A stretch of 13,766 nt of DNA, taken from the UHGV virus genome UHGV-0072288. One strand, given 5' to 3'. The translations under genes were made by a program, and so were the position numbers. Within the stretch, counting starts at the first letter, position 1. The number at the start of each line of letters is the position of its first letter. The notes under the pieces are model-generated. The model saw only the letters and a program-made list of their open reading frames with translations. It made no database searches and was not told where the DNA came from. Positions 1 through 13,766 of this stretch are shown here, piece by piece. This DNA is from a virus.

Positions 1-42
1 TTTAGTACAGTACCCGTACTGTTTTCACGCTGTCAACAAAAA

Positions 43-61
43 ACGCGCCCGAAGGTGCGTT
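43..61 (-). terminator. Possible intrinsic terminator downstream of int (minus-strand transcript)
   Basis: Imperfect GC-rich hairpin ACGCGCC-CGAA-GGTGCGT at 43-60. An A6 run at 38-43 on the + strand gives a U-run after the stem on the minus-strand RNA. About 85 nt past the int stop. Stem has one mismatch on the minus-strand RNA. Confidence 0.3.
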
Positions 62-144
62 AATAATGCCTATCAAATAAGGCTCTCATTGATAAATCAA
101 TATGTTATGAGCGCCTTATTAACCCTAATACACCCTAAAATGCC

Positions 145-1138
145 CTAGTCGGTGGACATTATGTGGACACTCCCACGCATAGGGTTAAATCGTATGGCAT
201 CAGTCAGATAATCTGGGGCGAAGTGAGCATATGTCATTGTTTGCTCGATTGTTGTATGACCCAAAATACGCTGTAGCGTGATGATATTCCCGCCGTTGAT
301 CATGAAATGTGTTGCGAAGGTATGGCGTAAAACATGCAGTGCCTGACCTTTCGGCAAGTCTGGCTTAATCTTACGAAGAACATCGCGAACTCGCTCATAG
401 TTGGTATCGAACAATTTCCCCGATTTGCGTGTAAGGATGTAGTCCGCGATTTCCTTCGATATCGGAACAGTACGAGCTGGGCCGGTTTTGGTCTTAACAA
501 AGGTCACACGGTTACTTATCACGTTTTCAGCTTTAAGATTACTGGCTTCACCCCCATCGTGCTCCTGTATTCAGGCAAAGAACGACAACTCTGCGATCAT
601 CCCCTGTAAGGGCATTCAGCAAATGGTGGATCTCTTCTTCGGACAGAAATGACATTTCTGTGTTTTCCAGACGTAACTTCTTCACGGCGCGAAACGGGTT
701 TTCGTGATGAAATTCTTCCATATCTATCAGCAAACTGAACATGCTGGACATGGAACAGAAATCCCTGTTTACCGTGCCAGCAGATACTCCACTATGAAGT
801 CGTTCTGCACGATATTTCATCAGAAAGTTGCGGGTAAGCTCGTACACTCTGGGTTCCGCCATTTCTCGGTTGATTATTTCCAAACGCTTTTTATATGAGT
901 CACCATAGTTGTGATTCTTTCCATGGTAGCTCCACCATAAAGAAATTAACTCGGATACAAGCCTCCTGTCTGCGGGTTTATCCTGCCATTCTTTATCGTG
1001 AAAGTTTGTCAGTACATACCGCTCGTATGCCTGTGCTTCCGCCTTTCTGTCAAATTTGCGTCGAATCCTTCTTCCTGAGGTTCCGCGCGGTCTAACGTCC
1101 ACTTCAAAACGACCATCATCAAGCTTCTTAATCGACAT
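145..1138 (-). pseudogene. int: Tyrosine recombinase/integrase (P2 Int-like), reading frame broken by a +1 frameshift in a C5 run (551-555)
   Basis: Two adjacent minus-strand ORFs (548-1165 and 145-522) in different frames. N-terminal part MSIKKLDDGRFEV...LCLNTGARWG-stop; C-terminal part carries the catalytic tyrosine-recombinase region (HVLRHTFATHFMINGGNIITLQRILGHTTIEQTMTYAHFAPDYL). Removing one C from 551-555 gives a contiguous ~331-aa ORF (...GARWGEASNLKAENVISNRVTF...). Start set at ATG 1138 (GGAGGG 7 nt upstream) rather than the tool's 1165. Confidence 0.75.
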
Positions 1139-1204
1139 AGCGAAGCCCTCCGATGTATGAATCATTATGTAAATTTTGCGCTAACGCATAGAAAAACCAG
1201 ATGT

Positions 1205-1504
1205 TTAGCCAATTTTCCGGGTGGAACGGGATGATGTTATGTTGTCTTGCCCATCAGGGGAGAGAGACGGGGACACCTGCCCCGCAATTGGTGCCGTCTT
1301 ATCTGTCATTAACCAGAGTGTATATTTTTCAAACATATGTACCTCTATAACACTTTCTAAGACTTCTGCACGAGCTGGCTGATGGCCAGTTTCGTACTTT
1401 TTTATTGTTCCAAGAGCTACCCCAGTAAGCTCTGAAAAATCTTTTTGAGTTAACCCTTCAGCTTTCCGGATCTGCCGGAGTTTCTCCGCATAATTTCTTG
1501 ACAT
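1205..1504 (-). CDS. C: Immunity repressor, P2 C-like (99 aa, HTH)
   Basis: 99-aa ORF with helix-turn-helix (LTQKDFSELTGVALGTIKKYETG) and C-terminal KYTLWLMT...APIAGQ pattern resembling P2 C (recalled from memory). Lies upstream of int on the same strand and divergent from a cox-like gene, as in P2. Confidence 0.75.
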   Translation of the reverse strand: MSRNYAEKLRQIRKAEGLTQKDFSELTGVALGTIKKYETGHQPARAEVLESVIEVHMFEKYTLWLMTDKTAPIAGQVSPSLSPDGQDNITSSRSTRKIG

Positions 1505-1612
1505 GGTTCTTGTATCGCAACTATTATTGGTTCTTACAAAAGAACCTTGACAAAAGAACCCTAGAACGACTTAAAGCGCCCTAGGAACCCAAACTAACGA
1601 AGGATACCACAG
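1505..1612. promoter_or_regulatory. Divergent Pc/Pe-type promoter-operator region between C and cox
   Basis: -35-like TTGACA at 1547-1552. Inverted repeat GGTTCTTACAAAAGAACC at 1529-1546. Repeated hexamer AGAACC/GGTTCT at 1505-1510, 1529-1534, 1541-1546, 1555-1560, 1584-1589. SD GAAGGA at 1599-1604, 8 nt before the cox ATG. Confidence 0.5.
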
Positions 1613-1894
1613 ATGAAGGAACCAGCAGAAAAGGCGCTTTCAGAGTTGGTGACCCCTGAGCTTTTTGCCGAATATATAGGCAAAACGCCTGCTGCAATTC
1701 GCAAAATGGCCACGGCTGGAAAACTGCCGGTAATCCGCATGAAAGACCCTCTAAATCCATCAAAAAAAGGTGGGGAAATCTATATCCATCGGGGGGAATG
1801 GGATGCTTATGCCATTCATTTGGCTCAAATTGCCCCGCCTGAATGGCATGACTGGAAGAACCGTTTATTCACGAAAGATAAAAGTGCTCGTTAG
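1613..1894 (+). CDS. cox: Cox-like small DNA-binding protein (excision/lysogeny-lytic switch)
   Basis: 93-aa ORF divergent from the repressor gene with a good SD. Position and size match P2 Cox / 186 Apl. Sequence similarity not verified. Confidence 0.55.
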   Translation: MKEPAEKALSELVTPELFAEYIGKTPAAIRKMATAGKLPVIRMKDPLNPSKKGGEIYIHRGEWDAYAIHLAQIAPPEWHDWKNRLFTKDKSAR

Positions 1895-1920
1895 TAAACT
1901 AAATATTATTGGGGATTATC

Positions 1921-2256
1921 ATGAAGACTAAATATGCCACGCTGATTCGTAGTCTGTTGCAAAACTATCACGCTCAGGCAAAAACCATTGATAAAGAAAC
2001 ATTCTCTGTACATAGCGATGGCTTGCAGTTAATGGAATTAAACATTCAGCTTGCAAAATGCCTTGAGGGTATAACCTCCACTGCTCGCTTTAATAATGAT
2101 AGTGATGATTTTGAAGAACTGCACAAAATCACGCTTATGGTATTTGGCGGAAATATACCAACTGAAAATAACATTTCCGGTCTTATGTCGCTGGCTACCA
2201 CAGCGTTAAAAAGTAATAACTCGCATCTTAAATCTGTTGCAGCTTCCCAACGTTAA
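1921..2256 (+). CDS. Hypothetical protein (AT-rich early-region cargo)
   Basis: ATG at 1921 preceded by GGGGA (1911-1915); the tool's 1909 start is TTG. 111 aa. Lower GC than flanking phage genes. No recognisable motif. Confidence 0.5.
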   Translation: MKTKYATLIRSLLQNYHAQAKTIDKETFSVHSDGLQLMELNIQLAKCLEGITSTARFNNDSDDFEELHKITLMVFGGNIPTENNISGLMSLATTALKSNNSHLKSVAASQR

Positions 2257-2265
2257 GGAACCGAT

Positions 2266-2835
2266 ATGAAACATTTAATGATTGACCTTGAAACAATGGA
2301 TAATAAACCGACTTCTGCGATTGCTTCTATCGGTGCTGTATTCTTTGACCCTGAAACTGGCGAAATGGGTGAACAGTTTTATCAACGTGTCAGCCTGGGC
2401 AGCTGTGTAGGCCACGGTCTCACTATGGGGTCAGAAACCGTATTATGGTGGATGCGTCAGGATGCCGAAGCGCGTAGCGAGCTGCTTAATGACGATTGTC
2501 TGGACTTGCCTCTGACGTTAGCTAATCTGGAAGCTTTTATTACTGAGCATTCTGACCCATCTAAAGTACAGGTATGGGGGAATAGTGCAGCGTTCGACAA
2601 TGTTATTTTACGTAATGCATCAGAGAAATGCGGGTTTGCCGATCCACTTTGGTACTACTGGAATGACCGTGATGTAAGAACGGTTGTTGAACTGTCAAAA
2701 ACACTTGGGCTGAATGTTCGTAATATTATTAAGTTTGATGGTGTTAAACATCACGCTTTATATGATGCCATTCATCAGGCTAAAGTTGTTTCTTATGTCT
2801 GGATGTATCTTGTAAAAATAGCCAGTGTGAAATAA
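2266..2835 (+). CDS. DEDDh-family 3'-5' exonuclease (DnaQ/epsilon-like)
   Basis: 189-aa ORF with Exo I motif MIDLETM (D-x-E), Exo II-like WGNSAAFDNVIL and Exo III HHALYDAIHQA (H-x4-D). SD AAGGA 6 nt upstream of ATG. Confidence 0.8.
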   Translation: MKHLMIDLETMDNKPTSAIASIGAVFFDPETGEMGEQFYQRVSLGSCVGHGLTMGSETVLWWMRQDAEARSELLNDDCLDLPLTLANLEAFITEHSDPSKVQVWGNSAAFDNVILRNASEKCGFADPLWYYWNDRDVRTVVELSKTLGLNVRNIIKFDGVKHHALYDAIHQAKVVSYVWMYLVKIASVK

Positions 2836-2837
2836 CG

Positions 2838-3056
2838 ATGCTTACAGTGACCTCTCATGCAAGTGAAAGTGTCATTCACAAGGCATTTTCAGTGCTGACA
2901 GAATATTACAACGGCAAAAAGGTATATCAGGTTATTAAGCCAAAACATTATTTCTCTGTTCATGTTTCTTATCGCTGGCGATTACTGAGTAAGGATAAGG
3001 GCAGAAGCTGGGAACTAATGACACATGAGCGATATAACAAGCAGTACAGAATATAG
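2838..3056 (+). CDS. Hypothetical small protein (72 aa)
   Basis: ATG 2 nt after the exonuclease stop, co-directional, ends just before the primase-helicase gene. No recognisable motif. Confidence 0.4.
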   Translation: MLTVTSHASESVIHKAFSVLTEYYNGKKVYQVIKPKHYFSVHVSYRWRLLSKDKGRSWELMTHERYNKQYRI

Positions 3057-3095
3057 TTTTTGCCTTTTACCCATTATTTCACATCTGGATTATTT

Positions 3096-5753
3096 ATGAA
3101 CGAAACGATACAACAGGACGTTGTGCGCCGTCTTGTTCGGGACTTTGAATTTAAAGAGCGGGATAAGTATTTGCAGCAGGGCGTTTGCCCTGCCTGTCGT
3201 AAGCGCGAATTATTTACCAGCATAGAAAAGCCCTGGATTCTGAAATGTGGCCGTGAAAATAACTGCGCACATCAGATTGTCGTGAAAGAGCTGTATCCGG
3301 ATATCTTTGAAGACTGGTCAAAACGTTACCAGACCACAGAAGATAACCCCCATGCAGTAGCTGAGGCGTATCTGCGCGAGGCCAGAGGGCTGGAGACTGA
3401 GCCATTAAAAGGCTGTTTTACCCAGGGTGCATTCGTGAAAGATGGCATGGGGTCGGCAACGGTCAGATTTTCGCTGTCATGCGGTGCAACATGGGAGCGC
3501 ATCATTGACCAGCCGCAGCGCTTCGGTAAGCAGAAAGCCAACATCAGGGGAAGCTATGTCGGTCACTGGTGGGTTCCTCCCTTTATCAACCTGCAGGAAG
3601 TGAACGAAATCTGGATCACTGAGGGAATCTTCAACGCGCTGAGTCTGTGCCAGGTAGGGTTACCTGCAGTTGCCACACTGAGCAGTAACAACTATCCGCT
3701 GGCCGCACTGGATACGCTGGCCAAAGAACTGGGTGAAAAACCACGTCCACGTCTTGTATGGGCGTTTGACGGCGATAAAGCCGGCACAAAGCACACACTG
3801 GCGTTCGCTGCCCGTAGTGATGCTGCAGGATGGAAAACTCGTGCCGCGCAGCCGGTGAAATCATCGGCATCGCTGGACTGGAATGACCTGTTGTTACGTA
3901 ACCGGTTCAGTAAGTCGGACATTAAAAATTATCGCTACTATGGCGATCTCCTTCTGGCAAAAAGCCCGACTGAGAAAGCGCTGCTCATGCATCAGCATAA
4001 CGAGTGGCACTCGTTCTACTTTGAGCATAACTCCCGCATGTACTGGTTTGAGCTGGATCTGGACAGGTATATGCGAGCCTATGAGCGCATCACCAATACC
4101 GGTACCGAAGTGGTGATGGAGTGGGAGGCCAAAGAACGGGCGGTTAAAGAGTCAGGCGGCGTGACCGAAATAGCTAACTGCTGGCTGACGCCGCTTTACT
4201 TTCAGCGGTCTGAACCTACGGACGAGTCCTGGTATTACGTGAAAGTCAGTATGCCTAACCGGCCAGCCGTGAAAGATACTTTCACGGCTAATCAGCTCAC
4301 CAGCTCCGCCGAGTTCAAAAAGCGTCTGCTGCACATCGCCAAAGGGGCGGTGTACACAGGCAGCACCAAACAGCTGGATAAGTTCATCCAGATGCGCCTC
4401 CCTGAAATCAAAGAGGTAAAGACGCAGAATTTCATCGGCTATAACAAGGATTATGCCGCCTGGTTGTTTAACCGCGTGGCCGTTTGCGATGGCCGGCTGT
4501 ATGAGATGAACGACGAGGATTACTTCGAAATCAACAGTGCCAGCGTTAAGAGCCTGAGCCTCACGCCGGCGCTGGATCTGAATCCGAAGCTGAACGAGTT
4601 TACTACGGGTTGGGTAGACGATATCTGGACGGCATTTGGTGAAAAAGGGTATGTGGCGCTGGCGTTCTGGCTGGGGTCGCTGTTTGCCGAACAAATCCGC
4701 GAGCGTGACAAGTCATTTCCGTTTCTGGAAATCGTGGGCGAGCCGGGGACAGGTAAATCCACGCTGATAGAATTTCTCTGGAAGCTCGCCGGCCGTGAGG
4801 AATACGAAGGGTTTGACCCATCTAAATCTACCGCCGCCGCGCGTGGCCGTAACTTCGCCCAGGTCGGTAATCTGCCGGTTGTGCTGATTGAGGGCGACCG
4901 TACTACCGATAACGCCAAGCAACGCGCTTTTGACTGGGACGAGCTGAAATCACTGTATAACGGTCGTGCCTCCCGCGCCGTGGGTATCAAATCGAACAAT
5001 AACGAGACGTATGAGCCGCCGTTCAGGGGAAGTATTGTGATAGCGCAAAATGCCGACACAGACGGCAGCAAGGCGTTTCTGGAGCGTATCATCCACATCT
5101 ATACCGACAAGCGCGGCCAGTCCATTCAGACGCGCCACGCTGCAGAACGACTTGAACAACTCCCCGTTAGCCAGGTATCCGGATTCACATTACTGGCCAC
5201 CATGCGCGAAAAAGAAATCATGCAGACGTTCGGCAGGGGGTACGAGCGAGCTAGGAATGAGCTGGAGTCTAATAGCAGTATTCGCCATATCCGTATTGCA
5301 AAGAATCACGCGCAGCTTGTGGGCTTGCTGGAGGCGCTTGCACTTGTTGTACCGGTGCCGGTTGAACGTATAGAAAAAACGCGTGAAGCCATCACCGCGC
5401 TGGCCGTTGAACGTTGTCAGGCACTTAAAAAGGATCATCCTCTGGTGCAGGAGTTCTGGGAGCTGTTTGATTACTTGGATGAACTGGCACCTTATGGCAT
5501 CAATCATTCATCAGATGAAAATGAAATCGCGGTTAATTTCAATCACATGGAAGAGGTCGCCGCAGCACACCGGCAGCGTATTCCGTTCACGTTAACGGAA
5601 ATTAAAAAGCTGCTTAAAAACGGCAATGAGCGCCGGTTTATCAGACAAAGCACCACGCGCAGCGCGGTAAGTGAGCGCCATAATCGTGGTAAAGGGGATA
5701 TGCAACGGATGCCGGAAACATTCCGCTGCTGGATATTTGGCCGGGAAAAGTAA
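3096..5753 (+). CDS. Replication primase-helicase (zinc-ribbon + TOPRIM primase + SF3/D5-type helicase), P4 alpha-like architecture
   Basis: N-terminal Cys4 zinc ribbon (CPAC...CGRENNC). TOPRIM motifs (WITEGIFNAL; VWAFDGDKAG). C-terminal P-loop NTPase with Walker A GEPGTGKST, Walker B PVVLIEGD and motif C IVIAQNAD. The tool starts at TTG 3060; ATG 3096 (MNETIQQ) preferred. Confidence 0.85.
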   Translation: MNETIQQDVVRRLVRDFEFKERDKYLQQGVCPACRKRELFTSIEKPWILKCGRENNCAHQIVVKELYPDIFEDWSKRYQTTEDNPHAVAEAYLREARGLETEPLKGCFTQGAFVKDGMGSATVRFSLSCGATWERIIDQPQRFGKQKANIRGSYVGHWWVPPFINLQEVNEIWITEGIFNALSLCQVGLPAVATLSSNNYPLAALDTLAKELGEKPRPRLVWAFDGDKAGTKHTLAFAARSDAAGWKTRAAQPVKSSASLDWNDLLLRNRFSKSDIKNYRYYGDLLLAKSPTEKALLMHQHNEWHSFYFEHNSRMYWFELDLDRYMRAYERITNTGTEVVMEWEAKERAVKESGGVTEIANCWLTPLYFQRSEPTDESWYYVKVSMPNRPAVKDTFTANQLTSSAEFKKRLLHIAKGAVYTGSTKQLDKFIQMRLPEIKEVKTQNFIGYNKDYAAWLFNRVAVCDGRLYEMNDEDYFEINSASVKSLSLTPALDLNPKLNEFTTGWVDDIWTAFGEKGYVALAFWLGSLFAEQIRERDKSFPFLEIVGEPGTGKSTLIEFLWKLAGREEYEGFDPSKSTAAARGRNFAQVGNLPVVLIEGDRTTDNAKQRAFDWDELKSLYNGRASRAVGIKSNNNETYEPPFRGSIVIAQNADTDGSKAFLERIIHIYTDKRGQSIQTRHAAERLEQLPVSQVSGFTLLATMREKEIMQTFGRGYERARNELESNSSIRHIRIAKNHAQLVGLLEALALVVPVPVERIEKTREAITALAVERCQALKKDHPLVQEFWELFDYLDELAPYGINHSSDENEIAVNFNHMEEVAAAHRQRIPFTLTEIKKLLKNGNERRFIRQSTTRSAVSERHNRGKGDMQRMPETFRCWIFGREK

Positions 5754-5766
5754 CGGTTCACTAGTG

Positions 5767-5831
5767 CCTAACTTTATTGTTAGGGGAAGGAGCGAACATT
5801 GAAGCAATAGGGGCGTTATCTTTATTGCTTC
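5767..5831. terminator. Two hairpins between convergent primase-helicase and glycosyltransferase genes (candidate terminators)
   Basis: Hairpin CCTAAC-TTTATT-GTTAGG at 5767-5784. Hairpin GAAGCAATA-(13 nt)-TATTGCTTC at 5801-5831 followed by a T-rich stretch on the + strand. The second overlaps the stop of the minus-strand gene. Confidence 0.4.
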
Positions 5832-6541
5832 ATTCTTATTTTAAAGTTCTTTAATTTACCGTACAGAGTATCCCGCAGGGAAAACGAAGGAACCCAATCA
5901 AAACCAGTACGCCAGGGGCGTGGACTGCCATGAAAGCAAACAACCGCCACATTATCAGGGACTTTCCCTGTCGCAGCCTCAGAGGCTAAATTTGCATTGA
6001 AGCCAATCATCGAGGGGGTGGCGATGTCACATTTATAACTAACAATTGAGCCAGGAATGATATCCTGCCATAGGGCTGGTTTTATGATGCTACCGAGAAA
6101 TCCCTGATCACCCCATTTGTCTTCAGTCTGACAATTGCGCATAATTTTCTCAGGATCAATAATGAATTGTTCCCAAATCGTCTTTTTAATCGACGCCGGA
6201 ATCATCATTATTGATGAGTTTACTCTTGAGGCATGGTTAAACTCCCGAAGCATTGTAAATTTCTTCGCACCTTCGAAAATATGAATATCTCCCGTGACCA
6301 CAACATCTACGTCAAAATAGAGTAAATCTTGGTCTCCAAGGACTGGGTGATTAGGATTAAATAGTTCAATTTTAGACCACCATCCCGGCCAGTTATAAAG
6401 CAAAGGGGTTGTGTTAACTCCAGGAATATTATCTGCATCGGTTAAACATATAGATGGAATATCTTTGAACTGACGATGAAGCCATTGGGCGTGTTTAGGG
6501 GTAAACTCTTTACTACATTTAAGAACTGAGACTATTAACAT
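5822..6541 (-). CDS. GT-A fold nucleotide-sugar glycosyltransferase-like protein (GT8-like motifs), hotspot cargo
   Basis: 239-aa ORF with strong SD (GGGAGG 6 nt before ATG at 6541). DxD motif after a hydrophobic strand (LLYFDVDVVV). C-terminal FHGSPRPW resembling the GT8 H-x-G-x-x-K/R-P-W motif. Noticeably AT-rich. Confidence 0.6.
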   Translation of the reverse strand: MLIVSVLKCSKEFTPKHAQWLHRQFKDIPSICLTDADNIPGVNTTPLLYNWPGWWSKIELFNPNHPVLGDQDLLYFDVDVVVTGDIHIFEGAKKFTMLREFNHASRVNSSIMMIPASIKKTIWEQFIIDPEKIMRNCQTEDKWGDQGFLGSIIKPALWQDIIPGSIVSYKCDIATPSMIGFNANLASEAATGKVPDNVAVVCFHGSPRPWRTGFDWVPSFSLRDTLYGKLKNFKIRMKQ

Positions 6542-6600
6542 AAGATGCCTCCCAAAATTTGGAAAGATAATATCATGTTTAGGAGGGGGGGACTATTAAT
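6542..6600 (-). promoter_or_regulatory. Putative promoter/5' region of the glycosyltransferase gene, containing a homopolymer tract
   Basis: SD GGGAGG (complement of 6548-6553). -10-like TATTAT (complement of 6568-6573). G7 run on + strand at 6585-6591 (C7 in the gene's sense) where the spacer/-35 would lie. No convincing -35. Confidence 0.3.
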
Positions 6601-6655
6601 CACTTGGTCATTCATCGACGTTGATAGATGGGAATCTGTTACATCTCAGAAAATA

Positions 6656-6680
6656 AAAGCACCGGTAGCGGTGCTTTTTT
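6656..6680. terminator. Bidirectional rho-independent terminator
   Basis: Stem GCACCG/CGGTGC (6659-6664 / 6669-6674), extendable with A-T pairs, loop GTAG. T6 at 6675-6680 on the + strand and AAAATAAAA at 6650-6658 (U-run for the minus-strand transcript). Immediately follows the stop of the Ogr-like gene. Confidence 0.65.
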
Positions 6681-7010
6681 CTATGCGGCAGCAGTGCCGT
6701 CCTGACTCAGAAACTTTAACATCAGCTGCTTTTGCTGGATATCAAGGCTGTTACAGATAGTGGCGATCAACGCATCGCTGGATTTGGCGCTGGGGCTGAT
6801 GGTATGTGAGAATGTCATATTCATCACAAAAGTGTGACCACATTCAACATCGGTACACGCGCAATATAAATCCGACAGTTCCTTGTGTTTTCGGGCTGTT
6901 TTTTTGATAACAGCCCTTGCCTCACATACCGGACAGTAAACCTTCATTACCCGCATATCCATCGCTCCGGAAGTTGGAAAACGATGATATTTTAGCCTTT
7001 TTGCGAACAT
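6681..7010 (-). CDS. ogr: Ogr/Delta-family zinc-finger protein (late-gene transcription activator family)
   Basis: CPVC-x22-CACTDVEC-GHTFV pattern matching P2 Ogr (CPLC...CQNVNCSATFI, from memory). Start ATG at 7010 overlaps the portal stop (TAATG) with SD GGAAGGTG upstream. Alternative internal starts at 6956/6947 would give an Ogr-sized ~88-91 aa protein. Confidence 0.65.
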   Translation of the reverse strand: MFAKRLKYHRFPTSGAMDMRVMKVYCPVCEARAVIKKTARKHKELSDLYCACTDVECGHTFVMNMTFSHTISPSAKSSDALIATICNSLDIQQKQLMLKFLSQDGTAAA

Positions 7011-8028
7011 TAATCACCTTCCAGCTCACTGTCTTTCAGGAAATTAAGGTACAGGTGGGGCGGTACATCACTTTCCTGTTCCACTGCGGCGGTAAACATG
7101 CGCTGAATGGGCAAAATTTCTGCTTTGCGGTAGGTTTTGGACGCTTTCTCAACATCTCCCATTACTGCGCCGTTCGTCGGGATAATCCCCGCCAGTCCTG
7201 CCGGGAATCGATGCGCGGTCAGTACGTCCTGGGCGCTGATGCTCTTGATGTTCTGAAACTCATCTTTGGCGCTGATATCCCCAATCGGGATAAATTTGAT
7301 GCCGTCCGGATCGCCTTTGGGGATGTTCACAAACATGGTGCTGAAGTTCCCGATCCCCTTTGACTGCTCCAGCTTCTGAATAATTTCTTCTTCCACTTCA
7401 TCAGTCATATTTGGGTCGTTACAGTAGATCATGCCACCTGTGTGTCCGCCGTTATGGTAGTAACGCCGACGAAAAATTGTTGCCTCACCGTTAAGCAGGG
7501 CAGAATGGATACCGCTGATATAATCCGGCAGACCATAAATCGCCTGTTGCGGATCGTACTGCCTGAGAAAAATAATATCTTCAGGCGGATAAATCATCGG
7601 TTCACCCTGCTGCAGTACCACAAACTCCCCGGTCTTACGCTGGCGGGTGAAGTGGAAGCCGGGGGTTACGGTCCCCCCCCCCCCCCCCAGCCGTTACGCA
7701 CTTTCAGAATGGCCACATCACCGAAGGTCAGCCAGTCGAACACGGCTGCACCAAGCTGTTCATGCGTCAGTCCGCCGTCTTTATAGTTTGCCGTCACCAT
7801 ATTGCGACGGGCATACAGCACACCGCCGTGCTGCGCGTTCAGGTTCACCAGTTGCGCCAGCGCCAGCCGGTCAATCGGGAGCGTCCAGTGTTCCGCTTCA
7901 TTGTCATACCAGACGTCTGTGTAGTTTGTGCCGGTCGTCAGAATGGGTTCCGGTTTACCCAGGGTAATAAGGCTCATATGGCGCGGCTTGCTGGCGGTGC
8001 GGCGTTCCCTGTATTTCCGTTTTTTCAT
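7010..8028 (-). pseudogene. Q: Portal protein (P2 gpQ-like), frame interrupted by a 16-nt homopolymer
   Basis: Two minus-strand ORFs (7666-8028 and 7010-7621) together give ~340 aa, matching the ~344-aa P2 portal. The upstream frame reads ...LKVRNGWGGGGGP-stop through the G16 tract. The downstream frame is open back through the tract (...GGGGGTVTPGFHFTRQRKTGEFVVLQQGEPM...). ATGA overlap with the terminase stop at 8025-8028. Confidence 0.8.
7673..7688. repeat. Homopolymeric tract C16 (+ strand) = G16 in the portal coding sense
   Basis: Direct count: 16 consecutive C at 7673-7688. Tract lengths of 14 or 17 would join the two portal reading frames; the observed 16 does not. Confidence 0.95.
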
Positions 8029-9158
8029 GCTGCTTTCCCTAAGTTACCCCAGCGTGATTTTCGCTGGTTTTCAAAGTTTAATGGCTCGTTGTCAATGGCA
8101 TGGGCGATAGCCCAGAAACTGTCTGCGTGTCCTGTTTCTGCTGTGCGATCGGCGACGAAAGTCATTGCGTTGCCGCTGGCCGTGGACGTACGGCGGATGG
8201 TCATAAAGCTGGCGGCGATTTCGGTCTTCTCCTTATCCCATTCCACGCGGCCGTCTTCGATAACGTCGATCATCTTCATCACCAGACGATTTTTGGTCTC
8301 GACGCCGTAGCGGATCGCCACTGCCTGACGCATGGCAAAGTGCTGAACGTCTTCAAAGACACCGCTACCCAGTCCAGTGATATCAATGCCGATGTAGGTC
8401 ATGTTGTACTGGCCAAACAGCTTCTTAATCTGTGCCGCCTGCCACTTCCAGTTCATCCCCTGCCAGTGGAATACACGCAGTACCCGAAATTTTTCGCCGG
8501 CCACTATCGGCGGCGCGATGATCACGAAGGTGGAGGTGTCTCCGCTGCGAGCCGGGTCATAACCCGCCCACACTTCACGGTTGCCGAACGGCCGGGGCAG
8601 GTTTTCGTCATGATCCTCCCAGAAATACCAGGTTGCACCAATCTGGCGGCTTTTCAGGATGTTCCTGATTTGCTGATGAAGATTAGCGCGAAGGTGTTTC
8701 TGGTAACCGAAAAGGTGCTCCAGCGCGAACCGGTCAAAATCTTCCTGTGTCAGTCCGCTGATGTCGTTCTTTTTGTACTTGCCACGTTTCCGGGGCTTTT
8801 CGTCGCCACCGGACTGACGCGCCGGCGCATCATTTTCACTGTGTTTAATTTCTGCCAGCTTTTCCTGATGCTTATTGTGCTGTGCACGTAGTTTCACCAG
8901 GTGAGAAACGAGACTGTCCAGCTCCCGCAGCTCCAGCTCCGATTTCCCTTCACGTAATGTCAGTGACTGAATGCGACGGTTTAATGCATCTTCGGTGGAT
9001 TCATGACTGAGTAATTCCGCCCAGCAATATTTCTCCGCCCAGTAATAGACAATGCGTCTGTTAGGCAGATTAAGTTCGCTGGCAATTTCCTGCGGGGTAT
9101 AGCGTTTTAAATAAAGCGCCCGCGCAACGCCTTTTAATTCTTCTGAATATTTAGCCAT
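8025..9158 (-). CDS. P: Terminase large subunit (P2 gpP-like), apparently shortened: N-terminal HTH plus C-terminal nuclease, ATPase core largely missing
   Basis: N-terminal HTH (YTPQEIASELNLPNRRIVYYW). Deviant Walker-A-like KSRQIGAT followed almost immediately by nuclease-type motifs (AGYDPARSGDTSTFVI; YIGIDITGLGSG; HADSFWAIAHA). 378-382 aa versus ~590 aa recalled for P2 gpP. Start uncertain (GTG 9173 or ATG 9158, neither with a good SD). Confidence 0.65.
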   Translation of the reverse strand: MAKYSEELKGVARALYLKRYTPQEIASELNLPNRRIVYYWAEKYCWAELLSHESTEDALNRRIQSLTLREGKSELELRELDSLVSHLVKLRAQHNKHQEKLAEIKHSENDAPARQSGGDEKPRKRGKYKKNDISGLTQEDFDRFALEHLFGYQKHLRANLHQQIRNILKSRQIGATWYFWEDHDENLPRPFGNREVWAGYDPARSGDTSTFVIIAPPIVAGEKFRVLRVFHWQGMNWKWQAAQIKKLFGQYNMTYIGIDITGLGSGVFEDVQHFAMRQAVAIRYGVETKNRLVMKMIDVIEDGRVEWDKEKTEIAASFMTIRRTSTASGNAMTFVADRTAETGHADSFWAIAHAIDNEPLNFENQRKSRWGNLGKAA

Positions 9159-9301
9159 GCACACATTATGCACGGGCGTTTGTATATTAAATCCCGCTTT
9201 ATTTCTGATGTGTTCGGCTAATAGCCTATATCCGAAATGAAGTGAATGCGGCGGTTAATTTTATTGGCGATACTGAAAACCGCAGCATGAACGGAGGCAA
9301 T
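9159..9301. promoter_or_regulatory. Divergent late-promoter region between terminase (P) and scaffold (O) genes
   Basis: Position equals the P2 divergent P/O late-promoter interval. Strong SD GGAGG at 9294-9298 before the O ATG. No TGT-N12-ACA Ogr-type dyad found by eye. Confidence 0.35.
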
Positions 9302-10141
9302 ATGTCAGGTTCACAACTGGCAACAAACTGGATTTGTATCGCCACTGCGGGTGAAACGGTTGATAAGCGATTTATTGAAGAACAATGGTTGCTTGATGCC
9401 GCTGAATTATATGACCCCTCTTTGTATACCGCGCTGTTATGGCCGGAACATTCCCGTAATTTCGGGAATATGGGGGAGGTGCTGGAAGTAAAAGCCGAGC
9501 GGGATGATGAAGGTATTCTTCGTTTATATGCCCGCCTCTGTCCGGCGATTTCATTGCTACAGGCAAATGCAGACGGTCAGCTTTTATTTTTATCACCGGA
9601 GTTTACACCGGACGGCAATTTCAGAAATACCGGGAAAACCTATCTTGAGGGACTGGCCATTACTGACAGTCCGGCCGGGGTAAGCACCACACGGTTACGT
9701 TTCAGCCGCACCAGGGGAAAACGCATCGGACCATACAAGCCGCTGGCGTTTGATGAAGTCAGGGAATTTAAAAAGGAAAAGGGAATGTCAAAGACAGCGA
9801 AAAAGGGCTGGCGCCATTTTTTCAGTATCGAAGAACCGGAGCAGACCCCGGAGCAGGAACCTTCACAGTCTGATGCCTTACAGGCGCTGGCTGAAGCGCT
9901 GGATGCCATTGATAAGCGCGTATCTGCTATTGAAACCCGTCTGGGTGAGGCGGAAGAAGCGGTATCTGATGTGCAGGACGATGTGGACACCGTGAAGGAA
10001 GTAGTGGACACCGAAGATTTTGCGCGTCTGGTGGGGAACCTGCCGGAGCTGGTGAAAAACTTCAGCAAGCTGAATAACAAAGTTACTCAACTGCCGGACA
10101 AGAAATTCAGCAAGGGCAAAAAAGGCTTCAATTTCCTGTAA
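9302..10141 (+). CDS. O: Capsid scaffolding protein (P2 gpO-like)
   Basis: 279 aa from ATG 9302 with GGAGG SD; the tool's 9242 start is GTG. N-terminal region resembles gpO and the C-terminal half is acidic/coiled-coil (EEAVSDVQDDVDTVKEVVDTEDF). Sits between terminase and major capsid genes. Confidence 0.75.
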   Translation: MSGSQLATNWICIATAGETVDKRFIEEQWLLDAAELYDPSLYTALLWPEHSRNFGNMGEVLEVKAERDDEGILRLYARLCPAISLLQANADGQLLFLSPEFTPDGNFRNTGKTYLEGLAITDSPAGVSTTRLRFSRTRGKRIGPYKPLAFDEVREFKKEKGMSKTAKKGWRHFFSIEEPEQTPEQEPSQSDALQALAEALDAIDKRVSAIETRLGEAEEAVSDVQDDVDTVKEVVDTEDFARLVGNLPELVKNFSKLNNKVTQLPDKKFSKGKKGFNFL

Positions 10142-10175
10142 GGGATAACACTACTTTTCTTTAAGGAAAAAGAAT

Positions 10176-11204
10176 ATGCAATTAAATGCGAAAGCCCGTG
10201 AGTTTCTGCTTCAGTATCACACCGGGCTGCGTGAATCCTACGGGGCGACCGACAGCGAACGCTGGTTTGCACTCACCGACCCCAAAGAAACCCAGCTGCG
10301 CAATGCGCTGATGGAGCAGTCTGATTTCCTGAATCTGATCACCGTTGCCGATGTCGATCAGCTGCAGGGGCAGGTGGTTCCGGTTGGCAGCTCTGGCCTG
10401 TATACCGGGCGTGTACTGGATGGCCGCTTCCGTAAGAAAGTGGGCGTGAGTGGTAATGATTACAGTCTGGTCGAGACCGACTCATGCGCCGCACTCACCT
10501 GGCAGTTGCTTTCTGTCTGGGCGAACGCCGGCGATGAAAACGAGTTTTTCCAGCGTGTTCAGGAGTTCACCAATCAGGCGTTTGCGCTGGATATGCTGCG
10601 TATCGGCTTTAACGGTACCAAAGTGGCCGAGACCACGAACGCGGAAACCAACCCGAACGGCGAGGATGTGAACAAGGGCTGGCATCAGATCGTCAAAGAG
10701 TGGAAGGACGGCCAGCAGATCATCACTGATGCGGTGGTGCTTGACGGTGACGGGAAAGGCGATTACGTGTCGCTGGATGCAATGGCCTCCGACCTTATCA
10801 ACGCCAAAATCCCGGCACAGTACCGTAATGATCCACGCCTGGTGGTTCTTGTCGGCGCTGATCTGGTCGCGGCGGAGTCGTTCCGTCTGTATCAGAAAGC
10901 AGACAAACCCACGGAGAAGATCGCCGCGCAACTGCTGTCTGACAGCATCGCCGGCCGCACGGCTTACGTACCGCCGTTTATGCCAGGCAAACGCATGATT
11001 GTTACGACACTGCCAAACCTGCACATCTACACCCAGCGCGGCACGCGTCAGCGTAAAGCGGAGTTTGTGGAAGACCGTAAACAGTACGAAAACAAATACC
11101 TGCGTAACGAAGGTTATGCGGTTGAGTATCCGGAACTGTACGCCGCGTTTGATGAAAGTGCGGTAGCTATCGGGGCACCTGTCGCGCCTCCGGCAGGCGA
11201 GTAA
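10176..11204 (+). CDS. N: Major capsid protein (P2 gpN-like)
   Basis: 342-aa ORF directly downstream of the scaffold gene with SD AAGGA. Size and position match P2 gpN (~357 aa). Confidence 0.75.
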   Translation: MQLNAKAREFLLQYHTGLRESYGATDSERWFALTDPKETQLRNALMEQSDFLNLITVADVDQLQGQVVPVGSSGLYTGRVLDGRFRKKVGVSGNDYSLVETDSCAALTWQLLSVWANAGDENEFFQRVQEFTNQAFALDMLRIGFNGTKVAETTNAETNPNGEDVNKGWHQIVKEWKDGQQIITDAVVLDGDGKGDYVSLDAMASDLINAKIPAQYRNDPRLVVLVGADLVAAESFRLYQKADKPTEKIAAQLLSDSIAGRTAYVPPFMPGKRMIVTTLPNLHIYTQRGTRQRKAEFVEDRKQYENKYLRNEGYAVEYPELYAAFDESAVAIGAPVAPPAGE

Positions 11205-11214
11205 GGGGGATTTA

Positions 11215-12252
11215 ATGCAACTGTCACCGGCACAGCGCCACAGCGCACGAATTGAAGCGGAGCGGTTACTGCGACAGCAGCAGTCTCTGGACACGGAAAC
11301 CAGCCTGCATATTCAGATTGTCGCGCTGGAGAAAGATGTCGCCGCAGCTGCAGCGATTGAAAGCCGCGCTGAGCGAATGGAATTTAAGCGTGATGTGCTG
11401 TTACCGCGCTGGATGCCAACCGCGCAAGCCGGGACGGTTATCCAGACAGAGCGCATTAACGGTCGCGTGTATGAGCTGGCCACCAGTGAGGATGTAGTGA
11501 TCGCTTCCGGTACGGCCTGCGCATTACTGCCGGTAAAAGCCACCGGCACCGGGGGCGCATATAACCTTGCGCCGGGATATTACCGCATTCTGCCGGTTGC
11601 CGTTGACGGTATCAGCCACGTGGCCAGCGAAGAAAACTGGCTGACCGTACCGGGCGCGGATGAAGAAAGTGATGACGAGCTGCGCGAACGCTGCCGCAAT
11701 CAGTTCAATCTGGTGGGGAATTACCACACTGACGCCGTTTACCGGTCGATGATTGCCGGCGTTGCAGGGCTGAGTATTGACCGGATTTTCTTTGAACATG
11801 AAGCGCCGAGGGGACCCGGTACCGCCAACGCGTATCTGTTGCTGGACAGCGGGGTGGCTTCTTCGCCGTTCGTGGATGCCGTCAATGACTATATCAACAC
11901 GCAGGGGCATCACGGCCACGGTGATGATATGCAGTGCTATCCCATGCCGGAAACGCTTCATGATCTGTCCGTCACAGTTTATGTCAAAAATCTGGCCAAT
12001 TTCAGCGATGAGGACAGGAAAACCCTGAAGGACGGGGTGGAGAACATGATCCGCTGTGCTTTTCGTGAGAATGCTGATTATGACGTCAGGAAGACGTGGC
12101 CATATTCGCGTTTTTCCTTTTCTCAGCTGGGGCGGGAGATCCACAGGACATTTGCTCAGACGGAATCACTGTCTTTTTCACTGGGTGATATCACCAGCGA
12201 ACTGAGTGTTCCACGCCTGAAATCGCTTGCGGTTGTTGTTGAAAATGAGTGA
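11215..12252 (+). CDS. Chimeric ORF: terminase small/endonuclease subunit (gpM-like) N-terminus (~73 aa) fused to a baseplate protein J-like body
   Basis: N-terminus MQLSPAQRH...KRDVLLPRWMP matches the gpM start (MTSPAQRH...KRELLPFWLPW, from memory). The remainder (...ESDDELRERCRNQF...GVASSPFVDAVNDYI...) resembles P2 gpJ (...ESDTDYRLRIQQAF...GVASEDLLAVVRNAL...). Implies an in-frame deletion of the M-to-J interval. Confidence 0.5.
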   Translation: MQLSPAQRHSARIEAERLLRQQQSLDTETSLHIQIVALEKDVAAAAAIESRAERMEFKRDVLLPRWMPTAQAGTVIQTERINGRVYELATSEDVVIASGTACALLPVKATGTGGAYNLAPGYYRILPVAVDGISHVASEENWLTVPGADEESDDELRERCRNQFNLVGNYHTDAVYRSMIAGVAGLSIDRIFFEHEAPRGPGTANAYLLLDSGVASSPFVDAVNDYINTQGHHGHGDDMQCYPMPETLHDLSVTVYVKNLANFSDEDRKTLKDGVENMIRCAFRENADYDVRKTWPYSRFSFSQLGREIHRTFAQTESLSFSLGDITSELSVPRLKSLAVVVENE

Positions 12253-12583
12253 GTTCCTGAAAAAGCTGGCCGGGATGGTGCTTCCTTCCTGGATGAACAA
12301 AGGCGAGCCGGCGAAGCTGCTGAAAACGGCGCGGCGGTTCTGGACTGAGGTTTACGGCTGGGTTACGTGGCCAGTGAATCAGTTCGATCCGCTGACGTGT
12401 ACGCCGGCATTACTGAACCTGCTGGCGTATGACCGCGATATACCGACCTGCTTTTGCGCTGGTTTACCGGTTATGTTGAACGTTCACAACCAGCTGAAAA
12501 CGGTTATCAGCGTCTGTTCATTCGTGAGCTGGCCGGTGTTTTTGAAAGGATGTGGCCATGTTCATTTCAGCACCCGACATTAA
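12245..12583 (+). CDS. Tail protein I-like (gpI / YmfQ family), C-terminal part doubtful
   Basis: ATG 12245 overlaps the upstream stop (ATGAGTGA). N-terminal ~65 aa (...VNQFDPLTCTPALLNLLAYDRDI) resembles gpI (...WNPDTCPANLLPWLAWAFSVDRWD). After ~12440 the frame is Cys-rich and atypical, while frame 2 opens at 12433 and stays open to the window end. Confidence 0.45.
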   Translation: MSEFLKKLAGMVLPSWMNKGEPAKLLKTARRFWTEVYGWVTWPVNQFDPLTCTPALLNLLAYDRDIPTCFCAGLPVMLNVHNQLKTVISVCSFVSWPVFLKGCGHVHFSTRH

Positions 12584-13766
12584 GGGATGTAGCCGGCTGG
12601 CTGACGGAAAACAGCGGGATCGGTGTCAGTGTACCCGATGTGTCTTACAGCGATACTCCGATCCCCCATTTCACCCATAACGGTACCGGCTATCAGTTGC
12701 TGAACAACCTGGGCAGGGCATTCAGTATCCAGGATTACATCTGGTACCAGTTGCCTGATGGTTCGCTTTACGTCGGCGGTGCTGAAAAGTCACTGTTTAC
12801 CGGTCGTCCGGTCGAAGTGCCGGCAGAGTTCAGCCAGGGGGCTGCTGGCGGGAATACCATAACGTTACCGGTGATCCAGACGATACGACCCGGCGTTGAG
12901 CTTAACGGTGAACGGGTCACCAAAGTCCATCTTACAAATGACACGATGACTATCACCTGGACACCCCGGAACCGCGTCACAGGCAGCCCCCTTCAGAAAA
13001 CACCGACACAACGACAGATTGAGAGCCATTATCCGGAACTGGCTTCCGGGCTTCATCTGCCAAAGATGGCCAGAGTGGTGGCACATACTGAACCCGTGAA
13101 AAGTGGTAATTTTGCCGATCCATTCCGGCCACGTTATGCCGTGGACGTTCAGCTGCTTGACGCAGACGGAAACCCGGACAATCAGACGCCTGTTTACTCA
13201 GCGGTGCCGCTGCCGGTGCCAATGGCCGGGAATGATTCAGGTATGTTTCAGTTTCCGCCAGAAGGGACGCTGGTTGAGGTTGCATTCACGGGAGGCAGAC
13301 CGGATAAACCCTTTATCAGGCAGACGCTGCCGGATGGTACCAGCCTGCCGGACGTTAAACCCGGTGAGCAATTGCAGCAGCAGAGGGAAGAAGTATCCCA
13401 GAGGGTGACTCAGGCTGGAGACTGGGTAAGGCAGACCGATCAAACCATCAGTGAAACATCGATGGCGCGAACCGTAAAAGCCGATACGGAGCAGCGCGAA
13501 CTGGTCAGCCGTGAAACCACGGTGAAAGCCACGGACAAAACCACGGTACTGGGAACCACCACACTGCTGGCCGGAGCCATCCAGCAGGTAAGCGCCGGTG
13601 ATTATAGCCAGGCGGTGAAAGGTAACAGGCTGGCCAGTATTGAAGGAAACGAAGAAACGGACATAGCAGGACAGCAGTCCACTAAAGTGGGCGGTGCTAT
13701 AGCCGTGGAGGTTGGCGAAAGCCTGACAGAGAAGATTGCCGCACTGCGTAAATCAGTGGCCGCCGG
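12550..13766 (+). CDS. Tail/baseplate spike-like protein with gpV/gp5/VgrG-type OB-fold motif and beta-helix-like repeats; partial at the window end, start uncertain
   Basis: Frame 2 is open from 12433 to the window end. Contains ...MFQFPPEGTLVEVAFTGGRPDKPFI..., matching the gp5/gpV/VgrG OB-fold signature, followed by Thr/Val/Gly-rich repeats (TVKADTEQRELVSRETTVKATDKTTVLGTT...). Candidate starts: ATG 12550 (SD abuts the ATG), GTG 12640, ATG 13066. Confidence 0.35.
   Translation, partial: MWPCSFQHPTLRDVAGWLTENSGIGVSVPDVSYSDTPIPHFTHNGTGYQLLNNLGRAFSIQDYIWYQLPDGSLYVGGAEKSLFTGRPVEVPAEFSQGAAGGNTITLPVIQTIRPGVELNGERVTKVHLTNDTMTITWTPRNRVTGSPLQKTPTQRQIESHYPELASGLHLPKMARVVAHTEPVKSGNFADPFRPRYAVDVQLLDADGNPDNQTPVYSAVPLPVPMAGNDSGMFQFPPEGTLVEVAFTGGRPDKPFIRQTLPDGTSLPDVKPGEQLQQQREEVSQRVTQAGDWVRQTDQTISETSMARTVKADTEQRELVSRETTVKATDKTTVLGTTTLLAGAIQQVSAGDYSQAVKGNRLASIEGNEETDIAGQQSTKVGGAIAVEVGESLTEKIAALRKSVAA

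Follow-up and report, generated by a model that had tools for sequence, protein, structure and literature searches.

Gene order and attachment site

The window (the whole 13,766-nt stretch of DNA analysed) carries an integrase gene, int, which belongs to an ESSI-2-like, P2-type Escherichia coli prophage inserted between raiA and pheL, at the raiA terminator. The int end of the element contains the following features:

38..60, no strand assigned: att core, int-proximal copy, about 22 nt (AAAACGCGCCCGAAGGTGCGTT); the reference lysogen has a second copy, with one mismatch, 29 kb away at the raiA terminator
145..1138, minus strand: int pseudogene, P2-type tyrosine integrase, 993 nt plus 1 inserted base
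1205..1504, minus strand: C-type immunity repressor, 99 aa, with a helix-turn-helix (HTH), encoded upstream of int in the same orientation
1498-1527: Pe-like, near-consensus predicted promoter, with divergent cox
1613..1894, plus strand: Cox, excisionase/regulator, 93 aa, divergent from C-int

Where complete E. coli genomes carry the element, it forms a prophage of about 29 kb flanked by pheL and raiA. The two copies of the repeat lie at 209-230 and 29280-29301 of the reference lysogen locus, and the reconstructed empty site is contiguous in 5,273 of 5,426 E. coli genomes. The 22-nt repeat is the att core, with int adjoining it as in P2. Apart from one base, this core is the raiA terminator hairpin. 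An acyltransferase gene is found just inside the raiA-proximal att copy of the reference element.

On its other side, int adjoins the C/cox region, and the arrangement of int, C and divergent cox is the P2 lysogeny switch; the order att, int, C, divergent cox is the same in P2 and in the window. Several gene callers report only a 43-aa ORF (1205-1336) in place of the 99-aa repressor on identical DNA, an inconsistency of gene calling. Genes past cox encode a 111-aa ORF, a 3'-5' exonuclease, an 885-aa toprim primase, an ogr/delta-type zinc-finger protein, portal, terminase, scaffold and a P2-family capsid. Related genomes carry the annotation "ParE family toxin-like protein" (72 aa) for a small plus-strand ORF at about 2838-3056, in the gap between exonuclease and primase. 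No Rfam family reached its gathering score in the window.

Unlike P2, the element uses the raiA terminator as its attachment site, has an ESSI-2-like backbone and carries the 885-aa toprim primase in place of P2 gpA. The closest deposited phage is Escherichia phage ESSI2_ev239 (NC_049392.1), with 89% DNA identity over 2781-11433 and 99.4% for the capsid. Its complete 29.2-kb genome differs in the int/immunity module, and megablast found nothing in it that matched window positions 100-1200. Megablast of the int region against deposited phages returned only a 48-nt match; at the DNA level this int module is absent from sequenced phages.

A P2-type integrase in two reading frames

Within int, three features define the lesion:

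548..1138, minus strand: N-terminal fragment, 196 aa, comprising arm-binding region, Int_N core-binding domain and the part of box I that runs to R194-W-G
145..549, minus strand: out-of-frame C-terminal part, residues 197-330 plus stop, with Lys 215/217 of the beta-hairpin, H268-x-x-R271, H294 and the Y303 nucleophile
551..555, no strand assigned: C5 run, which reads G5 (TGG GGG TGA) on the coding strand; in intact alleles it is C4 (TGG GGT GAA, encoding W195 G196 E197)

The earlier note described the N- and C-terminal halves of a P2-type integrase in different frames, and minus-strand translation confirms the split. Residues 1-196 begin at position 1138 with an ATG that has the ribosome-binding site GGAGGG ahead of it, and end in ...LNTGARWG with a TGA at 548-550. 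Residues 197-330 (EASNLKAENV...MSTD) are in another frame, with a stop at 145-147. The only run of five C or G in the gene is the one at 551-555. Deletion of one C from this run, as the note proposed, does restore an uninterrupted ORF of 330 aa; no residue is lost or gained at the junction, and the product matches P2 Int without a gap through it. A 120-aa PF00589 fragment was called by JGI within the out-of-frame C-terminal part.

The repaired translation matches the Pfam families Int_N (1.6e-27) and Phage_integrase (PF00589, 8.6e-20), both above gathering score. It is 57% identical to P2 Int over 322 residues, about 98% of its length, and integrases of P2 and its relatives show 57% identity over 98-100% of the repaired protein. 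The structure of P2 integrase (PDB 5c6k) is matched at E = 4e-98 with no gap across the junction and GARWGEA in both proteins, and HP1 Int (PDB 1aih) is matched at 2.8e-47. The match to P2 integrase is far beyond chance, and the P2-type label given earlier stands. The integrase catalytic domain also matches chain 14 of PDB 9i5v (401 residues, E = 8e-09), which is named "Ribosome-associated translation inhibitor RaiA". This name is probably an oddity of the entry, a curious one given that the prophage adjoins raiA.

The window's protein shares its family, arm-binding N-terminus, Int_N core-binding domain and catalytic domain with P2 Int (PDB 5c6k / 5dor; Peduovirus P2), and keeps the box I GARWGEA, H-x-x-R, H and Y motifs. 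Its catalytic set (R194, K215/217, H268, R271, H294, Y303) aligns with identical motifs in P2 Int. Unlike P2 int, the gene is interrupted after residue 196. The break falls directly after catalytic R194, and K215/217, H268-x-x-R271, H294 and Y303 are downstream and out of frame; with a TGA after residue 196 and the rest in another frame, no single frame holds all the catalytic residues. By descent int is a member of the P2-type tyrosine integrase family, but it is a pseudogene.

Replication slippage offers a simple route to this allele. The W195 and G196 codons (TGG GGT) of the box I sequence G-A-R-W-G-E form a run of four G, and slippage would add one G to make five. The G5 allele would be read TGG GGG TGA, and translation would stop after residue 196, two residues past the first catalytic arginine, R194. 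This would put the Lys, His-x-x-Arg, His and Tyr303 out of frame and leave no protein with both R194 and Y303, so the recombinase would be dead. Any box I with the conserved R-W-G must encode at least four G in a row (TGG GGN) at the catalytic arginine and so has a slippage-prone site built in.

Origin of the extra base

A comparison with orthologous integrases, proposed in the earlier note, was carried out. Megablast of the int region against 5,426 complete E. coli genomes returned 18 full-length and four truncated copies. All four near-identical E. coli alleles that were aligned have C4 at the position of 551-555, a run one base shorter than in the window. For 15 complete-genome matches, the alignment falls one base short of the query and has two differences overall, a length that implies C4. 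Two of these 15 genomes were checked and encode the intact protein WP_000023380.1, which strain H4 carries. The CDS of this intact allele lies at the same position, and 145-1138 is that CDS plus one base. By comparison of these sequences, the extra C is private to the window's element.

The intact allele (e.g., in E. coli 2018-18.25PC, NZ_AP023286.1) is the same gene at the same site, with two differences in 994 nt. It has C4 and K88, whereas the window has C5 and I88, and its prophage is complete, about 29 kb in length, with no deletions. In a collection of 15 billion proteins, intact WP_000023380.1 occurs on 567 contigs, and the I88 allele of the window is present only as the 196-aa truncated product. 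An intact I88 version was not found in this collection, and neither were a 205-aa alternative-start fragment and a 125-aa GTG-start C-terminal fragment. The JGI metagenome contig collection, scanned with a C4-or-C5 pattern and a 31-nt flank, gave no matches and evidently does not contain the locus.

The I88 difference is a private T>A substitution at 876 (K88I), and int has no further mutation beyond it; the lesion is therefore either recent or not real. A876 also breaks the coding-strand A6 run at 873-878, so that a second slippage-prone spot is removed in the window allele.

Gene callers report the exact 196-aa truncated product in five assemblies (a NODE contig, two MEGAHIT, a JGI and a scaffolded assembly):

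Assembly 1, the window itself: ENA ERZ1741973, NODE_991_length_13766_cov_4.40777, metaSPAdes-style, from a human-gut metagenome at low coverage
Assembly 2: ERZ27239385, contig k119_8777, which spans 32 kb and extends to rpsP and ffh in the E. coli chromosome
Assembly 3: ERZ918738, run ERR525732, project PRJEB6456
Assembly 4: JGI 3300029086
Assembly 5, scaffolded: ERZ28565595, BAEC15-1_SAMEA2579949 scaffold_935

All five are 100% identical to the window in all overlaps, including C5. PRJEB6456, the gut metagenome project of Bäckhed on mothers and infants, was sequenced on Illumina. A single sample or read set very probably underlies all five assemblies, given that they break at the same position, 7648, where two contigs stop and the N-gap of a third assembly starts. 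As the read set is probably shared, the C5 allele has no independent biological replicate. The break is followed in the window by one further feature:

7649..7681, no strand assigned: poly-C filler, an assembly artefact; low-complexity, with about 17 C at its end, and absent from every reference

In its place scaffold_935 has a stretch of 40 N, and 7648 is the last position of two MEGAHIT contigs. The portal gene is split here into ORFs of 120 and 195 aa; a further frameshift was considered and rejected, as the split is caused by the filler in a coverage gap.

The earlier note left undecided whether the extra C is a homopolymer error or a real lesion, and the evidence favors a real lesion. If C5 were a sequencing or consensus error, the true sequence would be C4 and the integrase would be intact with K88I. 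Such an error would fit the low coverage of the contig (4.4 in its NODE_991 label), the filler artefact in the same contig, the apparent origin of all assemblies in one read set, and the absence of C5 from complete E. coli genomes and from all but these contigs among the 15 billion proteins. However, C5 is common to five pipelines with different assemblers, and it is the only private single-base indel in 13.7 kb, poly-C filler aside, although the window has 61 homopolymers of at least five bases and 213 of at least four. The five assemblies and the lack of a second private indel suggest that C5 is what the reads say and not the quirk of one assembler. The int region, unlike the filler in its coverage gap, comes out identical in all assemblies. 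Indels at 5-base homopolymers are rare in Illumina data, and the same element has other reproducible inactivating lesions. An error is thus an unlikely source of the extra C, and a real slippage mutation, which we judge to be much likelier, is strongly favored by these comparisons.

Decay of the prophage and of int in other strains

Three deletions were scored against the reference prophage of about 29 kb:

8621..8626, junction: in-frame deletion of 648 bp in the large terminase gene (593 to 377 aa)
11426..11433, junction: deletion of 8.2 kb from gpM to the baseplate-J gene, giving a 345-aa fusion ORF (11215-12252)
12437..12441, junction: deletion of 3.95 kb in baseplate/tail-fibre genes

Microhomology of 5-8 nt is present at each of the three junctions. 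Chimeric assembly was rejected as their source, as MEGAHIT contig k127_1754 and scaffold_935 have identical junctions, which are therefore seen in three assemblies in all. Together about 12-13 kb has been lost, including part of the terminase gene and the head-completion, tail, lysis and tape-measure genes. Because these deletions are reproducible, the element would be a defective remnant even with an intact int.

P2 requires Int for both integration and excision, and excision also requires Cox and IHF. By analogy with P2, a remnant that lacks Int would be unable to excise or re-integrate and would stay at the raiA-pheL site. The facts given in the earlier note were all correct and its interpretation is supported, with one qualification to the proposal that the lesion locks the element in the chromosome. 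The integrase is probably dead, but the frameshift is one of several lesions in an element that has lost about 12.8 kb, and not the sole immobilizer of an otherwise intact prophage.

The G5 allele could in principle be leaky. A +1 slip of tRNA-Gly from GGG to GGU at the UGA (UGG GGG UGA A; 30-nt context ACAGGAGCACGAUGGGGGUGAAGCCAGU), as in prfB, would yield low-level full-length Int, so that the integrase would be attenuated and not dead. In prfB, an SD-like element 3 nt from the slip codon stimulates +1 shifting. At the window's site, a shift at GGG|UGA would give ...R-W-G-E-A..., the same as the intact protein, the stop codon directly follows the slip codon, and AGGAG is found upstream. However, this SD-like AGGAG is 8 nt from the GGG slip codon, compared with 3 nt in prfB, and re-pairing from GGG to GGU is poor. 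The site is also unconserved, every relative examined being in frame with G4, and with the virion genes lost a regulated Int has no evident use. A leaky lesion of this kind is very improbable. The same slight weight is given to the broader possibility that G5 is not a null allele, through a trickle of full-length Int from such a slip, and separately to the idea that an abundant 196-aa fragment, with arm- and core-binding domains but no catalysis, is a dominant-negative or architectural att binder. If the fragment did bind att sites, it might stabilize the remnant or interfere with incoming related phages.

Other int lesions, of four kinds, occur in seven of the 22 complete E. coli genomes with the gene:

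873-878, minus strand: A6 to A7 frameshift, E. coli PSJ-12 and 23CRST024, two Ecuadorian strains
936: W68* nonsense mutation (C936T), an internal stop, E. coli HZ13
int: IS1 insertion with deletion, E. coli BY63, BY68 and I3
int: IS100 insertion, E. coli E89

NCBI's annotation pipeline flags these copies (PSJ-12, 23CRST024, HZ13, BY63/BY68/I3 and E89) as pseudogenes. PSJ-12 and 23CRST024 resemble the window in having a +1 homopolymer expansion in int at the same insertion site, at a different position within the gene. As a group, the pseudogene copies differ from the window's in position and mechanism and are therefore independent inactivation events. The window's C5 lesion is a fifth, independent event in what is the usual picture of prophage decay.

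A phase-variable homopolymer that switches int on and off would also place the change within a homopolymer, and two other strains have A7 in place of the A6 run at 873-878 of the same gene. The tracts measure just 4-6 bases, 4-5 at the C5 site, well under the 7-8 or more typical of homopolymer tracts at contingency loci. A single C5 lineage stands beside hundreds of contigs with C4, and the stop codon and IS insertions in other strains point to unselected decay. A switch is the least credible of the readings considered. On the preferred reading, the int frameshift is a real slippage mutation and belongs, as one of its steps, to the ordinary decay of a cryptic prophage. The gene is most probably an ordinary frameshifted integrase pseudogene, a real one, in a decaying ESSI-2/P2-like prophage of gut E. 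coli, and is of an already-known kind.

The lesion has little import beyond annotation. The gene should be annotated as a pseudogene, the frameshifted integrase of a defective ESSI-2/P2-like prophage inserted in E. coli at the raiA-pheL site, and gut virome catalogues should not count the element as an inducible prophage or a viral genome. Among carrier strains, one integrase gene has been inactivated in at least five independent ways, which shows how often loss of int fixes prophages in place. In BY63, one of the strains with the IS1 insertion, the early region up to the tape-measure gene has been lost.

Follow-up and report, generated by a model that had tools for sequence, protein, structure and literature searches.

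The locus described here raises the question of why a prophage with a complete immunity switch and accessory genes should carry lesions in its integrase, portal, terminase, and tail genes. We analyzed a 13,766-bp stretch of DNA (UHGV virus genome UHGV-0072288), referred to below as the window, of which an earlier note had proposed that it is a domesticated prophage kept for its immunity or cargo functions. The comparisons reported here point to another answer, which we consider highly probable: the window is a low-coverage metagenome contig from a recently degraded, Evevirus-type P2-like prophage that has suffered three deletions and a frameshift in int and in which decay is still in progress.

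Source, integration site, and reference copies

The window is one entire metaSPAdes contig (ENA ERZ1741973 NODE_991) assembled from a gut metagenome at a k-mer coverage of 4.4. Positions 1 to 39 are host E. coli DNA from the pheL/pheA leader side; they match every one of the 5,426 complete E. coli genomes, and the flank is annotated in relatives. The attL core AAAACGCGCCCGAAGG follows at positions 40 to 55 within the raiA/pheL terminator hairpin and corresponds to a 16-bp direct repeat in E. coli NT1F10, the sole repeat of this length that joins both ends of the intact NT1F10 prophage (locus L007, 18040 and 47123). The prophage thus starts at the att core and not at position 145, where the earlier note had placed it, and the right limit given there, 13,766, is the end of the contig and not of the prophage. 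A longer contig (L012) continues for 903 bp past the end of the window and is collinear with NT1F10, while the right prophage end, with the acyltransferase gene and attR, lies beyond every contig of this metagenome lineage. Judged by its flank and gene content, the element is a P2-like prophage of E. coli, probably of the Evevirus type, sited at the pheL/raiA terminator; the remnant is approximately 16.3 kb, of which the window holds the left 13.7 kb, and derives from an ancestral prophage of approximately 29 kb.

All lesions were called against the intact NT1F10 prophage, which is located at pheL/raiA (NZ_CP075462.1, positions 1,181,185 to 1,210,283); 11 further complete genomes also carry an intact copy. 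The window and NT1F10 have the same integration site and att core and are approximately 99.9% identical at the nucleotide level across each retained segment. Compared with NT1F10, the window is missing three blocks totaling 12,819 bp, has one additional C in int, and contains a garbled patch in the portal gene. Approximately 10 single nucleotide polymorphisms (SNPs) distinguish its 13.7 kb from intact prophages, and at least three of them are nonsynonymous (Int K88I, primase A187V, and scaffold S56N), a number too small for a dN/dS estimate. More than 85% coverage of the window was found in no complete E. coli genome.

Relationship to P2 and other Peduoviridae

The head genes are arranged as in Peduoviridae, with the portal and large terminase genes on one strand facing the scaffold, major capsid, and small terminase genes, and they were recognized by the Pfam families Phage_portal, Terminase_5/6C, Phage_GPO_N, Phage_cap_P2, and Phage_term_smal. 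A P2-like switch is also present, in which C and cox lie face to face and adjoin the fragments of a tyrosine integrase gene, together with an Ogr/Delta activator. The P2-type contractile tail and lysis genes, found at L007 30578 to 44805 in the intact relative, are deleted except for parts of J, of a gpI-like gene, and of the last baseplate-like gene. On these characters the window is a Peduoviridae remnant and not a complete member of the family. Escherichia phage ESSI2_ev239 (Evevirus ev239, Peduoviridae; NC_049392) matched about 55% of the window at 84 to 92% nucleotide identity, a value obtained from a remnant, whereas the ICTV genus criterion of approximately 70% identity refers to full length. 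The gene order is alike in both (int, C, cox, exonuclease, primase, ogr, portal, terL, scaffold, capsid, gpM, and tail genes), but the ev239 genome, at 29.2 kb, is that of a complete phage, its int/C immunity region has 70 to 78% identity or no match, and its primase-ogr slot holds other genes.

P2 itself resembles the window in its C/Cox switch, its Ogr late activator, its Q-P and O-N-M head clusters, and an accessory slot flanked by the replication and portal genes, which corresponds to old/tin of P2. In contrast to the gpA rolling-circle initiator of P2, the window encodes a Toprim primase/helicase-type protein, and the genus Peduovirus (P2 sensu stricto) was rejected because the replication protein belongs to this Toprim/DUF5906 primase type. 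The P2 cos 19-mer had no match in the window with up to three mismatches. Among the cryptic P2 remnants known from E. coli is ogrK/D' of strain K-12, which, like the window, is a defective lysogen made by internal deletions; the window is far less decayed. The features expected of a cryptic prophage were found: a host flank and att core, deletion of the TerL ATPase, tail, and lysis genes, and a frameshifted int. A P4-like or PICI-like phage satellite was considered and rejected, since int is frameshifted and the portal, scaffold, and capsid genes are kept; Pfam and PHROGs searches of the window found no sid/psu-like or other satellite markers.

Retained regulatory, replication, and accessory genes

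The P2 C-type immunity repressor (positions 1205 to 1504, minus strand; Pfam HTH_3, 1e-9) is identical in protein sequence to that of intact prophages. On the plus strand it is followed by cox (1613 to 1894; Pfam Phage_Cox, 8e-25), a gene for a 111-amino-acid early protein (1921 to 2256; phrog_7058), a DEDDh 3'-5' exonuclease gene of the Rv2179c-like type (2266 to 2835; Pfam, 1e-67), and a gene for a 72-amino-acid protein with a ParE-like toxin domain (2838 to 3056; Pfam ParE_like, 8e-17; phrog_1525), all four of whose products are identical to those of NT1F10. A sequence search with the ParE-like protein gave no relative of solved structure. The primase/helicase-type replication protein (3096 to 5753, plus strand; Toprim and DUF5906; phrog_1139 at 1239 bits) carries the substitution A187V. 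Further identical proteins are the Ogr/Delta zinc-finger late-gene activator (6681 to 7010, minus strand; Pfam Ogr_Delta, 1e-15) and the gpN-like major capsid protein (10176 to 11204, plus strand; Pfam Phage_cap_P2), while the gpO-like capsid scaffold (9302 to 10141, plus strand; Pfam Phage_GPO_N) carries S56N.

The accessory gene, or moron (5822 to 6541, minus strand; GC content of about 0.41; phrog_1962, 6e-81), encodes a 239-amino-acid protein, also identical to its NT1F10 counterpart, with a GT-A fold and the character of a GT8-like glycosyltransferase. The motif D77-x-D79 is invariant, the AlphaFold model has a pLDDT of 96, and Foldseek matched it to LgtC and glycogenin (E value, 6e-8); the protein had no Pfam or PADLOC match. 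In one relative, the same slot holds an OLD-like nuclease.

Thus, the repressor, cox, replication, and cargo genes are intact, as had been claimed, save for the primase substitution. Since the C/cox switch, the early operon, ogr, and the GT8-like gene are unchanged, the remnant probably still gives homoimmunity and expresses its accessory genes. This combination, with immunity, early, and accessory proteins identical to those of intact copies while morphogenesis genes were hit, is what might be seen if selection kept the remnant for superinfection immunity and the glycosyltransferase, as well as for the acyltransferase beyond the window, and a slot that alternates between a glycosyltransferase and an OLD-like nuclease would fit a hot spot for beneficial accessory genes. 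We return to this explanation, which we regard as unlikely, with the other decayed copies below.

Lesions in the integrase and portal genes

The two lesions that had been described as homopolymer frameshifts turned out to differ in kind. The tyrosine integrase pseudogene (positions 145 to 1138, minus strand) carries K88I and one additional C at positions 551 to 555, where the window has C5 and six relatives have C4; the frameshift separates the Int_N and Phage_integrase domains into a 196-amino-acid N-terminal open reading frame (ORF) and a C-terminal catalytic fragment. Exact copies of the 196-amino-acid fragment were confined to contigs from this metagenome lineage. The C5 run recurs in every other assembly of the lineage that covers the site, as seen directly for two MEGAHIT contigs and a JGI contig, and it is therefore present in the reads.

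The portal gene (positions 7010 to 8028, minus strand) is split into fragments at 7010 to 7621 and 7666 to 8028, with Pfam Phage_portal matching the C-terminal fragment. A run of C16 is indeed present in the contig at positions 7673 to 7688 (chance expectation, 0.01 such runs). Rather than being a case of simple slippage, it forms the 3' part of a garbled 40-bp stretch (7649 to 7688) that has 15 substitutions and a 1-nucleotide deletion compared with relatives; the portal gene outside this stretch is identical to intact copies, and the surrounding 8.6 kb is 99.9% identical. The patch resembles a noisy, C-biased copy of the normal sequence, to which it is approximately 60% identical, and IMG/VR yielded no codon-preserving pattern of the patch, that is, no natural allele. 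Two MEGAHIT contigs stop at position 7648, and the scaffold of a third assembly has 40 Ns at the patch. The portal lesion is most likely an assembly or sequencing artifact at a coverage break and not a biological change, and the patch may derive from reads discarded by other assemblers.

Three deletions and their junctions

The first deletion removed 648 bp in frame from the large terminase gene terL (positions 8025 to 9158, minus strand), with the junction at 8621 to 8623 in a microhomology of AGA. TerL loses 216 residues (about 179 to 394, the ATPase domain), so that Terminase_6N is gone and Terminase_5 and Terminase_6C are kept. The second deletion, of 8,216 bp, runs from codon 72 of the gpM gene to codon 120 of J and took the genes for head completion, tail sheath and tube, holin, endolysin, spanins, chaperones, and the tape measure. 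It left an in-frame M'-'J fusion ORF (11215 to 12252, plus strand; Pfam Phage_term_smal and Baseplate_J; junction at 11426 to 11427, AA) that joins residues 1 to 71 of the small terminase gpM to residues about 121 to 394 of baseplate protein J. The third (junction at 12437 to 12441, GATAT) removed 3,955 bp reaching from the gpI-like baseplate gene into the beginning of the last baseplate-like gene, including the tail fiber gene and that of its assembly protein. The truncated gpI-like gene (12245 to 12583, plus strand) matches phrog_1228 on residues 4 to 66 only and is out of frame past the junction, and the 3' part of the last gene (12442 to 13766, plus strand; 567 amino acids when intact) leaves the contig end, with phrog_2258 matched on the longer copy of L012. 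In total, 12.8 kb of about 29 kb was lost by three deletions with 2 to 5 bp of microhomology each, and these are genuine deletions that arose by illegitimate recombination.

The lesions in int, the portal gene, the terminase gene, the M-J interval, and the tail region are thus all present at or near the positions first described. The description of the element as morphogenesis deficient and grounded also holds: because the TerL ATPase, head-completion, tail (sheath, tube, tape measure, and fiber), and lysis genes are gone, and with int frameshifted, it should be unable to make particles and would have lost the capacity for excision, DNA packaging, tail assembly, and host lysis.

Could the contig instead be a chimera, or a collapsed strain mixture, so that the real prophage is intact and inducible and the deletions and frameshifts are artifactual? 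The k-mer coverage is just 4.4, and the portal patch does look artifactual. However, every assembly k-mer is much longer than the 2 to 5 bp of microhomology at the junctions, which therefore cannot result from graph collapse. All three junctions were recovered base for base by other assemblers: metaSPAdes, MEGAHIT, which uses a different k, and another scaffolder agreed, one MEGAHIT contig was 100% identical over positions 8177 to 13647, the terL junction lies inside a 100% match of MEGAHIT contig L006, and the terL deletion ORF also occurs in an ERZ28565595 scaffold. Moreover, finished isolate genomes contain comparable deletions whose junctions are of the same kind. The other assemblies that confirm the junctions and the C5 run in int are mutually 100% identical and end at one and the same base, with a link to cohort PRJEB6456 for at least two of them; they are probably reassemblies of the same reads and therefore exclude assembler error, whereas a fault or heterogeneity within that single set of reads would escape them. 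We consider a chimera very unlikely. The fallback offered in the earlier note, that the homopolymer lesions are assembly errors and the deletions are not, accordingly fits the portal gene and the deletions but fails for the C5 run in int.

Of the three deletions, those in terL and at M'-'J preserve the reading frame and spare the Terminase_5 N-terminal region, the nuclease domain, and gpM residues 1 to 71, which raises the idea that ATPase-less TerL and M'-'J act as dominant-negative decoys that block packaging by superinfecting relatives, an antiphage defense beyond repressor immunity. Against this, two in-frame events have a probability of 1/9 by chance, deletions at the same gpM breakpoint in L034 and L035 are out of frame, and terL and M'-'J rely on late promoters that need Ogr and the replication of an infecting phage. 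In addition, the fusion ORFs are unique to one lineage; M'-'J was found in only four ENA contigs, and a search of about 15 billion proteins found the three junction-specific ORFs only in two to four mutually identical ENA metagenome contigs. We find such interference extremely improbable and treat the two in-frame deletions as coincidence.

Further degraded copies of this prophage

Comparative genomics of the locus, a check that had been proposed for the domestication claim, did not bear it out. In a survey of 5,426 complete E. coli genomes, 22 had a copy of the prophage with at least 99% identity, 12 of them in intact and 10 in degraded form (PK5, HZ13, YPE10, PSJ-12, BY63, E89, GCA_028598035, GCA_054792755, GCA_031118735, and GCA_900448905). 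The degraded copies have the same site and a 99.9% identical backbone as the window, and their deletions show 1 to 7 bp of microhomology, but they represent at least seven different architectures, none of them the three-deletion architecture of the window. No whole junction is common to them and the window, different gene sets were lost, several copies carry IS1, IS100, or ISKpn26, and some lost the immunity region itself.

One pattern in line with selection for retained functions was at the right end, where the acyltransferase gene was kept in all seven decayed copies inspected there (PK5, HZ13, YPE10, PSJ-12, BY63, I3, and E89); however, prophage ends survive internal deletions by construction. 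The retained set is also not constant, since the repressor, cox, primase, and glycosyltransferase genes are missing from BY63 and I3, and cox and C are missing from L035. The three junction ORFs are confined to one metagenome lineage, and approximately 10 SNPs in 13.7 kb leave no time for selection to show. Recent degradation thus remains the preferred explanation. The deletions are probably young, because the retained sequence is approximately 99.9% identical to intact prophages, and because the window is one of many alternative decay states, it represents decay in progress and not a selected, conserved derivative. This recent decay is either neutral or selected only for the loss of lethal genes.

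Separately, we observed that each of the three deletions in the window uses breakpoints that recur in independently decayed copies. Single breakpoints common to the window and several of these copies lie at L007 26623, 30075, and 43256 to 43260, and the gpM breakpoint is the one also used in L034 and L035. The recurring sites have in common a palindromic motif resembling GG-R-TA-Y-CC, for which a type II topoisomerase is one lead as to mechanism.

Identity, insertion site and gene content

The window is one entire metaSPAdes contig (ENA ERZ1741973 NODE_991_length_13766_cov_4.40777) in reverse complement, with a k-mer coverage of just 4.4, and the 120-aa portal fragment that it encodes (7666-8028) was found in exactly one public contig, this same NODE_991. 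Its first 144 bases matched 5,426 of 5,426 complete E. coli genomes and, by the annotation of relatives, belong to the pheL/pheA leader side of the chromosome; the remainder is P2-like prophage. An apparently intact copy of approximately 29 kb occupies the same site in 12 complete E. coli genomes, and we used one of these, the prophage of NT1F10 (locus L007), as the alignment reference. The window aligned with it in four collinear blocks of 99.7 to 100% identity, and the backbone differed from the intact copies by about 10 SNPs. The 16-bp direct repeats AAAACGCGCCCGAAGG that bound the intact prophage lie in the raiA/pheL terminator, and this att core (window 40-55; L007 18040-18055 and 47123-47138) sits inside the terminator hairpin, which the prophage regenerates at attR. 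The nearest phage record, Escherichia phage ESSI2_ev239 (Peduoviridae, Evevirus), was 84 to 92% identical over 55% of the window and shared its gene order.

Annotation with Pfam and PHROGs placed the integrase gene (int; 145-1138, minus strand) and an HTH repressor, C (1205-1504, minus strand), before a plus-strand series of Cox (1613-1894), a 111-aa ORF (1921-2256), an Rv2179c-like 3'-5' exonuclease (2266-2835), a 72-aa ParE-like ORF (2838-3056), and an 885-aa Toprim/DUF5906 primase-type protein (3096-5753). The minus strand then carries a low-GC 239-aa ORF (5822-6541), Ogr (6681-7010), the portal (7010-8028), and the large terminase (8025-9158), followed on the plus strand by the scaffold (9302-10141), the major capsid (10176-11204), a fusion ORF (M'-'J; 11215-12252), a truncated gpI-like ORF (12245-12583), and the 3' part of a baseplate-like gene that runs off the end (12442-13766). 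The replication protein is of the Toprim primase/helicase type (phrog_1139), unlike that of P2, which is the rolling-circle initiator gpA, and the P2 cos 19-mer had no match in the window with up to 3 mismatches allowed; judged from sequence, both observations fit Evevirus rather than P2 proper. No RNA family was found in Rfam at gathering thresholds, and no tRNA or tmRNA was found by ARAGORN.

C, Cox, the 111-aa ORF, the exonuclease, the ParE-like ORF, the 239-aa ORF, Ogr, and the capsid were protein-identical to their NT1F10 counterparts, and substitutions were seen in the primase (A187V) and the scaffold (S56N). The earlier note had described the repressor, cox, replication, and cargo genes as intact; this was borne out for C, Cox, and the 239-aa cargo ORF, and for the replication gene to the extent that its ORF is open and differs from NT1F10 by A187V. 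With the immunity switch and the early genes untouched, it is reasonable to infer that the remnant would confer homoimmunity. For this gene, the caller used in the public collection gives only a 43-aa product in several contigs, although the full 99-aa repressor ORF is open and its product matches a RefSeq protein exactly; the short product is an artefact of the caller, and automated annotation of the immunity gene could be misled by it.

Lesions and their reality

The int gene has five C residues at 551-555 where six relatives have four, and it also carries K88I. In the portal gene, positions 7649-7688 carry 15 substitutions and a 1-nt deletion compared with the relatives, with a run of 16 C residues at the end of the patch, and the other 8.6 kb of that block has about 10 differences. 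Three deletions were mapped. The large terminase gene (terL) lost 648 bp in frame at the microhomology AGA (8621-8623), which removed the Terminase_6N ATPase and kept Terminase_5 as well as the Terminase_6C nuclease. A deletion of 8,216 bp joins gpM codon 71 to approximately codon 121 of baseplate J at the microhomology AA (11426-11427), giving the in-frame 345-aa M'-'J ORF; the genes lost with this block are those for head completion, tail completion, sheath, tube, holin, endolysin, spanin, chaperone, and tape measure. The third deletion (3,955 bp; microhomology GATAT, 12437-12441) runs out of frame from the gpI-like gene to the last baseplate-like gene and takes away the tail fibre along with the protein for its assembly. 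Together the three deletions account for 12,819 bp of a prophage of about 29,100 bp. Because the TerL ATPase, the tail genes, and the lysis genes are absent, the element is predicted to make no particles, as the note's reading of a morphogenesis-deficient prophage had proposed, and because the integrase is split, it would be unable to excise.

Several assemblies bear on whether these lesions are real. A MEGAHIT contig of ERR525732 (PRJEB6456) was 100% identical over 8177-13647, spanning all three deletion junctions; the scaffold BAEC15-1_SAMEA2579949 was collinear with the entire window and continued for 903 bp that were also collinear with NT1F10; and two MEGAHIT contigs and a JGI contig were 100% identical over 1-7648 or 1-5834, the C5 run of int included. 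Since the assemblies agree and microhomologies of 2 to 5 bp cannot cause mis-joins in a de Bruijn graph, the reads themselves contain these deletions and the frameshift of int, which were not made by an assembler. The assemblies were identical to the base, both MEGAHIT contigs ended at exactly 7648, and two assemblies were linked to the mother-infant cohort of Bäckhed (PRJEB6456), so that a single read set or strain has most likely been assembled more than once and the assemblies are not independent samples of nature.

The portal patch behaved differently from the deletions. MEGAHIT halts at its first base, the scaffold shows 40 Ns across it, and only metaSPAdes bridges it, with a C-biased sequence approximately 60% identical to the normal one. 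A natural divergent allele, arising by recombination or as a chimera with another P2-like phage, was considered and rejected, as the codon-preserving degenerate pattern was absent from IMG/VR. Internally, the patch matched only an 11-mer inverted repeat at a distance of 250 nt, roughly the match expected by chance. We conclude that the patch is noisy sequence bridging a break in coverage and that the portal gene is probably intact in reality. All of the lesions that had been reported from the sequence in int, portal, terminase, the M-J interval, and the tail region were observed by comparison with NT1F10 and relatives, the portal one being reclassified as a likely artefact. The suggestion that the homopolymer lesions are assembly errors and the deletions real stands for the portal patch and the deletions and fails for int, whose C5 run is also in the reads. 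Homopolymer "frameshifts" in metagenome contigs of about 4x coverage should not count as biology.

Accessory genes

The 239-aa ORF lies between the replication gene and ogr/portal, in a position equivalent to the old/tin slot of P2, and an OLD-like ATPase/TOPRIM nuclease fills the same slot in a relative (L032 3827-5587). It had no match in Pfam or among PADLOC defence systems, and neither the ParE-like ORF, Ogr, nor the 111-aa ORF had a PADLOC match. The ORF belongs to a large family (602 matches) with an invariant D-x-D, labeled glycosyltransferase in PHROGs, and its predicted fold (pLDDT 96) resembled the GT8 retaining glycosyltransferases LgtC and glycogenin (Foldseek E values of 6e-8 and weaker; TM scores of 0.5 to 0.6). 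It is thus confidently predicted, on modelled structure, to be a GT-A/GT8-like glycosyltransferase with a DxD motif and an LgtC/glycogenin-like fold.

The right end of the intact prophage, beyond the contig and outside the window, carries an acyltransferase gene next to attR. This gene was kept in every decayed copy whose right end was inspected, despite varied losses elsewhere, and occurs in two length variants of 1,104 and 1,188 nt (L002 19617-20804; HZ13, L003 25211-26314; L013 17068-18171; PSJ-12, L014 17018-18205; BY63, L015 15348-16535; I3, L036 17288-18391; E89, L037 16552-17739).

Decay of related copies

Comparison of the locus across strains, which the earlier note had proposed, gave no conserved domesticated architecture: among the 22 complete genomes carrying the prophage at an identity of at least 99%, 12 copies were intact and 10 were degraded, the latter with at least seven architectures other than that of the window. 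PK5/CUPF12 has a deletion from the capsid to the last gene, HZ13 carries ISKpn26 together with a nonsense mutation in int, YPE10 shows two deletions and a stop in the primase gene, PSJ-12 shows four deletions plus an int frameshift unlike that of the window, BY63 and I3 both carry IS1 and have both lost the repressor, cox, primase, and 239-aa genes, and E89 has IS100 and a 21-kb deletion. Draft genomes added four further variants. The three junction-specific ORFs of the window were found in just 2 to 4 ENA contigs among approximately 15 billion proteins and were absent from every NCBI and Logan assembly. The remnant is defective and grounded, as had been claimed; the claim that it is domesticated finds no support, given the unique junction ORFs, the roughly 10 SNPs, and the varied decay elsewhere. 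The pattern is one of ordinary, rapid prophage decay along many paths. The lysis region is often lost, which accords with lethal genes being selected against rather than the remnant being selected for. The window itself is one more, unremarkable, defective P2-like prophage, with apparent damage that is partly a low-coverage assembly artefact; as intact and variously degraded copies of 99.9% identity stand side by side, it offers a clean snapshot of the earliest prophage decay.

The integrase gene was inactivated independently in several of the other decayed copies, by a nonsense mutation in HZ13 (L003 6145-7137), a different frameshift in PSJ-12 (L014 6106-7099), IS100 in E89 (L037 8106-11059), and IS1 in BY63 (L015 5106-6581) and GCA_031118735 (L034 7416-9066); grounding through the loss of int is therefore recurrent. 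In I3 (L036 1-9000), the remnant abuts IS1 and the flanking chromosome from ypjD to ssrA runs in the opposite orientation to that of NT1F10, which indicates that an IS1-mediated inversion took out the left half of the prophage.

Recurrent deletion breakpoints and their motif

Onto NT1F10 we placed 20 deletion junctions free of IS elements, which came from 11 degraded copies and included the three of the window. The deletion events are independent because each lineage keeps segments that are missing from others. Several endpoints were shared: L007 26623 (window 8623) is also the right end of a PSJ-12 deletion, L007 30075 (window 11427) is also the left end of two other deletions, reaching to 43990 and 44443, and L007 43256-43260 (window 12437-12441) also serves as the right end for two deletions, one in PK5 and one in GCA_054792755. 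L007 22256, 45339, and 38290-38304 were likewise reused. Nine endpoint pairs lay within 5 bp of each other, compared with 0.29 expected and a maximum of 4 in 10,000 simulations. A literature search on prophage deletion hot spots with microhomology returned nothing relevant.

The 40 partner sites, aligned on the end of the microhomology, had G at -3 in 20/40, T at -1 in 18/40, A at 0 in 26/40, C at +2 in 27/40, C at +3 in 23/40, and G at +4 in 19/40. These columns describe a palindrome, C-G-G-R-T|A-Y-C-C-G, with a similar site at both partners of most junctions, and TA was the usual microhomology, lying within it in 10 of the 20 junctions. The pattern A|NC[CT] occurred at 19 of 38 sites against a background of 2.7%; among the nine junctions that came to light once a motif had been noticed, 10 of 18 sites carried it, and the twentieth junction (E89) fits it and reuses a known site. 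A strand-specific version, with A|NCC always on the plus strand and a lagging-strand or single-stranded-DNA enzyme behind it, was withdrawn, since right justification of the microhomology had made the asymmetry and the columns are palindromic about T|A. The motif was absent from the insertion flanks of IS1, IS100, and ISKpn26 in relatives. To our knowledge, none of IS target sites, integrase/att, XerCD/dif, Rci/sfx, RuvC, Dcm/EcoRII-type, or relaxase nick sites fits the break position.

The reuse of endpoints in unrelated strains, together with the palindromic motif, is the one point worth following and merits a proper census; the public collection indexes the 239-aa protein in 1,196 blocks and the capsid in 976. 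It is possible, though we think it rather unlikely, that this prophage decays otherwise than by random illegitimate recombination and that a site-selective double-strand DNA enzyme cuts at the reused sites. The most plausible cutter would be a type II topoisomerase trapped on the DNA, conceivably through the ParE-like early protein that the prophage itself encodes or through exposure to quinolones, and the survivors would be the cells that lost the lethal late genes. Should an identifiable enzyme such as gyrase cut there, deletional prophage decay, long assumed to be random, would gain a testable, sequence-specific component.

The junction motif resembles two half-sites (GGTAT/ATACC) central to the published E. 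coli gyrase cleavage motif, whose consensus centre is listed in supplementary table S2 of PMC6379681 as CGGCGGTAT-GGGG-ATACCGCCG, and a TA step in GTAC is placed centrally in a gyrase G segment (PMC13284261). Scored by the consensus sequence alone, the junction sites averaged 7.74 against the half-sites GGCGGTAT-N4-ATACCGCC, compared with 7.07 ± 0.20 at random prophage positions (P of about 0.001), in a post hoc test with loose registration. Because of this registration and the post hoc nature of the test, we treat cutting by a type II topoisomerase as a lead and not a conclusion.

The action of ParE toxins is known, and a link between the ParE-like ORF (2838-3056, plus strand) and the breaks would be speculation by analogy with it. 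No antitoxin gene was recognised adjoining this ORF, and no relative was found by sequence among solved structures. Flanked by the exonuclease and the primase, the ORF is conserved in intact relatives and has homologous, unannotated DNA in phage ev239.

Follow-up and report, generated by a model that had tools for sequence, protein, structure and literature searches.

Which genes separate cox from the replication gene in this P2-family element, and what might their products do? The window, that is, the whole 13,766-nt stretch of DNA analyzed (UHGV-0072288), carries a defective P2-family, Evevirus-like prophage located at pheA in Escherichia coli. For positions 1900 to 3060, the sequence-only reading had proposed a compositionally distinct, AT-rich three-gene cassette replacing P2 gene B, with a DnaQ-like DEDDh exonuclease between two hypothetical proteins, an interpretation that the present analysis supports in part. 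The interval is filled by three tightly packed ORFs on the same strand, with gaps of 9 nt (ORF1 to EXO) and 2 nt (EXO to ORF3), as follows:

1921-2256, + strand: ORF1, 111 aa from the RefSeq start; a TTG at 1909 is an alternative start upstream.
2266-2835, + strand: EXO, 189 aa; DEDDh 3'-5' exonuclease of the DexA/Rv2179c family, class A allele, catalytically complete.
2838-3056, + strand: ORF3 (ParE-like), 72 aa; RelE/ParE-fold protein, PF24732 ParE_like.

Comparison with orthologues of other genera (dS of 0.1-1.4) gives dN/dS values of 0.02-0.05 for ORF1, 0.03-0.09 for ORF3, and 0.05-0.09 for EXO, the latter against orthologues of the same allele class. Judged by this constraint, all three are genuine genes and not chance ORFs, and the three-gene cassette is borne out. 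In RefSeq, two of them are already annotated, EXO as a 3'-5' exonuclease and ORF3 as a ParE family toxin-like protein. The interval is indeed AT rich, with a GC content of 40.3% versus 49.9% for the window, but the shift is only moderate: int, C, and cox are at 45-47% and the primase gene at 52.4%, and within the cassette, ORF1 (38.7%) and ORF3 (38.8%) flank an EXO core of 45.0%.

The position of the cassette between cox and the replication gene was correctly recognized, and it falls within an early operon with the following features:

1205-1504, - strand: C-type immunity repressor of P2, 99 aa (HTH_3 PF01381, E 1e-9; phrog_147, E 4e-34).
1498-1527, + strand: Pe-like early promoter from the promoter scan (TTGACA-18-TATTAT, 11/12 match).
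1613-1894, + strand: cox (excisionase/repressor; PF10743 Phage_Cox, E 8e-25), which opens the early operon.
3096-5753, + strand: primase-helicase with Toprim, phiCTX orf37 type (phrog_1139, E 0; Toprim_3, E 3e-11; DUF5906), which closes the operon.
5800-5832, + strand: terminator-like hairpin, a 14-bp stem followed by a T run, which ends the early operon.

Direct GGTTCTT repeats at 1505-1511 and 1529-1535 lie on either side of the -10 hexamer, in the layout of operators O1 and O2 around P2 Pe. The hairpin at 5800 is the first clearly intergenic terminator-like site on the + strand after Pe; the only other such site downstream of Pe (3730-3749) has a 6-pair stem and lies within the primase gene, and the scan showed none between cox and EXO. 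Pe is the only strong promoter in the sequence scan, which predicted none for EXO itself; no convincing internal promoter was found between Pe and 5800, with the proviso that the scan scores consensus matches only and that a weak promoter is possible. The genes from cox through the primase gene (in the order cox-ORF1-EXO-ParE-like-primase) are thus predicted to be under the control of a single P2-type, repressor-controlled Pe. No Shine-Dalgarno motif was found for ORF3, which is probably translated by coupling to EXO.

The replacement relative to P2 extends beyond gene B. A blastp comparison of every early protein of the window with every P2 early protein gave matches for int, C, and Cox alone (47%, 39%, and 38% identity, respectively). 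ORF1, EXO, the ParE-like protein, and the primase occupy the same genomic place downstream of int/C/cox, behind the same promoter and operator layout, but resemble none of the P2 early proteins (A, B, orf78, or orf80-83) at a detectable level. The proposed slot was therefore right, but what has been exchanged is the entire orf78-B-orf80-83-A block. The replication protein is a Toprim primase-helicase with 41-47% identity to the phiCTX, RSY1, and Smp131 primases, whereas P2 replicates through a rolling-circle nickase partnered by a DnaB loader.

The assignment of the central gene to the DnaQ-like DEDDh exonucleases is confirmed. EXO matches PF16473 (Rv2179c-like) with an E value of 1.1e-67 and 227.6 bits, against a curated cutoff of 27, and its residues 2-179 span profile positions 1-177 of 177. 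The DEDDh set is complete (D7, E9, D111, H162, and D167) and aligns with D7, E9, D119, H186, and D191 of DexA; the same five residues are kept in 115 of the 120 top EXO homologues. On the basis of these residues, the window EXO is predicted to be active; its expected action would be to bind DNA at free 3' ends and trim it there. The closest solved structure by sequence is a 227-aa "Exodeoxyribonuclease" (8KEL/8KEN; E 2e-9, residues 4-179); since its two depositions differ in sequence at S87/D90, it is taken here to be T4 DexA. EXO shares with T4 DexA the catalytic residues and the WN.RD.RT motif, but the two are only about 28% identical, the 227-aa DexA has extra loops, and its tetramer-forming residue D90 is missing from EXO, which has L83 at that position and D80 at that of S87. 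The founder of PF16473, Mycobacterium tuberculosis Rv2179c, belongs to the same family by HMM over the full-length domain (1-177) and is a chromosomal exoribonuclease. A literature search returned no link between Rv2179c and phage biology and nothing relevant on PF16473 or on DEDDh proteins in anti-defense, and an NCBIfam search with EXO and the ParE-like protein gave no match.

As for the two flanking genes described as hypothetical, this holds for ORF1, which has no match in Pfam (searched with the single sequence and with all 20 alignment members), NCBIfam, or PADLOC, but not for ORF3. ORF1 matches the profiles phrog_7058 (E 1e-43) and phrog_2549 (E 2e-10). An exhaustive profile search among 1.84e9 representatives retrieved six proteins at an E value of ≤0.001, namely, three full-length proteins, two fragments, and one short repeated match in a 1104-aa protein, and the family is therefore narrow; remote, weak relatives are seen only through genomic context and hhalign. 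By these searches, ORF1 is restricted to P2-family early operons, and its close form is found solely alongside this primase type. The AF2 model of ORF1 is a bundle of three to four helices with a disordered tail (pLDDT 73), and Foldseek against the PDB returned nothing with an E value of <0.001, the best matches being designed helical bundles. A functional assignment from the fold was dropped, the model being a generic helical bundle, and a relationship to DUF4761, a protein of the same size in A-type operons, was rejected at an hhalign probability of 0.3%. Sequence searches against solved structures gave nothing significant for either ORF1 or ORF3.

ORF3 presents the RelE/ParE fold, a helix packed on a three- to four-stranded antiparallel sheet, in miniature. 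It has 72 aa versus 84-103 aa in the toxins RelE, YafQ, HigB, YoeB, and ParE, one N-terminal helix fewer, and a sequence identity of 2-20% to them. Instead of the arrangement of type II toxin-antitoxin systems, it sits inside a phage lytic operon, internal to five genes, between the 189-aa exonuclease upstream and the primase downstream; in other phages, these neighbors vary. An autoregulated bicistronic operon was not found, the nearest candidate site being a 9/12 consensus match inside ORF3 itself, and neither ORF1 nor EXO matches an antitoxin family (RHH, HTH, or Phd/YefM type) in Pfam, NCBIfam, or PADLOC.

The cassette itself is ordinary within its phage lineage, where gene order is fixed. 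The order ORF1-EXO-ParE-like-primase is found at all seven close genomic loci, from seven genera, and at all 31 IMG/VR loci of the primase type whose upstream sequence is long enough; the primases of these loci are 86-100% identical. Beyond this group, the pair formed by EXO and the ParE-like gene also lies upstream of P2-A-type nickases in Reipivirus, in a 186-like E. coli prophage, and in many IMG/VR contigs, and EXO, the ParE-like gene, and ORF1 are all missing from phiCTX and RSY1, more distant phages of the primase type. The pair is therefore not tied to the replicase, and EXO with its ParE-like neighbor is an ancient gene pair of P2-like phages. Co-inheritance of their alleles is not strict, and ParE-like genes also occur without EXO, preceded instead by a methyltransferase or small helical proteins, so that the adjacency may reflect inherited gene order and not a functional link. 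In a lambdoid E. coli prophage, an EXO homologue is found in a recombination setting, surrounded by ssb, an anti-RecBCD gene, and the gene for a Rad52-like annealing protein.

Nucleotide identity in 60-nt windows reveals that EXO is mosaic, with one segment exchanged between conserved gene ends:

2310-2786 (approximate ends), + strand: recombining core of EXO (allele-swap segment).

Identity to two of the related loci (L002 and L008) is 85-97% before this segment, falls to 33-60% inside it only, and returns to 88-97% after it. The class B alleles swapped in lack D111, H162, and D167. Among ParE-adjacent EXO alleles dereplicated at 95% identity, 25 of the 34 clusters lack catalytic residues, compared with 5/120 in the family at large. 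These dead alleles have pN/pS values of 0.11-0.15, equal to those of intact alleles (0.09-0.13), and by this measure purifying selection acts on them as well. The task conserved in the EXO-fold protein is therefore probably binding, and the dead alleles, about three-quarters of the ParE-paired ones, point to an undescribed noncatalytic function. Variability within E. coli is uninformative here because the 19 carriers among 5426 complete genomes, all at least 99% identical, are effectively clonal.

We favor a reading, with a probability of about 45%, in which ORF1, EXO, and the ParE-like protein would form a nonessential module of early accessory functions directed at foreign DNA or DNA ends. 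Firing of the C-repressed Pe would lead to the three cassette proteins being made together with the replicase, and their genes would belong neither to the core replication set nor to classical lysogenic conversion. The role kept by the EXO-fold protein would probably be to bind DNA ends or a partner protein, possibly in cooperation with the ParE-like protein, with hydrolysis as an optional extra retained in the window allele. A precedent for nonessentiality is offered by phage 186, where a stand-alone DEDD exonuclease of 194 aa (NP_052286) has the same early lytic operon position upstream of A and is annotated "unknown function; not essential." This protein belongs to a different family (RNase_T PF00929, E 1e-17), its pairwise similarity to EXO is marginal (E 0.022), and its gene lies between DksA-like and DUF5405 ORFs with no ParE-like gene after it.

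A comparison with EcD (HAK9828821.1), an E. coli homologue of DexA, bears directly on whether EXO could instead serve the host. According to Kang et al. 2025 (NAR, PMC12153337), EcD cuts T4 DNA and not unmodified double-stranded DNA, and EcD alone, expressed from a leaky plasmid, protects cells from T4 even without induction, which fits a defense role better than a lytic housekeeping role. The ORF matched to EcD is probably EcD itself; it was picked only by the published primers (forward exact, reverse 1 nt off) and the statement on A78, and the reverse primer, which as printed is one base off the natural sequence, has no match in viral contigs. This ORF matches PF16473 (E 1.6e-48), and the window EXO is 36% identical to it over 184 residues (E 3e-38). 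The two share the full DEDDh set, the conserved tryptophan, and, in agreement with the definition of HREX proteins, the absence of DexA D90 (L83 in EXO and A78 in EcD). The probable EcD gene sits at the corresponding place of a P2-like early operon, with a PF24732 ParE-like gene within 11 nt after it, which makes it a positional orthologue of the window EXO. It differs in allele and lineage, starts with MIDTET, and is followed downstream by a Dam methylase in place of the primase. The word "prophage" occurs 0 times in PMC12153337, and its covered sections name no neighboring gene. Published as a bacterial defense gene, EcD is the only close relative studied by experiment. It appears to belong to the early lytic operon of a P2-like prophage and to have a ParE-like neighbor that is conserved, a context that changes how its published result should be read and tested.

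By analogy, low-level EXO in a lysogen or cryptic prophage could selectively degrade incoming modified T-even DNA of the 5hmC type and protect the host, with ORF1 and the ParE-like protein as bystanders or helpers. The activity of its probable positional orthologue, the retained equivalent of DexA W152 (W132) together with the D90-to-L83 change, the confinement of swapping to the exonuclease core, which resembles arms-race genes, and the fact that P2 itself excludes T-even phages via tin all speak for such HREX-type defense, which we nevertheless consider unlikely. EXO is part of the Pe operon, whose operators are of the P2 type, and no separate promoter is predicted for it; its expression in the uninfected lysogen, a criterion of ours and not of the paper, is not predicted. 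The known defense hotspot of P2-like prophages is elsewhere, at gpA-gpQ, from the replication gene to the portal gene (Rousset et al. 2022); the cassette is outside it, upstream of the replicase and invariant in gene content in close relatives, and what the prophage carries at the equivalent of the hotspot (5754-7010) is ogr and a glycosyltransferase-like gene. Moreover, no acidic residue of EXO aligns with DexA D169: the position is G or L, with no acid at +11 to +17 from the tryptophan, in a loop whose alignment is uncertain. PMC12153337 calls D169 key for 5hmC recognition and itself describes the acid as less conserved. Finally, most ParE-paired alleles cannot be nucleases, and the EcD result comes from plasmid expression in one study. 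Alternatively, the ParE-like protein could be a RelE/ParE-type toxin that, soon after lytic growth begins, shuts down gyrase or translation in the host, and the acidic EXO-fold protein, synthesized immediately ahead of it, could bind, hold, or target it. A partner role of this kind would explain the survival of the EXO fold without an active site, but it is improbable: ParE-like genes elsewhere follow a methyltransferase or small helical proteins and not EXO, EXO alleles are exchanged next to a ParE-like gene that stays nearly constant, no antitoxin-type DNA-binding domain or own promoter is present, and the protein is shorter than the solved toxins and hardly similar to them in sequence.

Two further readings concern replication and counter-defense, and both are less probable still. 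A dedicated accessory module that the Toprim primase-helicase replicon requires or to which it is tuned, replacing P2 B and orf80-83 in roles such as end processing, proofreading, or origin loading, would agree with the location directly upstream of the primase gene in the same operon, with the invariant order next to primases of 86-100% identity, and with the close form of ORF1 occurring only with this primase type. It is very unlikely because phiCTX, RSY1, and others of the same primase family lack all three genes, one primase-type locus (L064) has the ParE-like gene and no EXO, and the pair also precedes A-type nickases; furthermore, catalytic residues are lost in 12 of the 31 primase-type loci, which argues against an enzymatic role, and the analogous 186 exonuclease is annotated as not essential. 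Least probable of all is a counter-defense nuclease, a role that the sequence-only reading named among the options for such enzymes; EXO would then destroy host immune nucleic acids such as signaling oligonucleotides, retron msDNA, or CRISPR intermediates. Early lytic expression would provide the right timing, the core allelic diversity fits, and EXO weakly matches the PADLOC model of Cas-associated DEDDh proteins (E 1.6e-5), but no homology to any described anti-defense protein was found and most ParE-paired alleles are catalytically dead. In addition, DEDDh enzymes require a free 3' end and therefore cannot open cyclic signals, which are out of their reach.

The accessory module favored here leaves room for a more specific, distinctly doubtful proposal, namely, that P2-family phages have repeatedly repurposed the DexA-type fold, mostly without its active site, as a noncatalytic partner of a miniature RelE/ParE-fold effector, EcD being one active member seen out of context. 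If true, this would define an unrecognized early-lytic two-protein module, of either the toxin-partner or the targeting-subunit-effector type. A pair acting as a toxin-partner or DNA-end-targeting module would represent a new kind of early phage function in a very common prophage family of the Enterobacteriaceae. The exchange of the EXO core between conserved gene ends places active and dead alleles on one genetic background and thereby supplies natural experimental material.

The window comes from Escherichia coli, where it forms a defective P2-family prophage beside pheA/pheL. Its interval 1500-3300 is 100% identical to E. coli HZ13 (NZ_CP128609) and was found, at ≥99.7% identity, in 19 of 5426 complete genomes, chromosomal in every case.

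Gene map of the window (coordinates, strand, feature)
145-1165, minus, integrase pseudogene with an internal stop
1205-1504, minus, C-type repressor
1613-1894, plus, cox
1921-2256, plus, ORF1
2266-2835, plus, EXO (exonuclease)
2838-3056, plus, ORF3 (ParE-like)
3096-5753, plus, Toprim/DUF5906 primase-helicase, 885 aa
5822-6541, minus, 239-aa AT-rich gene (41% GC; phrog_1962 "glycosyltransferase," E 6e-81)
6681-7010, minus, ogr
from 7010, damaged head and tail genes

Damage is seen at 145-1165, 7010-9173, and 11215-12583. The portal gene is split in two (7010-7621 and 7666-8028), the large terminase has 382 aa versus 593 aa in HZ13, and an ORF at 11215-12252 fuses the N terminus of the small terminase to baseplate J, the scar of a deletion that removed lysis and tail genes. 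The region 5700-13766 is at most 75% covered by any complete E. coli genome. P2-like phages have a recognised defence hotspot between gpA and gpQ (Rousset et al. 2022, PMC9122126); its equivalent here is 5754-7010, and the ORF1-EXO-ORF3 cassette falls outside it. The 239-aa gene, between replicase and ogr/portal, occupies the position of this hotspot and has no match in Pfam, NCBIfam, or PADLOC.

A near-consensus promoter lies upstream of cox (TTGACA-18-TATTAT, 1498-1527; −35 at 1498-1503, −10 at 1522-1527), and GGTTCTT repeats at 1505-1511 and 1529-1535 flank its −10 element as the operators O1 and O2 flank that of the P2 early promoter Pe. Inverted AGAACC copies are present downstream, at approximately 1541-1566. 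Scans of the operon retrieved no convincing internal promoter and no intergenic plus-strand terminator before a terminator-like hairpin at 5800-5832, just 3' of the primase gene. The intergenic gaps from cox to the primase are 26, 9, 2, and 39 nt, and ORF3 starts 2 nt past the EXO stop with no visible Shine-Dalgarno sequence. From this arrangement we infer that cox, ORF1, EXO, ORF3, and the primase share one early transcript under C repression, and translation of ORF3 is predicted to be coupled to that of EXO.

Int, C, and Cox are 47%, 39%, and 38% identical to their P2 homologues, whereas ORF1, EXO, ORF3, and the primase show no likeness to any P2 early protein, and the primase belongs to the phiCTX orf37/RSY1/Smp131 family (41 to 47% identity). 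The cassette had been described as standing in place of P2 gene B; B is indeed absent, but the replacement is wider and comprises the entire orf78-B-orf80-83-A block.

The three ORFs are real and lie where the sequence-only reading had placed them, with low dN/dS values over synonymous divergences of 0.1 to 1.4: 0.02 to 0.05 for ORF1 and 0.03 to 0.09 for ORF3 in comparisons with their counterparts in Salmonella, Enterobacter, Pseudocitrobacter, and phage ESSI2_ev239, and 0.05 to 0.09 for EXO within the same allele class. The cassette was correctly called AT-rich, albeit moderately so (40.3% GC versus 49.9% for the window, 45 to 47% for int/C/cox, and 52.4% for the primase); ORF1 (38.7%), ORF3 (38.8%), and both ends of EXO account for most of this.

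EXO belongs to a known, recently characterised kind of exonuclease. The proposed DnaQ-like assignment is borne out by a match to PF16473 (Rv2179c-like; E 1.1e-67) covering the whole domain and by a complete DEDDh set (D7, E9, D111, H162, and D167). Among solved structures, the closest in sequence is 8KEL/8KEN (E 2e-9), an exodeoxyribonuclease of 227 aa. Its two deposited sequences differ precisely at S87/D90, the mutant described in PMC12153337, and on this basis we take it to be T4 DexA. Judged by the criteria of PMC12153337, EXO keeps the tryptophan (W132, equivalent to W152), has L83 at the position of the tetramer aspartate D90, and shows, in a loop of uncertain alignment, no acidic residue aligned to D169.

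The flanking genes had been regarded as two unknown small proteins, which is accurate for ORF1, with no match in Pfam, NCBIfam, or PADLOC, but not for ORF3, which matches PF24732 (ParE_like, E 8e-17). The AlphaFold model of ORF3 is confident (pLDDT 91); its top-ranked Foldseek matches have weak E values. Residues W47, L49, L50, S51, G55, W58, H63, E64, Y66, and N67 are invariant across diverse phage members. EXO is acidic (pI 5.2, charge −8), whereas ORF3 is basic (pI 9.9, charge +8). ORF1 is a member of phrog_7058, modelled as a bundle of three to four helices with a disordered tail (pLDDT 73) that matched nothing specific in the structure search. When 1.84 billion representatives were searched exhaustively with its profile, six proteins reached E ≤ 0.001, of which three were full-length members. 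Weak relatives occur in other P2-like early operons (phrog_2549, E 2e-10; hhalign, E 7.5e-5 and 1.1e-4). Short relatives of 78 to 90 aa (L053 2698-2970, L064 2019-2255, and similar loci), with an N-terminal MK..Y..L...LL..YH and a C-terminal G-[NDE]-[IV]-P, are found in P2-like early operons that have the ParE-like gene without the exonuclease, which places ORF1 in a wider, undescribed family.

The cassette is a fixed feature of the phage lineage, not a variable insertion. Seven close loci, one set from seven genera (phage ESSI2_ev239, Pseudocitrobacter, Salmonella, two Enterobacter, "Ca. Erwinia dacicola," and Cedecea), all show ORF1-EXO-ORF3-primase in this order, as do all 31 primase-type IMG/VR contigs that reach far enough upstream. 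The distant phiCTX and RSY1, with the same primase family, have other small genes in the slot and no exonuclease. The EXO-ORF3 pair also precedes P2-A-type nickases in Klebsiella phage ST16-OXA48phi5.4, a 186-like E. coli prophage, and about 30 IMG/VR contigs, where identity falls to 35% (EXO) and 39% (ORF3). ORF3 homologues without EXO follow a methyltransferase in Salmonella phage SI7 and small helical proteins elsewhere; phages outside Peduoviridae also have ORF3 homologues. The ParE-like gene of ESSI2_ev239 (L002 5135-5353; record 23854-24069) is 93% identical and unannotated in the deposited genome. In "Ca. Erwinia dacicola," an insect symbiont, the exonuclease gene is split across two overlapping frames (L010 4627-5192) and the C repressor is truncated; ORF1, the ParE-like gene, and the primase are still full length.

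The sequence-only reading had set its proposal against a replication module without variability across relatives; gene order is fixed, yet the EXO core swaps between alleles. Between most close loci, ORF1, ORF3, and the primase are 90 to 98% identical, and EXO identity is bimodal, at 82 to 96% or only 41 to 48%. The drop in nucleotide identity, to about 50%, is restricted to approximately 2310-2786; about 15 codons at the 5' end of EXO and about 16 at its 3' end keep 85 to 97%. Such a drop inside conserved gene ends indicates that the core was exchanged by recombination. The window allele belongs to the intact class, whereas the swapped-in class B alleles (ESSI2_ev239, Enterobacter L008, and Cedecea L011) lack D111, H162, and D167; they have new conserved Cys and His positions, C-P-S-x-H and N-H-A-x-H.

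We surveyed 62 EXO genes that immediately precede a ParE-like gene: the catalytic set is intact at 19 of 31 primase-type and 5 of 29 A-type loci, and the two remaining alleles, on contigs lacking a replicase-type call, are dead. After dereplication at 95% identity, 9 of 34 clusters were intact and 25 dead; at 60%, two of eight groups were fully intact, five fully dead, and one mixed. Among the 120 best family homologues, mostly from other prophage contexts, 115 were intact. Dead alleles are full length and their pN/pS in unsaturated pairs (0.11 to 0.15) is the same as that of intact alleles (0.09 to 0.13), so they are maintained proteins rather than decaying genes. Two to four of the five DEDDh residues are missing at L002 4572-5132, L008, L011, L012, and many IMG/VR loci; the label "3'-5' exoribonuclease" given to ESSI2_ev239 gp30 (L002 4572-5132) and ST16-OXA48phi5.4 gp09 is therefore probably wrong.

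Our preferred reading, with a probability of roughly 0.45, is that ORF1, EXO, and ORF3 are early accessory genes that the phage can do without, and that they are made along with the replicase once repression is lifted. EXO would bind free 3' DNA ends, which the window allele would also trim, and the ParE-like protein would act either with EXO or alongside. Because dead alleles survive, what is conserved in the EXO fold is probably binding rather than hydrolysis. These same alleles would suit a toxin-partner pair of ORF3 and EXO, as would the RelE/ParE fold of ORF3, the opposite charges, and the predicted translational coupling; since ParE-like genes exist without EXO and EXO alleles swap freely, we regard such a pair as doubtful.

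Somewhat less doubtful, yet still unlikely, is an HREX-type defence role in the lysogen, for which EcD is the precedent. Kang et al. 2025 (PMC12153337) studied T4 DexA together with EcD, an "uncharacterized E. coli exonuclease" reported to cut 5hmC-containing T4 DNA, to spare unmodified DNA, and to shield cells from T4 when plasmid-borne, a strategy named HREX. The position of EXO in the operon, the apparent lack of a D169 equivalent, and the dead alleles weaken the case for this role. A dedicated replication accessory module is improbable, and the counter-defence nuclease of the sequence-only reading marginally more so.

EcD is itself very probably a positional orthologue of EXO. The published forward primer exactly matches the beginning of a PF16473 ORF of 189 aa present in several IMG/VR contigs; this ORF has Ala at residue 78, in agreement with PMC12153337, and the reverse primer matches its 3' end except for one base. 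This probable EcD gene, 36% identical to EXO (E 3e-38), lies in a P2-like early operon adjoining integrase and repressor genes (L123 6164-6970, IMG/VR contig 2671181127_000013). A PF24732 ParE-like ORF (E 4e-18) begins 11 nt behind it, with a Dam methylase next in line. PMC12153337 presents EcD as a bacterial gene, and the word "prophage" does not occur in it.

The comparison brought out two points of interest: a published "defence" exonuclease appears to belong to a prophage early operon, and constrained, catalytically dead alleles are common beside a RelE/ParE-fold protein. For a P2-family early operon to include a stand-alone DEDD exonuclease is not new in itself, as phage 186, the second model of the family, has at the equivalent place (L126 4891-5475) an RNase_T-type exonuclease ORF of 194 aa, annotated "unknown function; not essential." Upstream of it, in the same operon, is the small dhr gene, an inhibitor of host DNA replication. 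In a lambdoid prophage of E. coli WCHEC115106 (L016 3013-3561), a PF16473 homologue lies amid a Rad52/Rad22-type annealing protein, ssb, and an anti-RecBCD gene, a neighbourhood that suggests work on DNA ends in recombination.

Follow-up and report, generated by a model that had tools for sequence, protein, structure and literature searches.

A predicted primase-helicase initiator in the place of gpA in a decayed phiCTX-type P2-like prophage of Escherichia coli

Described initiators and the primase-helicase locus

In P2, the early-operon slot upstream of the cargo hotspot and the portal gene is occupied by gpA, a HUH rolling-circle initiator that acts with gpB. In several genera of Peduoviridae, gpA is replaced by a primase-helicase that is already catalogued as PHROG 1139, and whose members are named 'DNA primase', 'toprim domain-containing protein' or 'bifunctional DNA primase/helicase' in databases. 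For instance, ORF47 of phage RSY1 has been described as a DnaG-type primase homologue with a likely role in replication, within an early region markedly unlike that of P2 (PMC5694545). No biochemical account of any phiCTX-type primase-helicase was found in the literature searched. Related designs are known from satellites and islands. The alpha protein of satellite P4 unites a zinc ribbon, a TOPRIM primase, an AAA+ helicase and winged-helix origin binding in one polypeptide, with an iteron-type origin, and the staphylococcal Cch and SaPIbov1 Rep proteins are self-loading initiator-helicases of the DUF927 group. For SaPI Reps and Cch2, iteron binding by a winged-helix C-terminal domain (CTD) and self-loading 3'-5' helicase action have been described (PMC9371898, PMC7581432); the SaPI primase is usually encoded by a separate, upstream gene (PMC9371898), and SaPI origins lie immediately 3' of rep.

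The window analysed here is the whole 13,766-nucleotide stretch deposited as UHGV virus genome UHGV-0072288. It is part of an E. coli chromosome, and about fifteen complete E. coli genomes match it with 99.8% identity over 83-85% of its length. The adjacent structural genes are P2-type (portal, large terminase, GPO scaffold and P2-family capsid), in agreement with the initial annotation. The early operon consists of cox, a small ORF, a DEDDh 3'-5' exonuclease gene, a ParE-like ORF and an intact ORF for the primase-helicase, all of which would be driven by a candidate promoter upstream of cox (Table 1). The start MN(E/A)TIQQD is common to all close homologues, and RefSeq picks the identical start and frame for the counterpart in E. 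coli PK5, under the name 'toprim domain-containing protein'. The PK5 allele is one nucleotide apart (position 3655), giving V187 here and Ala in PK5.

The protein matches the phrog_1139 profile over aa 3-884 of 885 (1239 bits), and 40 phage records from several Peduoviridae genera match by tblastn, all with 96-100% coverage and with 29-95% identity; by comparison, 385 phage records contain gpA. The closest named homologue is gp29 ('DNA primase') of Escherichia phage ESSI2_ev239 (Peduoviridae, Evevirus; hereafter ev239), with 95% amino acid identity. Full-length identities to proteins of RSY1, phiCTX, Smp131, Dobby, phi3 and others are 29-47%, among them RSY1 ORF47 (47%), phiCTX orf37 (41%) and the phi3 protein (29%). 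In phiCTX, RSY1 and ev239 the gene has the corresponding slot: it takes the place of gpA and is the last gene, or close to the last, in the early operon of a P2-like genome; in phi3 the homologous gene directly follows cox. Nothing substantive distinguishes the window copy from this phiCTX-type family, apart from its location in a defective prophage and V187 in place of the PK5 alanine. More than 2,200 protein clusters of the family are present in a large protein collection, and a family member is encoded in about 92 of 5,426 complete E. coli genomes. The mosaic early region that was initially noted is therefore real, and given the 40 full-length phage records, the abundance of clusters and the RSY1 description (PMC5694545), it is how genomes are ordinarily organised in a recognised minority branch of P2-like phages.

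A P2 gpA-type initiator is absent, as had been proposed. The protein has no BLASTP similarity to P2 gpA and no Pfam Phage_GPA match, and six-frame tblastn with P2 gpA and gpB against the whole window found no homologue (best E 0.34). No HUH-type motif is present; the sole HxH (HQH at 299) is not conserved and there is no catalytic Tyr pair. The two proteins are unrelated, and a different initiation chemistry from that of P2 gpA is implied.

The boundaries of the conserved module were compared among seven relatives. In three of them (L001, L010 and L013), homology breaks from about 2396 to 2781 and resumes at 2781/2782, and in all seven the module homology stops at the primase stop codon. The ParE-like ORF within the module was considered as a conserved partner of the primase and rejected, as it is not conserved in phiCTX or RSY1. 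PADLOC and NCBIfam searches with the neighbouring small genes and the hotspot gene gave no useful match.

Table 1. Features of the primase-helicase locus in the window, and iteron clusters in family-carrying phage genomes (aa, residues of the 885-aa protein)
Feature	Position	Strand	Evidence or remarks
Early-promoter candidate, TTGACA-18-TATTAT	1498..1527	+	between C-type repressor and cox genes
Upstream part of conserved module, incl. ParE-like ORF 2838-3056	2781..3095	+	homology to relatives; Pfam ParE_like 8e-17
Primase-helicase gene, 885 aa + stop; final gene of early operon	3096..5753	+	ATG 3096, stop 5751-5753; full-length PHROG 1139 'DNA primase' match, E = 0
Cys4 zinc ribbon, aa 20-62 (C31, C34, C51, C57)	3153..3281	+	
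DnaG-type RNA-polymerase domain, N-terminal subdomain, aa 63-165	3282..3590	+	
TOPRIM domain, aa 166-270 (E176, D225-x-D227, D261-W-N-D264)	3591..3905	+	Pfam Toprim_3 2.5e-11; conservation
Helicase module, beta-rich N-terminal domain, aa 306-500	4011..4595	+	
AAA+ ATPase core, aa 501-675	4596..5120	+	conserved motifs, AF2 model, structure comparison
Walker A	4737..4763		Walker B, aa 594-602; sensor-1, Q651/N652; putative Arg finger, R664
All-helical domain after ATPase, aa 676-800	5121..5495	+	AF2 model, pLDDT about 90
C-terminal winged-helix-like domain, aa 801-885	5496..5750	+	AF2 order strand-helix-helix-strand-helix-strand
Terminator-like hairpin and T-run	5800..5832	+	47 nt past primase-helicase stop codon
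phi3 iterons	440-bp gap directly 3' of gene		15 exact GGAACA, about 17 by eye as TGTTCC(G/A)G; both orientations round AT-rich stretch
phiCTX iterons	35107-35383		12-13 GGTAAT; region annotated with 'R3 repeats', between attP and cos
Smp131 iterons	33053-33330		9-10 GGTAA[CT]
RSY1 iterons	16-290		10 GGTAA[CT]; between attP and cos
ESSI2_ev239 iterons	28388-28652		11 C(A/G)TCACA

Domain layout and fold of the protein

The initial annotation described a zinc-ribbon/TOPRIM primase fused to a helicase, and this architecture holds. Pfam places Toprim_3 and Toprim_2 (E 7e-10) over aa 172-268, and the NCBIfam matches of the protein are confined to dnaG, TrlF and one kinase family. No zinc-ribbon model in Pfam scores above its cut-off, but C31, C34, C51 and C57 are invariant among 30 aligned homologues (49-89% identity). 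In the TOPRIM site, E176, D225 and D261-W262 are invariant, as are G548, G553 and K554 of the GxxGxGK[ST] motif at 548-556 (with Ser or Thr at 555) and, further into the ATPase, E599, D601, R602, Q651, N652 and R664. The second Asp of the TOPRIM DxD (D227) is replaced by Gly in 13 of the 30 family members, so primase activity may not be universal in the family; the window protein has DGD, and primer synthesis by it is predicted.

An AlphaFold2 model built from the 30-homologue alignment has a mean pLDDT of 86.5 and a pTM of 0.64. In structure comparison, its N-terminal third scores 12.5-14.2 against DnaG and T7 primase, superposing on fragments that include the zinc-binding domain, and the RNA-polymerase-domain fold of DnaG-type primases is present. 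The remainder of the modelled protein has the three-part fold of the Cch and SaPIbov1 Rep helicases: an N-terminal domain, an AAA+ core and a winged-helix CTD. The highest scores are with SCCmec Cch (PDB 5dgk; 24.9, 444 residues aligned) and SaPIbov1 Rep (PDB 8tch; 22.5), followed by SaPI5 PriRep5 (12.2), an archaeal MCM homologue (12.1), vaccinia D5 (12.0), MCM7 (11.9), ASFV C962R (11.7), NrS-1 (9.2) and E1 (8.8), and Foldseek returned the same order of structural neighbours. On the model, the helicase half therefore belongs structurally with Cch and SaPIbov1 Rep, and a low-confidence loop (aa 622-645) may correspond to a pre-sensor-1 hairpin. In sequence, no similarity to Cch, Rep, D5 or MCM can be detected, so the helicase assignment rests on predicted structure; PDB sequence searches with the protein and with the family profile returned only the DnaG TOPRIM domain (E about 0.02) and no helicase.

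An alternative is that the protein is a primase only, its C-terminal P-loop being a regulatory or loader NTPase, with host DnaB or Rep unwinding the template. The database names 'DNA primase' and 'toprim domain-containing protein' are in keeping with such a role, and no Pfam helicase model scores above its cut-off. We regard this reading as very unlikely.

The initial annotation had also assigned the protein to the P4 alpha/D5-type SF3 primase-helicases. The layout part of this proposal stands: P4 alpha has the identical domain order, shares Toprim_3, follows the same functional logic within one polypeptide, and gives weak collinear BLASTP matches at the TOPRIM domain and Walker A (E 0.002-0.003). 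DUF5906, a P-loop family that P4 alpha also matches, is found over aa 546-654 with 22.8 bits (E 1.5e-4), below the 27.6-bit cut-off, and likewise stays below threshold in 27 of the 30 family members. The family part does not stand. P4 alpha matches Zn_Ribbon_Prim (1.9e-18), D5_N (4.7e-12) and Pox_D5 (3.6e-16) in addition to Toprim_3 and DUF5906, whereas in the window protein D5_N (PF08706) is absent at E <= 1, Pox_D5/Primase_Cterm (PF03288) is absent from the Pfam matches, and Zn_Ribbon_Prim (PF08273) is absent too; of the searched domains, only Toprim was recovered above its cut-off. In profile-profile comparison with P4 alpha, the TOPRIM segment alone aligns. The top matches in a viral structure library are Toprim and DUF927 phage proteins, with P4 alpha outside the top 50, and D5-type helicases are not the closest structural neighbours of the model. 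The window protein thus has a P4 alpha-like layout and is not a member of the P4 alpha/D5 family; that it is an SF3 enzyme of that family after all, with its origin adjoining the gene, is unlikely.

Superfamily labels are used inconsistently for the Cch/Rep group: Rep2 is assigned to SF6 in one study (PMC9371898), and the DUF927 group is filed under putative SF3 helicases, often fused to DnaG- or AEP-type primases, in another (PMC4889955), a placement that would favour an SF3 label. No sequence link of the primase-helicase to either label was found, the family-profile PDB search recovering DnaG only. DUF927 gives no match to the window protein (E <= 1) and does not rank within the 25 families matched most often in the 30 relatives. 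The Cch and SaPIbov1 Rep proteins also differ from the window protein in having no fused primase.

Overall, the protein is probably a single self-contained replication initiator of a phiCTX-type P2-like prophage, combining a DnaG-type primase, a self-loading AAA+ helicase of the Cch/SaPIbov1 Rep type and a winged helix. What the analysis shows is the domain content, the conservation of catalytic residues in both enzymatic halves, the fold relationships and the lack of gpA, gpB or any other replication gene. The winged-helix-like C-terminus is presumed to be the origin-binding module by analogy with the CTDs of SaPI Reps and Cch (PMC9371898), and we infer helicase polarity, origin binding and a theta mode, with 3'-5' hexameric helicase activity suggested by the predicted fold. 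On the pattern of these studied relatives (PMC9371898, PMC7581432), derepression of the early operon would allow the winged helix to bind short iterons at the phage origin; the protein would then load itself as a hexamer, melt an AT-rich spacer, translocate and unwind in the 3'-to-5' direction, and prime synthesis for host Pol III. The outcome would be theta-type initiation, as opposed to the nick-primed rolling circle of P2 gpA.

Iteron clusters and candidate origins

An iteron-type origin had been expected near or inside the 3' region of the gene. However, neither a 9-mer scan with one mismatch nor cluster scans with exact 6-8-mers detected iterons above shuffled controls in or beside the gene. 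Two candidates within the gene were rejected. CTTTCA/TGAAAG repeats with an 11-bp palindrome (4199-4289) carry synonymous changes in some or most of seven relatives, the repeats at 4199-4284 not being conserved, and thus look like chance. Synonymous-site conservation among eight alleles has a sole dip at 3846-3966 (0.155 vs a mean of 0.30, permutation p 0.034), which is not counted as evidence of an embedded origin since codons with two-fold degeneracy (K, N, Y, D) occur in a run there. Separately, the sole above-shuffle repeat in the window scans is an operator-like AAGAACC, present four times at 1503-1562.

Comparison with eight close relatives shows that homology ends within a few bases of the primase stop and resumes only at the ogr gene, so the interval 5757-6780 is a cargo hotspot. 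Its equivalent is the gpA-gpQ defence hotspot of P2 (PMC13586616). The position directly 3' of the gene, where SaPI origins lie, is variable cargo in the window lineage.

The relatives were additionally analysed with a whole-genome k-mer cluster test, which recovered crr and ori of P4 as a positive control. Every family-carrying genome examined (phi3, phiCTX, Smp131, RSY1 and ev239) has one dominant iteron cluster (Table 1) that exceeds shuffled controls, in RSY1 only with the degenerate motif; in phi3 the family protein is gp05 and the repeats form a TGTTCCGG region. P2 has no intergenic iteron cluster. Two comparisons argue that the clusters track the primase-helicase and not packaging or integration, the first of which is a single phage pair. 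RSA1 and RSY1 have small terminases that are 99% identical and large terminases and portals that are 96% identical, and yet their primases are unrelated; the GGTAA cluster is present in RSY1 and not in RSA1. The Toprim protein of RSA1 is a different one, and a separate (A)CCCGTGGA(A) cluster lies just 3' of it. Secondly, RSY1, phiCTX and Smp131 have a common iteron and unrelated integrases. The clusters lie between attP and cos in four of the five genomes, and a role in packaging or recombination retains some probability. Winged-helix identity was rejected as a predictor of iteron sequence, as no clear covariation was seen.

The window itself contains no C(A/G)TCACA cluster. A counterpart of the ev239 cluster, with 92% conservation, lies in the PK5 prophage (1178742-1179006), roughly 900 bp past the window end, and these 11 repeats near the attR end of the prophage, outside the window, are a candidate origin of the window lineage.

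State of the prophage and implications

The prophage lies beside pheL/pheA and is a defective, decayed P2-like element of the phiCTX type (Peduoviridae). Its integrase gene is split by a 1-bp insertion at 551, its portal gene is broken by a 34-bp patch (7649-7682) that creates a C16 run, and 645 bp are deleted from its large terminase gene. Additionally, a fusion joins the small-terminase gene to a baseplate gene, all intervening DNA having been lost, and tail genes are deleted. The early operon, including the primase-helicase gene, is intact; as the decay appears recent, this is no evidence of selection, and because the prophage is defective, the primase-helicase may no longer be used. These lesions are what would be expected if the gene were a relic without present function, intact only through recent decay, or had been co-opted for defence; for the latter, the TOPRIM part has weak PADLOC matches to DnaG-like modules of DRT systems (E 8e-7). 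However, those matches span only the generic TOPRIM fold, the gene is a single nucleotide from the PK5 allele and 95% identical to a gene of a complete deposited phage genome, and a relic reading concerns present use and not the identity of the protein. As an explanation of what the protein is, this reading is extremely unlikely.

The initial annotation had further taken the P4-like architecture to bear on helper dependence. P4 is a satellite, whereas the family of the window gene sits in phages with their own virion genes; in ev239, for instance, the gene is accompanied by a complete complement of head, tail and lysis genes. The primase-helicase architecture does not imply helper dependence, and nothing suggests it here. 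The observation that prompted the analysis is confirmed and its interpretation partly supported: the architecture was right, and the assigned family, the expected place of the origin and the inference on helpers were wrong.

A wider proposal is put forward tentatively, as a possibility with the odds against it. The phiCTX-type proteins may form an uncharacterised class of three-in-one initiators (DnaG primase, Cch-like 'MCM-like' helicase and winged helix), the origins of which would be the iteron/AT-rich clusters, mostly between attP and cos, that are annotated without function in phiCTX as 'R3 repeats'. A PK5-like defective prophage by pheA would then keep switch, initiator and origin, and its induction could over-replicate the pheA-raiA region in situ.

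None of these results would surprise a phage specialist. They indicate that the replication initiators found alongside P2-like virion modules are of at least three unrelated kinds (gpA, the phiCTX type and the RSA1 type), and that each of the two Toprim types, phiCTX and RSA1, has its own iteron cluster. 'DNA primase' and 'toprim domain-containing protein' are understated names for a predicted initiator-primase-helicase. A pipeline in which gpA is the defining gene of P2-like prophages will overlook or down-rank the phiCTX-type branch; incomplete P2-like types have been reported often to be without an integrase or a 'primase' component (PMC13586616). Finally, the structural tie to staphylococcal Cch and SaPI Rep, as seen in the model, connects a large proteobacterial phage family with the only biochemically studied members of this helicase group.

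Iteron clusters accompanying the primase-helicase

Dense clusters of 8-17 short iterons are present in seven of the compared sequences, mostly as two opposed blocks flanking AT-rich DNA (see table). The clusters are common to phages with unrelated integrases. In a comparison of RSA1 with RSY1, which have near-identical terminases and unrelated Toprim primases, they go with the kind of Toprim primase-helicase rather than with the terminase. They are candidate replication origins; a literature search found no paper presenting them as such. In ESSI2_ev239, six copies of a different repeat, GTCCACA/TGTGGAC, are separate from the C(A/G)TCACA cluster, lying 1.4 kb off, and are probably attP arm-type sites. 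Within window positions 1100-7100, the sole k-mer cluster above shuffles is a set of GGTTCTT/AAGAACC copies in the gap that separates the C-type repressor gene from cox, where they overlap a candidate early promoter; these copies are probably repressor/Cox operators.

Features of the prophage and its relatives
Feature	Sequence	Position	Strand	Remarks
Iteron cluster	phi3 (L015)	7404-7709		
Iteron cluster	phiCTX (L016)	35107-35383		
Iteron cluster	Smp131 (L017)	33053-33330		
Iteron cluster	RSY1 (L018)	16-290		
Iteron cluster	ESSI2_ev239 (L014)	28388-28652		
Iteron cluster	E. coli PK5 (L002)	17258-17522		
Iteron cluster	RSA1 (L019)	35070-35438		
GTCCACA/TGTGGAC x6	ESSI2_ev239 (L014)	26742-26965		either side of ~130-bp spacer, directly after integrase gene
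GGTTCTT/AAGAACC x4	window	1503-1562		two direct, then two inverted; k-mer cluster scan
ParE-like ORF, 72 aa	window	2838-3056		inside 2781-3095; precedes primase-helicase gene
239-aa gene	window	5822-6541	-	matches phrog_1962 (moron, 'glycosyltransferase')
Gene hit by decay	window	145-1165	-	
Gene hit by decay	window	7010-8028	-	
Gene hit by decay	window	8025-9173	-	
Gene hit by decay	window	11215-12252	+	

Variation within the primase-helicase family

Alignment A1, of 30 homologues, shows Gly in place of the second Asp of the TOPRIM DxD motif in 13 members, and seven of these, reading DNG or DTG, retain just one Asp; at this site (aa 225-227, window 3768-3776) the window protein reads DGD. Primase activity may not extend to the Gly-bearing relatives. 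Among eight alleles, synonymous divergence is lowest at window 3846-3966 (0.155, mean 0.30; permutation test, p 0.034), a stretch that includes a small conserved hairpin, ATCGC-TACTATG-GCGAT, at 3931-3947; the low divergence is probably a codon-composition effect. The Smp131 gene annotated as 'DNA primase' (L017, 25406-27958) ends in an Arg/Pro-rich tail that cannot be aligned with the family, and tblastn located the absent C-terminus as a second piece reaching 28085. There seems to be a frameshift in the deposited Smp131 sequence or in its annotation.

Flanks of the primase-helicase gene

Upstream, homology is interrupted from ~2396 to 2781 in three of seven relatives and restarts at 2781/2782; position 2781 therefore behaves as a recombination boundary. 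In phiCTX and RSY1, nothing equivalent to the ParE-like ORF precedes the primase-helicase homologue. Downstream, window 5757-6780 is low in GC, wholly unlike in each of eight close relatives, and matches in position the gpA-gpQ cargo/defence hotspot of P2. Its 239-aa gene had no match in Pfam, NCBIfam or PADLOC.

Decay of the prophage

The window prophage is defective. Its integrase gene is split by an additional C at 551, its portal gene is also split, its large terminase gene lacks 645 bp relative to the prophage of E. coli PK5, and a single ORF joins the small terminase N-terminus to a baseplate-wedge (gpJ-like) protein. Within the portal gene, a 34-bp patch (7649-7682) departs from the PK5 sequence at 16 sites, producing a run of 16 C (7673-7688); just four further differences occur across the surrounding 8.6 kb. 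The patch has the look of an artefact of sequencing or assembly, or else of some highly unusual local event. PK5 has another deletion, lacking window 10407-12439. Since the deletions in the window and in PK5 differ, a single prophage is found in different states of decay across strains.

Follow-up and report, generated by a model that had tools for sequence, protein, structure and literature searches.

A predicted GT8-like glycosyltransferase gene in the old/tin-type accessory slot of a decayed P2-like Escherichia coli prophage: a candidate modifier of the LPS core

The locus and its variable slot

The window, a stretch of 13,766 nucleotides of viral DNA (UHGV virus genome UHGV-0072288), is a decayed P2-like E. 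coli prophage of the Evevirus type. By comparison with the intact E. coli prophage L001, it is a deleted and frameshifted version: int carries a frameshift, a scrambled 35-bp patch (7648-7682) breaks the portal gene, and deletions affect the terminase and tail genes. Apart from the portal patch, only ∼6 point differences separate the two over the 8.6 kb that precede the terminase deletion, so the decay is recent. None of the complete E. coli genomes searched carried the deleted arrangement of the window; most strains that carry the prophage are of pig and pork origin. The region between the primase/helicase and portal genes has the following features.

3096..5753, plus strand: primase/helicase gene (Toprim plus D5-like; Pfam Toprim_3, 2.6e-11; PHROG 1139 DNA primase, E = 0)
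5800..5832, plus strand: terminator-like hairpin (14-bp stem, then TTCTTATTTT; terminator scan)
5822..6541, minus strand: cargo gene, predicted 239-aa GT8-like GT-A glycosyltransferase (GT) of the PmgQ/PHROG 1962 family
6548..6575, minus strand: putative GT expression signals read from the sequence, an extended −10 TGATATTAT at 6575-6567 and a Shine-Dalgarno (SD) sequence GGGAGG at 6553-6548
6655..6678, both strands: bidirectional intrinsic terminator hairpin AAAAGCACCGGTAGCGGTGCTTTT (terminator scan)
6681..7010, minus strand: Ogr/Delta-type zinc-finger late-gene activator, 109 aa (Pfam PF04606, 1.1e-15)
7010..8028, minus strand: portal gene (Pfam Phage_portal; comparison with L001)

The two minus-strand open reading frames (ORFs) of 239 and 109 aa lie where a preliminary description of this DNA had placed them, and the GT gene is AT-rich, as it had stated (GC, 0.41; GC3, 0.38); the GC content is 0.50 for the window and 0.52 for the primase gene, whose GC3 is 0.59. 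Outside the GT gene, the cargo interval contains a single ORF of at least 40 aa, 6545-6760 on the plus strand (71 aa), which overlaps the terminator hairpin, has no Pfam or PHROG match, and was treated as spurious.

The primase/helicase gene is the last backbone gene and forms the left edge of an accessory slot that extends from its stop codon to the conserved terminator adjoining ogr. In 30 related phages, recovered from IMG/VR as relatives of the primase (85 to 100% identity), this slot measured 27 to 2106 bp and occurred in at least 10 cargo states. The cargo of the relatives has a low GC content, and the GT gene was present in just 3 loci. In one relative (L013), the slot holds a P2-type Old nuclease (PADLOC, 1.4e-215), encoded in the same direction as the GT. 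In P2, the hotspot has been defined as the interval that the replication and portal genes enclose, and anti-phage systems are abundant there (Rousset et al. 2022, PMC9122126). What had been proposed from the sequence of the window is borne out: the slot is truly a hotspot of variable cargo, at a position equivalent to that of the P2 old/tin locus.

The zinc-finger gene, which the preliminary description had counted among the cargo, does not belong there. Its product carries the zinc finger C26-X2-C29-X22-C52-X4-C57 and matches PF04606 above the cut-off. The start codon of ogr overlaps the stop codon of the portal gene (TAATG), and ogr adjoins the portal gene in 28 of the 30 relatives, regardless of the cargo. 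The late activator of the phage is thus encoded by a backbone gene that lies outside the GT module, and its pairing with the GT gene, left earlier as functional or coincidental, is positional and coincidental, since the position of ogr is independent of the cargo. Because ogr is backbone, the true cargo spans ∼5754-6654 rather than 5754-7010.

The GT gene had also been described as flanked by terminators, and this holds in part. The strong hairpin at 6655-6678, directly 3′ of the ogr stop codon, marks the right edge of the hotspot, is bidirectional, and stands between the GT gene and the late portal-ogr operon; it is part of the backbone, being kept in the relatives even where the slot is empty. 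The hairpin at 5800-5832 overlaps the last GT codons, including the stop, and belongs to the inserted cassette, as it is missing from relatives with other cargo. Its T-run lies on the plus strand only, so it would terminate the primase operon. Upstream of the gene, the SD sequence GGGAGG stands 6 nt from the ATG, in agreement with the earlier reading. The promoter claimed with it comes down to the extended −10: no good −35 is paired with this element, and a consensus promoter scan found none on the GT strand. An Ogr-type late promoter (TGT-N12-ACA) upstream of the GT gene was not found either, as the window contained three matches, none of them intergenic, with 3.6 expected by chance. With regard to the features of a moron, a deviant composition and multiple sites were seen, the promoter is an extended −10 only, and a downstream T-run on the GT strand is missing.

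A predicted GT-A enzyme of the PmgQ family

The 239-aa protein had no match in Pfam, NCBIfam, or PADLOC, and a single-sequence search of the PDB returned none; distant relatives were reached only via the family profile and fold searches. The absence of a known defense family in PADLOC agrees with the earlier remark that this is not a classical defense gene. The protein belongs to PHROG 1962, "glycosyltransferase" (E = 5.8e-81; residues 1-223 on profile positions 1-224 of 230), and is 40% identical to PmgQ of phage P1 over 221 residues. The family profile matched Skp1 GalT (5e-7) and glycogenin (1e-5), with the K, DxD, GDQG, and [KR]PW motifs aligned, and an AlphaFold2 model (pLDDT 96) gave, in fold searches, a GT-A Rossmann-like fold whose nearest solved structures are GT8 enzymes. 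From the family-profile matches, the fold searches, and the model, we conclude that the protein is, as predicted from sequence and model, a GT-A glycosyltransferase of the GT8-like type, which upholds its initial assignment. The gathering score of PF01501 was reached by none of 40 family members, 6 of which gave weak matches (best E, 0.006).

The key residues are K57, D77xD79, G144-D145-Q146-G147, and C202-F-H204-G-x-P-R208-P-W210. Across 40 homologues, there is little or no variation in D77-V-D79 and G144-D145-Q146-G147, which the profile alignment matches to the DAD and GDQG of glycogenin. The DxD motif was thus correctly recognized at the outset; the H-x-G-x-x-R-P-W motif reported with it was not, the actual sequence of residues 202-210 being C-F-H-G-S-P-R-P-W. 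In the profile alignment, the column of the canonical metal-binding His of GT8 holds C202, and an invariant His follows two residues on. R208 stands where the GT8 motif H-[FY]-x-G-x-x-K-P-W has its phosphate Lys. A basic C-terminal extension of ∼20 aa is common only to close enterobacterial relatives. We considered its helix (222-238) as an amphipathic membrane anchor, but the hydrophobic moment (muH) is only 0.20, so the helix was dropped as evidence.

We found no functional study in the literature on PmgQ/HdmD, on phage GTs accompanied by an FkbM methyltransferase, or on core-modifying GTs of prophages; pmgQ of P1 is dispensable, and no function has been assigned to it.

Genomic contexts of the homologues and alternative targets

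Copies of the GT gene occupy different sites: one (79% identical) lies at the opposite end of a related Citrobacter prophage, another (75%) between the int and tail-fiber genes of the lambdoid phage Chlobot, and in an E. albertii prophage a third (53%) comes last, after the tail-fiber and assembly genes. These copies share no common upstream sequence, and most have their own hairpin downstream. The gene therefore moves between accessory sites. Within the same phage lineage, the prophage end that holds the GT gene in the Citrobacter relative carries an Oac-type Acyl_transf_3 moron.

The closest non-phage homologues (47 to 49% identity) are found in Pectobacterium, within a waa operon with the order GT9, GT4, WaaP, sulfatase-family protein (which may be EptB-like), GT8, WaaZ-like protein, PmgQ-family GT, and GT25. 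The Klebsiella and Raoultella homologues (42 to 43%) lie between hldD-waaF-waaC-WaaZ-like and other core GT genes. The Morganella homologue (38%) likewise shows the order GT, ∼410-aa gene, WaaZ-like gene, with the remaining neighbors unannotated. In addition, 12 of 16 long members of the GT family are fused to a PmgO/PmgP/WaaZ-like domain. The WaaZ-like neighbors score 68 bits, against an NCBIfam WaaZ cut-off of 200, and the GT of the window is without the WaaZ-like partner gene that most homologues have. Together, the waa-cluster homologues and the Oac-type moron of the same lineage give comparative support to the earlier suggestion that the enzyme glycosylates a surface glycan.

Other targets have to be weighed against this one. 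In Pseudescherichia, the GT module sits amid giant adhesin genes, so protein acceptors are possible, and GT8 enzymes are able to glycosylate proteins. The GT might accordingly modify something else in the cytoplasm, for example a small molecule or a protein of the host or the phage, as a factor of defense, counter-defense, or host takeover; Old in the slot of a relative and the wealth of anti-phage systems in the P2 hotspot (PMC9122126) are in line with such a role. We consider it unlikely, though with an appreciable chance, as the protein has no PADLOC match, the cassette is a single gene with no partner sensor or effector gene, and the comparative contexts are glycan-building clusters.

The main rival holds that the GT decorates capsid or tail proteins late in infection. 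Many HK97-type phages carry the family GT gene within the head module, and a head-neck order of major capsid protein, (PmgO-like), (FkbM methyltransferase), GT, and connector was seen in 10 of 25 IMG/VR clusters (70% identity) and at many genome loci, in diverse phages and prophages. The pmgN-pmgQ operon of P1 sits behind a C1 operator. Both observations point to a lytic-phase, possibly virion role for much of the family. Furthermore, the top structural matches include GTs that act on protein glycans (glycogenin, Skp1 GalT, GlyE, and UGGT), the GT gene runs in the same direction as the late terminase-portal-ogr operon, and some mycobacteriophages reportedly glycosylate their virions, a precedent ascribed to Freeman in 2023. 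For the GT of the window, however, we find this role improbable, given the strong conserved terminator between the gene and the late operon and the waa clusters that house its nearest non-phage homologues. Moreover, phages of unrelated types with unrelated structural proteins (lambdoid, P2-like, and another P2-type contractile-tail prophage) carry copies of 75 to 83% identity, so a host target fits better than a virion target.

As the prophage is defective in int, portal, terminase, and tail genes, its GT gene could be a passenger with no current function. This is very improbable, since 18 complete E. coli genomes contain the ORF with 100% identity, every invariant residue of the family is retained, and the decay is recent. 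Glycosylation of phage genome DNA to evade restriction was rejected as extremely improbable on fold and gene context: the GT-A enzymes with which phages hypermodify 5hmC are JGT-like, carry R...DDD...EDY motifs, and adjoin 5mC/5hmC-forming enzymes, whereas the fold of the window GT is GT8-like rather than JGT-like or T4-type. Neither the larger window ORFs (Pfam/PHROG) nor the intact prophage as annotated in RefSeq showed a 5hmC/5hmU-forming enzyme, a cytosine methyltransferase, a 5mC dioxygenase, or a hydroxymethylase.

A possible LPS-core moron and its relation to known systems

Our best explanation, for which the case is evenly balanced, is that the cargo may be a moron that modifies the LPS core and thereby gives lysogenic conversion or receptor masking. 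The interval ∼5754-6654 would form a self-contained accessory transcription unit in an old/tin-type hotspot. Its product, presumably a cytoplasmic, metal-dependent, retaining GT8-like hexosyltransferase, would add a sugar from a UDP-hexose to lipid A-core on the cytoplasmic side of the inner membrane. If expressed in the lysogen, the enzyme would change the LPS core that the cell displays; the pay-off could be lysogenic conversion in which the core receptor of other phages is masked or altered, that is, superinfection exclusion, perhaps with further effects on O-antigen ligation and host interactions.

On the favorable side stand the fold and motifs, the variable cargo of the hotspot, the movement of the gene between sites, the waa-cluster homologues with their WaaZ-like partners, the WaaZ-like fusions, the Oac-type moron in the lineage, and the insulation from the late operon by a terminator. 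On the other side are a PmgQ family without any characterized member, the missing WaaZ-like partner, the C1 operator of P1, the placement in HK97-type head modules, the adhesin context, a promoter reduced to an extended −10, the Cys at the canonical His position, and the low moment of the C-terminal helix.

More tentatively, a PmgQ-family GT and a WaaZ-like ulosonic-acid transferase might together constitute a phage-borne LPS-core remodeling module, represented in the window by a single-gene, receptor-masking exclusion factor in the old/tin hotspot. If so, this would define a glycosyltransferase-based class of hotspot cargo and give a first function to pmgO, pmgP, and pmgQ of P1 and to roughly 1,300 to 3,600 uncharacterized phage and bacterial sequence clusters. 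The three P1 genes are labeled merely "putative morphogenetic function," and core remodeling would supply their family with a testable one. P1, P2, and many lytic coliphages use the LPS core as their receptor. Modification of the core could help explain strain differences in phage susceptibility. Prophage hotspots are mined for defense systems, but the GT cargo of this slot is missed by every defense catalogue. Remodeling of the core would also widen lysogenic conversion beyond O-antigen systems (Gtr, Oac).

Like the P2 old/tin hotspot, the slot is a highly variable locus between replication and portal genes and holds Old in one relative; it differs in that a primase-helicase replaces gpA, ogr lies between slot and portal, and the GT cargo is no recognized defense system (PADLOC). 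PmgQ of P1 and HdmD of P7 are, like the window GT, uncharacterized products of phage accessory genes in PHROG 1962. However, pmgQ comes last in a C1-controlled operon whose other products include a phosphatase and two MptE/WaaZ-like proteins (PmgO and PmgP), whereas the gene of the window stands alone, with putative expression signals of its own, and encodes the additional C-terminal extension. With CAZy GT8 (LgtC, WaaI/J-type core GTs, glycogenin, and Skp1 alpha-GalT), the protein shares the predicted GT-A fold, the K, DxD, GDQG, and [K/R]-P-W elements, and homologues in waa core operons that adjoin a canonical GT8; unlike the WaaI/J-type enzymes, it is ∼100 residues shorter and without the GT8C domain, and its family departs from GT8 in scoring below the PF01501 gathering threshold and in the Cys/His shift. 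As for the E. coli modules with WaaZ, a KdoIII transferase, a WaaZ/MptE-like protein is the usual partner of the GT family by neighborhood and fusion, but the window encodes no partner and the WaaZ-like neighbors of the homologues fall under the WaaZ cut-off.

The serotype-converting genes of the gtrABC and Oac types are likewise accessory, lie at prophage ends or near tail-fiber genes, and alter LPS, and the lineage of the window phage itself has an Oac-type gene. A Gtr set (gtrA flippase, gtrB bactoprenol GT, and a GT-C type gtr) was not found in the slot, which contains a single GT-A gene. In contrast to the three-gene, membrane-bound Gtr systems, which act in the periplasm on O-antigen, the window GT would be a single soluble GT-A enzyme, predicted to be cytoplasmic and directed at the core.

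The prophage and its accessory slot

The window represents a P2-like prophage (Peduoviridae, Evevirus-type) in decayed form. Among 5,426 complete E. coli genomes, 18 carry this prophage between pheA/pheL and raiA. Relative to the intact copy of E. coli NT1F10, int carries a 1-bp insertion at 551, a 35-bp patch of the portal gene is scrambled (7648-7682), 645 bp of the terminase gene are missing after 8623, and 8.2 kb and 3.9 kb of head/tail genes are deleted after about 11427 and about 12444. At the junctions, neighbouring alignment segments overlap by 2-8 nt, and this exact deleted arrangement was absent from all complete E. coli genomes in the collection. Positions 5400-7400 are 100% identical to intact prophages. 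The early operon includes a low-GC stretch (0.36-0.40) at 1800-3150.

Features of the window
1909-2256, small ORF without family match, low-GC stretch
2266-2835, Rv2179c-like 3'-5' exonuclease gene, low-GC stretch (Pfam, 1.1e-67)
2838-3056, small ORF without family match, low-GC stretch
5800-5832, hairpin with a T-run on the + strand only
5822-6541, - strand, 239-aa glycosyltransferase-like protein (GT)
6655-6678, strong bidirectional terminator hairpin just 3' of the ogr stop
6681-7010, - strand, 109-aa Ogr

Both ORFs lie where the preliminary description placed them, and the GT gene is indeed AT-rich (GC 0.41, GC3 0.38, versus 0.50 for the window). It had also been credited with its own SD and promoter and with flanking terminators. 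The SD was found (GGGAGG, 6 nt upstream of the ATG). For the promoter, a putative extended -10 (TGATATTAT) is the sole promoter-like element, and a consensus scan of the GT strand returned no promoter. The hairpin at 6655-6678 is a strong terminator on both strands, but that at 5800-5832 has its T-run only on the + strand and therefore terminates the primase operon.

We surveyed 30 loci from IMG/VR that share the primase with the window (85-100% identity). The interval from primase stop to hairpin ranged from 27 to 2106 bp and its contents differed, in agreement with the proposed variable cargo hotspot.

Slot contents in the 30 loci
Empty, 7
GT, identical to that of the window, 3
P2-type Old nuclease, OLD-like TOPRIM (L013:5576-7682, - strand; PADLOC Old, 1.4e-215), 1
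282-330-aa membrane/coiled-coil protein (L011, L015, L020, L023), 4
DUF6232, 1
DUF2528 plus small ORF, 1
Small protein with ClpX-type zinc finger, 5
55-aa membrane peptide, 3
Other small ORFs, 4
No ogr or portal match downstream, 1

The 282-330-aa protein has predicted membrane segments and a long coiled coil; it matched no Pfam family and gave a weak coiled-coil match to LmuB. In the sequenced phage ESSI2_ev239, two small genes fill the slot. The hotspot of P2 is, by definition, the gpA-gpQ region with old and tin (PMC9122126), and the Old nuclease of L013 confirms that the slot is equivalent to this locus.

Ogr matched its Pfam family (1.1e-15) and has a C-X2-C-X22-C-X4-C zinc finger. Its gene directly follows the portal gene in 28 of the 30 loci, and in the window its start codon overlaps the stop of the portal gene (TAATG). 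The downstream hairpin is conserved, even in phages where the primase stop directly precedes it. Thus, ogr is a backbone gene and its pairing with GT is positional.

Family and predicted activity of GT

GT had no match in Pfam, NCBIfam, or PADLOC but was assigned to phrog_1962, labelled "glycosyltransferase" (5.8e-81). By tblastn, it is 40% identical to PmgQ of phage P1 and HdmD of P7; P1 can dispense with pmgQ, whose sole annotation is "putative morphogenetic function". Clustered at 50% identity, the PmgQ family accounts for ∼1,270 clusters at E<=1e-30, or ∼3,600 at E<=1e-10, among 1.84 billion representatives.

An AlphaFold2 model built from a 40-sequence alignment had a mean pLDDT of 96, and Foldseek agreed with a GT8-like assignment. 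In the PDB, the family profile matched Skp1 alpha-GalT (5e-7) and glycogenin (1e-5), with K57, D77xD79, GDQG (144-147), and R-P-W aligned to their GT8 counterparts. However, none of the 40 family members passed Pfam GT8, and the metal-binding His column of canonical GT8 enzymes holds Cys. The C-terminal motif, previously given as H-x-G-x-x-R-P-W, reads C-F-H-G-S-P-R-P-W. From the established biochemistry of GT8 enzymes, GT is predicted to be a retaining, metal-dependent UDP-hexose transferase.

Genomic contexts and mobility

Members of the family recur in three kinds of context, the first being LPS core clusters on bacterial chromosomes. The nearest non-phage relative (47-49% identity) lies in a Pectobacterium operon ordered GT9 heptosyltransferase, GT4, WaaP kinase, sulfatase-family protein (which we infer to be EptB-like), canonical GT8 plus GT8C, WaaZ/MptE-like, PmgQ-family GT, and GT25. 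Klebsiella/Raoultella homologues (42-43%) lie beside kbl and hldD-waaF (4e-220)-waaC (9e-177)-WaaZ-like. In Morganella (38%), the GT gene is likewise followed by a ∼410-aa gene and a WaaZ-like gene, the remaining neighbours being unannotated, and Yokenella and Halomonas homologues adjoin a WaaZ-like gene.

Such partners also occur in phages. The P1 operon pmgN-pmgO-pmgP-ppp-pmgQ (pmgO to pmgQ, L036:3144-5702) sits behind a C1 operator; the PmgO and PmgP proteins each resemble MptE/WaaZ (sub-threshold Pfam matches; phrog_4603 and phrog_2111) and make up, with PmgQ, a putative glycan-building module. Citrobacter phage phiNP carries a two-enzyme module of GT and a PmgO/PmgP (MptE/WaaZ-like) partner. 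A PmgO/PmgP-like partner was present in 15 of 25 IMG/VR clusters (70% identity), and 12 of 16 long family members fuse GT8-like and PmgO/PmgP/WaaZ-like domains in either order (P0086, P0124, P0156, P0170, P0204, P0224, P0236, P0264, and others).

The GT gene moves between accessory sites, as a putative moron. In a related Citrobacter prophage, a 79% identical copy lies at the opposite end, adjoining the chromosomal flank; another (75%) lies between int and tail-fibre/lom genes of lambdoid phage Chlobot, and a third (53%) is the last gene after tail-fibre and assembly genes in an E. albertii prophage. Salmonella enterica s1 (CP191473.1; L128, L129) has two paralogues (83% and 75%) at separate loci, one of which adjoins tail-fibre and assembly genes. 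Upstream of the gene, copies at different sites have no sequence in common; most have a hairpin of their own downstream. At the prophage end where the Citrobacter relative has GT, the intact E. coli prophage carries an Oac-type Acyl_transf_3 acyltransferase (L208:3483-4670, NZ_CP075462.1 1208982-1210169). Phage ESSI2_ev239 encodes a 96% identical protein at its prophage end, labelled "O-acetyltransferase" (L002:911-2014).

In Pseudescherichia and metagenome loci (L035, L151-L155, L164), genes for giant adhesins of the Big_1/invasin type are interspersed with those for GT, PmgP-like, and PmgO-like proteins.

Possible targets of GT

Modification of the LPS core is the most economical interpretation, and we give it an even chance. 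The prophage would express the GT cassette, GT would act as a hexosyltransferase on the core, and the modified core could cause lysogenic conversion or receptor masking. We favor this because GT has its closest cellular relatives in core clusters and its family is usually partnered by a homologue of the KdoIII transferase WaaZ. Further arguments are that almost identical copies are passed among phages of unrelated types, that the same lineage swaps GT with an O-antigen-type acetylase, and that the conserved terminator insulates GT from late transcription. Against it, the PmgQ family is without any characterised member, the window's GT gene is without a WaaZ-like partner, and the P1 operon is repressed in lysogens. 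Head-module contexts, described below, also count against it, since they suggest virion glycosylation for part of the family. So do the Pseudescherichia contexts, as they suggest protein acceptors; adhesin glycosylation is a possibility at such loci.

Another intracellular target is unlikely, and virion glycosylation slightly more so. In many HK97-type prophages, a PmgQ-family GT lies inside the head-neck module (MCP, PmgO-like, FkbM methyltransferase, GT, connector, the second and third being optional; L039-L042, L059-L077, L136, L144-L150, L157-L163, L175-L176, L180, L190, often with FkbM-type PF05050 and PmgO-like genes). We found no description of this arrangement in the literature searched. 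In phages that infect Gram-negative bacteria it may constitute a cassette for glycosylating virions, and it suggests a virion role for part of the family. However, near-identical copies in unrelated phage types are easier to reconcile with a conserved acceptor in the host than with virion proteins specific to each phage. In a rough neighbour-joining tree, head-module sequences formed a separate, more distant group, and the window's solitary GT clade nested among enterobacterial sequences that include waa-cluster and WaaZ-adjacent members. A non-functional passenger or DNA modification is, jointly, improbable.

Neither the hotspot nor the general concept of glycan-modifying morons in prophages is new, and the PmgQ family was already catalogued. 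New here are the association of this family with waa clusters and with WaaZ-like partners, the occurrence of a PmgQ-family GT as single-gene cargo in a hotspot equivalent to old/tin, and the demonstration that ogr belongs to the backbone.

Follow-up and report, generated by a model that had tools for sequence, protein, structure and literature searches.

A portal-adjacent Ogr/Delta-family gene in a decayed ESSI2_ev239-like prophage and its likely role as single late activator

Introduction

Does a small zinc-finger gene that begins on the stop codon of a phage portal gene represent an unusual arrangement, and what would such a gene do? The question is raised by a stretch of viral DNA of 13,766 nucleotides (virus genome UHGV-0072288), which as a whole is called the window here. 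In P2, late promoters are activated by Ogr, which binds to inverted repeats with their centre near -55 and makes contact with the RNA polymerase alpha subunit (PMC3152322). A first-pass annotation of the window took P2 as its reference and regarded the place of the gene as atypical, reading it as a relocated or second activator of late genes or as a satellite-type Delta. We consider it very probable that the gene encodes the single Ogr/Delta-family late activator of an ESSI2_ev239-like prophage, situated immediately after the portal gene, where it closes a leftward terL-portal late operon. In what follows, the family of the protein, the state of the prophage, the position and copy number of the gene, its possible starts and its putative target are considered in turn.

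Family of the encoded protein

6681-7010, minus strand: Ogr/Delta-family zinc-finger gene, long form, 109 aa (Pfam, PHROG and hhalign)

The 109-aa protein matches the Pfam family Ogr_Delta (PF04606) with an E value of 1.1e-15 and 57.7 bits against a cut-off of 26.3, its residues 26-71 aligning with positions 2-47 of the 47 in the profile. It also matches PHROG 603, described as 'transcriptional regulator', with an E value of 2.5e-38 over residues 1-103. The cysteines C26, C29, C52 and C57 are spaced as CX2C-X22-CX4C and, in the alignment, coincide with the Cys4 columns of P2 Ogr, 186 B and both halves of P4 Delta; the Ogr-type cysteine pattern that had been recognized from the sequence alone is therefore exact. 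An alignment to the Ogr, Delta and B proteins had been proposed as a check, and it was run at the profile-profile level with eight clade members on the clade side. In this comparison hhalign gave a probability of 95.3% and an E value of 2.2e-8 over 44 columns, corresponding to residues 24-67. Taken together, the Pfam, PHROG, cysteine-spacing and profile-profile evidence indicates that the original observation was correct and far above chance, and that the ORF, as judged from its sequence, is a genuine member of the Ogr/Delta family.

The activator reading has a point against it in that the protein is no more than 17-21% identical to P2 Ogr, 186 B and P4 Delta, and this over 44 residues only. 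Identity to the eight clade members amounts to 41-59%, with 14 invariant columns, and extends into the C-terminal SPSAK...helical region; the C-terminal 40 residues are clade-specific. Plain tblastn with the 109-aa protein did not reach P2, a PDB sequence search returned no relative of it, and its single-sequence AlphaFold2 model was uninformative (pLDDT 46). The protein is 100% identical to WP_000457450.1 from an intact E. coli prophage, to which PGAP gives the name "ogr/Delta-like zinc finger family protein" in 18 E. coli genomes. We also considered a designation as the Ogr equivalog, which was ruled out as the match to NCBIfam PRK09678 is sub-threshold, with only 17.6 against 116 bits.

It could be argued that the protein shares the Ogr fold only and is a zinc-ribbon protein with some other job, such as Lar-like restriction alleviation or anti-repression. 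This is very unlikely. Low identity to the characterised activators would fit such a role, as would a weak Pfam match to Lar_restr_allev (E 2.6e-4) and the existence of Proteus copies that lie beside dhaK and have no phage late genes in their 4-kb flanks. Nevertheless, the Lar match (PF14354) reaches 21.6 bits and stays below its cut-off of 28.6, while Ogr_Delta scores 57.7 against 26.3; the cysteine spacing is the same as in Ogr; these genomes offer no other candidate for a late activator; and the gene co-occurs with a conserved dyad at divergent late promoters in a P2-like layout, as described below.

State of the prophage

In the window lies a decayed ESSI2_ev239-like (Evevirus) prophage, a P2-related prophage of the HP1/K139 type. 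Its genes are arranged in the order integrase, repressor, Cox-like protein, exonuclease, Toprim/DUF5906 primase and glycosyltransferase moron, followed by the regulator and the genes for the portal, the large terminase, the gpO scaffold and P2-family capsid proteins. Where the two align, a prophage beside pheA/pheL in E. coli NT1F10 is 99.7-99.9% identical to it, and 18 complete E. coli genomes contain a 99.3% match to a 2.3-kb probe around the regulator gene. Searches for Rfam families and tRNAs in the window gave no matches. The two genes upstream of the regulator are the following:

7010-8028, minus strand: portal gene (gpQ homologue; Pfam Phage_portal), disrupted in comparison with the intact 339-aa portal of locus L003
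8025-9158, minus strand: large terminase gene terL (gpP homologue), first gene of the leftward late operon, with matches to Pfam Terminase_5 and Terminase_6C only

The portal pseudogene is split into two pieces, 7010-7621 and 7666-8028, by a divergent patch of 34 nt at 7649-7682, which includes a C16 run and has lost 1 nt. In terL, an internal deletion of 642 bp relative to L003 (junction ~8621-8626) has removed the ATPase part. Comparison with the intact copy further reveals a 1-bp insertion in int at 555, a deletion of 8.2 kb that fuses gpM to baseplate J at ~11428-11433, and another deletion of ~3.9 kb at ~12437-12441. Damage thus affects int, the portal gene, terL, gpM and most tail genes. 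The activator gene is unchanged with respect to the intact E. coli copy and, as the prophage in the window is defective, it is most likely a recent relic.

Position after the portal gene

The succession of portal and regulator, which had been described as atypical, turned out to be the rule within the HP1/K139/ESSI-2 branch of Peduoviridae. Nucleotide and protein searches of a phage collection found the pair in Escherichia phages ESSI2_ev239, ev015, ev040 and ev129, in Cronobacter ESSI-2, Yersinia vB_YenM_324 and Salmonella SW3, SW5 and SI7, and also in Vibrio K139, Kappa and PV94, Aeromonas phiO18P, Pasteurella F108 and Haemophilus HP2. According to the annotated records of ESSI-2, YenM_324 and SW5, the regulator overlaps the portal stop on the same strand. 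The distance is 61-66 nt past the portal gene in phiO18P and HP2 (in the latter the regulator is unannotated), and in K139 one small ORF, orf14, lies between the two genes. The intact E. coli prophage has the same 1-nt overlap in its PGAP annotation, there with the intact 339-aa portal gene. We also scanned one genome per species, which yielded 80 loci from Enterobacterales, Aeromonas and Vibrionaceae together with a few metagenome bins labelled otherwise. A P2-type portal gene is found immediately upstream in 53 of the 80 loci and 0.8-2.9 kb upstream in five, and the remaining 22 have no portal gene within 4 kb.

The order portal-regulator has been stated for K139 and Smhb1 (PMC8537503), and in Burkholderia P2-like phages ogr is found among the early genes (PMC3091744). 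From the P2-type, HP1-type and Burkholderia placements, it follows that the position of ogr differs by clade and is fixed within clades. In this sense, the activator can be called relocated only relative to P2, since within its own clade it occupies the usual place, and an Ogr-like gene after the portal gene is therefore no reason to flag a locus as unusual. The gene, its family and its portal-adjacent position are already known from RefSeq, phage records and the literature.

The same holds for cos, for which no room had been seen past the portal gene. In the record of phiO18P, cosL occupies bases 1-16 and adjoins int; the PV94 genome terminates in cohesive ends of 16 nt, ~13 kb from the portal gene (PMC3986222; phage record coordinates). 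Since cos of the HP1 type adjoins attP, there is no cos problem at this locus. As a side observation, the intact E. coli prophage contains ~1 kb of non-coding DNA past the last tail gene. The sequence CTACACCGCACCCGCC, which lies in non-coding DNA of this intact prophage and outside the window (NZ_CP075462, position 12132 of locus L092), matches phiO18P cosL at 12 of 16 positions; we mention it as a lead only. The cos site would accordingly be expected ~180 nt past the last tail gene and close to attR.

Copy number of the activator

A family HMM was built from all twelve aligned sequences and searched on six-frame translations. It found exactly one Ogr-family ORF in each of the complete genomes of ev239, YenM_324, K139, P2 and 186, the next best match having an E value of at least 0.38; thus no canonical ogr was encountered elsewhere in the complete relatives ev239, YenM_324 and K139. 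In the window, the regulator is flanked by the portal gene and the glycosyltransferase gene, and homologues of gpP, gpQ, gpO and gpN are present. Given one such ORF per genome, a single Cys4 domain and neighbours from the capsid module instead of sid or psu, the regulator is the sole late activator of its phage type.

These results speak against a second late activator, or a satellite-type Delta, existing beside a canonical ogr near att, which we regard as extremely improbable. Such an origin could be suspected because the window carries a P4-alpha-like primase (Toprim plus DUF5906) and because homologues of the regulator adjoin DUF927 primases in satellite-like loci of Pectobacterium, Brenneria and Yersinia. 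However, the same primase belongs to the complete phage ESSI2_ev239. P4 Delta has two domains in tandem and comes from a satellite that lacks a capsid of its own, where sid and psu are its neighbours, whereas the protein described here has a single domain and lies in a prophage with its own portal, terminase, scaffold and capsid genes.

Start codons and promoter of the gene

On the minus strand, the junction of the two genes reads ...GAA GGT GAT TAA TG..., in which the portal stop TAA (7012-7010) and the ATG of the regulator (7010-7008) have base 7010 in common. The claimed start on the portal stop (TAATG) with a Shine-Dalgarno (SD) sequence is borne out:

7013-7020, minus strand: SD sequence AAGGTGAT of the long-form start, complementary to the 3' end of 16S rRNA, 2 nt 5' of the ATG

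At this start, the motif GGTG-N4-ATG is retained in 38 different upstream sequences, with constant spacing to a TAAAAT hexamer that lies within the N-terminal extension. The reading frame contains further elements of interest:

6681-6956, minus strand: alternative short form, 91 aa, from M19 ('MRVMKVYCPVC'), with a conserved ATG at 6956
6965-6968, minus strand: GGAG, SD sequence of the short form, 8 nt upstream of its ATG
6989-6994, minus strand: TAAAAT, conserved -10-like hexamer inside the N-terminal extension, candidate own promoter

Among the 53 portal-adjacent relatives, the short-form position is an ATG in 50 and a GTG in two more, usually with GGAG upstream. ATG 6956 corresponds to the N-terminus of the K139 orf13 and phiO18P gp19 homologues, and for ESSI2_ev239 it is the short-form start that RefSeq annotates. 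TAAAAT is present in 38 of the 53 portal-adjacent loci (all of the Enterobacterales ones but two), 29-41 nt 5' of the short-form ATG. In Enterobacterales, 54 nt separate the portal stop from the second ATG, and TAAAAT is invariant wherever it is found, with flanking codons that vary freely. Proteus copies without a portal gene have a TAATAT/TAAAAT hexamer at the same distance. A strict sigma-70 promoter scan of the minus strand at the portal 3' end found nothing, and a relaxed scan of this region picked out the TAAAAT element only; the start of transcription predicted from it lies near 6982. These data suggest that TAAAAT is the -10 element of a promoter belonging to the gene itself, as in P2, 186 and the putative P13 of K139. 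Against this, TAAAAT might merely encode Leu-Lys of a conserved N-terminal peptide. Regarding repressor control of the kind known from 186 pB, the cI/cox half-site AAGAACC occurs four times at 1505-1560 and none was detected near the regulator gene.

The coupled start is plausible, but because of the conserved second in-frame ATG at 6956 it is one reading of two. The other takes the short form as the sole product, made from the gene's own promoter, with the 18 preceding codons untranslated and the coupling an annotation artefact. We regard this as less likely than not. It agrees with the start codon conserved at 52 of 53 portal-adjacent loci, with the RefSeq choice in ev239 and with the K139, phiO18P and HP2 proteins, which all begin at the short-form position. 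Moreover, the long-form ATG is absent in ~8 of the 38 loci with TAAAAT, and the extension evolves fast at the amino acid level, with TAAAAT kept despite a differing upstream context. What it leaves unexplained is the conservation of GGTG-N4-ATG itself with its fixed spacing to TAAAAT. In addition, in 31 of the 53 loci the frame continues without a stop codon up to an ATG that overlaps the end of the portal gene, in TAATG or ATGA geometry, and the PHROG 603 profile aligns from residue 1. Our own reading is that both routes exist, one from the gene's own promoter to the short form and the other by late read-through to the coupled long form.

Late operon and terminator

6655-6678, minus strand: rho-independent terminator ending the gene and the terL-portal-ogr transcript, with a 10-bp stem containing 5 GC pairs and then a T run

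The strong terminator noticed at the end of the gene was supported by folding: the 51-nt stretch that contains it reaches -17.3 kcal/mol (z = -4.07), a stability attained by none of 200 shuffled sequences. The T runs that flank it on either side suggest that it works in both directions. The regulator forms the 3' end of the terL-portal late operon, and as no terminator intervenes, transcripts from the late promoter could plausibly run on into it and so create positive feedback. Of the feedback loop that had been put forward, this part stands, but the layout is not new, as the records of P2, 186 and P4 already contain it. For P2, the record contains a feature labelled "rho-independent terminator for ogr transcript and F operon", and for 186 it describes tB as "termination of transcription from pB and late promoter". 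Each of the two activator genes, ogr and B, is the last gene before a terminator common with the late operon and has its own promoter in addition. In the P4 record, delta overlaps sid by 4 nt, so that the start of this Ogr-family gene overlaps the stop of the preceding late gene. The P4 sid operon is described as activated by Delta itself, which combines coupling with positive feedback. The 3' end of a late operon is also where P2 ogr and 186 B are regularly found, and delta of P4 is part of the sid operon.

Candidate operator and late promoters

If the protein is an activator, a target would be expected near the late promoters. The gap between the divergent terL and scaffold genes contains two conserved elements:

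9213-9236, no strand assigned: dyad TTCGGCTAATAGCCTATATCCGAA (TTCGG-N14-CCGAA), candidate activator binding site, conserved in the terL/scaffold gap
9269-9274, plus strand: GATACT, conserved -10-like hexamer of a putative rightward late promoter for the scaffold/capsid operon, from an alignment of 25 regions

The dyad is the single exact match to TTCGG-N14-CCGAA in the window. With a spacer of N12-16, it is present once per genome or locus in ev239, YenM_324, the E. coli prophage, K139, ESSI-2 and phiO18P, always in the terL/scaffold gap. Exact dyads are found in ~30 of the 53 portal-adjacent loci, the arms being conserved and the spacers variable. HP2 has the same arms with a 24-nt spacer, within a repeat annotated as "most likely contains promoters for late genes". 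The TTCGG-N12-16-CCGAA dyad is absent from the P2, 186 and P4 genomes. P2 Ogr and 186 B, by contrast, recognise TGT-N12-ACA, of which the window has three matches, all of them intragenic (3.56 expected) and none in the terL/scaffold gap.

The GATACT hexamer came from an alignment of 25 intergenic regions anchored on the dyad, in which GATACT or AATAAT appears ~33 nt downstream of it. The corresponding -35 position, 9246-9251, reads ATGCGG and is weak. With a start predicted near 9281, the dyad centre at 9224.5 would fall at about -57, which is the P2 geometry. Two observations count against this reading of the dyad. On the leftward side, a conserved CATAAT (9170-9165) would put the dyad centre at ~-66 and not at -55; this hexamer lies 6-7 nt before the terL ATG, so that the mRNA would be nearly leaderless if it serves as the leftward -10. 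Furthermore, one dyad per genome contrasts with the four late promoters of P2, and a search allowing one mismatch gave chance level only at the other late operons.

Discussion

Our analysis places the regulator with the annotated portal-adjacent regulators of the HP1/K139/ESSI-2 type and outside the P2/186/P4 subgroup, with which it has neither operator nor gene position in common. Its closest counterparts are ESSI2_ev239 gp26, ESSI-2 gp32, vB_YenM_324 gp11 and the SW5 regulator (43-59% identity, same length class). As here, their start overlaps the portal stop, and they have the TAAAAT, GGAG and ATG elements as well as the same dyad; there is no essential difference, except that here the surrounding prophage is decayed. 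K139 orf13 (a 'zinc-finger protein'), phiO18P gp19 and the HP2 ORF at 9302-9553 have 41-49% identity over the whole short form, C-terminal helices included. They are likewise located downstream of the portal gene and have a TTCGG...CCGAA dyad at the terL/scaffold gap, but they have no N-terminal extension of 18-24 residues and no overlap with the portal stop, from which a gap of 61-270 nt separates them. P2 Ogr and 186 B belong to the same Pfam family, have the same Cys4 spacing and are also sole activators. In contrast, their identity to the protein studied here is 17-19%, they are 72 aa long without the C-terminal helical extension of the 109-aa protein, and their genes come after the tail gene D beside att instead of after the portal gene.

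The sequence data directly show the family of the protein, the conserved gene order, the single copy per genome and the conserved cis elements. Our literature search found no experiment on any clade member, and we therefore infer activation and dyad binding, as well as the promoters and the choice of start codon. By analogy with Ogr, the zinc-finger protein would bind an inverted repeat located ~55 bp before weak late promoters, to which it would bring RNA polymerase via the alpha subunit of the enzyme. Its likely target would be the TTCGG-N14-CCGAA dyad between the divergent terL and scaffold genes, and not the P2-type TGT-N12-ACA. Expression probably follows two routes. In the first, a weak promoter of the gene's own, with TAAAAT (6994-6989) just past the portal stop, would give the 91-aa form from ATG 6956. 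In the second, late read-through from terL and the portal gene would yield the 109-aa form from the ATG on the portal stop, and this second route would close a positive feedback loop as in P2, 186 and P4. Transcripts of both routes would end at the terminator at 6655-6678.

A more elaborate version of this scheme is a dual switch, in which a short activator is made early from the TAAAAT promoter and an N-terminally extended, basic isoform is made late by coupling, both in combination with the clade-specific operator TTCGG-N14-CCGAA. The early and the late activator would therefore differ in sequence. We consider this unlikely; if true, the dual switch with its clade-specific operator would represent an experimentally unstudied variant of Ogr regulation.

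For the annotation of HP1/ESSI-2-type prophages, the present locus indicates that P2 is the wrong template for both gene order and the position of cos. Beyond correct annotation the importance of the finding is small, as the dyad and the arrangement with two starts are modest, testable refinements of a known scheme. In this sense, the dyad and the possible two starts provide a testable handle on late-gene control in this clade.

Decay of the prophage and its ends

The prophage in the window is a decayed version of an intact E. coli prophage, with which it shares 99.7-99.9% identity across the aligned parts and relative to which it carries the following lesions.

Lesions of the window prophage relative to the intact E. 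coli prophage
555: one extra C (+1) in the integrase gene
7649-7682: damage in the portal gene
~8621-8626: 642-bp deletion in terL, the large terminase gene
~11428-11433: ~8.2-kb deletion that joins gpM to baseplate J
~12437-12441: ~3.9-kb deletion that runs from the gpI-like tail gene into the last gene of the tail

The portal gene patch (34 nt) has 16 positions changed and one base deleted with respect to relatives that are near-identical elsewhere, and it includes a stretch of 16 consecutive C. The patch has the look of an artefact from sequencing or assembly, or else of a local rewrite.

We found AAAACGCGCCCGAAGGTGCGTT at window 40-61, flanked by the pheL leader and int, and a second copy of it, identical at 21 of 22 positions, directly before raiA at the opposite end of the intact prophage (14269-14290 of L092, the locus in NZ_CP075462). 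This sequence is likely the att core, with attL at the start of the window. Outside the window, CTACACCGCACCCGCC lies at L092 12132-12147, ~180 nt past the last tail gene, and is identical at 12 of 16 positions to the annotated cosL of phiO18P (CTCATCCGCTCCCGCC); we regard it as a candidate cos for prophages of this type.

Putative regulatory sequences

Four copies of AAGAACC/GGTTCTT, arranged as inverted pairs, occupy window 1505-1560 between the repressor gene (1205-1504) and a cox-like gene (1613-1894), and are probably the immunity operators. Over the window this motif appears 7 times vs 1.6 expected, none of the copies being close to the activator gene. At the terL start, a CATAAT that is conserved in many relatives (9165-9170, minus strand) stands just 6-7 nt 5' of the ATG (9158), with no Shine-Dalgarno sequence, which suggests that the terL mRNA is leaderless or nearly so.

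Accessory and replication genes

The minus-strand gene at 5822-6541, flanked by the replication gene and the terminator of the activator, occupies the slot that in P2 is filled by old/tin. Its 239-aa product, for which Pfam gave no match, hits PHROG 1962 'glycosyltransferase' (moron) with E 6e-81; it is likely a lysogenic-conversion gene having its own promoter. The replication gene (3060-5753, plus strand, 897 aa) is of the primase type (Toprim + DUF5906), as in ESSI2_ev239, whereas ESSI-2, YenM_324, SW5 and K139 encode a P2 gpA-type nickase in its place. This difference is a replication-module swap inside the clade.

Activator homologues in other gene neighbourhoods

In 13 Proteus genomes (loci L041, L044-L053, L055), an activator homologue that corresponds to the short form (91 aa in the window) lies directly 5' of dhaK, retaining a TAATAT/TAAAAT hexamer ~40 nt 5' of its ATG, and no P2-type portal or capsid genes were found in its 4-kb flanks. 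This copy may have been orphaned or domesticated, or may mark the edge of an island. In Pectobacterium, Brenneria and Yersinia aldovae (loci L036, L038, L040, L056), activator homologues are located ~300 nt 3' of a DUF927/Toprim primase-helicase, the next gene at L036 encoding an AbiEii-like AAA ATPase. This gene order resembles that of a satellite or island, and therefore satellites, too, may have captured the activator of this clade.

Follow-up and report, generated by a model that had tools for sequence, protein, structure and literature searches.

Whether a long homopolymer within a phage structural gene acts as a genetic switch, marks the decay of a prophage or was made during sequencing and assembly is the question raised by a perfect run of 16 cytosines in a P2-like element. 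The window analyzed here, a stretch of 13,766 nucleotides, is an entire metaSPAdes metagenome contig (ERZ1741973 NODE_991_length_13766_cov_4.40777) with a k-mer coverage of 4.4. The tract spans positions 7673-7688 and reads C16 on the plus strand and G16 on the coding strand of a P2-family (PBSX-type) portal gene (7010-8028, minus strand). It is the sole homopolymer of at least eight nucleotides in the window, and a run of 16 lies well past chance, as shuffled sequences give an expectation of 0.01 occurrences for C12. All three of the above options had been left standing by a sequence-only reading of this DNA. The evidence argues that the tract, together with the garbled 24 nt adjoining it, is a sequencing/assembly artefact and that the DNA itself most likely carries the native portal allele TGGGGGGATGTGGTGGCACTGTACCCGCTGCCGGCACTCTATACCCGCC, a reading to which we assign a probability of 0.83-0.85.

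The portal gene appears as two pieces, an N-terminal fragment at 7666-8028 (120 aa) and a C-terminal fragment at 7010-7648 and on. The C-terminal fragment matches the Pfam profile Phage_portal (PF04860) with an E-value of 9e-11, and the fused portal sequence retrieves 522 homologues with a top E-value of 1.8e-209, which assigns the gene to the portal family by both profile and full-length homology. The N-terminal frame stops just past the tract at ...KVRNGWGGGGGP, corresponding to ...NGWGGGGGP and a stop codon, and the C-terminal frame extends to 7010 and has no stop back across the tract. The location of a perfect C16 inside a portal coding sequence and the arrangement of a closed upstream and an open downstream frame were thus correctly described from the sequence alone. 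The two frames are joined at tract lengths of 14, 17 and 20, giving products of 338, 339 and 340 aa, respectively. The earlier statement that lengths of 17 or 14 fuse both parts therefore holds, but the accompanying idea of a poly-Gly insert does not, because the change is a same-length replacement. The native portal in relatives is intact and has 339 residues (WP_000746492.1); the G17 product is equally long, yet its residues 116-127 are all non-native. Restoring a full-length portal by one extra base, as proposed, is right as arithmetic and misleading in biological terms. Among 120 portal homologues (59-93% identity), the native residues at the patch are strongly conserved, with valine in 112/120, leucine in 114, proline in 119, a second leucine in 119 and tyrosine in 112 sequences. 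No tract length gives the native protein, since 12 consecutive residues, several of them nearly invariant, are replaced.

Comparison with the complete genome NZ_AP023286.1, which is identical to the window over more than 900 nt on each side, delimits an aberrant patch at 7649-7682 (minus strand), where 34 nt take the place of 35 in the native sequence, at the cost of about 15 differences and a net -1 frameshift. The native coding strand reads TGGGGGG ATGTGGTGGC ACTGTACCCGCTGCCGGCACTCTAT ACCCGCC, and that of the window TGGGGGG GGGGGGGGGG ACCGTAACCCCCGGCTTCCACTTC ACCCGCC. Only six of the 16 guanines (7683-7688) match the native G6; the next ten stand in place of the native ATGTGGTGGC, with each non-G base changed to G and the length kept. 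In other words, G replaced each of the five non-G bases within 16 nt of one strand, 16 nt for 16 nt, and the tract thus has the pattern of a substitution and not of an expansion, as judged from this alignment. The 24 nt beyond the tract are corrupted yet still recognizably similar to the 25 nt of the native sequence (shuffle p=0.024), so that the patch reads as garbled native sequence and not as foreign DNA. A homopolymer over-call of the 454 or Ion Torrent type was considered and rejected, as it would merge the guanines to G11 and shorten the sequence.

The native allele is readily found elsewhere. Eighteen complete E. coli genomes carry G6 with 100% identical flanks and an intact 339-aa portal, as do one further metagenome contig in ENA and six IMG/VR contigs with respect to G6 and the intact portal. 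No variation in tract length was observed at any of the loci with the upstream 25-mer (the ENA contig and the six IMG/VR contigs) or in the 18 E. coli genomes, all of which have G6. The 120-aa truncated product occurs a single time among about 15 billion proteins, in the window contig itself. A 35-mer from the patch has no match in 185,579 GTDB species-representative genomes, and a 40-nt patch query has none at E<=10 in 5,426 E. coli genomes. Among the sequences found, the patch is unique to the window contig. Likewise, when orthologous portals were checked for a Gly-rich insert at the tract, as had been suggested, neither a Gly run (GGGG) nor TVTPGFHF occurred at the patch position in any of the 120 homologues.

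These data bear directly on the proposal that the tract is a hypermutable contingency locus toggling the portal ON and OFF via slipped-strand mispairing, and thereby virion assembly. A 16-nt homopolymer in coding sequence would indeed be prone to slippage, and the frame is restored at lengths 14, 17 and 20. However, at least 25 related loci all have G6, the tract is known from a single contig, and the in-frame product lacks native residues that 112-119 of the 120 homologues share. Moreover, the element cannot build virions (see below), and its other assemblies break or hold Ns exactly at the tract. Neither tract-length variation nor a functional in-frame product nor a functional pathway was found, and we regard the switch as extremely improbable.

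Further evidence comes from other assemblies of the same element. Four of them are 100% identical to the window outside the patch, and each either ends at 7648 or has its sole N-gap on the patch. Two MEGAHIT contigs, L017 (32 kb, ERZ27239385) and L019 (ERR525732, PRJEB6456), both end exactly at window position 7648, with ACCCGCCAGCG as their first bases. The scaffold L014 (SAMEA2579949) has N40 as its only gap, at 7649-7681, between ...GGCTGGGGGGG and ACCCGCC...; its contig end before the gap is G7, one G above native. The scaffold L016 (SAMEA3541529), whose name and accession point to a different cohort, retains the native G6-ATGTGGTGGCACTGTA, followed by N25 and then CCCGCCAGCG (CCCGCC). As the native left half is present here, the interval appears to be uncrossable for short-read assemblies even on the native allele. 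Only the metaSPAdes contig gets across, and all sister assemblies fail at the patch. The assembly gap or coverage loss expected of an Illumina error zone is therefore seen in L017, L019, L014 and L016, with sample independence partly established: L014, L015, L019 and perhaps the window possibly stem from one sample, so that the agreement of these assemblies is not fully independent.

The same site was also inspected in portals of draft isolates. In two Salmonella enterica sequences (P0010 and P0013) and one from Yersinia pestis (P0151), the contig ends at the motif boundaries described below, both of which are represented; two of these partial proteins end at ...GWGD and ...ALYT, and one begins with RQRK. 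This suggests that isolate assemblies, too, are at times broken at the native site, though other partial sequences of the cluster end elsewhere and enrichment is not established. In addition, a portal of Citrobacter freundii (SUX71895.1, on a 5.03-Mb contig) has, as deposited, a frameshift within the same 40-nt zone, ending in ...GDVVALYPAAGTLYPPA and a stop; the cause is an indel of 1 nt, real or erroneous, close to CCC in TACCCGCTG.

The boundaries of the patch are marked by sequence motifs. On the right, GGCGGG (7642-7647, plus strand; CCCGCC on the coding strand) lies where other assemblies end or resume; on the left, GGCTGG (7687-7692, minus strand) leads into the native G6. Both are instances of GGCNGG, and among the 55 instances in the window, the sole convergent pair with a spacing of 10-80 nt is the one that brackets the patch. 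On both strands, the motif sits directly upstream of the first miscall, as GGCTGG+GGGG on the coding strand and GGCGGG+T on the plus strand. The two motifs form the arms of an imperfect inverted repeat, whose hairpin in the native sequence shows no significant stability (z=-1.6). On Illumina instruments, sequence-specific lagging-strand dephasing is known to be set off by GGC motifs and by inverted repeats; 49-64% of the miscalls then equal the preceding reference base, and convergent error sites give rise to coverage loss and assembly gaps (Nakamura 2011, PMC3141275). In an ungapped coding-strand alignment of the patch, the mismatching base equals the preceding native base in 13 of 17 cases (binomial p=3e-4) and still in 9/12 outside the tract (p=0.004). 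The corresponding model for the opposite strand accounts for 8/25 mismatches, which is not significant. A steep fall in coverage downstream of GGCNGG, located one nucleotide upstream of CCCGCC, has also been reported (Van den Hoecke 2016, PMC4872057), and L017, L019 and L014 stop precisely at this point. The artefact option is thus supported by the uniqueness of the patch, the shared break base, the boundary motifs and the lag signature.

From these features, we infer the following course of events. The 35-nt interval between the two inward-facing GGCNGG motifs would cause lagging-strand dephasing during Illumina sequencing-by-synthesis, and reads entering from either side would deteriorate within it, with miscalls tending toward the previous base. 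Minus-strand reads are expected to lose quality just after GGCTGGGGGG and plus-strand reads just after GGCGGGT. In a G-rich stretch, repetition of the previous base would turn GGGGGGATGTGGTGGC into G16. At low coverage, clean k-mers spanning the interval would be lacking, so that MEGAHIT contigs would stop at its edge and scaffolders would insert Ns. By default, MEGAHIT discards k-mers seen only once, which fits a patch resting on singleton reads. metaSPAdes retains singleton k-mers, and its contig may have been threaded through one or a few corrupted reads. Several points speak against this account, among them the possibly shared sample and the lack of significant hairpin stability mentioned above. 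The patch loses a net 1 nt and is followed by perfect sequence, for which one dephased read offers no simple explanation, so that some stitching of read ends has to be assumed. Where a single GGCNGG motif is present, the coverage drops in the literature amount to only about 25%, and isolate genomes assemble the site without trouble; complete failure would therefore require low coverage in combination with the convergent arrangement.

A weaker variant of the artefact explanation invokes two-colour Illumina chemistry, in which dark cycles without signal are called as G; such cycles would have produced a poly-G run within a read, and the low-coverage assembly would have taken up that read. The conversion of all five non-G bases of the 16-nt stretch to G on one strand and the contig coverage of 4.4 agree with this variant, and the three changes from T to G are all found at NTG, the context for which two-colour G over-calling has been reported (PMC13218037). 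It leaves unexplained, however, the 24 garbled non-G bases with their lag signature, as well as the breaks of other assemblies at the same base by CCCGCC. Moreover, at least one sister assembly derives from PRJEB6456, which we take to be a four-colour HiSeq 2000 project. We therefore consider the two-colour variant unlikely.

The alternative that the patch is a real decay lesion, with a mutated patch or a long G tract carried by a defective prophage lineage and Illumina reads and assemblers struggling with it, has to be weighed against the state of the element as a whole. The same P2-like prophage resides between pheL and raiA in 18 complete E. coli chromosomes, in which its portal is intact. 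In the window, the terminase large subunit gene (8025-9173, minus strand) has an in-frame internal deletion of 645 bp (junction 8621-8623, 3-nt microhomology) that removes the ATPase core and leaves a protein of 377/382 aa with Terminase_5 and Terminase_6C. The junction is identical in three assemblies. A second deletion of about 8.2 kb (junction 11426-11427, 2-nt microhomology) fuses gpM and baseplate J into an ORF of 345 aa (11215-12252, plus strand), and a third removes about 3.9 kb (junction 12437-12441, 5-nt microhomology). Proteins spanning the latter two junctions were found in ENA metagenome assemblies only, and were absent from NCBI isolates and from 5,426 complete E. coli genomes. 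The integrase gene (145-1165, minus strand) is split into 548-1165 and 145-522 by one additional C at 551, which turns C4 into C5. Five contigs share this base across MEGAHIT (ENA), JGI 3300029086 and metaSPAdes (the window), and its recurrence in several assemblies marks it as a real feature of the lineage, unlike the portal patch. Both the integrase fragment and the proteins across the junctions turn up again in two to five other contigs (MEGAHIT, JGI and scaffold) whose sequences agree base for base, which rules out chimeric reads as the source of the three deletions and the frameshift. The element also lacks about 12 kb with genes for head completion, tail and lysis. Judged by its gene content, it is a real defective prophage, and the terminase deletion together with the missing head, tail and lysis genes would preclude virion assembly whatever the state of the portal.

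Several observations on this prophage family were made alongside. In E. coli PK5 (L005, 12324-14096), the capsid gene of the same prophage is fused over a large deletion, and in E. coli HZ13 (L006, 11517-12497), the prophage carries an ISKpn26 insertion/deletion, and its integrase contains an internal stop. Between the primase gene and ogr, the window has a conserved ORF of 239 aa (5822-6541, minus strand) without a Pfam match, which carries the annotation hypothetical protein (WP_000909748.1) in every relative and may be a cargo or moron gene. An ORF of 72 aa (2838-3056, plus strand) is annotated as a 'ParE family toxin-like protein' in PK5 and HZ13 and is unannotated in NZ_AP023286.1.

That the element is truly decaying, by deletions and a frameshift that recur in independent assemblies and in different forms in other strains, speaks for a genuine lesion in the portal; the G7 end of L014 and the failure of all assemblies of the lineage at the patch point in the same direction. 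Nevertheless, five length-preserving substitutions to G plus about ten nearby changes, all within 40 nt and with more than 900 identical bases on either side, correspond to no known mutational process, and a donor sequence is absent from 5,426 E. coli genomes. Were the 24-nt part real, reads of the other strand would extend contigs as far as the tract, yet the contigs stop at ACCCGCC. A gap also occurs at the same place in L016, a sample with the native left half, and the lag signature points to chemistry. A decay lesion is thus disfavoured and quite unlikely. Very unlikely, too, is the related possibility that the lineage carries a long unstable G tract, arisen de novo in the portal of a decaying P2-like prophage, on which Illumina reads and assemblers fail; if true, this would be one of the rare cases of a hypermutable homopolymer formed de novo in E. 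coli.

Other genetic origins of the patch were examined and set aside. Gene conversion from another portal allele is opposed by the lack of GGGG or TVTPGFHF at this position in all 120 homologues (59-93% identity), and templated mutation from elsewhere in E. coli by the lack of any match to the 40-nt query in the 5,426 genomes (E<=10) and to the 35-mer in GTDB. Inversion between the flanking inverted repeats was dismissed by eye, as the reverse complement of the native sequence is unlike the patch. An IS insertion behind the contig breaks would place IS sequence at the contig ends and leave gaps of about 1 kb, compared to the 25-40 N present. A diversity-generating retroelement does not fit either, given that there is neither a reverse transcriptase nor a template repeat and that the changes are not adenine-specific.

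Returning to the artefact as the preferred reading, the portal is probably intact at the patch position, and the defects of the prophage have other causes, which are real. The locus itself carries little biological weight; its practical value is that of a clean example, in which a convergent GGCNGG pair can cause Illumina assemblies of low coverage to break or to gain a spurious homopolymer with a pseudo-frameshift. Scans of metagenome contigs for phase-variable loci or pseudogenes would mis-score such sites. Long homopolymers bracketed by these motifs in low-coverage SPAdes contigs should hence be filtered or compared with other assemblies.

Among known systems, the closest relative of the element is the intact P2-family prophage at pheL-raiA of NZ_AP023286.1, with which it shares 99.9% identity outside the patch, the gene order and the chromosomal flank; the window lineage is set apart by a frameshifted integrase and by three deletions of its own, with junction proteins known only from metagenome assemblies. 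Homopolymeric-tract contingency loci, which mediate phase variation via slipped-strand mispairing in, for example, Haemophilus, Neisseria and Campylobacter, resemble the tract in having a long G/C homopolymer in coding sequence whose length sets the frame. They differ from it in that here the relatives show no length polymorphism, no functional ON state exists, the element is defective and the tract comes from one low-coverage contig. The two-colour poly-G artefact (PMC13218037) shares the over-calling of G and the T>G changes at NTG contexts; however, it normally affects read tails and does not cover the neighbouring non-G miscalls and the motif-bounded breaks seen here. The Illumina sequence-specific errors at GGC/GGCNGG (PMC3141275; PMC4872057, citing Ekblom 2014 and Schirmer 2015) share the trigger upstream of the error start on both strands, miscalls that for the most part copy the base before, a break positioned one base upstream of CCCGCC and the coverage loss and gaps at convergent sites. 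A net loss of 1 nt is atypical for errors of pure substitution, and what would set the present case apart is that corrupted reads were built into a deposited contig, where the G-rich context turned them into a 16-nt homopolymer.

Follow-up and report, generated by a model that had tools for sequence, protein, structure and literature searches.

The large-terminase gene of an Escherichia coli prophage remnant has lost most of its ATPase domain through a single in-frame deletion. We found it in UHGV-0072288, a viral DNA of 13,766 nucleotides analysed at its full length and referred to here as the window. Our main reading, to which we give a probability of about 0.85, is that the gene is a pseudogene created by a recent, lineage-specific deletion in a decaying, immobilised prophage, and that no working short terminase is involved. 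The event is an ordinary, recent, pseudogenising prophage deletion, of a kind that is already known.

A large terminase without its ATPase domain

The terminase gene and its parts are as follows.

8025..9158, minus strand: truncated large terminase (gpP-like TerL), 377 aa plus stop
8970..9134, minus strand: Terminase_5 domain (gpP-like HTH), kept, residues 9-63 of the 377-aa form
8631..8654, minus strand: Walker-A-like motif KSRQIGAT, residues 169-176
8621..8623: deletion junction, a 3-bp microhomology (AGA) between codons F179 and W180
8088..8564, minus strand: Terminase_6C RNase H-like nuclease domain, complete, residues 199-357

The minus-strand ORF at 8025..9173 encodes 382 aa from a GTG, in line with the ~380 aa given in an earlier note on this DNA. 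Alignment to homologues places the matching start at the ATG at 9156-9158, which yields 377 aa. The same note had described an N-terminal HTH and a deviant Walker-A-like KSRQIGAT. Pfam recognises the former as PF06056 (E = 2.2e-11, 44 bits with a cut-off of 20.3; aa 14-68 of the 382-aa form), and alignment locates the latter, which is unchanged in six of six aligned TerL proteins and is the sole ATPase motif remaining in the window TerL. Nuclease motifs had been noted within ~30 residues of it, and the first of them, GYDPA, indeed begins at residue 199, 23 residues past KSRQIGAT; GYDPA, IGIDITG and GHADS are all intact. The nuclease domain matches PF17289 over profile positions 2-154 of 155 (E = 7.6e-37; aa 204-362 of the 382-aa form). 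A PDB sequence search matched this domain alone, and in sequence it resembles the 5M1F family of TerL nuclease structures from Thermus phage.

The search for terminase ATPase and nuclease models proposed in the earlier note recovered Terminase_5 and Terminase_6C, whereas the Terminase_6N ATPase domain (PF03237), which scores 182 bits in the intact allele, had no Pfam match in the window TerL. Terminase_6N spans residues 166-386 in intact relatives, and its first 14 residues alone survive here. NCBIfam and PADLOC gave no match for the terminase or for a 239-aa cargo ORF.

Neighbouring genes have the order of a P2-family head module.

7010..8028, minus strand: portal gene, its start overlapping the terminase stop (ATGA)
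7649..7682: assembly artefact within the portal gene, a run of 17 C with clustered substitutions
9302..10141, plus strand: gpO-like capsid scaffold gene, divergent from the terminase
10176..11204, plus strand: P2-family major capsid gene, intact (Pfam)

The portal adjoins the terminase downstream, and the gpO scaffold, gpN capsid and gpM small-terminase genes are divergent from it, gpM being itself shortened in the window by a second deletion. Its domains and these neighbours identify the gene at 8025..9158 as the large-terminase gene of a P2-family head module. The late-promoter region between terminase and gpO scaffold is 100% identical to that of intact copies.

Save for one 33-nt patch, the window is identical to an ENA metagenome scaffold (ERZ28565595, sample SAMEA2579949, 14,675 bp), the source being a short-read metagenome assembly. 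At the site of the 7649-7682 patch the sister scaffold has ~40 N, and because of this N run we rejected the apparent portal frameshift as biology; it reflects a scaffold gap only.

A single 648-bp deletion

The window is a remnant of an Evevirus-like prophage (P2 family, Peduoviridae) that lies between pheL and raiA in E. coli, and it is 99.8% identical to the prophage at that locus. Among 5,426 complete E. coli genomes, 12 carry the intact prophage there, at 99.9-100% identity. Genomes without it match just the first 63-64 bases of the window, a segment that includes one attachment site.

40..55: attL core AAAACGCGCCCGAAGG, repeated outside the window at attR beside raiA in intact copies

DNA alignment to copies in which the gene is intact (PK5, NT1F10 and HZ13) reveals a single gap of 648 bp, equal to 216 codons and in frame. 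The window aligns as 1-8623 and from 8621 onward, the 3 bp AGA being common to both flanks. The missing block corresponds to positions 20624-21271 of the NT1F10 locus (L006), that is, 645 bp plus one copy of AGA. The reference reads CCCAGA^TATCCGG at one end of the deletion and TTGAGA^AATACC at the other, the caret marking the break, and the junction in the window, read directly, is CCTCCCAGA^AATACCAGG, within the junction-spanning sequence CCTCCCAGAAATACCAGG.

At the protein level, the intact 593-aa TerL of NT1F10 accounts for the whole of the window TerL: its residues 1-179 are followed directly by its residues 396-593, and both parts are 100% identical. Pairwise and multiple alignments that took in the intact prophage allele (593 aa), the TerL of ESSI2_ev239 (595 aa), Wphi gpP, the phage 186 P homologue and a Klebsiella Peduoviridae TerL agree on one internal gap, which opens just past the Walker-A-like motif and closes shortly ahead of the nuclease domain. 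The in-frame internal deletion of ~200 codons suggested in the earlier note is therefore real, with an exact size of 216 codons from both DNA and protein, and the alignment to P2-type gpP and 186 homologues recommended there returned the same single internal gap in every comparison. The deleted residues 180-395 include LYCDE (position 253) and FSTPS (position 285), which we take, from the general terminase literature, to be the Walker B type motif and the C-motif. Also missing are the remaining parts of the ATPase fold and the linker that leads to the nuclease domain.

The closest intact relatives share the setting of the window gene. The terminases of E. coli NT1F10 and PK5 (WP_064670487.1/WP_032292414.1, 593 aa) occupy the same pheL-raiA locus and have the same neighbours, with a downstream portal of overlapping start and a divergent gpO scaffold; relative to NT1F10, residues 180-395 (648 bp) are missing from the window allele. 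Escherichia phage ESSI2_ev239 (Evevirus ev239, NC_049392), a coliphage isolated from infant faeces (PMC10910852), has ~87% DNA identity to the window over the head module and the same portal-terminase-scaffold-capsid order. Its TerL (YP_009877469.1) is 89-97% identical over the kept parts and, unlike the window TerL, has a full Terminase_6N ATPase domain. More distantly, Wphi gpP, the phage 186 P homologue and phiCTX P are colinear with the window TerL at ~38-42% identity. P2 gpP-type terminases share with it the Terminase_5 HTH, the KSRQIGAT loop and the nuclease motifs, but they are 589-590 aa long with a complete ATPase domain, whereas the window TerL has its 216-residue gap.

Homologues and rarity of the allele

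The 377-aa protein stands apart from its homologues. In a collection of 5.8 billion proteins, the 119 best homologues are 590-618 aa long and all have PF06056, PF03237 and PF17289; the query is the lone 377-aa entry and the lone entry without PF03237 among those best hits. The relatives examined, these 119 proteins and the 407 phage records described next, are about 590 aa long with all three domains, which agrees with the ~590 aa given in the earlier note for P2-type large terminases. Among phage records, 494 match the query, 407 of them over at least 80% of its length. The latter match in two pieces, and the 49 listed rows span ~1.7-1.8 kb, not ~1.1 kb. Colinear, functional gpP homologues of similar size, which would have spoken against a deletion, were sought in both sets, and none was found among the 494 phage records or the 119 best protein hits.

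Seven listed phage records (six Klebsiella, with one Salmonella and one Escherichia among them) gave one-piece matches over residues 135-368 that seemed colinear across the junction. The one that we checked, in a 587-aa Klebsiella phage protein, proved to be a spurious BLAST extension.

The lengths and domains of homologues rule out a natural short terminase. A short-form or split enzyme with its ATPase encoded elsewhere in the element is extremely improbable: the open ORF is the one point in its favour, and against it all homologues are single chains of ~590 aa, the flanks of the deletion are identical to the full-length allele, and the window has neither another Terminase_6N-like ORF nor DNA matching the missing 648 bp.

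The truncated allele is a singleton, present on one metagenome scaffold. Its junction is absent from the 5,426 complete E. coli genomes; a 401-nt junction probe was covered in 15 genomes, in all 15 as two pieces spanning 1,049 bp. Two contigs came up in a metagenome scan for the sequence left of the junction, and this deletion is absent from both. The exact 377-aa protein is recorded on two ENA metagenome contigs only, with the sample identified for one.

Other lesions and other copies of the prophage

The terminase is one of several damaged genes in the window.

145..1138, minus strand: prophage integrase, with a frameshift from one additional C at 551 (C5 vs C4)
11215..12252, plus strand: fusion ORF joining the gpM N-terminus (~71 codons) to the C-terminal part of baseplate J
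12437..12444: third deletion junction, with ~3.95 kb lost at microhomology GATAT

The fusion ORF arose when 8,216 bp were deleted, leaving a junction at 11426-11427 (AA); this deletion takes the gpM C-terminus and the head-completion, tail sheath and tube, lysis and tape-measure genes. The ~3.95-kb deletion, in the tail-fibre region, runs from a gpI-like tail gene to the baseplate hub/spike gene. Given the integrase frameshift and these two larger deletions, the element is dead whatever the state of its terminase. It has the marks of a defective prophage: an intact prophage exists at the same attachment site, and essential excision, morphogenesis and lysis genes are lost.

At least eight other copies of this prophage are damaged in other ways, by deletions, IS insertions and integrase lesions. 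A single deletion of 14 kb is found in PK5 and CUPF12, and YPE10 has two deletions, while PSJ-12 and 23CRST024 have four deletions and an integrase frameshift unlike that of the window. E89 combines an IS100 in the integrase with a 21-kb deletion, HZ13 an ISKpn26-associated deletion with a stop codon in the integrase, and BY63 and BY68 have an IS1-associated deletion. Three more remnants, L014, L016 and L018, came from a metagenome contig and IMG/VR. Private SNPs and differing integrase lesions make these lineages independent, and the variety of their lesions indicates that decay of the prophage is ongoing.

The window shares with enterobacterial cryptic prophages the loss of integrase function, the deletion of structural and lysis genes and the presence of fused gene remnants. 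The coexistence of intact and degraded copies of one prophage within a species belongs to the general picture given in a published account (PMC7744054). No qualitative difference separates the window prophage from such elements; what is unusual is that its breakpoints recur between lineages.

Breakpoints shared between lineages

We mapped 18 short-homology deletions (36 endpoints) from eight independent remnant lineages on a composite intact reference. Seven endpoint pairs are identical to the nucleotide, against ~0.1 expected, and the recurrent sites lie at reference positions 16255, 20623, 24075, 25444, 32304, 37256 and 39339. The first 11 events had already yielded four coincidences against 0.07 expected, a count that none of 20,000 random placements reached. 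At position 20623 two deletions meet: the terminase deletion of the window has its left end there, and a portal-terminase deletion of PSJ-12 its right end. A recent common ancestor of the window and PSJ-12 with an insertion at the common breakpoint was considered and found unsupported, since the two integrase frameshifts are not the same and SNPs private to each copy are present. In three coincidences the two lineages complement each other, the segment missing from one being exactly the segment that the other keeps; with the retained and lost parts reciprocal, common ancestry is excluded for these.

Shared breakpoints also bear on whether the terminase deletion might be an artefact that arose when the metagenome contig was assembled or scaffolded, the true genome having an intact terminase. 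The source is a short-read metagenome scaffold, the N run and poly-C patch in the portal gene lie ~1 kb away, and the junction occurs in no independent genome. Yet a 3-bp microhomology is too short a repeat to mislead a k-mer assembler, both contig versions carry the junction, and the 8.2-kb and 3.95-kb deletions, with the same junction type on the same contig, exceed scaffolding slips. Moreover, breakpoints of the contig match others to the nucleotide at 20623 (PSJ-12), 24075 (L014) and 37256 (PK5), and misassembly would not recreate breakpoints found in finished genomes and other assemblies. We consider an artefact unlikely.

The breakpoints have some sequence in common. TA, a rare dinucleotide, occurs within 13 of the 18 microhomologies, its frequency in the prophage being 4.2%; the TA rule was framed on the first 11 events and held in five of the seven later ones. 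Each of the seven recurrent sites has the form (T/A)A^(N)CC, with TA(N)CC at its centre. The best enumerated motif, TAYCNR, was derived post hoc and is found at 12 of 19 sites with P ~1e-7, a value that is only marginal after correction for ~3e5 motifs. Hairpins at breakpoints follow no general trend: of the recurrent sites, two have strong structure, and two others rank with the least structured.

Three candidate agents were examined and set aside. Integrase recombination at secondary att sites would involve the att core AAAACGCGCCCGAAGG, which is unlike the breakpoints; a GTAC-type restriction site is present at some endpoints only; and Rpn nucleases reportedly lack sequence specificity. A fourth candidate is gyrase, whose cleavage motif, as published, is a degenerate 130-bp pattern; quinolone scission prefers G.

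It is possible, although we hold it to be doubtful, that the terminase deletion came out of a process of sequence-directed breakage and rejoining by which this prophage is being eroded.

Origin and function of the truncated protein

According to our main reading, that of a pseudogene, the 648 bp between two AGA triplets were lost, probably by short-homology illegitimate recombination through either replication slippage or end-joining after a break, and the frame was kept by chance (1 in 3). In the predicted product residue 179, three past the Walker-A-like loop, is fused to residue 396, where the nuclease domain starts. This product comprises the HTH and the RNase H-like nuclease, without Walker B, catalytic carboxylate, C-motif, lid and linker.

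Mutational work on T4 gp17 has established that even conservative changes of Walker B or of the catalytic carboxylate abolish packaging, that the interdomain hinge is essential for translocation, and that portal-contacting residues sit near this hinge (PMC9958956). By analogy, the truncated TerL, having lost Walker B and its carboxylate together with C-motif, lid and linker, would be able neither to hydrolyse ATP nor to translocate DNA, and packaging would be lost. The HTH and nuclease domains could still fold.

Isolated TerL nuclease domains are active in vitro, and we considered whether the protein is kept as useful, for example as a domesticated nuclease, or as a dominant-negative subunit that interferes with packaging by related phages when these superinfect the host. 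Frame, start, divergent late-promoter region, Ogr-like activator gene and full nuclease domain are all intact, and TerL nuclease domains have been crystallised in isolation (PDB 5M1F family). We nevertheless judge such a role very unlikely: the allele is a singleton, diverged relatives of the same architecture were not found in our searches, the time depth is too small for selection to appear, and an in-frame result has a one-in-three chance in any case. Other lineages, moreover, have lost other parts of the terminase: PSJ-12 is missing its nuclease domain, and YPE10 most of the gene. As the deletion is recent and its flanks are 100% identical to intact alleles, conservation is silent on selection for the truncated TerL. 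For the pseudogene that we favour, we infer both the mechanism of deletion and the absence of a new function.

Implications

An open, well-scoring 'terminase large subunit' ORF can be without its ATPase, which calls for caution among annotators. The deletion adds one further route by which a prophage loses its packaging motor. If the breakage is indeed sequence-directed, its cause would be sought not in random slippage but in a nuclease, topoisomerase or transposase that attacks preferred sites in the prophage, or in strongly sequence-biased end-joining in E. coli. The mechanism of erosion would be open to direct study in a naturally replicated system, with one prophage, one locus and many independent remnants. 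Should prophage decay in E. coli use a limited set of TA(N)CC-centred breakpoints, its erosion would not be purely random.

Recurrent deletion breakpoints

Deletion breakpoints of the window (junctions 8621-8623, 11426-11427 and 12437-12444) and of loci L002, L003, L010, L012, L014, L016 and L018 were placed on a composite intact reference (L006+L005). Independent lineages of the prophage proved to share breakpoints to the nucleotide: seven coincidences occur among 36 endpoints, for about 0.1 expected, and three of the seven are complementary. The sequence (T/A)A|(N)CC is present at every recurrent site, TA is found in 13 of the 18 deletion microhomologies, and three of the window's six deletion endpoints fall at shared sites.

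One recurrent breakpoint, 16255, lies 10 bp from a hairpin in the primase coding region:

L006 (intact prophage locus, E. coli NT1F10) 16262-16290; window ~4262-4290: hairpin inside the primase gene

The hairpin is perfect, with an 11-bp stem (AGCCGTGAAAG ATA CTTTCACGGCT), and its local folding stability ranks in the top 3%.

Chimeric ORFs and an apparent split of the portal gene

The larger deletions in the window gave rise to two chimeric ORFs:

11215-12252: small-terminase N-terminus joined to baseplate J (Pfam Phage_term_smal and Baseplate_J both matched)
12227-12583: gpI-like N-terminus joined to baseplate hub/spike gene sequence

In the E. coli PK5 copy (L002), a 590-aa ORF at 13824-15596 is labelled 'P2 family phage major capsid protein' in RefSeq. 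The ORF is in fact a fusion created by deletion, in which a capsid N-terminus (~77 aa) precedes the C-terminal portion of the baseplate hub/spike gene product.

At window 7649-7682 the portal ORF is split by 17 consecutive C, accompanied by a cluster of substitutions and indels. A mutation was rejected here because the sister metagenome scaffold (L004), elsewhere identical to the window, has about 40 N at this position; the patch represents either a gap in the scaffold or an artefact of gap filling.

Other genes

Three further genes of the window are:

2266-2835, plus strand: Rv2179c-like 3'-5' exonuclease, adjoining the ParE-like gene
2838-3056, plus strand: ParE-like toxin domain protein, 72 aa (PF24732, E = 8e-17)
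5822-6541, minus strand: 239-aa ORF between primase and an Ogr-like gene

No obvious antitoxin partner for the ParE-like protein was found among the called genes. As ParE toxins poison gyrase, the break-prone behaviour of the prophage could possibly be tied to this candidate toxin.

The 239-aa ORF had no match in Pfam, NCBIfam or PADLOC; it matches PHROG 1962, annotated 'glycosyltransferase' in the moron category. Homology to diverged relatives (L013, L015, L022, L027, L028) stops exactly around it (reference ~17737-18654), which places it in a cargo-exchange hot spot.

Integrase inactivation

The integrase of the window is frameshifted by one additional C in a run of C (C5 vs C4):

145-1138, minus strand: integrase, frameshift at 551

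Separate events have disabled the gene in five or more lineages: this +C in the window, +T in PSJ-12, a stop in HZ13, IS1 in BY63 and IS100 in E89 (the last four being other copies of the prophage), which suggests that loss of excision preceded or accompanied erosion of the prophage.

Follow-up and report, generated by a model that had tools for sequence, protein, structure and literature searches.

An in-frame gpM::J fusion open reading frame as the very probable scar of an 8,216-bp deletion in a defective Evevirus-type prophage of Escherichia coli

The window, by which we mean the whole stretch of 13,766 nucleotides of the UHGV virus genome UHGV-0072288 that was analysed, begins in the chromosome of E. 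coli, passes through an attachment site into phage genes and ends inside a baseplate/spike-like gene. Its features are as follows.

1-39, no strand: E. coli chromosomal flank, pheL-proximal side of the raiA/pheL intergenic region
40-61, no strand: attL core AAAACGCGCCCGAAGGTGCGTT, from the raiA terminator hairpin
145-1138, minus strand: tyrosine integrase, split by a +1 frameshift (C5 vs C4 at ~547-551)
1205-1504, minus strand: helix-turn-helix (HTH) repressor, C-like (Pfam HTH_3, reference annotation)
1613-1894, plus strand: Cox (Pfam PF10743, E 7.7e-25)
2266-2835, plus strand: 3'-5' exonuclease, Rv2179c-like (Pfam PF16473, E 1e-67)
2838-3056, plus strand: ParE-like toxin domain protein, 72 aa (Pfam PF24732, E 8.4e-17)
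3096-5753, plus strand: Toprim primase/helicase-type replication protein, 885 aa (PHROG 1139 DNA primase, E 0; Pfam Toprim_3)
5822-6541, minus strand: 239-aa gene, PHROG 1962 'glycosyltransferase' (moron category), with no Pfam match
6681-7010, minus strand: Ogr/Delta late-gene activator (Pfam PF04606, E 1e-15)
7010-8028, minus strand: portal gene, PHROG 68 matching both pieces (7010-7621 and 7666-8028)
8025-9158, minus strand: large terminase (TerL) carrying an internal deletion, residues 180-395 (ATPase domain) lost
8621-8623: junction of that in-frame 648-bp deletion, microhomology AGA
9302-10141, plus strand: GPO scaffold/protease (Pfam PF05929; PHROG 73)
10176-11204, plus strand: P2-family major capsid protein (Pfam PF05125, E 1e-97)
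11215-12252, plus strand: in-frame fusion ORF gpM(1-71)::J(121-394), 345 aa (ORF list, profiles, BLASTP)
11426-11427, no strand: junction of a deletion of 8,216 bp (reference prophage 11787-20002), microhomology AA
12245-12583, plus strand: gpI-like N-terminus (~65 aa) followed by an out-of-frame remnant, 112 aa (PHROG 1228, positions 2-64 of 193)
12437-12441: junction of an out-of-frame 3,955-bp deletion (reference prophage 21017-24971), microhomology GATAT
12550-13766, plus strand: baseplate/spike-like protein, C-terminal ~478 of 567 aa (PHROG 2258), running off the window

The element is integrated at the raiA/pheL site of the E. coli chromosome. Window positions 1-700 align to NZ_AP023286.1 just downstream of pheL, an intact reference prophage described below is bounded at both ends by a 22-bp direct repeat with one mismatch (the other copy lying at 28823-28844 of the reference), and a reconstruction of the empty site is matched without interruption at 100 % in 5273 of 5426 E. 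coli genomes. A circular or episomal element was considered and rejected, as the two ends of the contig share no overlap and the left one consists of attL and host flank. Among the early genes, the ParE-like ORF lies between the exonuclease and primase genes and is annotated in the related remnants YPE10 and HZ13 and unannotated in the intact reference, while a one-base T insertion relative to the reference at window position 3077 falls 18 nt upstream of the primase start codon. The 239-aa PHROG 1962 gene sits between primase and ogr and is conserved in all relatives examined. At the right end, the spike-like protein gives weak matches to Pfam Phage_base_V and Gp5_trimer_C. The intact prophage also carries an acyltransferase gene, possibly an O-antigen-modification moron, between its last tail gene and attR, and the source scaffold of the window ends before this gene.

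The ORF at 11215-12252 had been read in an earlier note, made from the letters alone, as the start of gpM joined in frame to a baseplate J-like protein, and the profile and BLASTP searches bear this out. The first part, residues 3-71, aligns with positions 2-70 of the 232 in the profile of PHROG 74, the terminase small subunit (E 5.9e-14). The remainder is hit by two baseplate profiles, PHROG 6 for the baseplate wedge over residues 69-342 (E 4.3e-35) and Pfam PF04865 Baseplate_J over residues 71-285 (E 7.6e-21); the Pfam match has 75 bits against a gathering cutoff of 21.1 and covers positions 38-239 of a 255-position profile. The match to PF05944 (Phage small terminase subunit) falls below its gathering score (19.4 bits vs 29.4; profile positions 2-37 of 130) because only 36 of the 130 profile positions remain; intact gpM reaches 132.6 bits with the same profile. 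When the fusion is set against the proteins of the intact prophage, its residues 1-71 agree throughout with gpM WP_032292413.1 (71/72 if residue 72 is included), and its residues 72-345 are identical to residues 121-394 of J WP_032292400.1. The junction had been placed at about residue 73; its exact place is residue 71/72 at nt 11426-11427. The ORF comprises about 30 % of the small terminase (TerS) and a J protein devoid of its N-terminus, and is not a full-length Baseplate J (gp47) protein, as J residues 1-120 are deleted. Of the neighbours of the J part, the DUF2590 gene (the W-like partner side) is deleted and gpI is truncated after ~65 aa.

A protein of one single family, aligning end to end, had been named as the observation that would overturn this reading; it was ruled out, since two families match and the sole full-length homologue found in a search of 5.8 billion protein clusters is the fusion itself, no other protein covering both halves. 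The fusion protein forms a singleton cluster at 90 % and is seen only on human-gut metagenome contigs (four ENA contigs). The native gpM ribosome-binding site AGGGGGA is retained in front of it. The ORF serves as an annotation warning, being a chimeric pseudogene product that pipelines call "baseplate J family protein".

The intact parent came to light when the region was compared by megablast with the complete genomes of E. coli, its right-hand part matching at 99.9 % inside a prophage that also carries the other parts, at separate places. It is a prophage of ~29 kb in E. coli 2018-18.25PC (NZ_AP023286.1, 1088208-1117300; locus L001, to which the reference coordinates in this text refer) that is 99.9 % identical to the window. 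Its genes follow the order int, repressor, cox, exonuclease, toprim primase, ogr, portal, TerL, scaffold, capsid and gpM, and after gpM come 14 further genes, then J, the gpI-like gene, the fibre and the rest. The parent is a member of the genus Evevirus in the family Peduoviridae. The element in the window retains the P2-family head module (portal, gpP-like TerL, GPO scaffold, P2-type capsid and gpM TerS), with TerL and TerS truncated, as well as the Peduoviridae hallmarks of an Ogr/Delta zinc-finger activator, Cox and a tyrosine integrase, the last frameshifted. No complete tail or lysis module is present in the element, which lacks the sheath, tube, tape measure and fibre as well as the holin, endolysin and spanin. 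Live temperate coliphages of the Evevirus group have been obtained from E. coli of the infant gut (PMC6969025). A related phage, ESSI2_ev239, was isolated live in this way; it is 93 % identical to the element in the J region and carries its late genes in the same order.

Alignment with the intact prophage resolved the window into four collinear blocks of 99.7-99.96 % identity with three gaps between them, and the exact ends of the three deletions were set by exact extension against L001; every breakpoint is nucleotide-exact because the parent is known at 99.9 % identity. At the middle gap, gpM codon 71 is joined to J codon 121, and the flanks of the 8,216-bp gap match the intact prophage at 99.9-99.96 % DNA identity on both sides, a correspondence to one prophage that is far beyond chance. 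This comparison shows a single deletion joining M to J, and the microhomology that the earlier note had proposed to look for at the breakpoint is present as 2 nt (AA). By annotation and PHROG scans, the lost interval held 14 whole genes and parts of M and J. The losses from head, neck and tail are the head-tail adaptor Ad1 (gpL-like), tail terminator, Neck1/tail completion protein, sheath and tube; those from lysis are the holin, M15 endolysin and Rz-like spanin; and the tail chaperone, DUF6890 protein, tape measure, DUF2590 protein and two unknown proteins of 63 and 77 aa are missing as well, as are the last 166 aa of gpM and the first 120 aa of J. From the gene map of P2, an interval of 6-7 kb with head completion, lysis and tail genes had been expected between M and J. 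Genes of all three kinds are gone, but the interval measures 8.2 kb and the gene order of the parent is not that of P2, so the expected list of lost genes and its size were only approximately right. Related genomes with the intact interval do exist, namely the 2018-18.25PC prophage itself and 12 complete E. coli genomes in which the core of the interval is present at 99.9-100 %. The junction was absent from 5,426 E. coli genomes, GTDB representatives, IMG/VR and JGI metagenomes.

The M-J deletion is one of three in the window, the other two having taken away the ATPase domain of TerL and the fibre region. Pfam Terminase_6N spans residues 166-386 of intact TerL and is absent from the TerL of the window; the junction of the 648-bp deletion responsible was absent from 5,426 E. 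coli genomes, GTDB representatives and IMG/VR. The 3,955-bp deletion runs from the gpI-like gene into the last baseplate/spike-like gene with loss of the fibre, fibre assembly and two unknown genes, and its junction was absent from 5,426 E. coli genomes, JGI metagenomes and IMG/VR. Apart from these deletions, the integrase is split into ORFs at 145-522 and 548-1165 that match Pfam Phage_integrase and Int_N, and the extra C relative to the reference is also found in the ENA scaffold. Related remnants, too, have integrases that are annotated as defective, with an internal stop in HZ13 and a frameshift in PSJ-12. The portal gene was examined as a candidate pseudogene and rejected as such: at 7649-7681 the reference reads through 35 nt of normal portal sequence, whereas the source scaffold shows a gap of 40 N that the window fills with a 33-nt patch, the end of which is a long run of C. 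The split of the gene is an artefact of this poly-C patch.

The window corresponds to the first 13.77 kb of scaffold BAEC15-1_SAMEA2579949_scaffold_935 and is identical to it except at 7649-7681, while a MEGAHIT k127 contig from ERR525732, a run belonging to PRJEB6456 (the Bäckhed infant cohort), carries all three junctions. Every copy is from a metagenome assembly, and these assemblies probably go back to one study and perhaps to a single sample. As the sequence is known only from metagenome contigs, and as the 40-N gap inside the portal gene of the source scaffold means that coverage may be low, the M-J join and the other two joins could be thought to have been made by the assembler or by chimeric library molecules, the real prophage being intact. 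This is very improbable, since two different assemblies (the MEGAHIT k127 contig and the scaffold of another pipeline) share all three junctions identically and equivalent deletion remnants occur in the finished E. coli genomes YPE10, PSJ-12 and HZ13. Moreover, the overlaps at the junctions are 2-5 nt, whereas de Bruijn assemblers need overlaps of k-1; microhomologies so short are beyond k-mer assemblers, and the junctions must therefore be present in the reads. Slightly less probable still is that the fusion has a role in a functional, selected element, either a nascent phage satellite or a domesticated capsid-gene cassette. The genes for the repressor, Cox, replication, Ogr, portal, scaffold and capsid are all kept, and several independent remnants are similar in size, each lacking ~12.5-13.7 kb, which would suit such an element. 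However, the 99.9 % identity to an intact phage makes the element very recent, TerS is truncated, TerL is without its ATPase domain, the gpI fusion is out of frame and the fusion is a singleton, and the gene sets of the other remnants differ, YPE10 being without scaffold and capsid and having kept lysis. Compared with known satellites (P4-like, PICI and capsid-forming PICI), the junctions and the fusion are singletons, the small terminase is truncated, and no satellite-specific family or hallmark gene was matched among the window proteins scanned with Pfam and PHROG, which were part of the ORFs. On the minus strand of the retained J'-I' island, an antisense gene at window 11524-12144 was also rejected, as it is not conserved and is interrupted by stops in most lineages; the "retained island" itself is an effect of ascertainment, the search having used the C-terminus of J.

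The ORF is very probably the scar of an 8,216-bp illegitimate-recombination deletion in an integrated Evevirus-type prophage, a functionless by-product in a dead remnant. The deletion with its exact ends and content, and the integration into the chromosome, are direct observations, and in kind the locus is an ordinary defective prophage with a chimeric pseudogene. The course of events can be proposed from the aligned sequences. A break would have joined gpM codon 71 to J codon 121 at the AA dinucleotide that both share, and the reading frame would have been kept by chance (1 in 3), so that gene callers see one 345-aa protein. As the gpM start and ribosome-binding site are kept in the late O-N-M operon, the fusion may be made if Ogr is expressed; as neither half is a complete domain and the assembly partners are gone, it is most likely functionless. 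With the holin, endolysin, spanin, TerL ATPase domain and tail gone, the element should be able neither to lyse nor to package, and the expectation in the earlier note that no virions would form and no host lysis would occur is supported by the removal of head completion, all lysis and most tail genes. The three deletions and the integrase frameshift together would leave a dead, locked-in remnant, and the fusion ORF marks a prophage that can presumably no longer lyse its host or make virions. The in-frame status of the deletions was considered separately as a sign of selection and rejected, two of three in frame having a chance probability of about 0.26.

As the same family of prophages yielded further remnants, a survey was made of 13 remnants, originating from E. 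coli, Salmonella and metagenomes, which together contain 24 deletion junctions and have intact relatives at 95-100 % identity. These remnants were found through chimeric or truncated J proteins from homology searches, and their contigs were mapped on the intact relatives. A microhomology of 2-6 nt is present at every junction (24/24), against an average of 0.68 nt for random junctions, 16 % of which have at least 2 nt. The dinucleotide TA lies within 18 of the 24 junction microhomologies where 4 % would be expected, in a set that was imperfectly ascertained, its events having been reached by way of J similarity and the motif having been seen post hoc. In PSJ-12, which was analysed after the rule had been formulated, all four junctions (4/4) obey it. 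The flanks of 29 unique TA sites are enriched in G at -2 (p 2e-4) and in C at +3/+4 (p 0.02 and 0.001), and with C or G predominant at -3/-4 they form the near-palindrome SSGN-TA-NCC, again noticed post hoc.

Individual sites were re-used in independent events. Within J, nt 371-374 (GGT TA TCC) took part in five of them, as left and as right end (L010, L011, YPE10, L096 and L097), nt 356-360 were used in the window and in L007, and nt 316-317 (GTTAT, only in lineages with that sequence) in L099 and L100. Elsewhere in the reference, position 8334 (CAG ATA TCC) was used twice, by the TerL deletion of the window and as the right breakpoint of a different deletion in PSJ-12; position 13153 was used by L010 and PSJ-12, and position 27050 by YPE10 and PSJ-12. 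Positions 24967-72 served as the right end of the 3,955-bp deletion in the window (GGGATAT/ACCGAC) and in the unrelated Logan contig L097, where this site is joined to J nt 374 at contig positions 10369-10374. The J hot spot covers reference positions 19998-20016 (window ~11424-11441), and seven independent deletions end within these 19 nt, the loci besides the window being L007, L010, L011, L015, L096 and L097. Five of the seven end at the TA of GGTTATCC. The M-J junction of the window (AA) is without TA and lies 12 nt upstream of the J TA site. A lineage with GGTGATAC in place of GGTTATCC at the J site broke elsewhere. Two leads were dropped, a TerL breakpoint supposedly shared with YPE10, whose break is at reference position 8521 and not 8334, and a GACGGT repeat motif, which is only partly associated with breakpoints and was superseded by the TA-centred pattern.

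The remnants themselves are varied. L009 encodes an in-frame TerS::sheath::J triple chimera of 528 aa (10001-11587) produced by two deletions 300 nt apart, L007 an in-frame capsid(1-62)::J fusion of 338 aa (3986-5002), and L099 a J of 212 aa with an internal in-frame deletion (10001-10639). At least two deletions are present in all well-mapped remnants found through J (the window, L007, L009, L010, L011, YPE10, L094, L097 and PSJ-12), and one deletion each was mapped within the stretch compared in L023, L099 and L100. In the complete E. coli genomes HZ13 (L101, 18173-19392) and I3 (L102, 18497-19250), the same prophage is truncated by IS-associated events, with ISKpn26 and IS1A adjoining the breaks, and a second, IS-driven route of decay therefore coexists with the microhomology route.

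The breaks may tentatively be attributed to type IIA topoisomerase (DNA gyrase) sites, either by gyrase-mediated illegitimate recombination or by the joining of breaks from trapped complexes; this is a possibility that we hold to be somewhat doubtful, although cleavage by gyrase or Topo IV is the leading hypothesis for the hot spots and the evidence is suggestive. The frequency of TA in the microhomologies and the re-use of the same sites with different partners, above all J nt 371-374, would fit an enzyme of this kind, as would the break elsewhere in the lineage without GGTTATCC at that site. The near-palindromic flanks resemble the core of the published E. coli gyrase consensus, GGCGGTAT/GGGG/ATACCGCC (supplement of PMC6379681), and a crude match score on the consensus is higher at 39 breakpoints than in the background (p about 0.003), but the effect is small (8.6 vs 7.9 matches of 18) and was scored on the consensus instead of a position matrix. 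Besides, the M-J junction of the window and a few others are without TA, at several sites the TA and the predicted scissile bonds are 1-3 nt out of register, the flank motif was recognised post hoc, and other TA-preferring enzymes compete as candidates.

Several other explanations of the hot spots were tried and rejected. Escape deletions from CRISPR self-targeting were rejected as no spacer-like match to reference positions 19955-20035 or 13100-15250 was present in 5,426 complete genomes. The J hot spot has no hairpin or other structure (DNA fold z-score -0.09, with only weak repeats), and it does not behave as a conserved cis-element, as its third codon positions vary normally. A DnaA box, compared by eye, was not supported, as TTATCCAGA agrees at 8 of 9 positions but is not conserved. 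The same comparison by eye gave no support to Chi, hix/gix or res sites, integron secondary sites (GWTMW), R64 Rci sfx, EcoRV with its star sites or IS target sites, and none of these motifs, the DnaA box included, suits the crossover positions at all junctions.

If gyrase does cut at these sites, the decay of the prophages would be non-random, with deletions starting at a few near-palindromic SSGN-TA-NCC sites, centred on TA and re-used by independent lineages, that are gyrase cleavage sites, such as J nt 371-374 and the neighbouring nt 356-360 of the window junction, a proposal we advance with some reserve. In that case gyrase-mediated illegitimate recombination would be the main engine disarming these prophages in nature, and a defined enzyme, possibly together with exposure to an antibiotic or toxin, would be tied to prophage domestication. 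Quinolones, microcins or the ParE-like toxin of the prophage itself might then stimulate deletions; the ParE-like domain protein that the prophage encodes is of a gyrase-toxin family. The Evevirus-type family yields nucleotide-exact natural deletion junctions with intact parents known at 99-100 % identity. No description of the TA-centred rule or of these specific prophage hot spots was found in the literature.

The element can be placed among several known systems. In integration site, gene set and gene order it is the same as the Evevirus phages ESSI2_ev239, ev040, ev015 and ev129 and the 2018-18.25PC prophage, but unlike these intact relatives it is missing 12.8 kb of the late region, where the M::J and I' chimeric ORFs replace ~20 genes. 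Its likeness to P2 is at the level of family homologues, namely Ogr, portal Q, terminase P, scaffold O, capsid N, terminase M, baseplate J and Cox. Unlike P2, the parent carries its sheath, tube, tape measure and chaperone between the head genes and J, its replication module is P4-alpha-like (toprim primase) instead of resembling P2 A, and its DNA is not P2-like. Enterobacterial defective (cryptic) prophages arise by deletion, as in the decayed P2-like and lambdoid remnants of E. coli, and the element shares with them chromosomal integration, internal deletions that took lysis and virion genes, truncated and fused ORFs, a broken integrase and the retention of immunity and early genes. It differs from the usual cryptic prophage in that its parent is known at 99.9 %, from which it is separated by three deletions and hardly any point changes. 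Illegitimate recombination in E. coli that depends on short homology or gyrase is known from the hot spots of lambda bio transducing phages, and the prophage deletions, with their 2-6 nt of homology, recurrent hot spots and gyrase-like flanks, resemble this process, differing from it in that the prophage case is known from sequence alone.

Follow-up and report, generated by a model that had tools for sequence, protein, structure and literature searches.

The tail cluster of P2 runs V-W-J-I-H-G, with V upstream of W-J and D a separate gene at the far end of the cluster. HP1-like tail modules share with it the relative order of J, I, H and G and a gpV-type OB-fold spike, but in these modules the hub and spike are fused and placed after G. 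In HP1 (orf29-orf35), as in an intact E. coli prophage, J, I, H and G are followed by two small baseplate proteins, with the hub-spike last. The orf30-orf35 module is also present in K139, HP2, phiO18P, Cronobacter ESSI-2 and the Escherichia phages ESSI2_ev (Quadragintavirus), and in HP1, K139 and ESSI-2-type phages the tail genes normally close with a hub-spike. Hub, OB-fold and beta-helix are likewise united in one polypeptide in T6SS VgrG and in the fused gp27-gp5 spikes of extracellular contractile injection systems.

The stretch of DNA analyzed here (the window, 13,766 bp) is a single gut-metagenome contig, ENA ERZ1741973 NODE_991, assembled at 4.4x coverage. On it is an E. coli Peduoviridae prophage, inserted next to pheL, whose tail module is HP1-like. 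The sequence matches intact prophages at the pheL-raiA site with 99.8-100% identity; within the phage collection, the nearest named relatives of the prophage are Quadragintavirus. The prophage of E. coli 2018-18.25PC, designated L001, served as the intact reference, with the intact prophage taken from NZ_AP023286.1 1088169-1115000. The initial annotation had described a gpI-like ORF followed by a spike reading frame where P2 would have fiber gene H, and had offered three explanations: another frameshift, a rearrangement, or a tail module of a different contractile-tail lineage. All of the elements it described are present in the sequence at the coordinates it gave, and the main features of the region are as follows:

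12245-12583, plus strand: truncated gpI-like tail gene, probably a pseudogene; 112 aa, ATG at 12245, TAA at 12581-12583
12437-12441, no strand assigned: D2 junction, a 3,955-bp deletion, from a three-way comparison of left parent, window and right parent
12433-13766, plus strand: 3′ remnant of the 567-aa hub-spike gene (last tail gene, HP1 orf35 homologue)

In the intact prophage, the tail genes are ordered tape measure, DUF2590, J, I, fiber H, fiber assembly, a 241-aa protein, an HP1_ORF34-like protein and, last, the 567-aa hub-spike, which is the gene order of HP1 orf27-orf35. The order J-I-H-G-orf33-orf34-orf35 recurs in intact relatives, in which the gene adjoining the hub-spike matches Pfam HP1_ORF34 (E 1.9e-54) and the end of I is separated from the hub-spike start by ~3.4 kb, with no overlap. 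BLAST places window positions 9608-11427, 11426-12441 and 12437-13766 on L001 1-1820, 10035-11050 and 15001-16330, respectively, at 99.85-100% identity. The suspected rearrangement is thus borne out: a deletion has cost the window 3,955 bp that are present in intact prophages, which are 99.9-100% identical to it on both sides of the junction (100% for L001 10035-11050, 99.85-99.9% for L001 15001-16330). A 5-bp microhomology, GATAT, lies at both parental sites (L001 11046-11050 and 15001-15005). The deletion puts gpI-like codon 66 next to hub-spike codon 53, out of frame. It took away the gpI-like gene from codon 67 to codon 195, fiber gene H and the assembly gene, the two small baseplate genes, and codons 1-52 of the hub-spike. 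In HP1 terms, everything from codon 67 of orf30 through orf31-34 to codon 52 of orf35 has no counterpart in the window, where the I fragment and the orf35-like remnant are all that survives; this copy is a remnant rather than a working module.

The length of the deletion accounts for the change of frame. Since 3,955 is 3 x 1,318 + 1, and so no multiple of three, the I-like ORF continues for 46 codons in the wrong frame before stopping at 12583. The absence of H from the window, the doubtful I-like C-terminus and the frame opening at 12433 all follow from this one event. The frameshift envisaged earlier, whether programmed or accidental (a sequencing error, for instance), is therefore rejected. 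Non-canonical order as such does not hold either: H is missing solely through the deletion, and the spike is also the last gene in HP1 and in intact relatives, which rules out a novel arrangement. The idea of a different contractile-tail lineage was right in that the module is HP1-like and not P2-like, but the position of the spike is normal for that lineage, and the canonical P2 order is the wrong yardstick for it. The I/spike region is very probably a deletion junction in a defective E. coli prophage, and a product of ordinary prophage decay. The gene order, the junction and the spike are all of kinds already known.

On the left of the junction, the native part of the I-like ORF comprises codons 1-66 (12245-12442), and its last 46 codons and stop are hub-spike gene read in the wrong frame, which explains why its C-terminus had appeared doubtful. 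PHROG 1228 ('tail protein') matches the ORF with E 2.9e-24, aligning residues 4-66 with positions 2-64 of 193 in the profile, so that only the first ~66 residues are I-like. A Pfam scan of the 112-aa product gave no match, and there is no full-length match to the gpI-type family (Tail_P2_I / PHROG 1228); the intact 195-aa homologue (L001 10854-11441) passes Tail_P2_I with 24.9 bits (cut-off 20.6). By these profile matches, the ORF at 12245-12583 is an N-terminal fragment of a P2 gpI-type family member and not a complete I protein, and an OB-fold spike does lie downstream.

To the right of the junction, the second frame reported inside the I-like gene opens at 12433, immediately after a TGA at 12430-12432, and remains open for 444 codons, through to the contig end at 13766, far exceeding chance. 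Codon 53 of the hub-spike (TAT) lies at 12439-12441 and the contig stops at ~codon 495; the remnant has neither its native start nor its ribosome-binding site. A full-length homologue matches PHROG 2258 ('baseplate protein') with E 3.6e-275, and the hub-spike aligns over its full length with HP1 30562-32157 (tblastn, 39.8% identity) and with K139 (34.4% identity). The remnant contains three parts:

12439-12990, plus strand: hub domain, residues 53 to ~236, predicted gp27/Mu gp44/P2 gpD/VgrG N-terminal fold (AlphaFold2, Foldseek)
13207-13320, plus strand: OB-fold core of the spike (Phage_base_V, Pfam PF04717), containing EGTLVEVAFTGGRPDKPFI
13519-13766, plus strand: start of a gp5-type triple-stranded beta-helix, cut by the contig end

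Searches of Pfam and PDB with the sequence of the hub N-module returned no match, and the hub fold was settled by a fold search. AlphaFold2 modeled residues 1-239 of a 95%-identical homologue with pLDDT 92.2 and pTM 0.86; the window itself lacks residues 1-52. The top Foldseek matches of this model in PDB were all baseplate hubs or VgrG (E 5e-12 to 1e-6, query-normalized TM ~0.6-0.7), among them 7aef_q (E 5.2e-12), Mu gp44 (1wru, E 1.1e-8) and VgrG (9jg9, E 1.5e-8); the pyocin R2 hub (6u5h) matched with E 4e-5. In many relatives the hub module is a separate protein of 225-236 aa. The monomer model of the full-length hub-spike was poor (pLDDT 41, shallow alignment) and was left out of the fold search.

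For the C-terminal half, the gp5/gpV/VgrG-type signature noted earlier, EGTLVEVAFTGGRPDKPFI, falls within the Phage_base_V match. The C-terminal module alone scores 24.2 bits, above the cut-off of 23.8, and the longer sequences fall marginally below it (23.1 for the window fragment, 22.8 for the full-length homologue). Phage_base_V also matches 16 of 28 distant relatives (best E 2.8e-6), and a profile aligns with VgrG structures on the OB region with E 1.4e-8 to 3e-6, the match to 8gra (E 1.4e-8) spanning OB-fold and helix. The beta-helix-like repeats are real as well. Downstream of the OB-fold, residues 413-508 of the full-length protein match the T4 gp5 C-terminal helix (phmmer against PDB, 4jiw/1k28, E 6e-7), and Gp5_C scores 25.3 bits on the C-module (cut-off 20.4); the window holds the first ~83 residues of this region, and the contig ends there. 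An HxH motif (NHSHP) near the C-terminus of an intact homologue (P0002), together with Pfam GpV Apex matches in 2 of 28 relatives, is suggestive of a trimeric needle with a metal-binding apex.

These results support identification of the downstream frame as a VgrG-like hub-spike, with an N-terminal gp27/Mu gp44-type hub and a C-terminal OB-fold and gp5-type beta-helix. By predicted fold, a gp27-like hub is fused to the spike in one polypeptide, as in VgrG. The phage hub part is short in comparison with VgrG and contractile injection system spikes (~235 aa versus at least 380), and the T6SS VgrG family models score far below their cut-offs (TIGR01646, 16.5 bits against 121.8; TIGR03361, 15.1 bits against 186). 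Judged from sequence and model, the protein would work like VgrG, yet it lies outside the VgrG family proper; it is a phage tail gene and not part of a secretion system.

The D2 deletion is one of three in the window. The others, and the ORF that one of them produced, are:

8621-8623, in the minus-strand large terminase gene: D0 junction, a 648-bp in-frame deletion with AGA microhomology (BLAST, junction comparison)
11426-11427: D1 junction, an 8,216-bp in-frame deletion with AA microhomology (BLAST breakpoints, junction comparison)
11215-12252, plus strand: gpM-J fusion ORF, 345 aa, in frame, produced by D1

D0 strips ~residues 180-395 from the large terminase, removing ~216 residues of its ATPase/nuclease core and leaving 377 of 593 aa, in agreement with a gene call of 377 residues. 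The ORF at 11215-12252, which the initial annotation had taken for a J-like body upstream of the I-like gene, consists of codons 1-71 of the small terminase gene gpM followed by codons 121-394 of baseplate J (Pfam Baseplate_J, E 7.6e-21, residues 71-285; Phage_term_smal, residues 36-72). Together, D0 and D1 removed all of the intervening head-completion, tail-shaft, tape-measure and lysis genes. The integrase frame is disrupted by a 1-nt insertion at 551, and the element retains repressor, cox, replication, ogr, portal, scaffold and capsid genes. We infer that both halves joined at D2 are pseudogene remnants and that the element is incapable of particle production. The junction microhomologies measure 3, 2 and 5 bp (D0, D1 and D2), and the deletions would have arisen by RecA-independent illegitimate recombination, either slipped mispairing or end-joining, at such 2-5 bp stretches; at GATAT, this would have joined the gpI-like start to the remains of the hub-spike.

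Of 5,426 complete E. coli genomes, at least 46 have an intact hub-spike gene at the same site, and the gene is uninterrupted in all 18 of the IMG/VR copies at this site. The exact combination of deletions in the window is absent from the complete E. coli genomes, in some of which sister copies of the same prophage carry different deletions or IS disruptions. Other cryptic or defective E. coli prophages likewise show short-microhomology internal deletions, fused or truncated ORFs, kept ends, and IS in sister copies. The window differs from them in two respects: its decay is very recent (99.8% identity to intact prophages), and one of its endpoints coincides with those of three other independent deletions.

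That coincidence raises the possibility of a non-random origin for the deletion. In four independent events, which affected different E. coli prophages, the right endpoint falls at hub-spike codon 53, the same to within 1-2 bases. Their left partners differ (gpI codon 66, capsid codon 75, capsid codon 155 and cII codon 4), and the prophages occupy three chromosomal sites and include both ~90%-identical hub-spike types (ACCGAC and ACCGAT). The crossover intervals (-5..-1, -3..+4, -2..-1 and -3..-2) allow one common point for all four, and 24 bp further downstream lies the end of a fifth deletion. Initiation at a preferred break site or replication block within TAT|ACCGA would refine the decay reading given above, not exclude it. 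Against it, the window fragment was itself the query of the protein search that turned up three of the other four events, including two of the three at the shared site, and this search favors endpoints at or before codon 53; many other hub-spike remnants end elsewhere. Sequence features and wider scans gave no support: DNA hairpin z-scores at the site were -1.3, -0.6 and +0.7; no inverted or direct repeats, no P2/186 cos-like sequence and no strong G-quadruplex were present there (G4Hunter 1.04, equaled by 319 of 27,076 prophage windows); CRISPR spacers from 5,426 E. coli genomes gave no short matches to it; and GTDB representative genomes, JGI metagenomes and IMG/VR yielded no more junctions at codon 53. 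We consider it possible, but doubtful, that HP1-like prophages of E. coli truly break by preference at TAT|ACCGAYCTG, at codon 53. The cause might then be a nuclease target, a strong point of fork stalling or a pseudo-site for a recombinase. A preferred break would seed one-sided deletions of 4 to ~25 kb, with late genes lost repeatedly and the prophage 3′ end kept. Our literature search on HP1 orf35, Quadragintavirus and prophage deletion hotspots found nothing specific.

Neither a hairpin nor a G4, cos-like sequence or CRISPR spacer explains the shared endpoint. Judged by eye only, its likeness to Chi, Ter, dif and invertase crossover sites is too weak to claim.

An assembly or sequencing artefact, in which the sampled strain has an intact prophage and the joins at 12437-12441, 11426 and 8621 are chimeric, is very improbable. 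Coverage is low, at 4.4x; a poly-C stretch at 7649-7688, a clear sequencing artefact, stands in place of the true portal sequence, where a second assembly has Ns, and the final 3 bases of the contig disagree with the other assembly. However, the exact D2 junction recurs in two further assemblies, produced with different assemblers: scaffold_935 of ERZ28565595 (SAMEA2579949) and megahit k127_1754 of ERZ918738 (ERR525732), both 100% identical to the window over every junction they cover; the three assemblies may come from the same or related samples, in which case they place the junction in the reads but are not independent biological replicates. De Bruijn assembly at k=127 needs spanning reads to join over a 5-bp overlap, the contig holds no trace of the deleted 12.8 kb, and finished genomes contain comparable natural deletions, such as the capsid-spike fusion in PK5 and CUPF12.

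Least credible of all is a functional arrangement, either a programmed frameshift or translational coupling yielding an I-spike fusion or a selected, capsid-only satellite-like element: the frames do overlap by ~150 nt (12433-12583), D0 and D1 both preserve the frame and the genes listed above are kept, but the overlap was made by a deletion absent from at least 64 intact relatives and is not conserved in functional ones, the large terminase and integrase are broken, and the deletions, being recent as judged from 99.8% identity to the intact prophage, show no conservation of the arrangement.

With decay by deletion as the preferred reading, the ORFs at 11215-12252, 12245-12583 and 12433-13766 should be labeled as pseudogene remnants or fusions rather than as novel tail proteins or a novel gene order, and the element in the window as a defective prophage. 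The terminal gene of HP1-like Peduoviridae, mostly annotated as 'hypothetical' or 'baseplate protein', is supported here as a VgrG-style hub-spike fusion. If the recurrent endpoint is real, codon 53 of this gene would offer a natural, sequence-defined hotspot at which to study prophage inactivation by illegitimate recombination.

Translation of the three forward frames, together with the ORF list, bore out what the initial annotation had described at 12245–13766. The I-like ORF runs from the ATG at 12245 to a stop at 12581–12583, and a second frame, which opens at 12433 right behind the TGA at 12430–12432, remains open for 444 codons up to the end of the window and carries EGTLVEVAFTGGRPDKPFI. 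Behind the I-like ORF there is no fibre gene. PHROG 1228 matched the I-like ORF in residues 4–66 only, over profile positions 2–64 of 193.

A megablast search of 5,426 complete E. coli genomes identified the window as a prophage adjoining pheL, with ~99.8% identical copies in about 15 genomes. Breakpoints were placed against the intact copy of strain 2018-18.25PC (loci L003 and L001). Four colinear blocks align, and the window therefore carries three deletions (D0, D1 and D2).

Colinear blocks and deletions in the window relative to the intact prophage.
Block 1: window 1–8623; L003 13170–21791
Block 2: window 8621–11427; L003 22437 onward / L001 1–1820
Block 3: window 11426–12441; L001 10035–11050; 100% identity
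Block 4: window 12437–13766; L001 15001–16330; 99.85% identity
D0: window 8621–8623; 648 bp, in frame, large terminase; microhomology AGA
D1: window 11426–11427; 8,216 bp, in frame; microhomology AA
D2: window 12437–12441; 3,955 bp; microhomology GATAT

D0 removes residues ~180–395 of the large terminase, leaving a product of 377 of 593 residues. D1 fuses codon 71 of the small terminase gene (gpM) to codon 121 of baseplate J, which yields the 345-aa ORF at 11215–12252 with an N-terminus matching Pfam Phage_term_smal and a body matching Baseplate_J; head-completion, sheath, tube, lysis and tape-measure genes are lost. In D2 the 195-aa gpI-like gene breaks off at codon 66 and is joined there to the last tail gene, here called hub-spike, at codon 53 of the latter. 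Lost with D2 are the remainder of I, a 525-aa tail fibre with Phage_tail_fib and Collar domains, the fibre assembly protein, a protein of 241 aa, a baseplate protein of the HP1_ORF34 family (E 1.9e-54) and codons 1–52 of the last gene. Three does not divide 3,955, so the I-like ORF reads 46 wrong-frame codons of the downstream gene, whereas the correct hub-spike frame is open from 12433, its start lost. The rearrangement suspected initially is thus D2, seen against the intact copy; the further frameshift proposed alongside it is absent, the change of frame being an outcome of deletion length.

The HP1 order is orf27 (the long gene at the tape-measure position), orf28, orf29 (J), orf30 (I), orf31 (fibre), orf32 (assembly), orf33, orf34 and orf35, and it recurs in the intact E. 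coli prophage and in ESSI2_ev129. In this lineage the tail cluster thus normally closes with a spike gene, and the suggestion of a tail module from a lineage other than P2 was correct in so far as the module is HP1-like. Of the order called non-canonical, only the adjacency of spike and I is abnormal, because of the deletion. In intact prophages the hub-spike gene is followed by ~1 kb without an annotated gene (L001 16551–17570) and by an opposite-strand acyltransferase gene ahead of raiA (L001 17571–18674); this region, which the window stops short of, is a possible location of the cos site and of an O-antigen-modifying moron. Elsewhere in the window, the exonuclease and primase genes flank a 72-aa ORF (2838–3056) whose annotation in sister prophages is ParE family toxin-like protein.

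The full-length hub-spike homologue (567 aa) matches PHROG 2258, 'baseplate protein' (E 3.6e-275), and aligns over its whole length with the final gene of HP1 (orf35, 39.8% identity), HP2, K139, phiO18P, F108, Cronobacter ESSI-2 and the Escherichia ESSI2_ev phages, classified as Quadragintavirus. An exhaustive HMMER search showed that many relatives are two separate proteins, matching residues 2–228 and ~243–566. When scanned alone, the C-terminal module reached the Pfam cut-offs of both Phage_base_V and Gp5_C, as the spike-type reading of this frame had anticipated, and Phage_base_V was matched by 16 of 28 distant relatives. Its profile matched VgrG structures (8gra, E 1.4e-8, the alignment spanning OB-fold and helix) as well as the T4 gp5 helix, which a single hub-spike sequence also matched (E 6e-7). 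The N-terminal module had no sequence-level match in Pfam or PDB. Its AlphaFold model is confident (pLDDT 92.2), and every one of its best Foldseek matches was a baseplate hub or the N-terminal region of a VgrG: AlgoCIS 7aef_q (E 5e-12), MuSo2/Mu gp44, P1, E217, the pyocin R2 hub and T6SS VgrG. Hub-spike therefore has the VgrG architecture of hub, OB-fold and beta-helix. Although hub-spike shares this architecture with T6SS VgrG, it scores far below the T6SS VgrG family models, failing by a wide margin; as judged from models and profiles, it would work like VgrG while standing outside the VgrG family.

Could imperfect assembly or sequencing have produced the junctions? The window is a complete contig of low coverage: ENA ERZ1741973 NODE_991_length_13766_cov_4.40777 matches it exactly in length and has the same genes in its last 11,522 bases. 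It is imperfect. At 7649–7688 real portal sequence has given way to a stretch whose last 16 bases are all C, and the portal ORF is split by it; this is apparently an artefact of sequencing or assembly, and another assembly has Ns there. The integrase gene (145–1137, minus strand) is broken into two ORFs by a 1-nt insertion at 551 relative to intact relatives, which could be an error given 4.4x coverage; the integrase of the sister prophage in strain HZ13 is likewise pseudogenised. The junctions, however, agree among three assemblers, a k=127 assembly requires reads spanning each of them, and the contig contains nothing of the deleted 12.8 kb. Leaving aside a stretch of Ns, the overlaps of the window with ERZ28565595 scaffold_935 and with ERZ918738 k127_1754, a megahit contig from human gut, show 100% identity, junctions included, and four metagenome contigs, NODE_991 among them, encode the exact products of 11215–12252 and 12245–12583. 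The same prophage has left comparable decay products in finished genomes too: PK5 and CUPF12 carry an in-frame capsid-spike fusion, HZ13 an ISKpn26-associated loss, and there are IS1/IS100 variants. Artefactual junctions are very improbable, and the sequence evidence for real deletions is the stronger.

The right endpoint of D2 recurs: four independent prophage deletions with different left partners, D2 included, share it inside TAT|ACCGAYCTG.

Deletions ending at or near hub-spike codon 53.
Window: 12439–12441 (= L001 15003–15005)
PK5 and CUPF12 (L004): ~14049–14055; capsid codon 75 joined to the site; microhomology TATACCG
L010, Logan contig: ~4723–4724; capsid codon 155 joined to the site; microhomology AT
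L011, ENA contig: ~10010–10012; fourth codon of a cII-like gene joined to the site; microhomology TA
L012, GenBank assembly: ~10506–10508; fifth deletion, 24 bp downstream of the site

The prophages concerned occupy three integration sites and include both hub-spike sequence types, which are ~90% identical: the window and PK5 have ACCGAC, L010 and L011 have ACCGAT. Numbered from the A of ACCGA as +1, the four crossovers fall within -5..-1, -3..+4, -2..-1 and -3..-2, all compatible with a single crossover point inside TAT. The recurrence is partly ascertainment: only endpoints at or before codon 53 rank high because the protein search was seeded with the window fragment, and other searches returned remnants ending at many other positions. 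Still, no endpoint but this one turned up in the first 53 codons, and among complete E. coli genomes the sole truncated copy also ends at this site. Tests of the site for hairpins, repeats, G-quadruplex potential, resemblance to cos and CRISPR spacer matches revealed no cause, and scans of GTDB representative genomes, JGI metagenomes and IMG/VR yielded no further codon-53 junctions.

Many chimeric database proteins carry the hub-spike 3′ part fused to other phage genes, or read through its stop (P0010, 666 aa; P0123, P0131, P0136, P0145, P0300, P0301 and P0307), with partners such as GPO or HP1_ORF34 in precomputed Pfam domains. They are further decay products and are easy to mistake for novel proteins. 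What was observed here is a deletion scar of an ordinary kind, left in a prophage that belongs to a known genus and is decaying; its recurrent endpoint is the only element that might repay more work.
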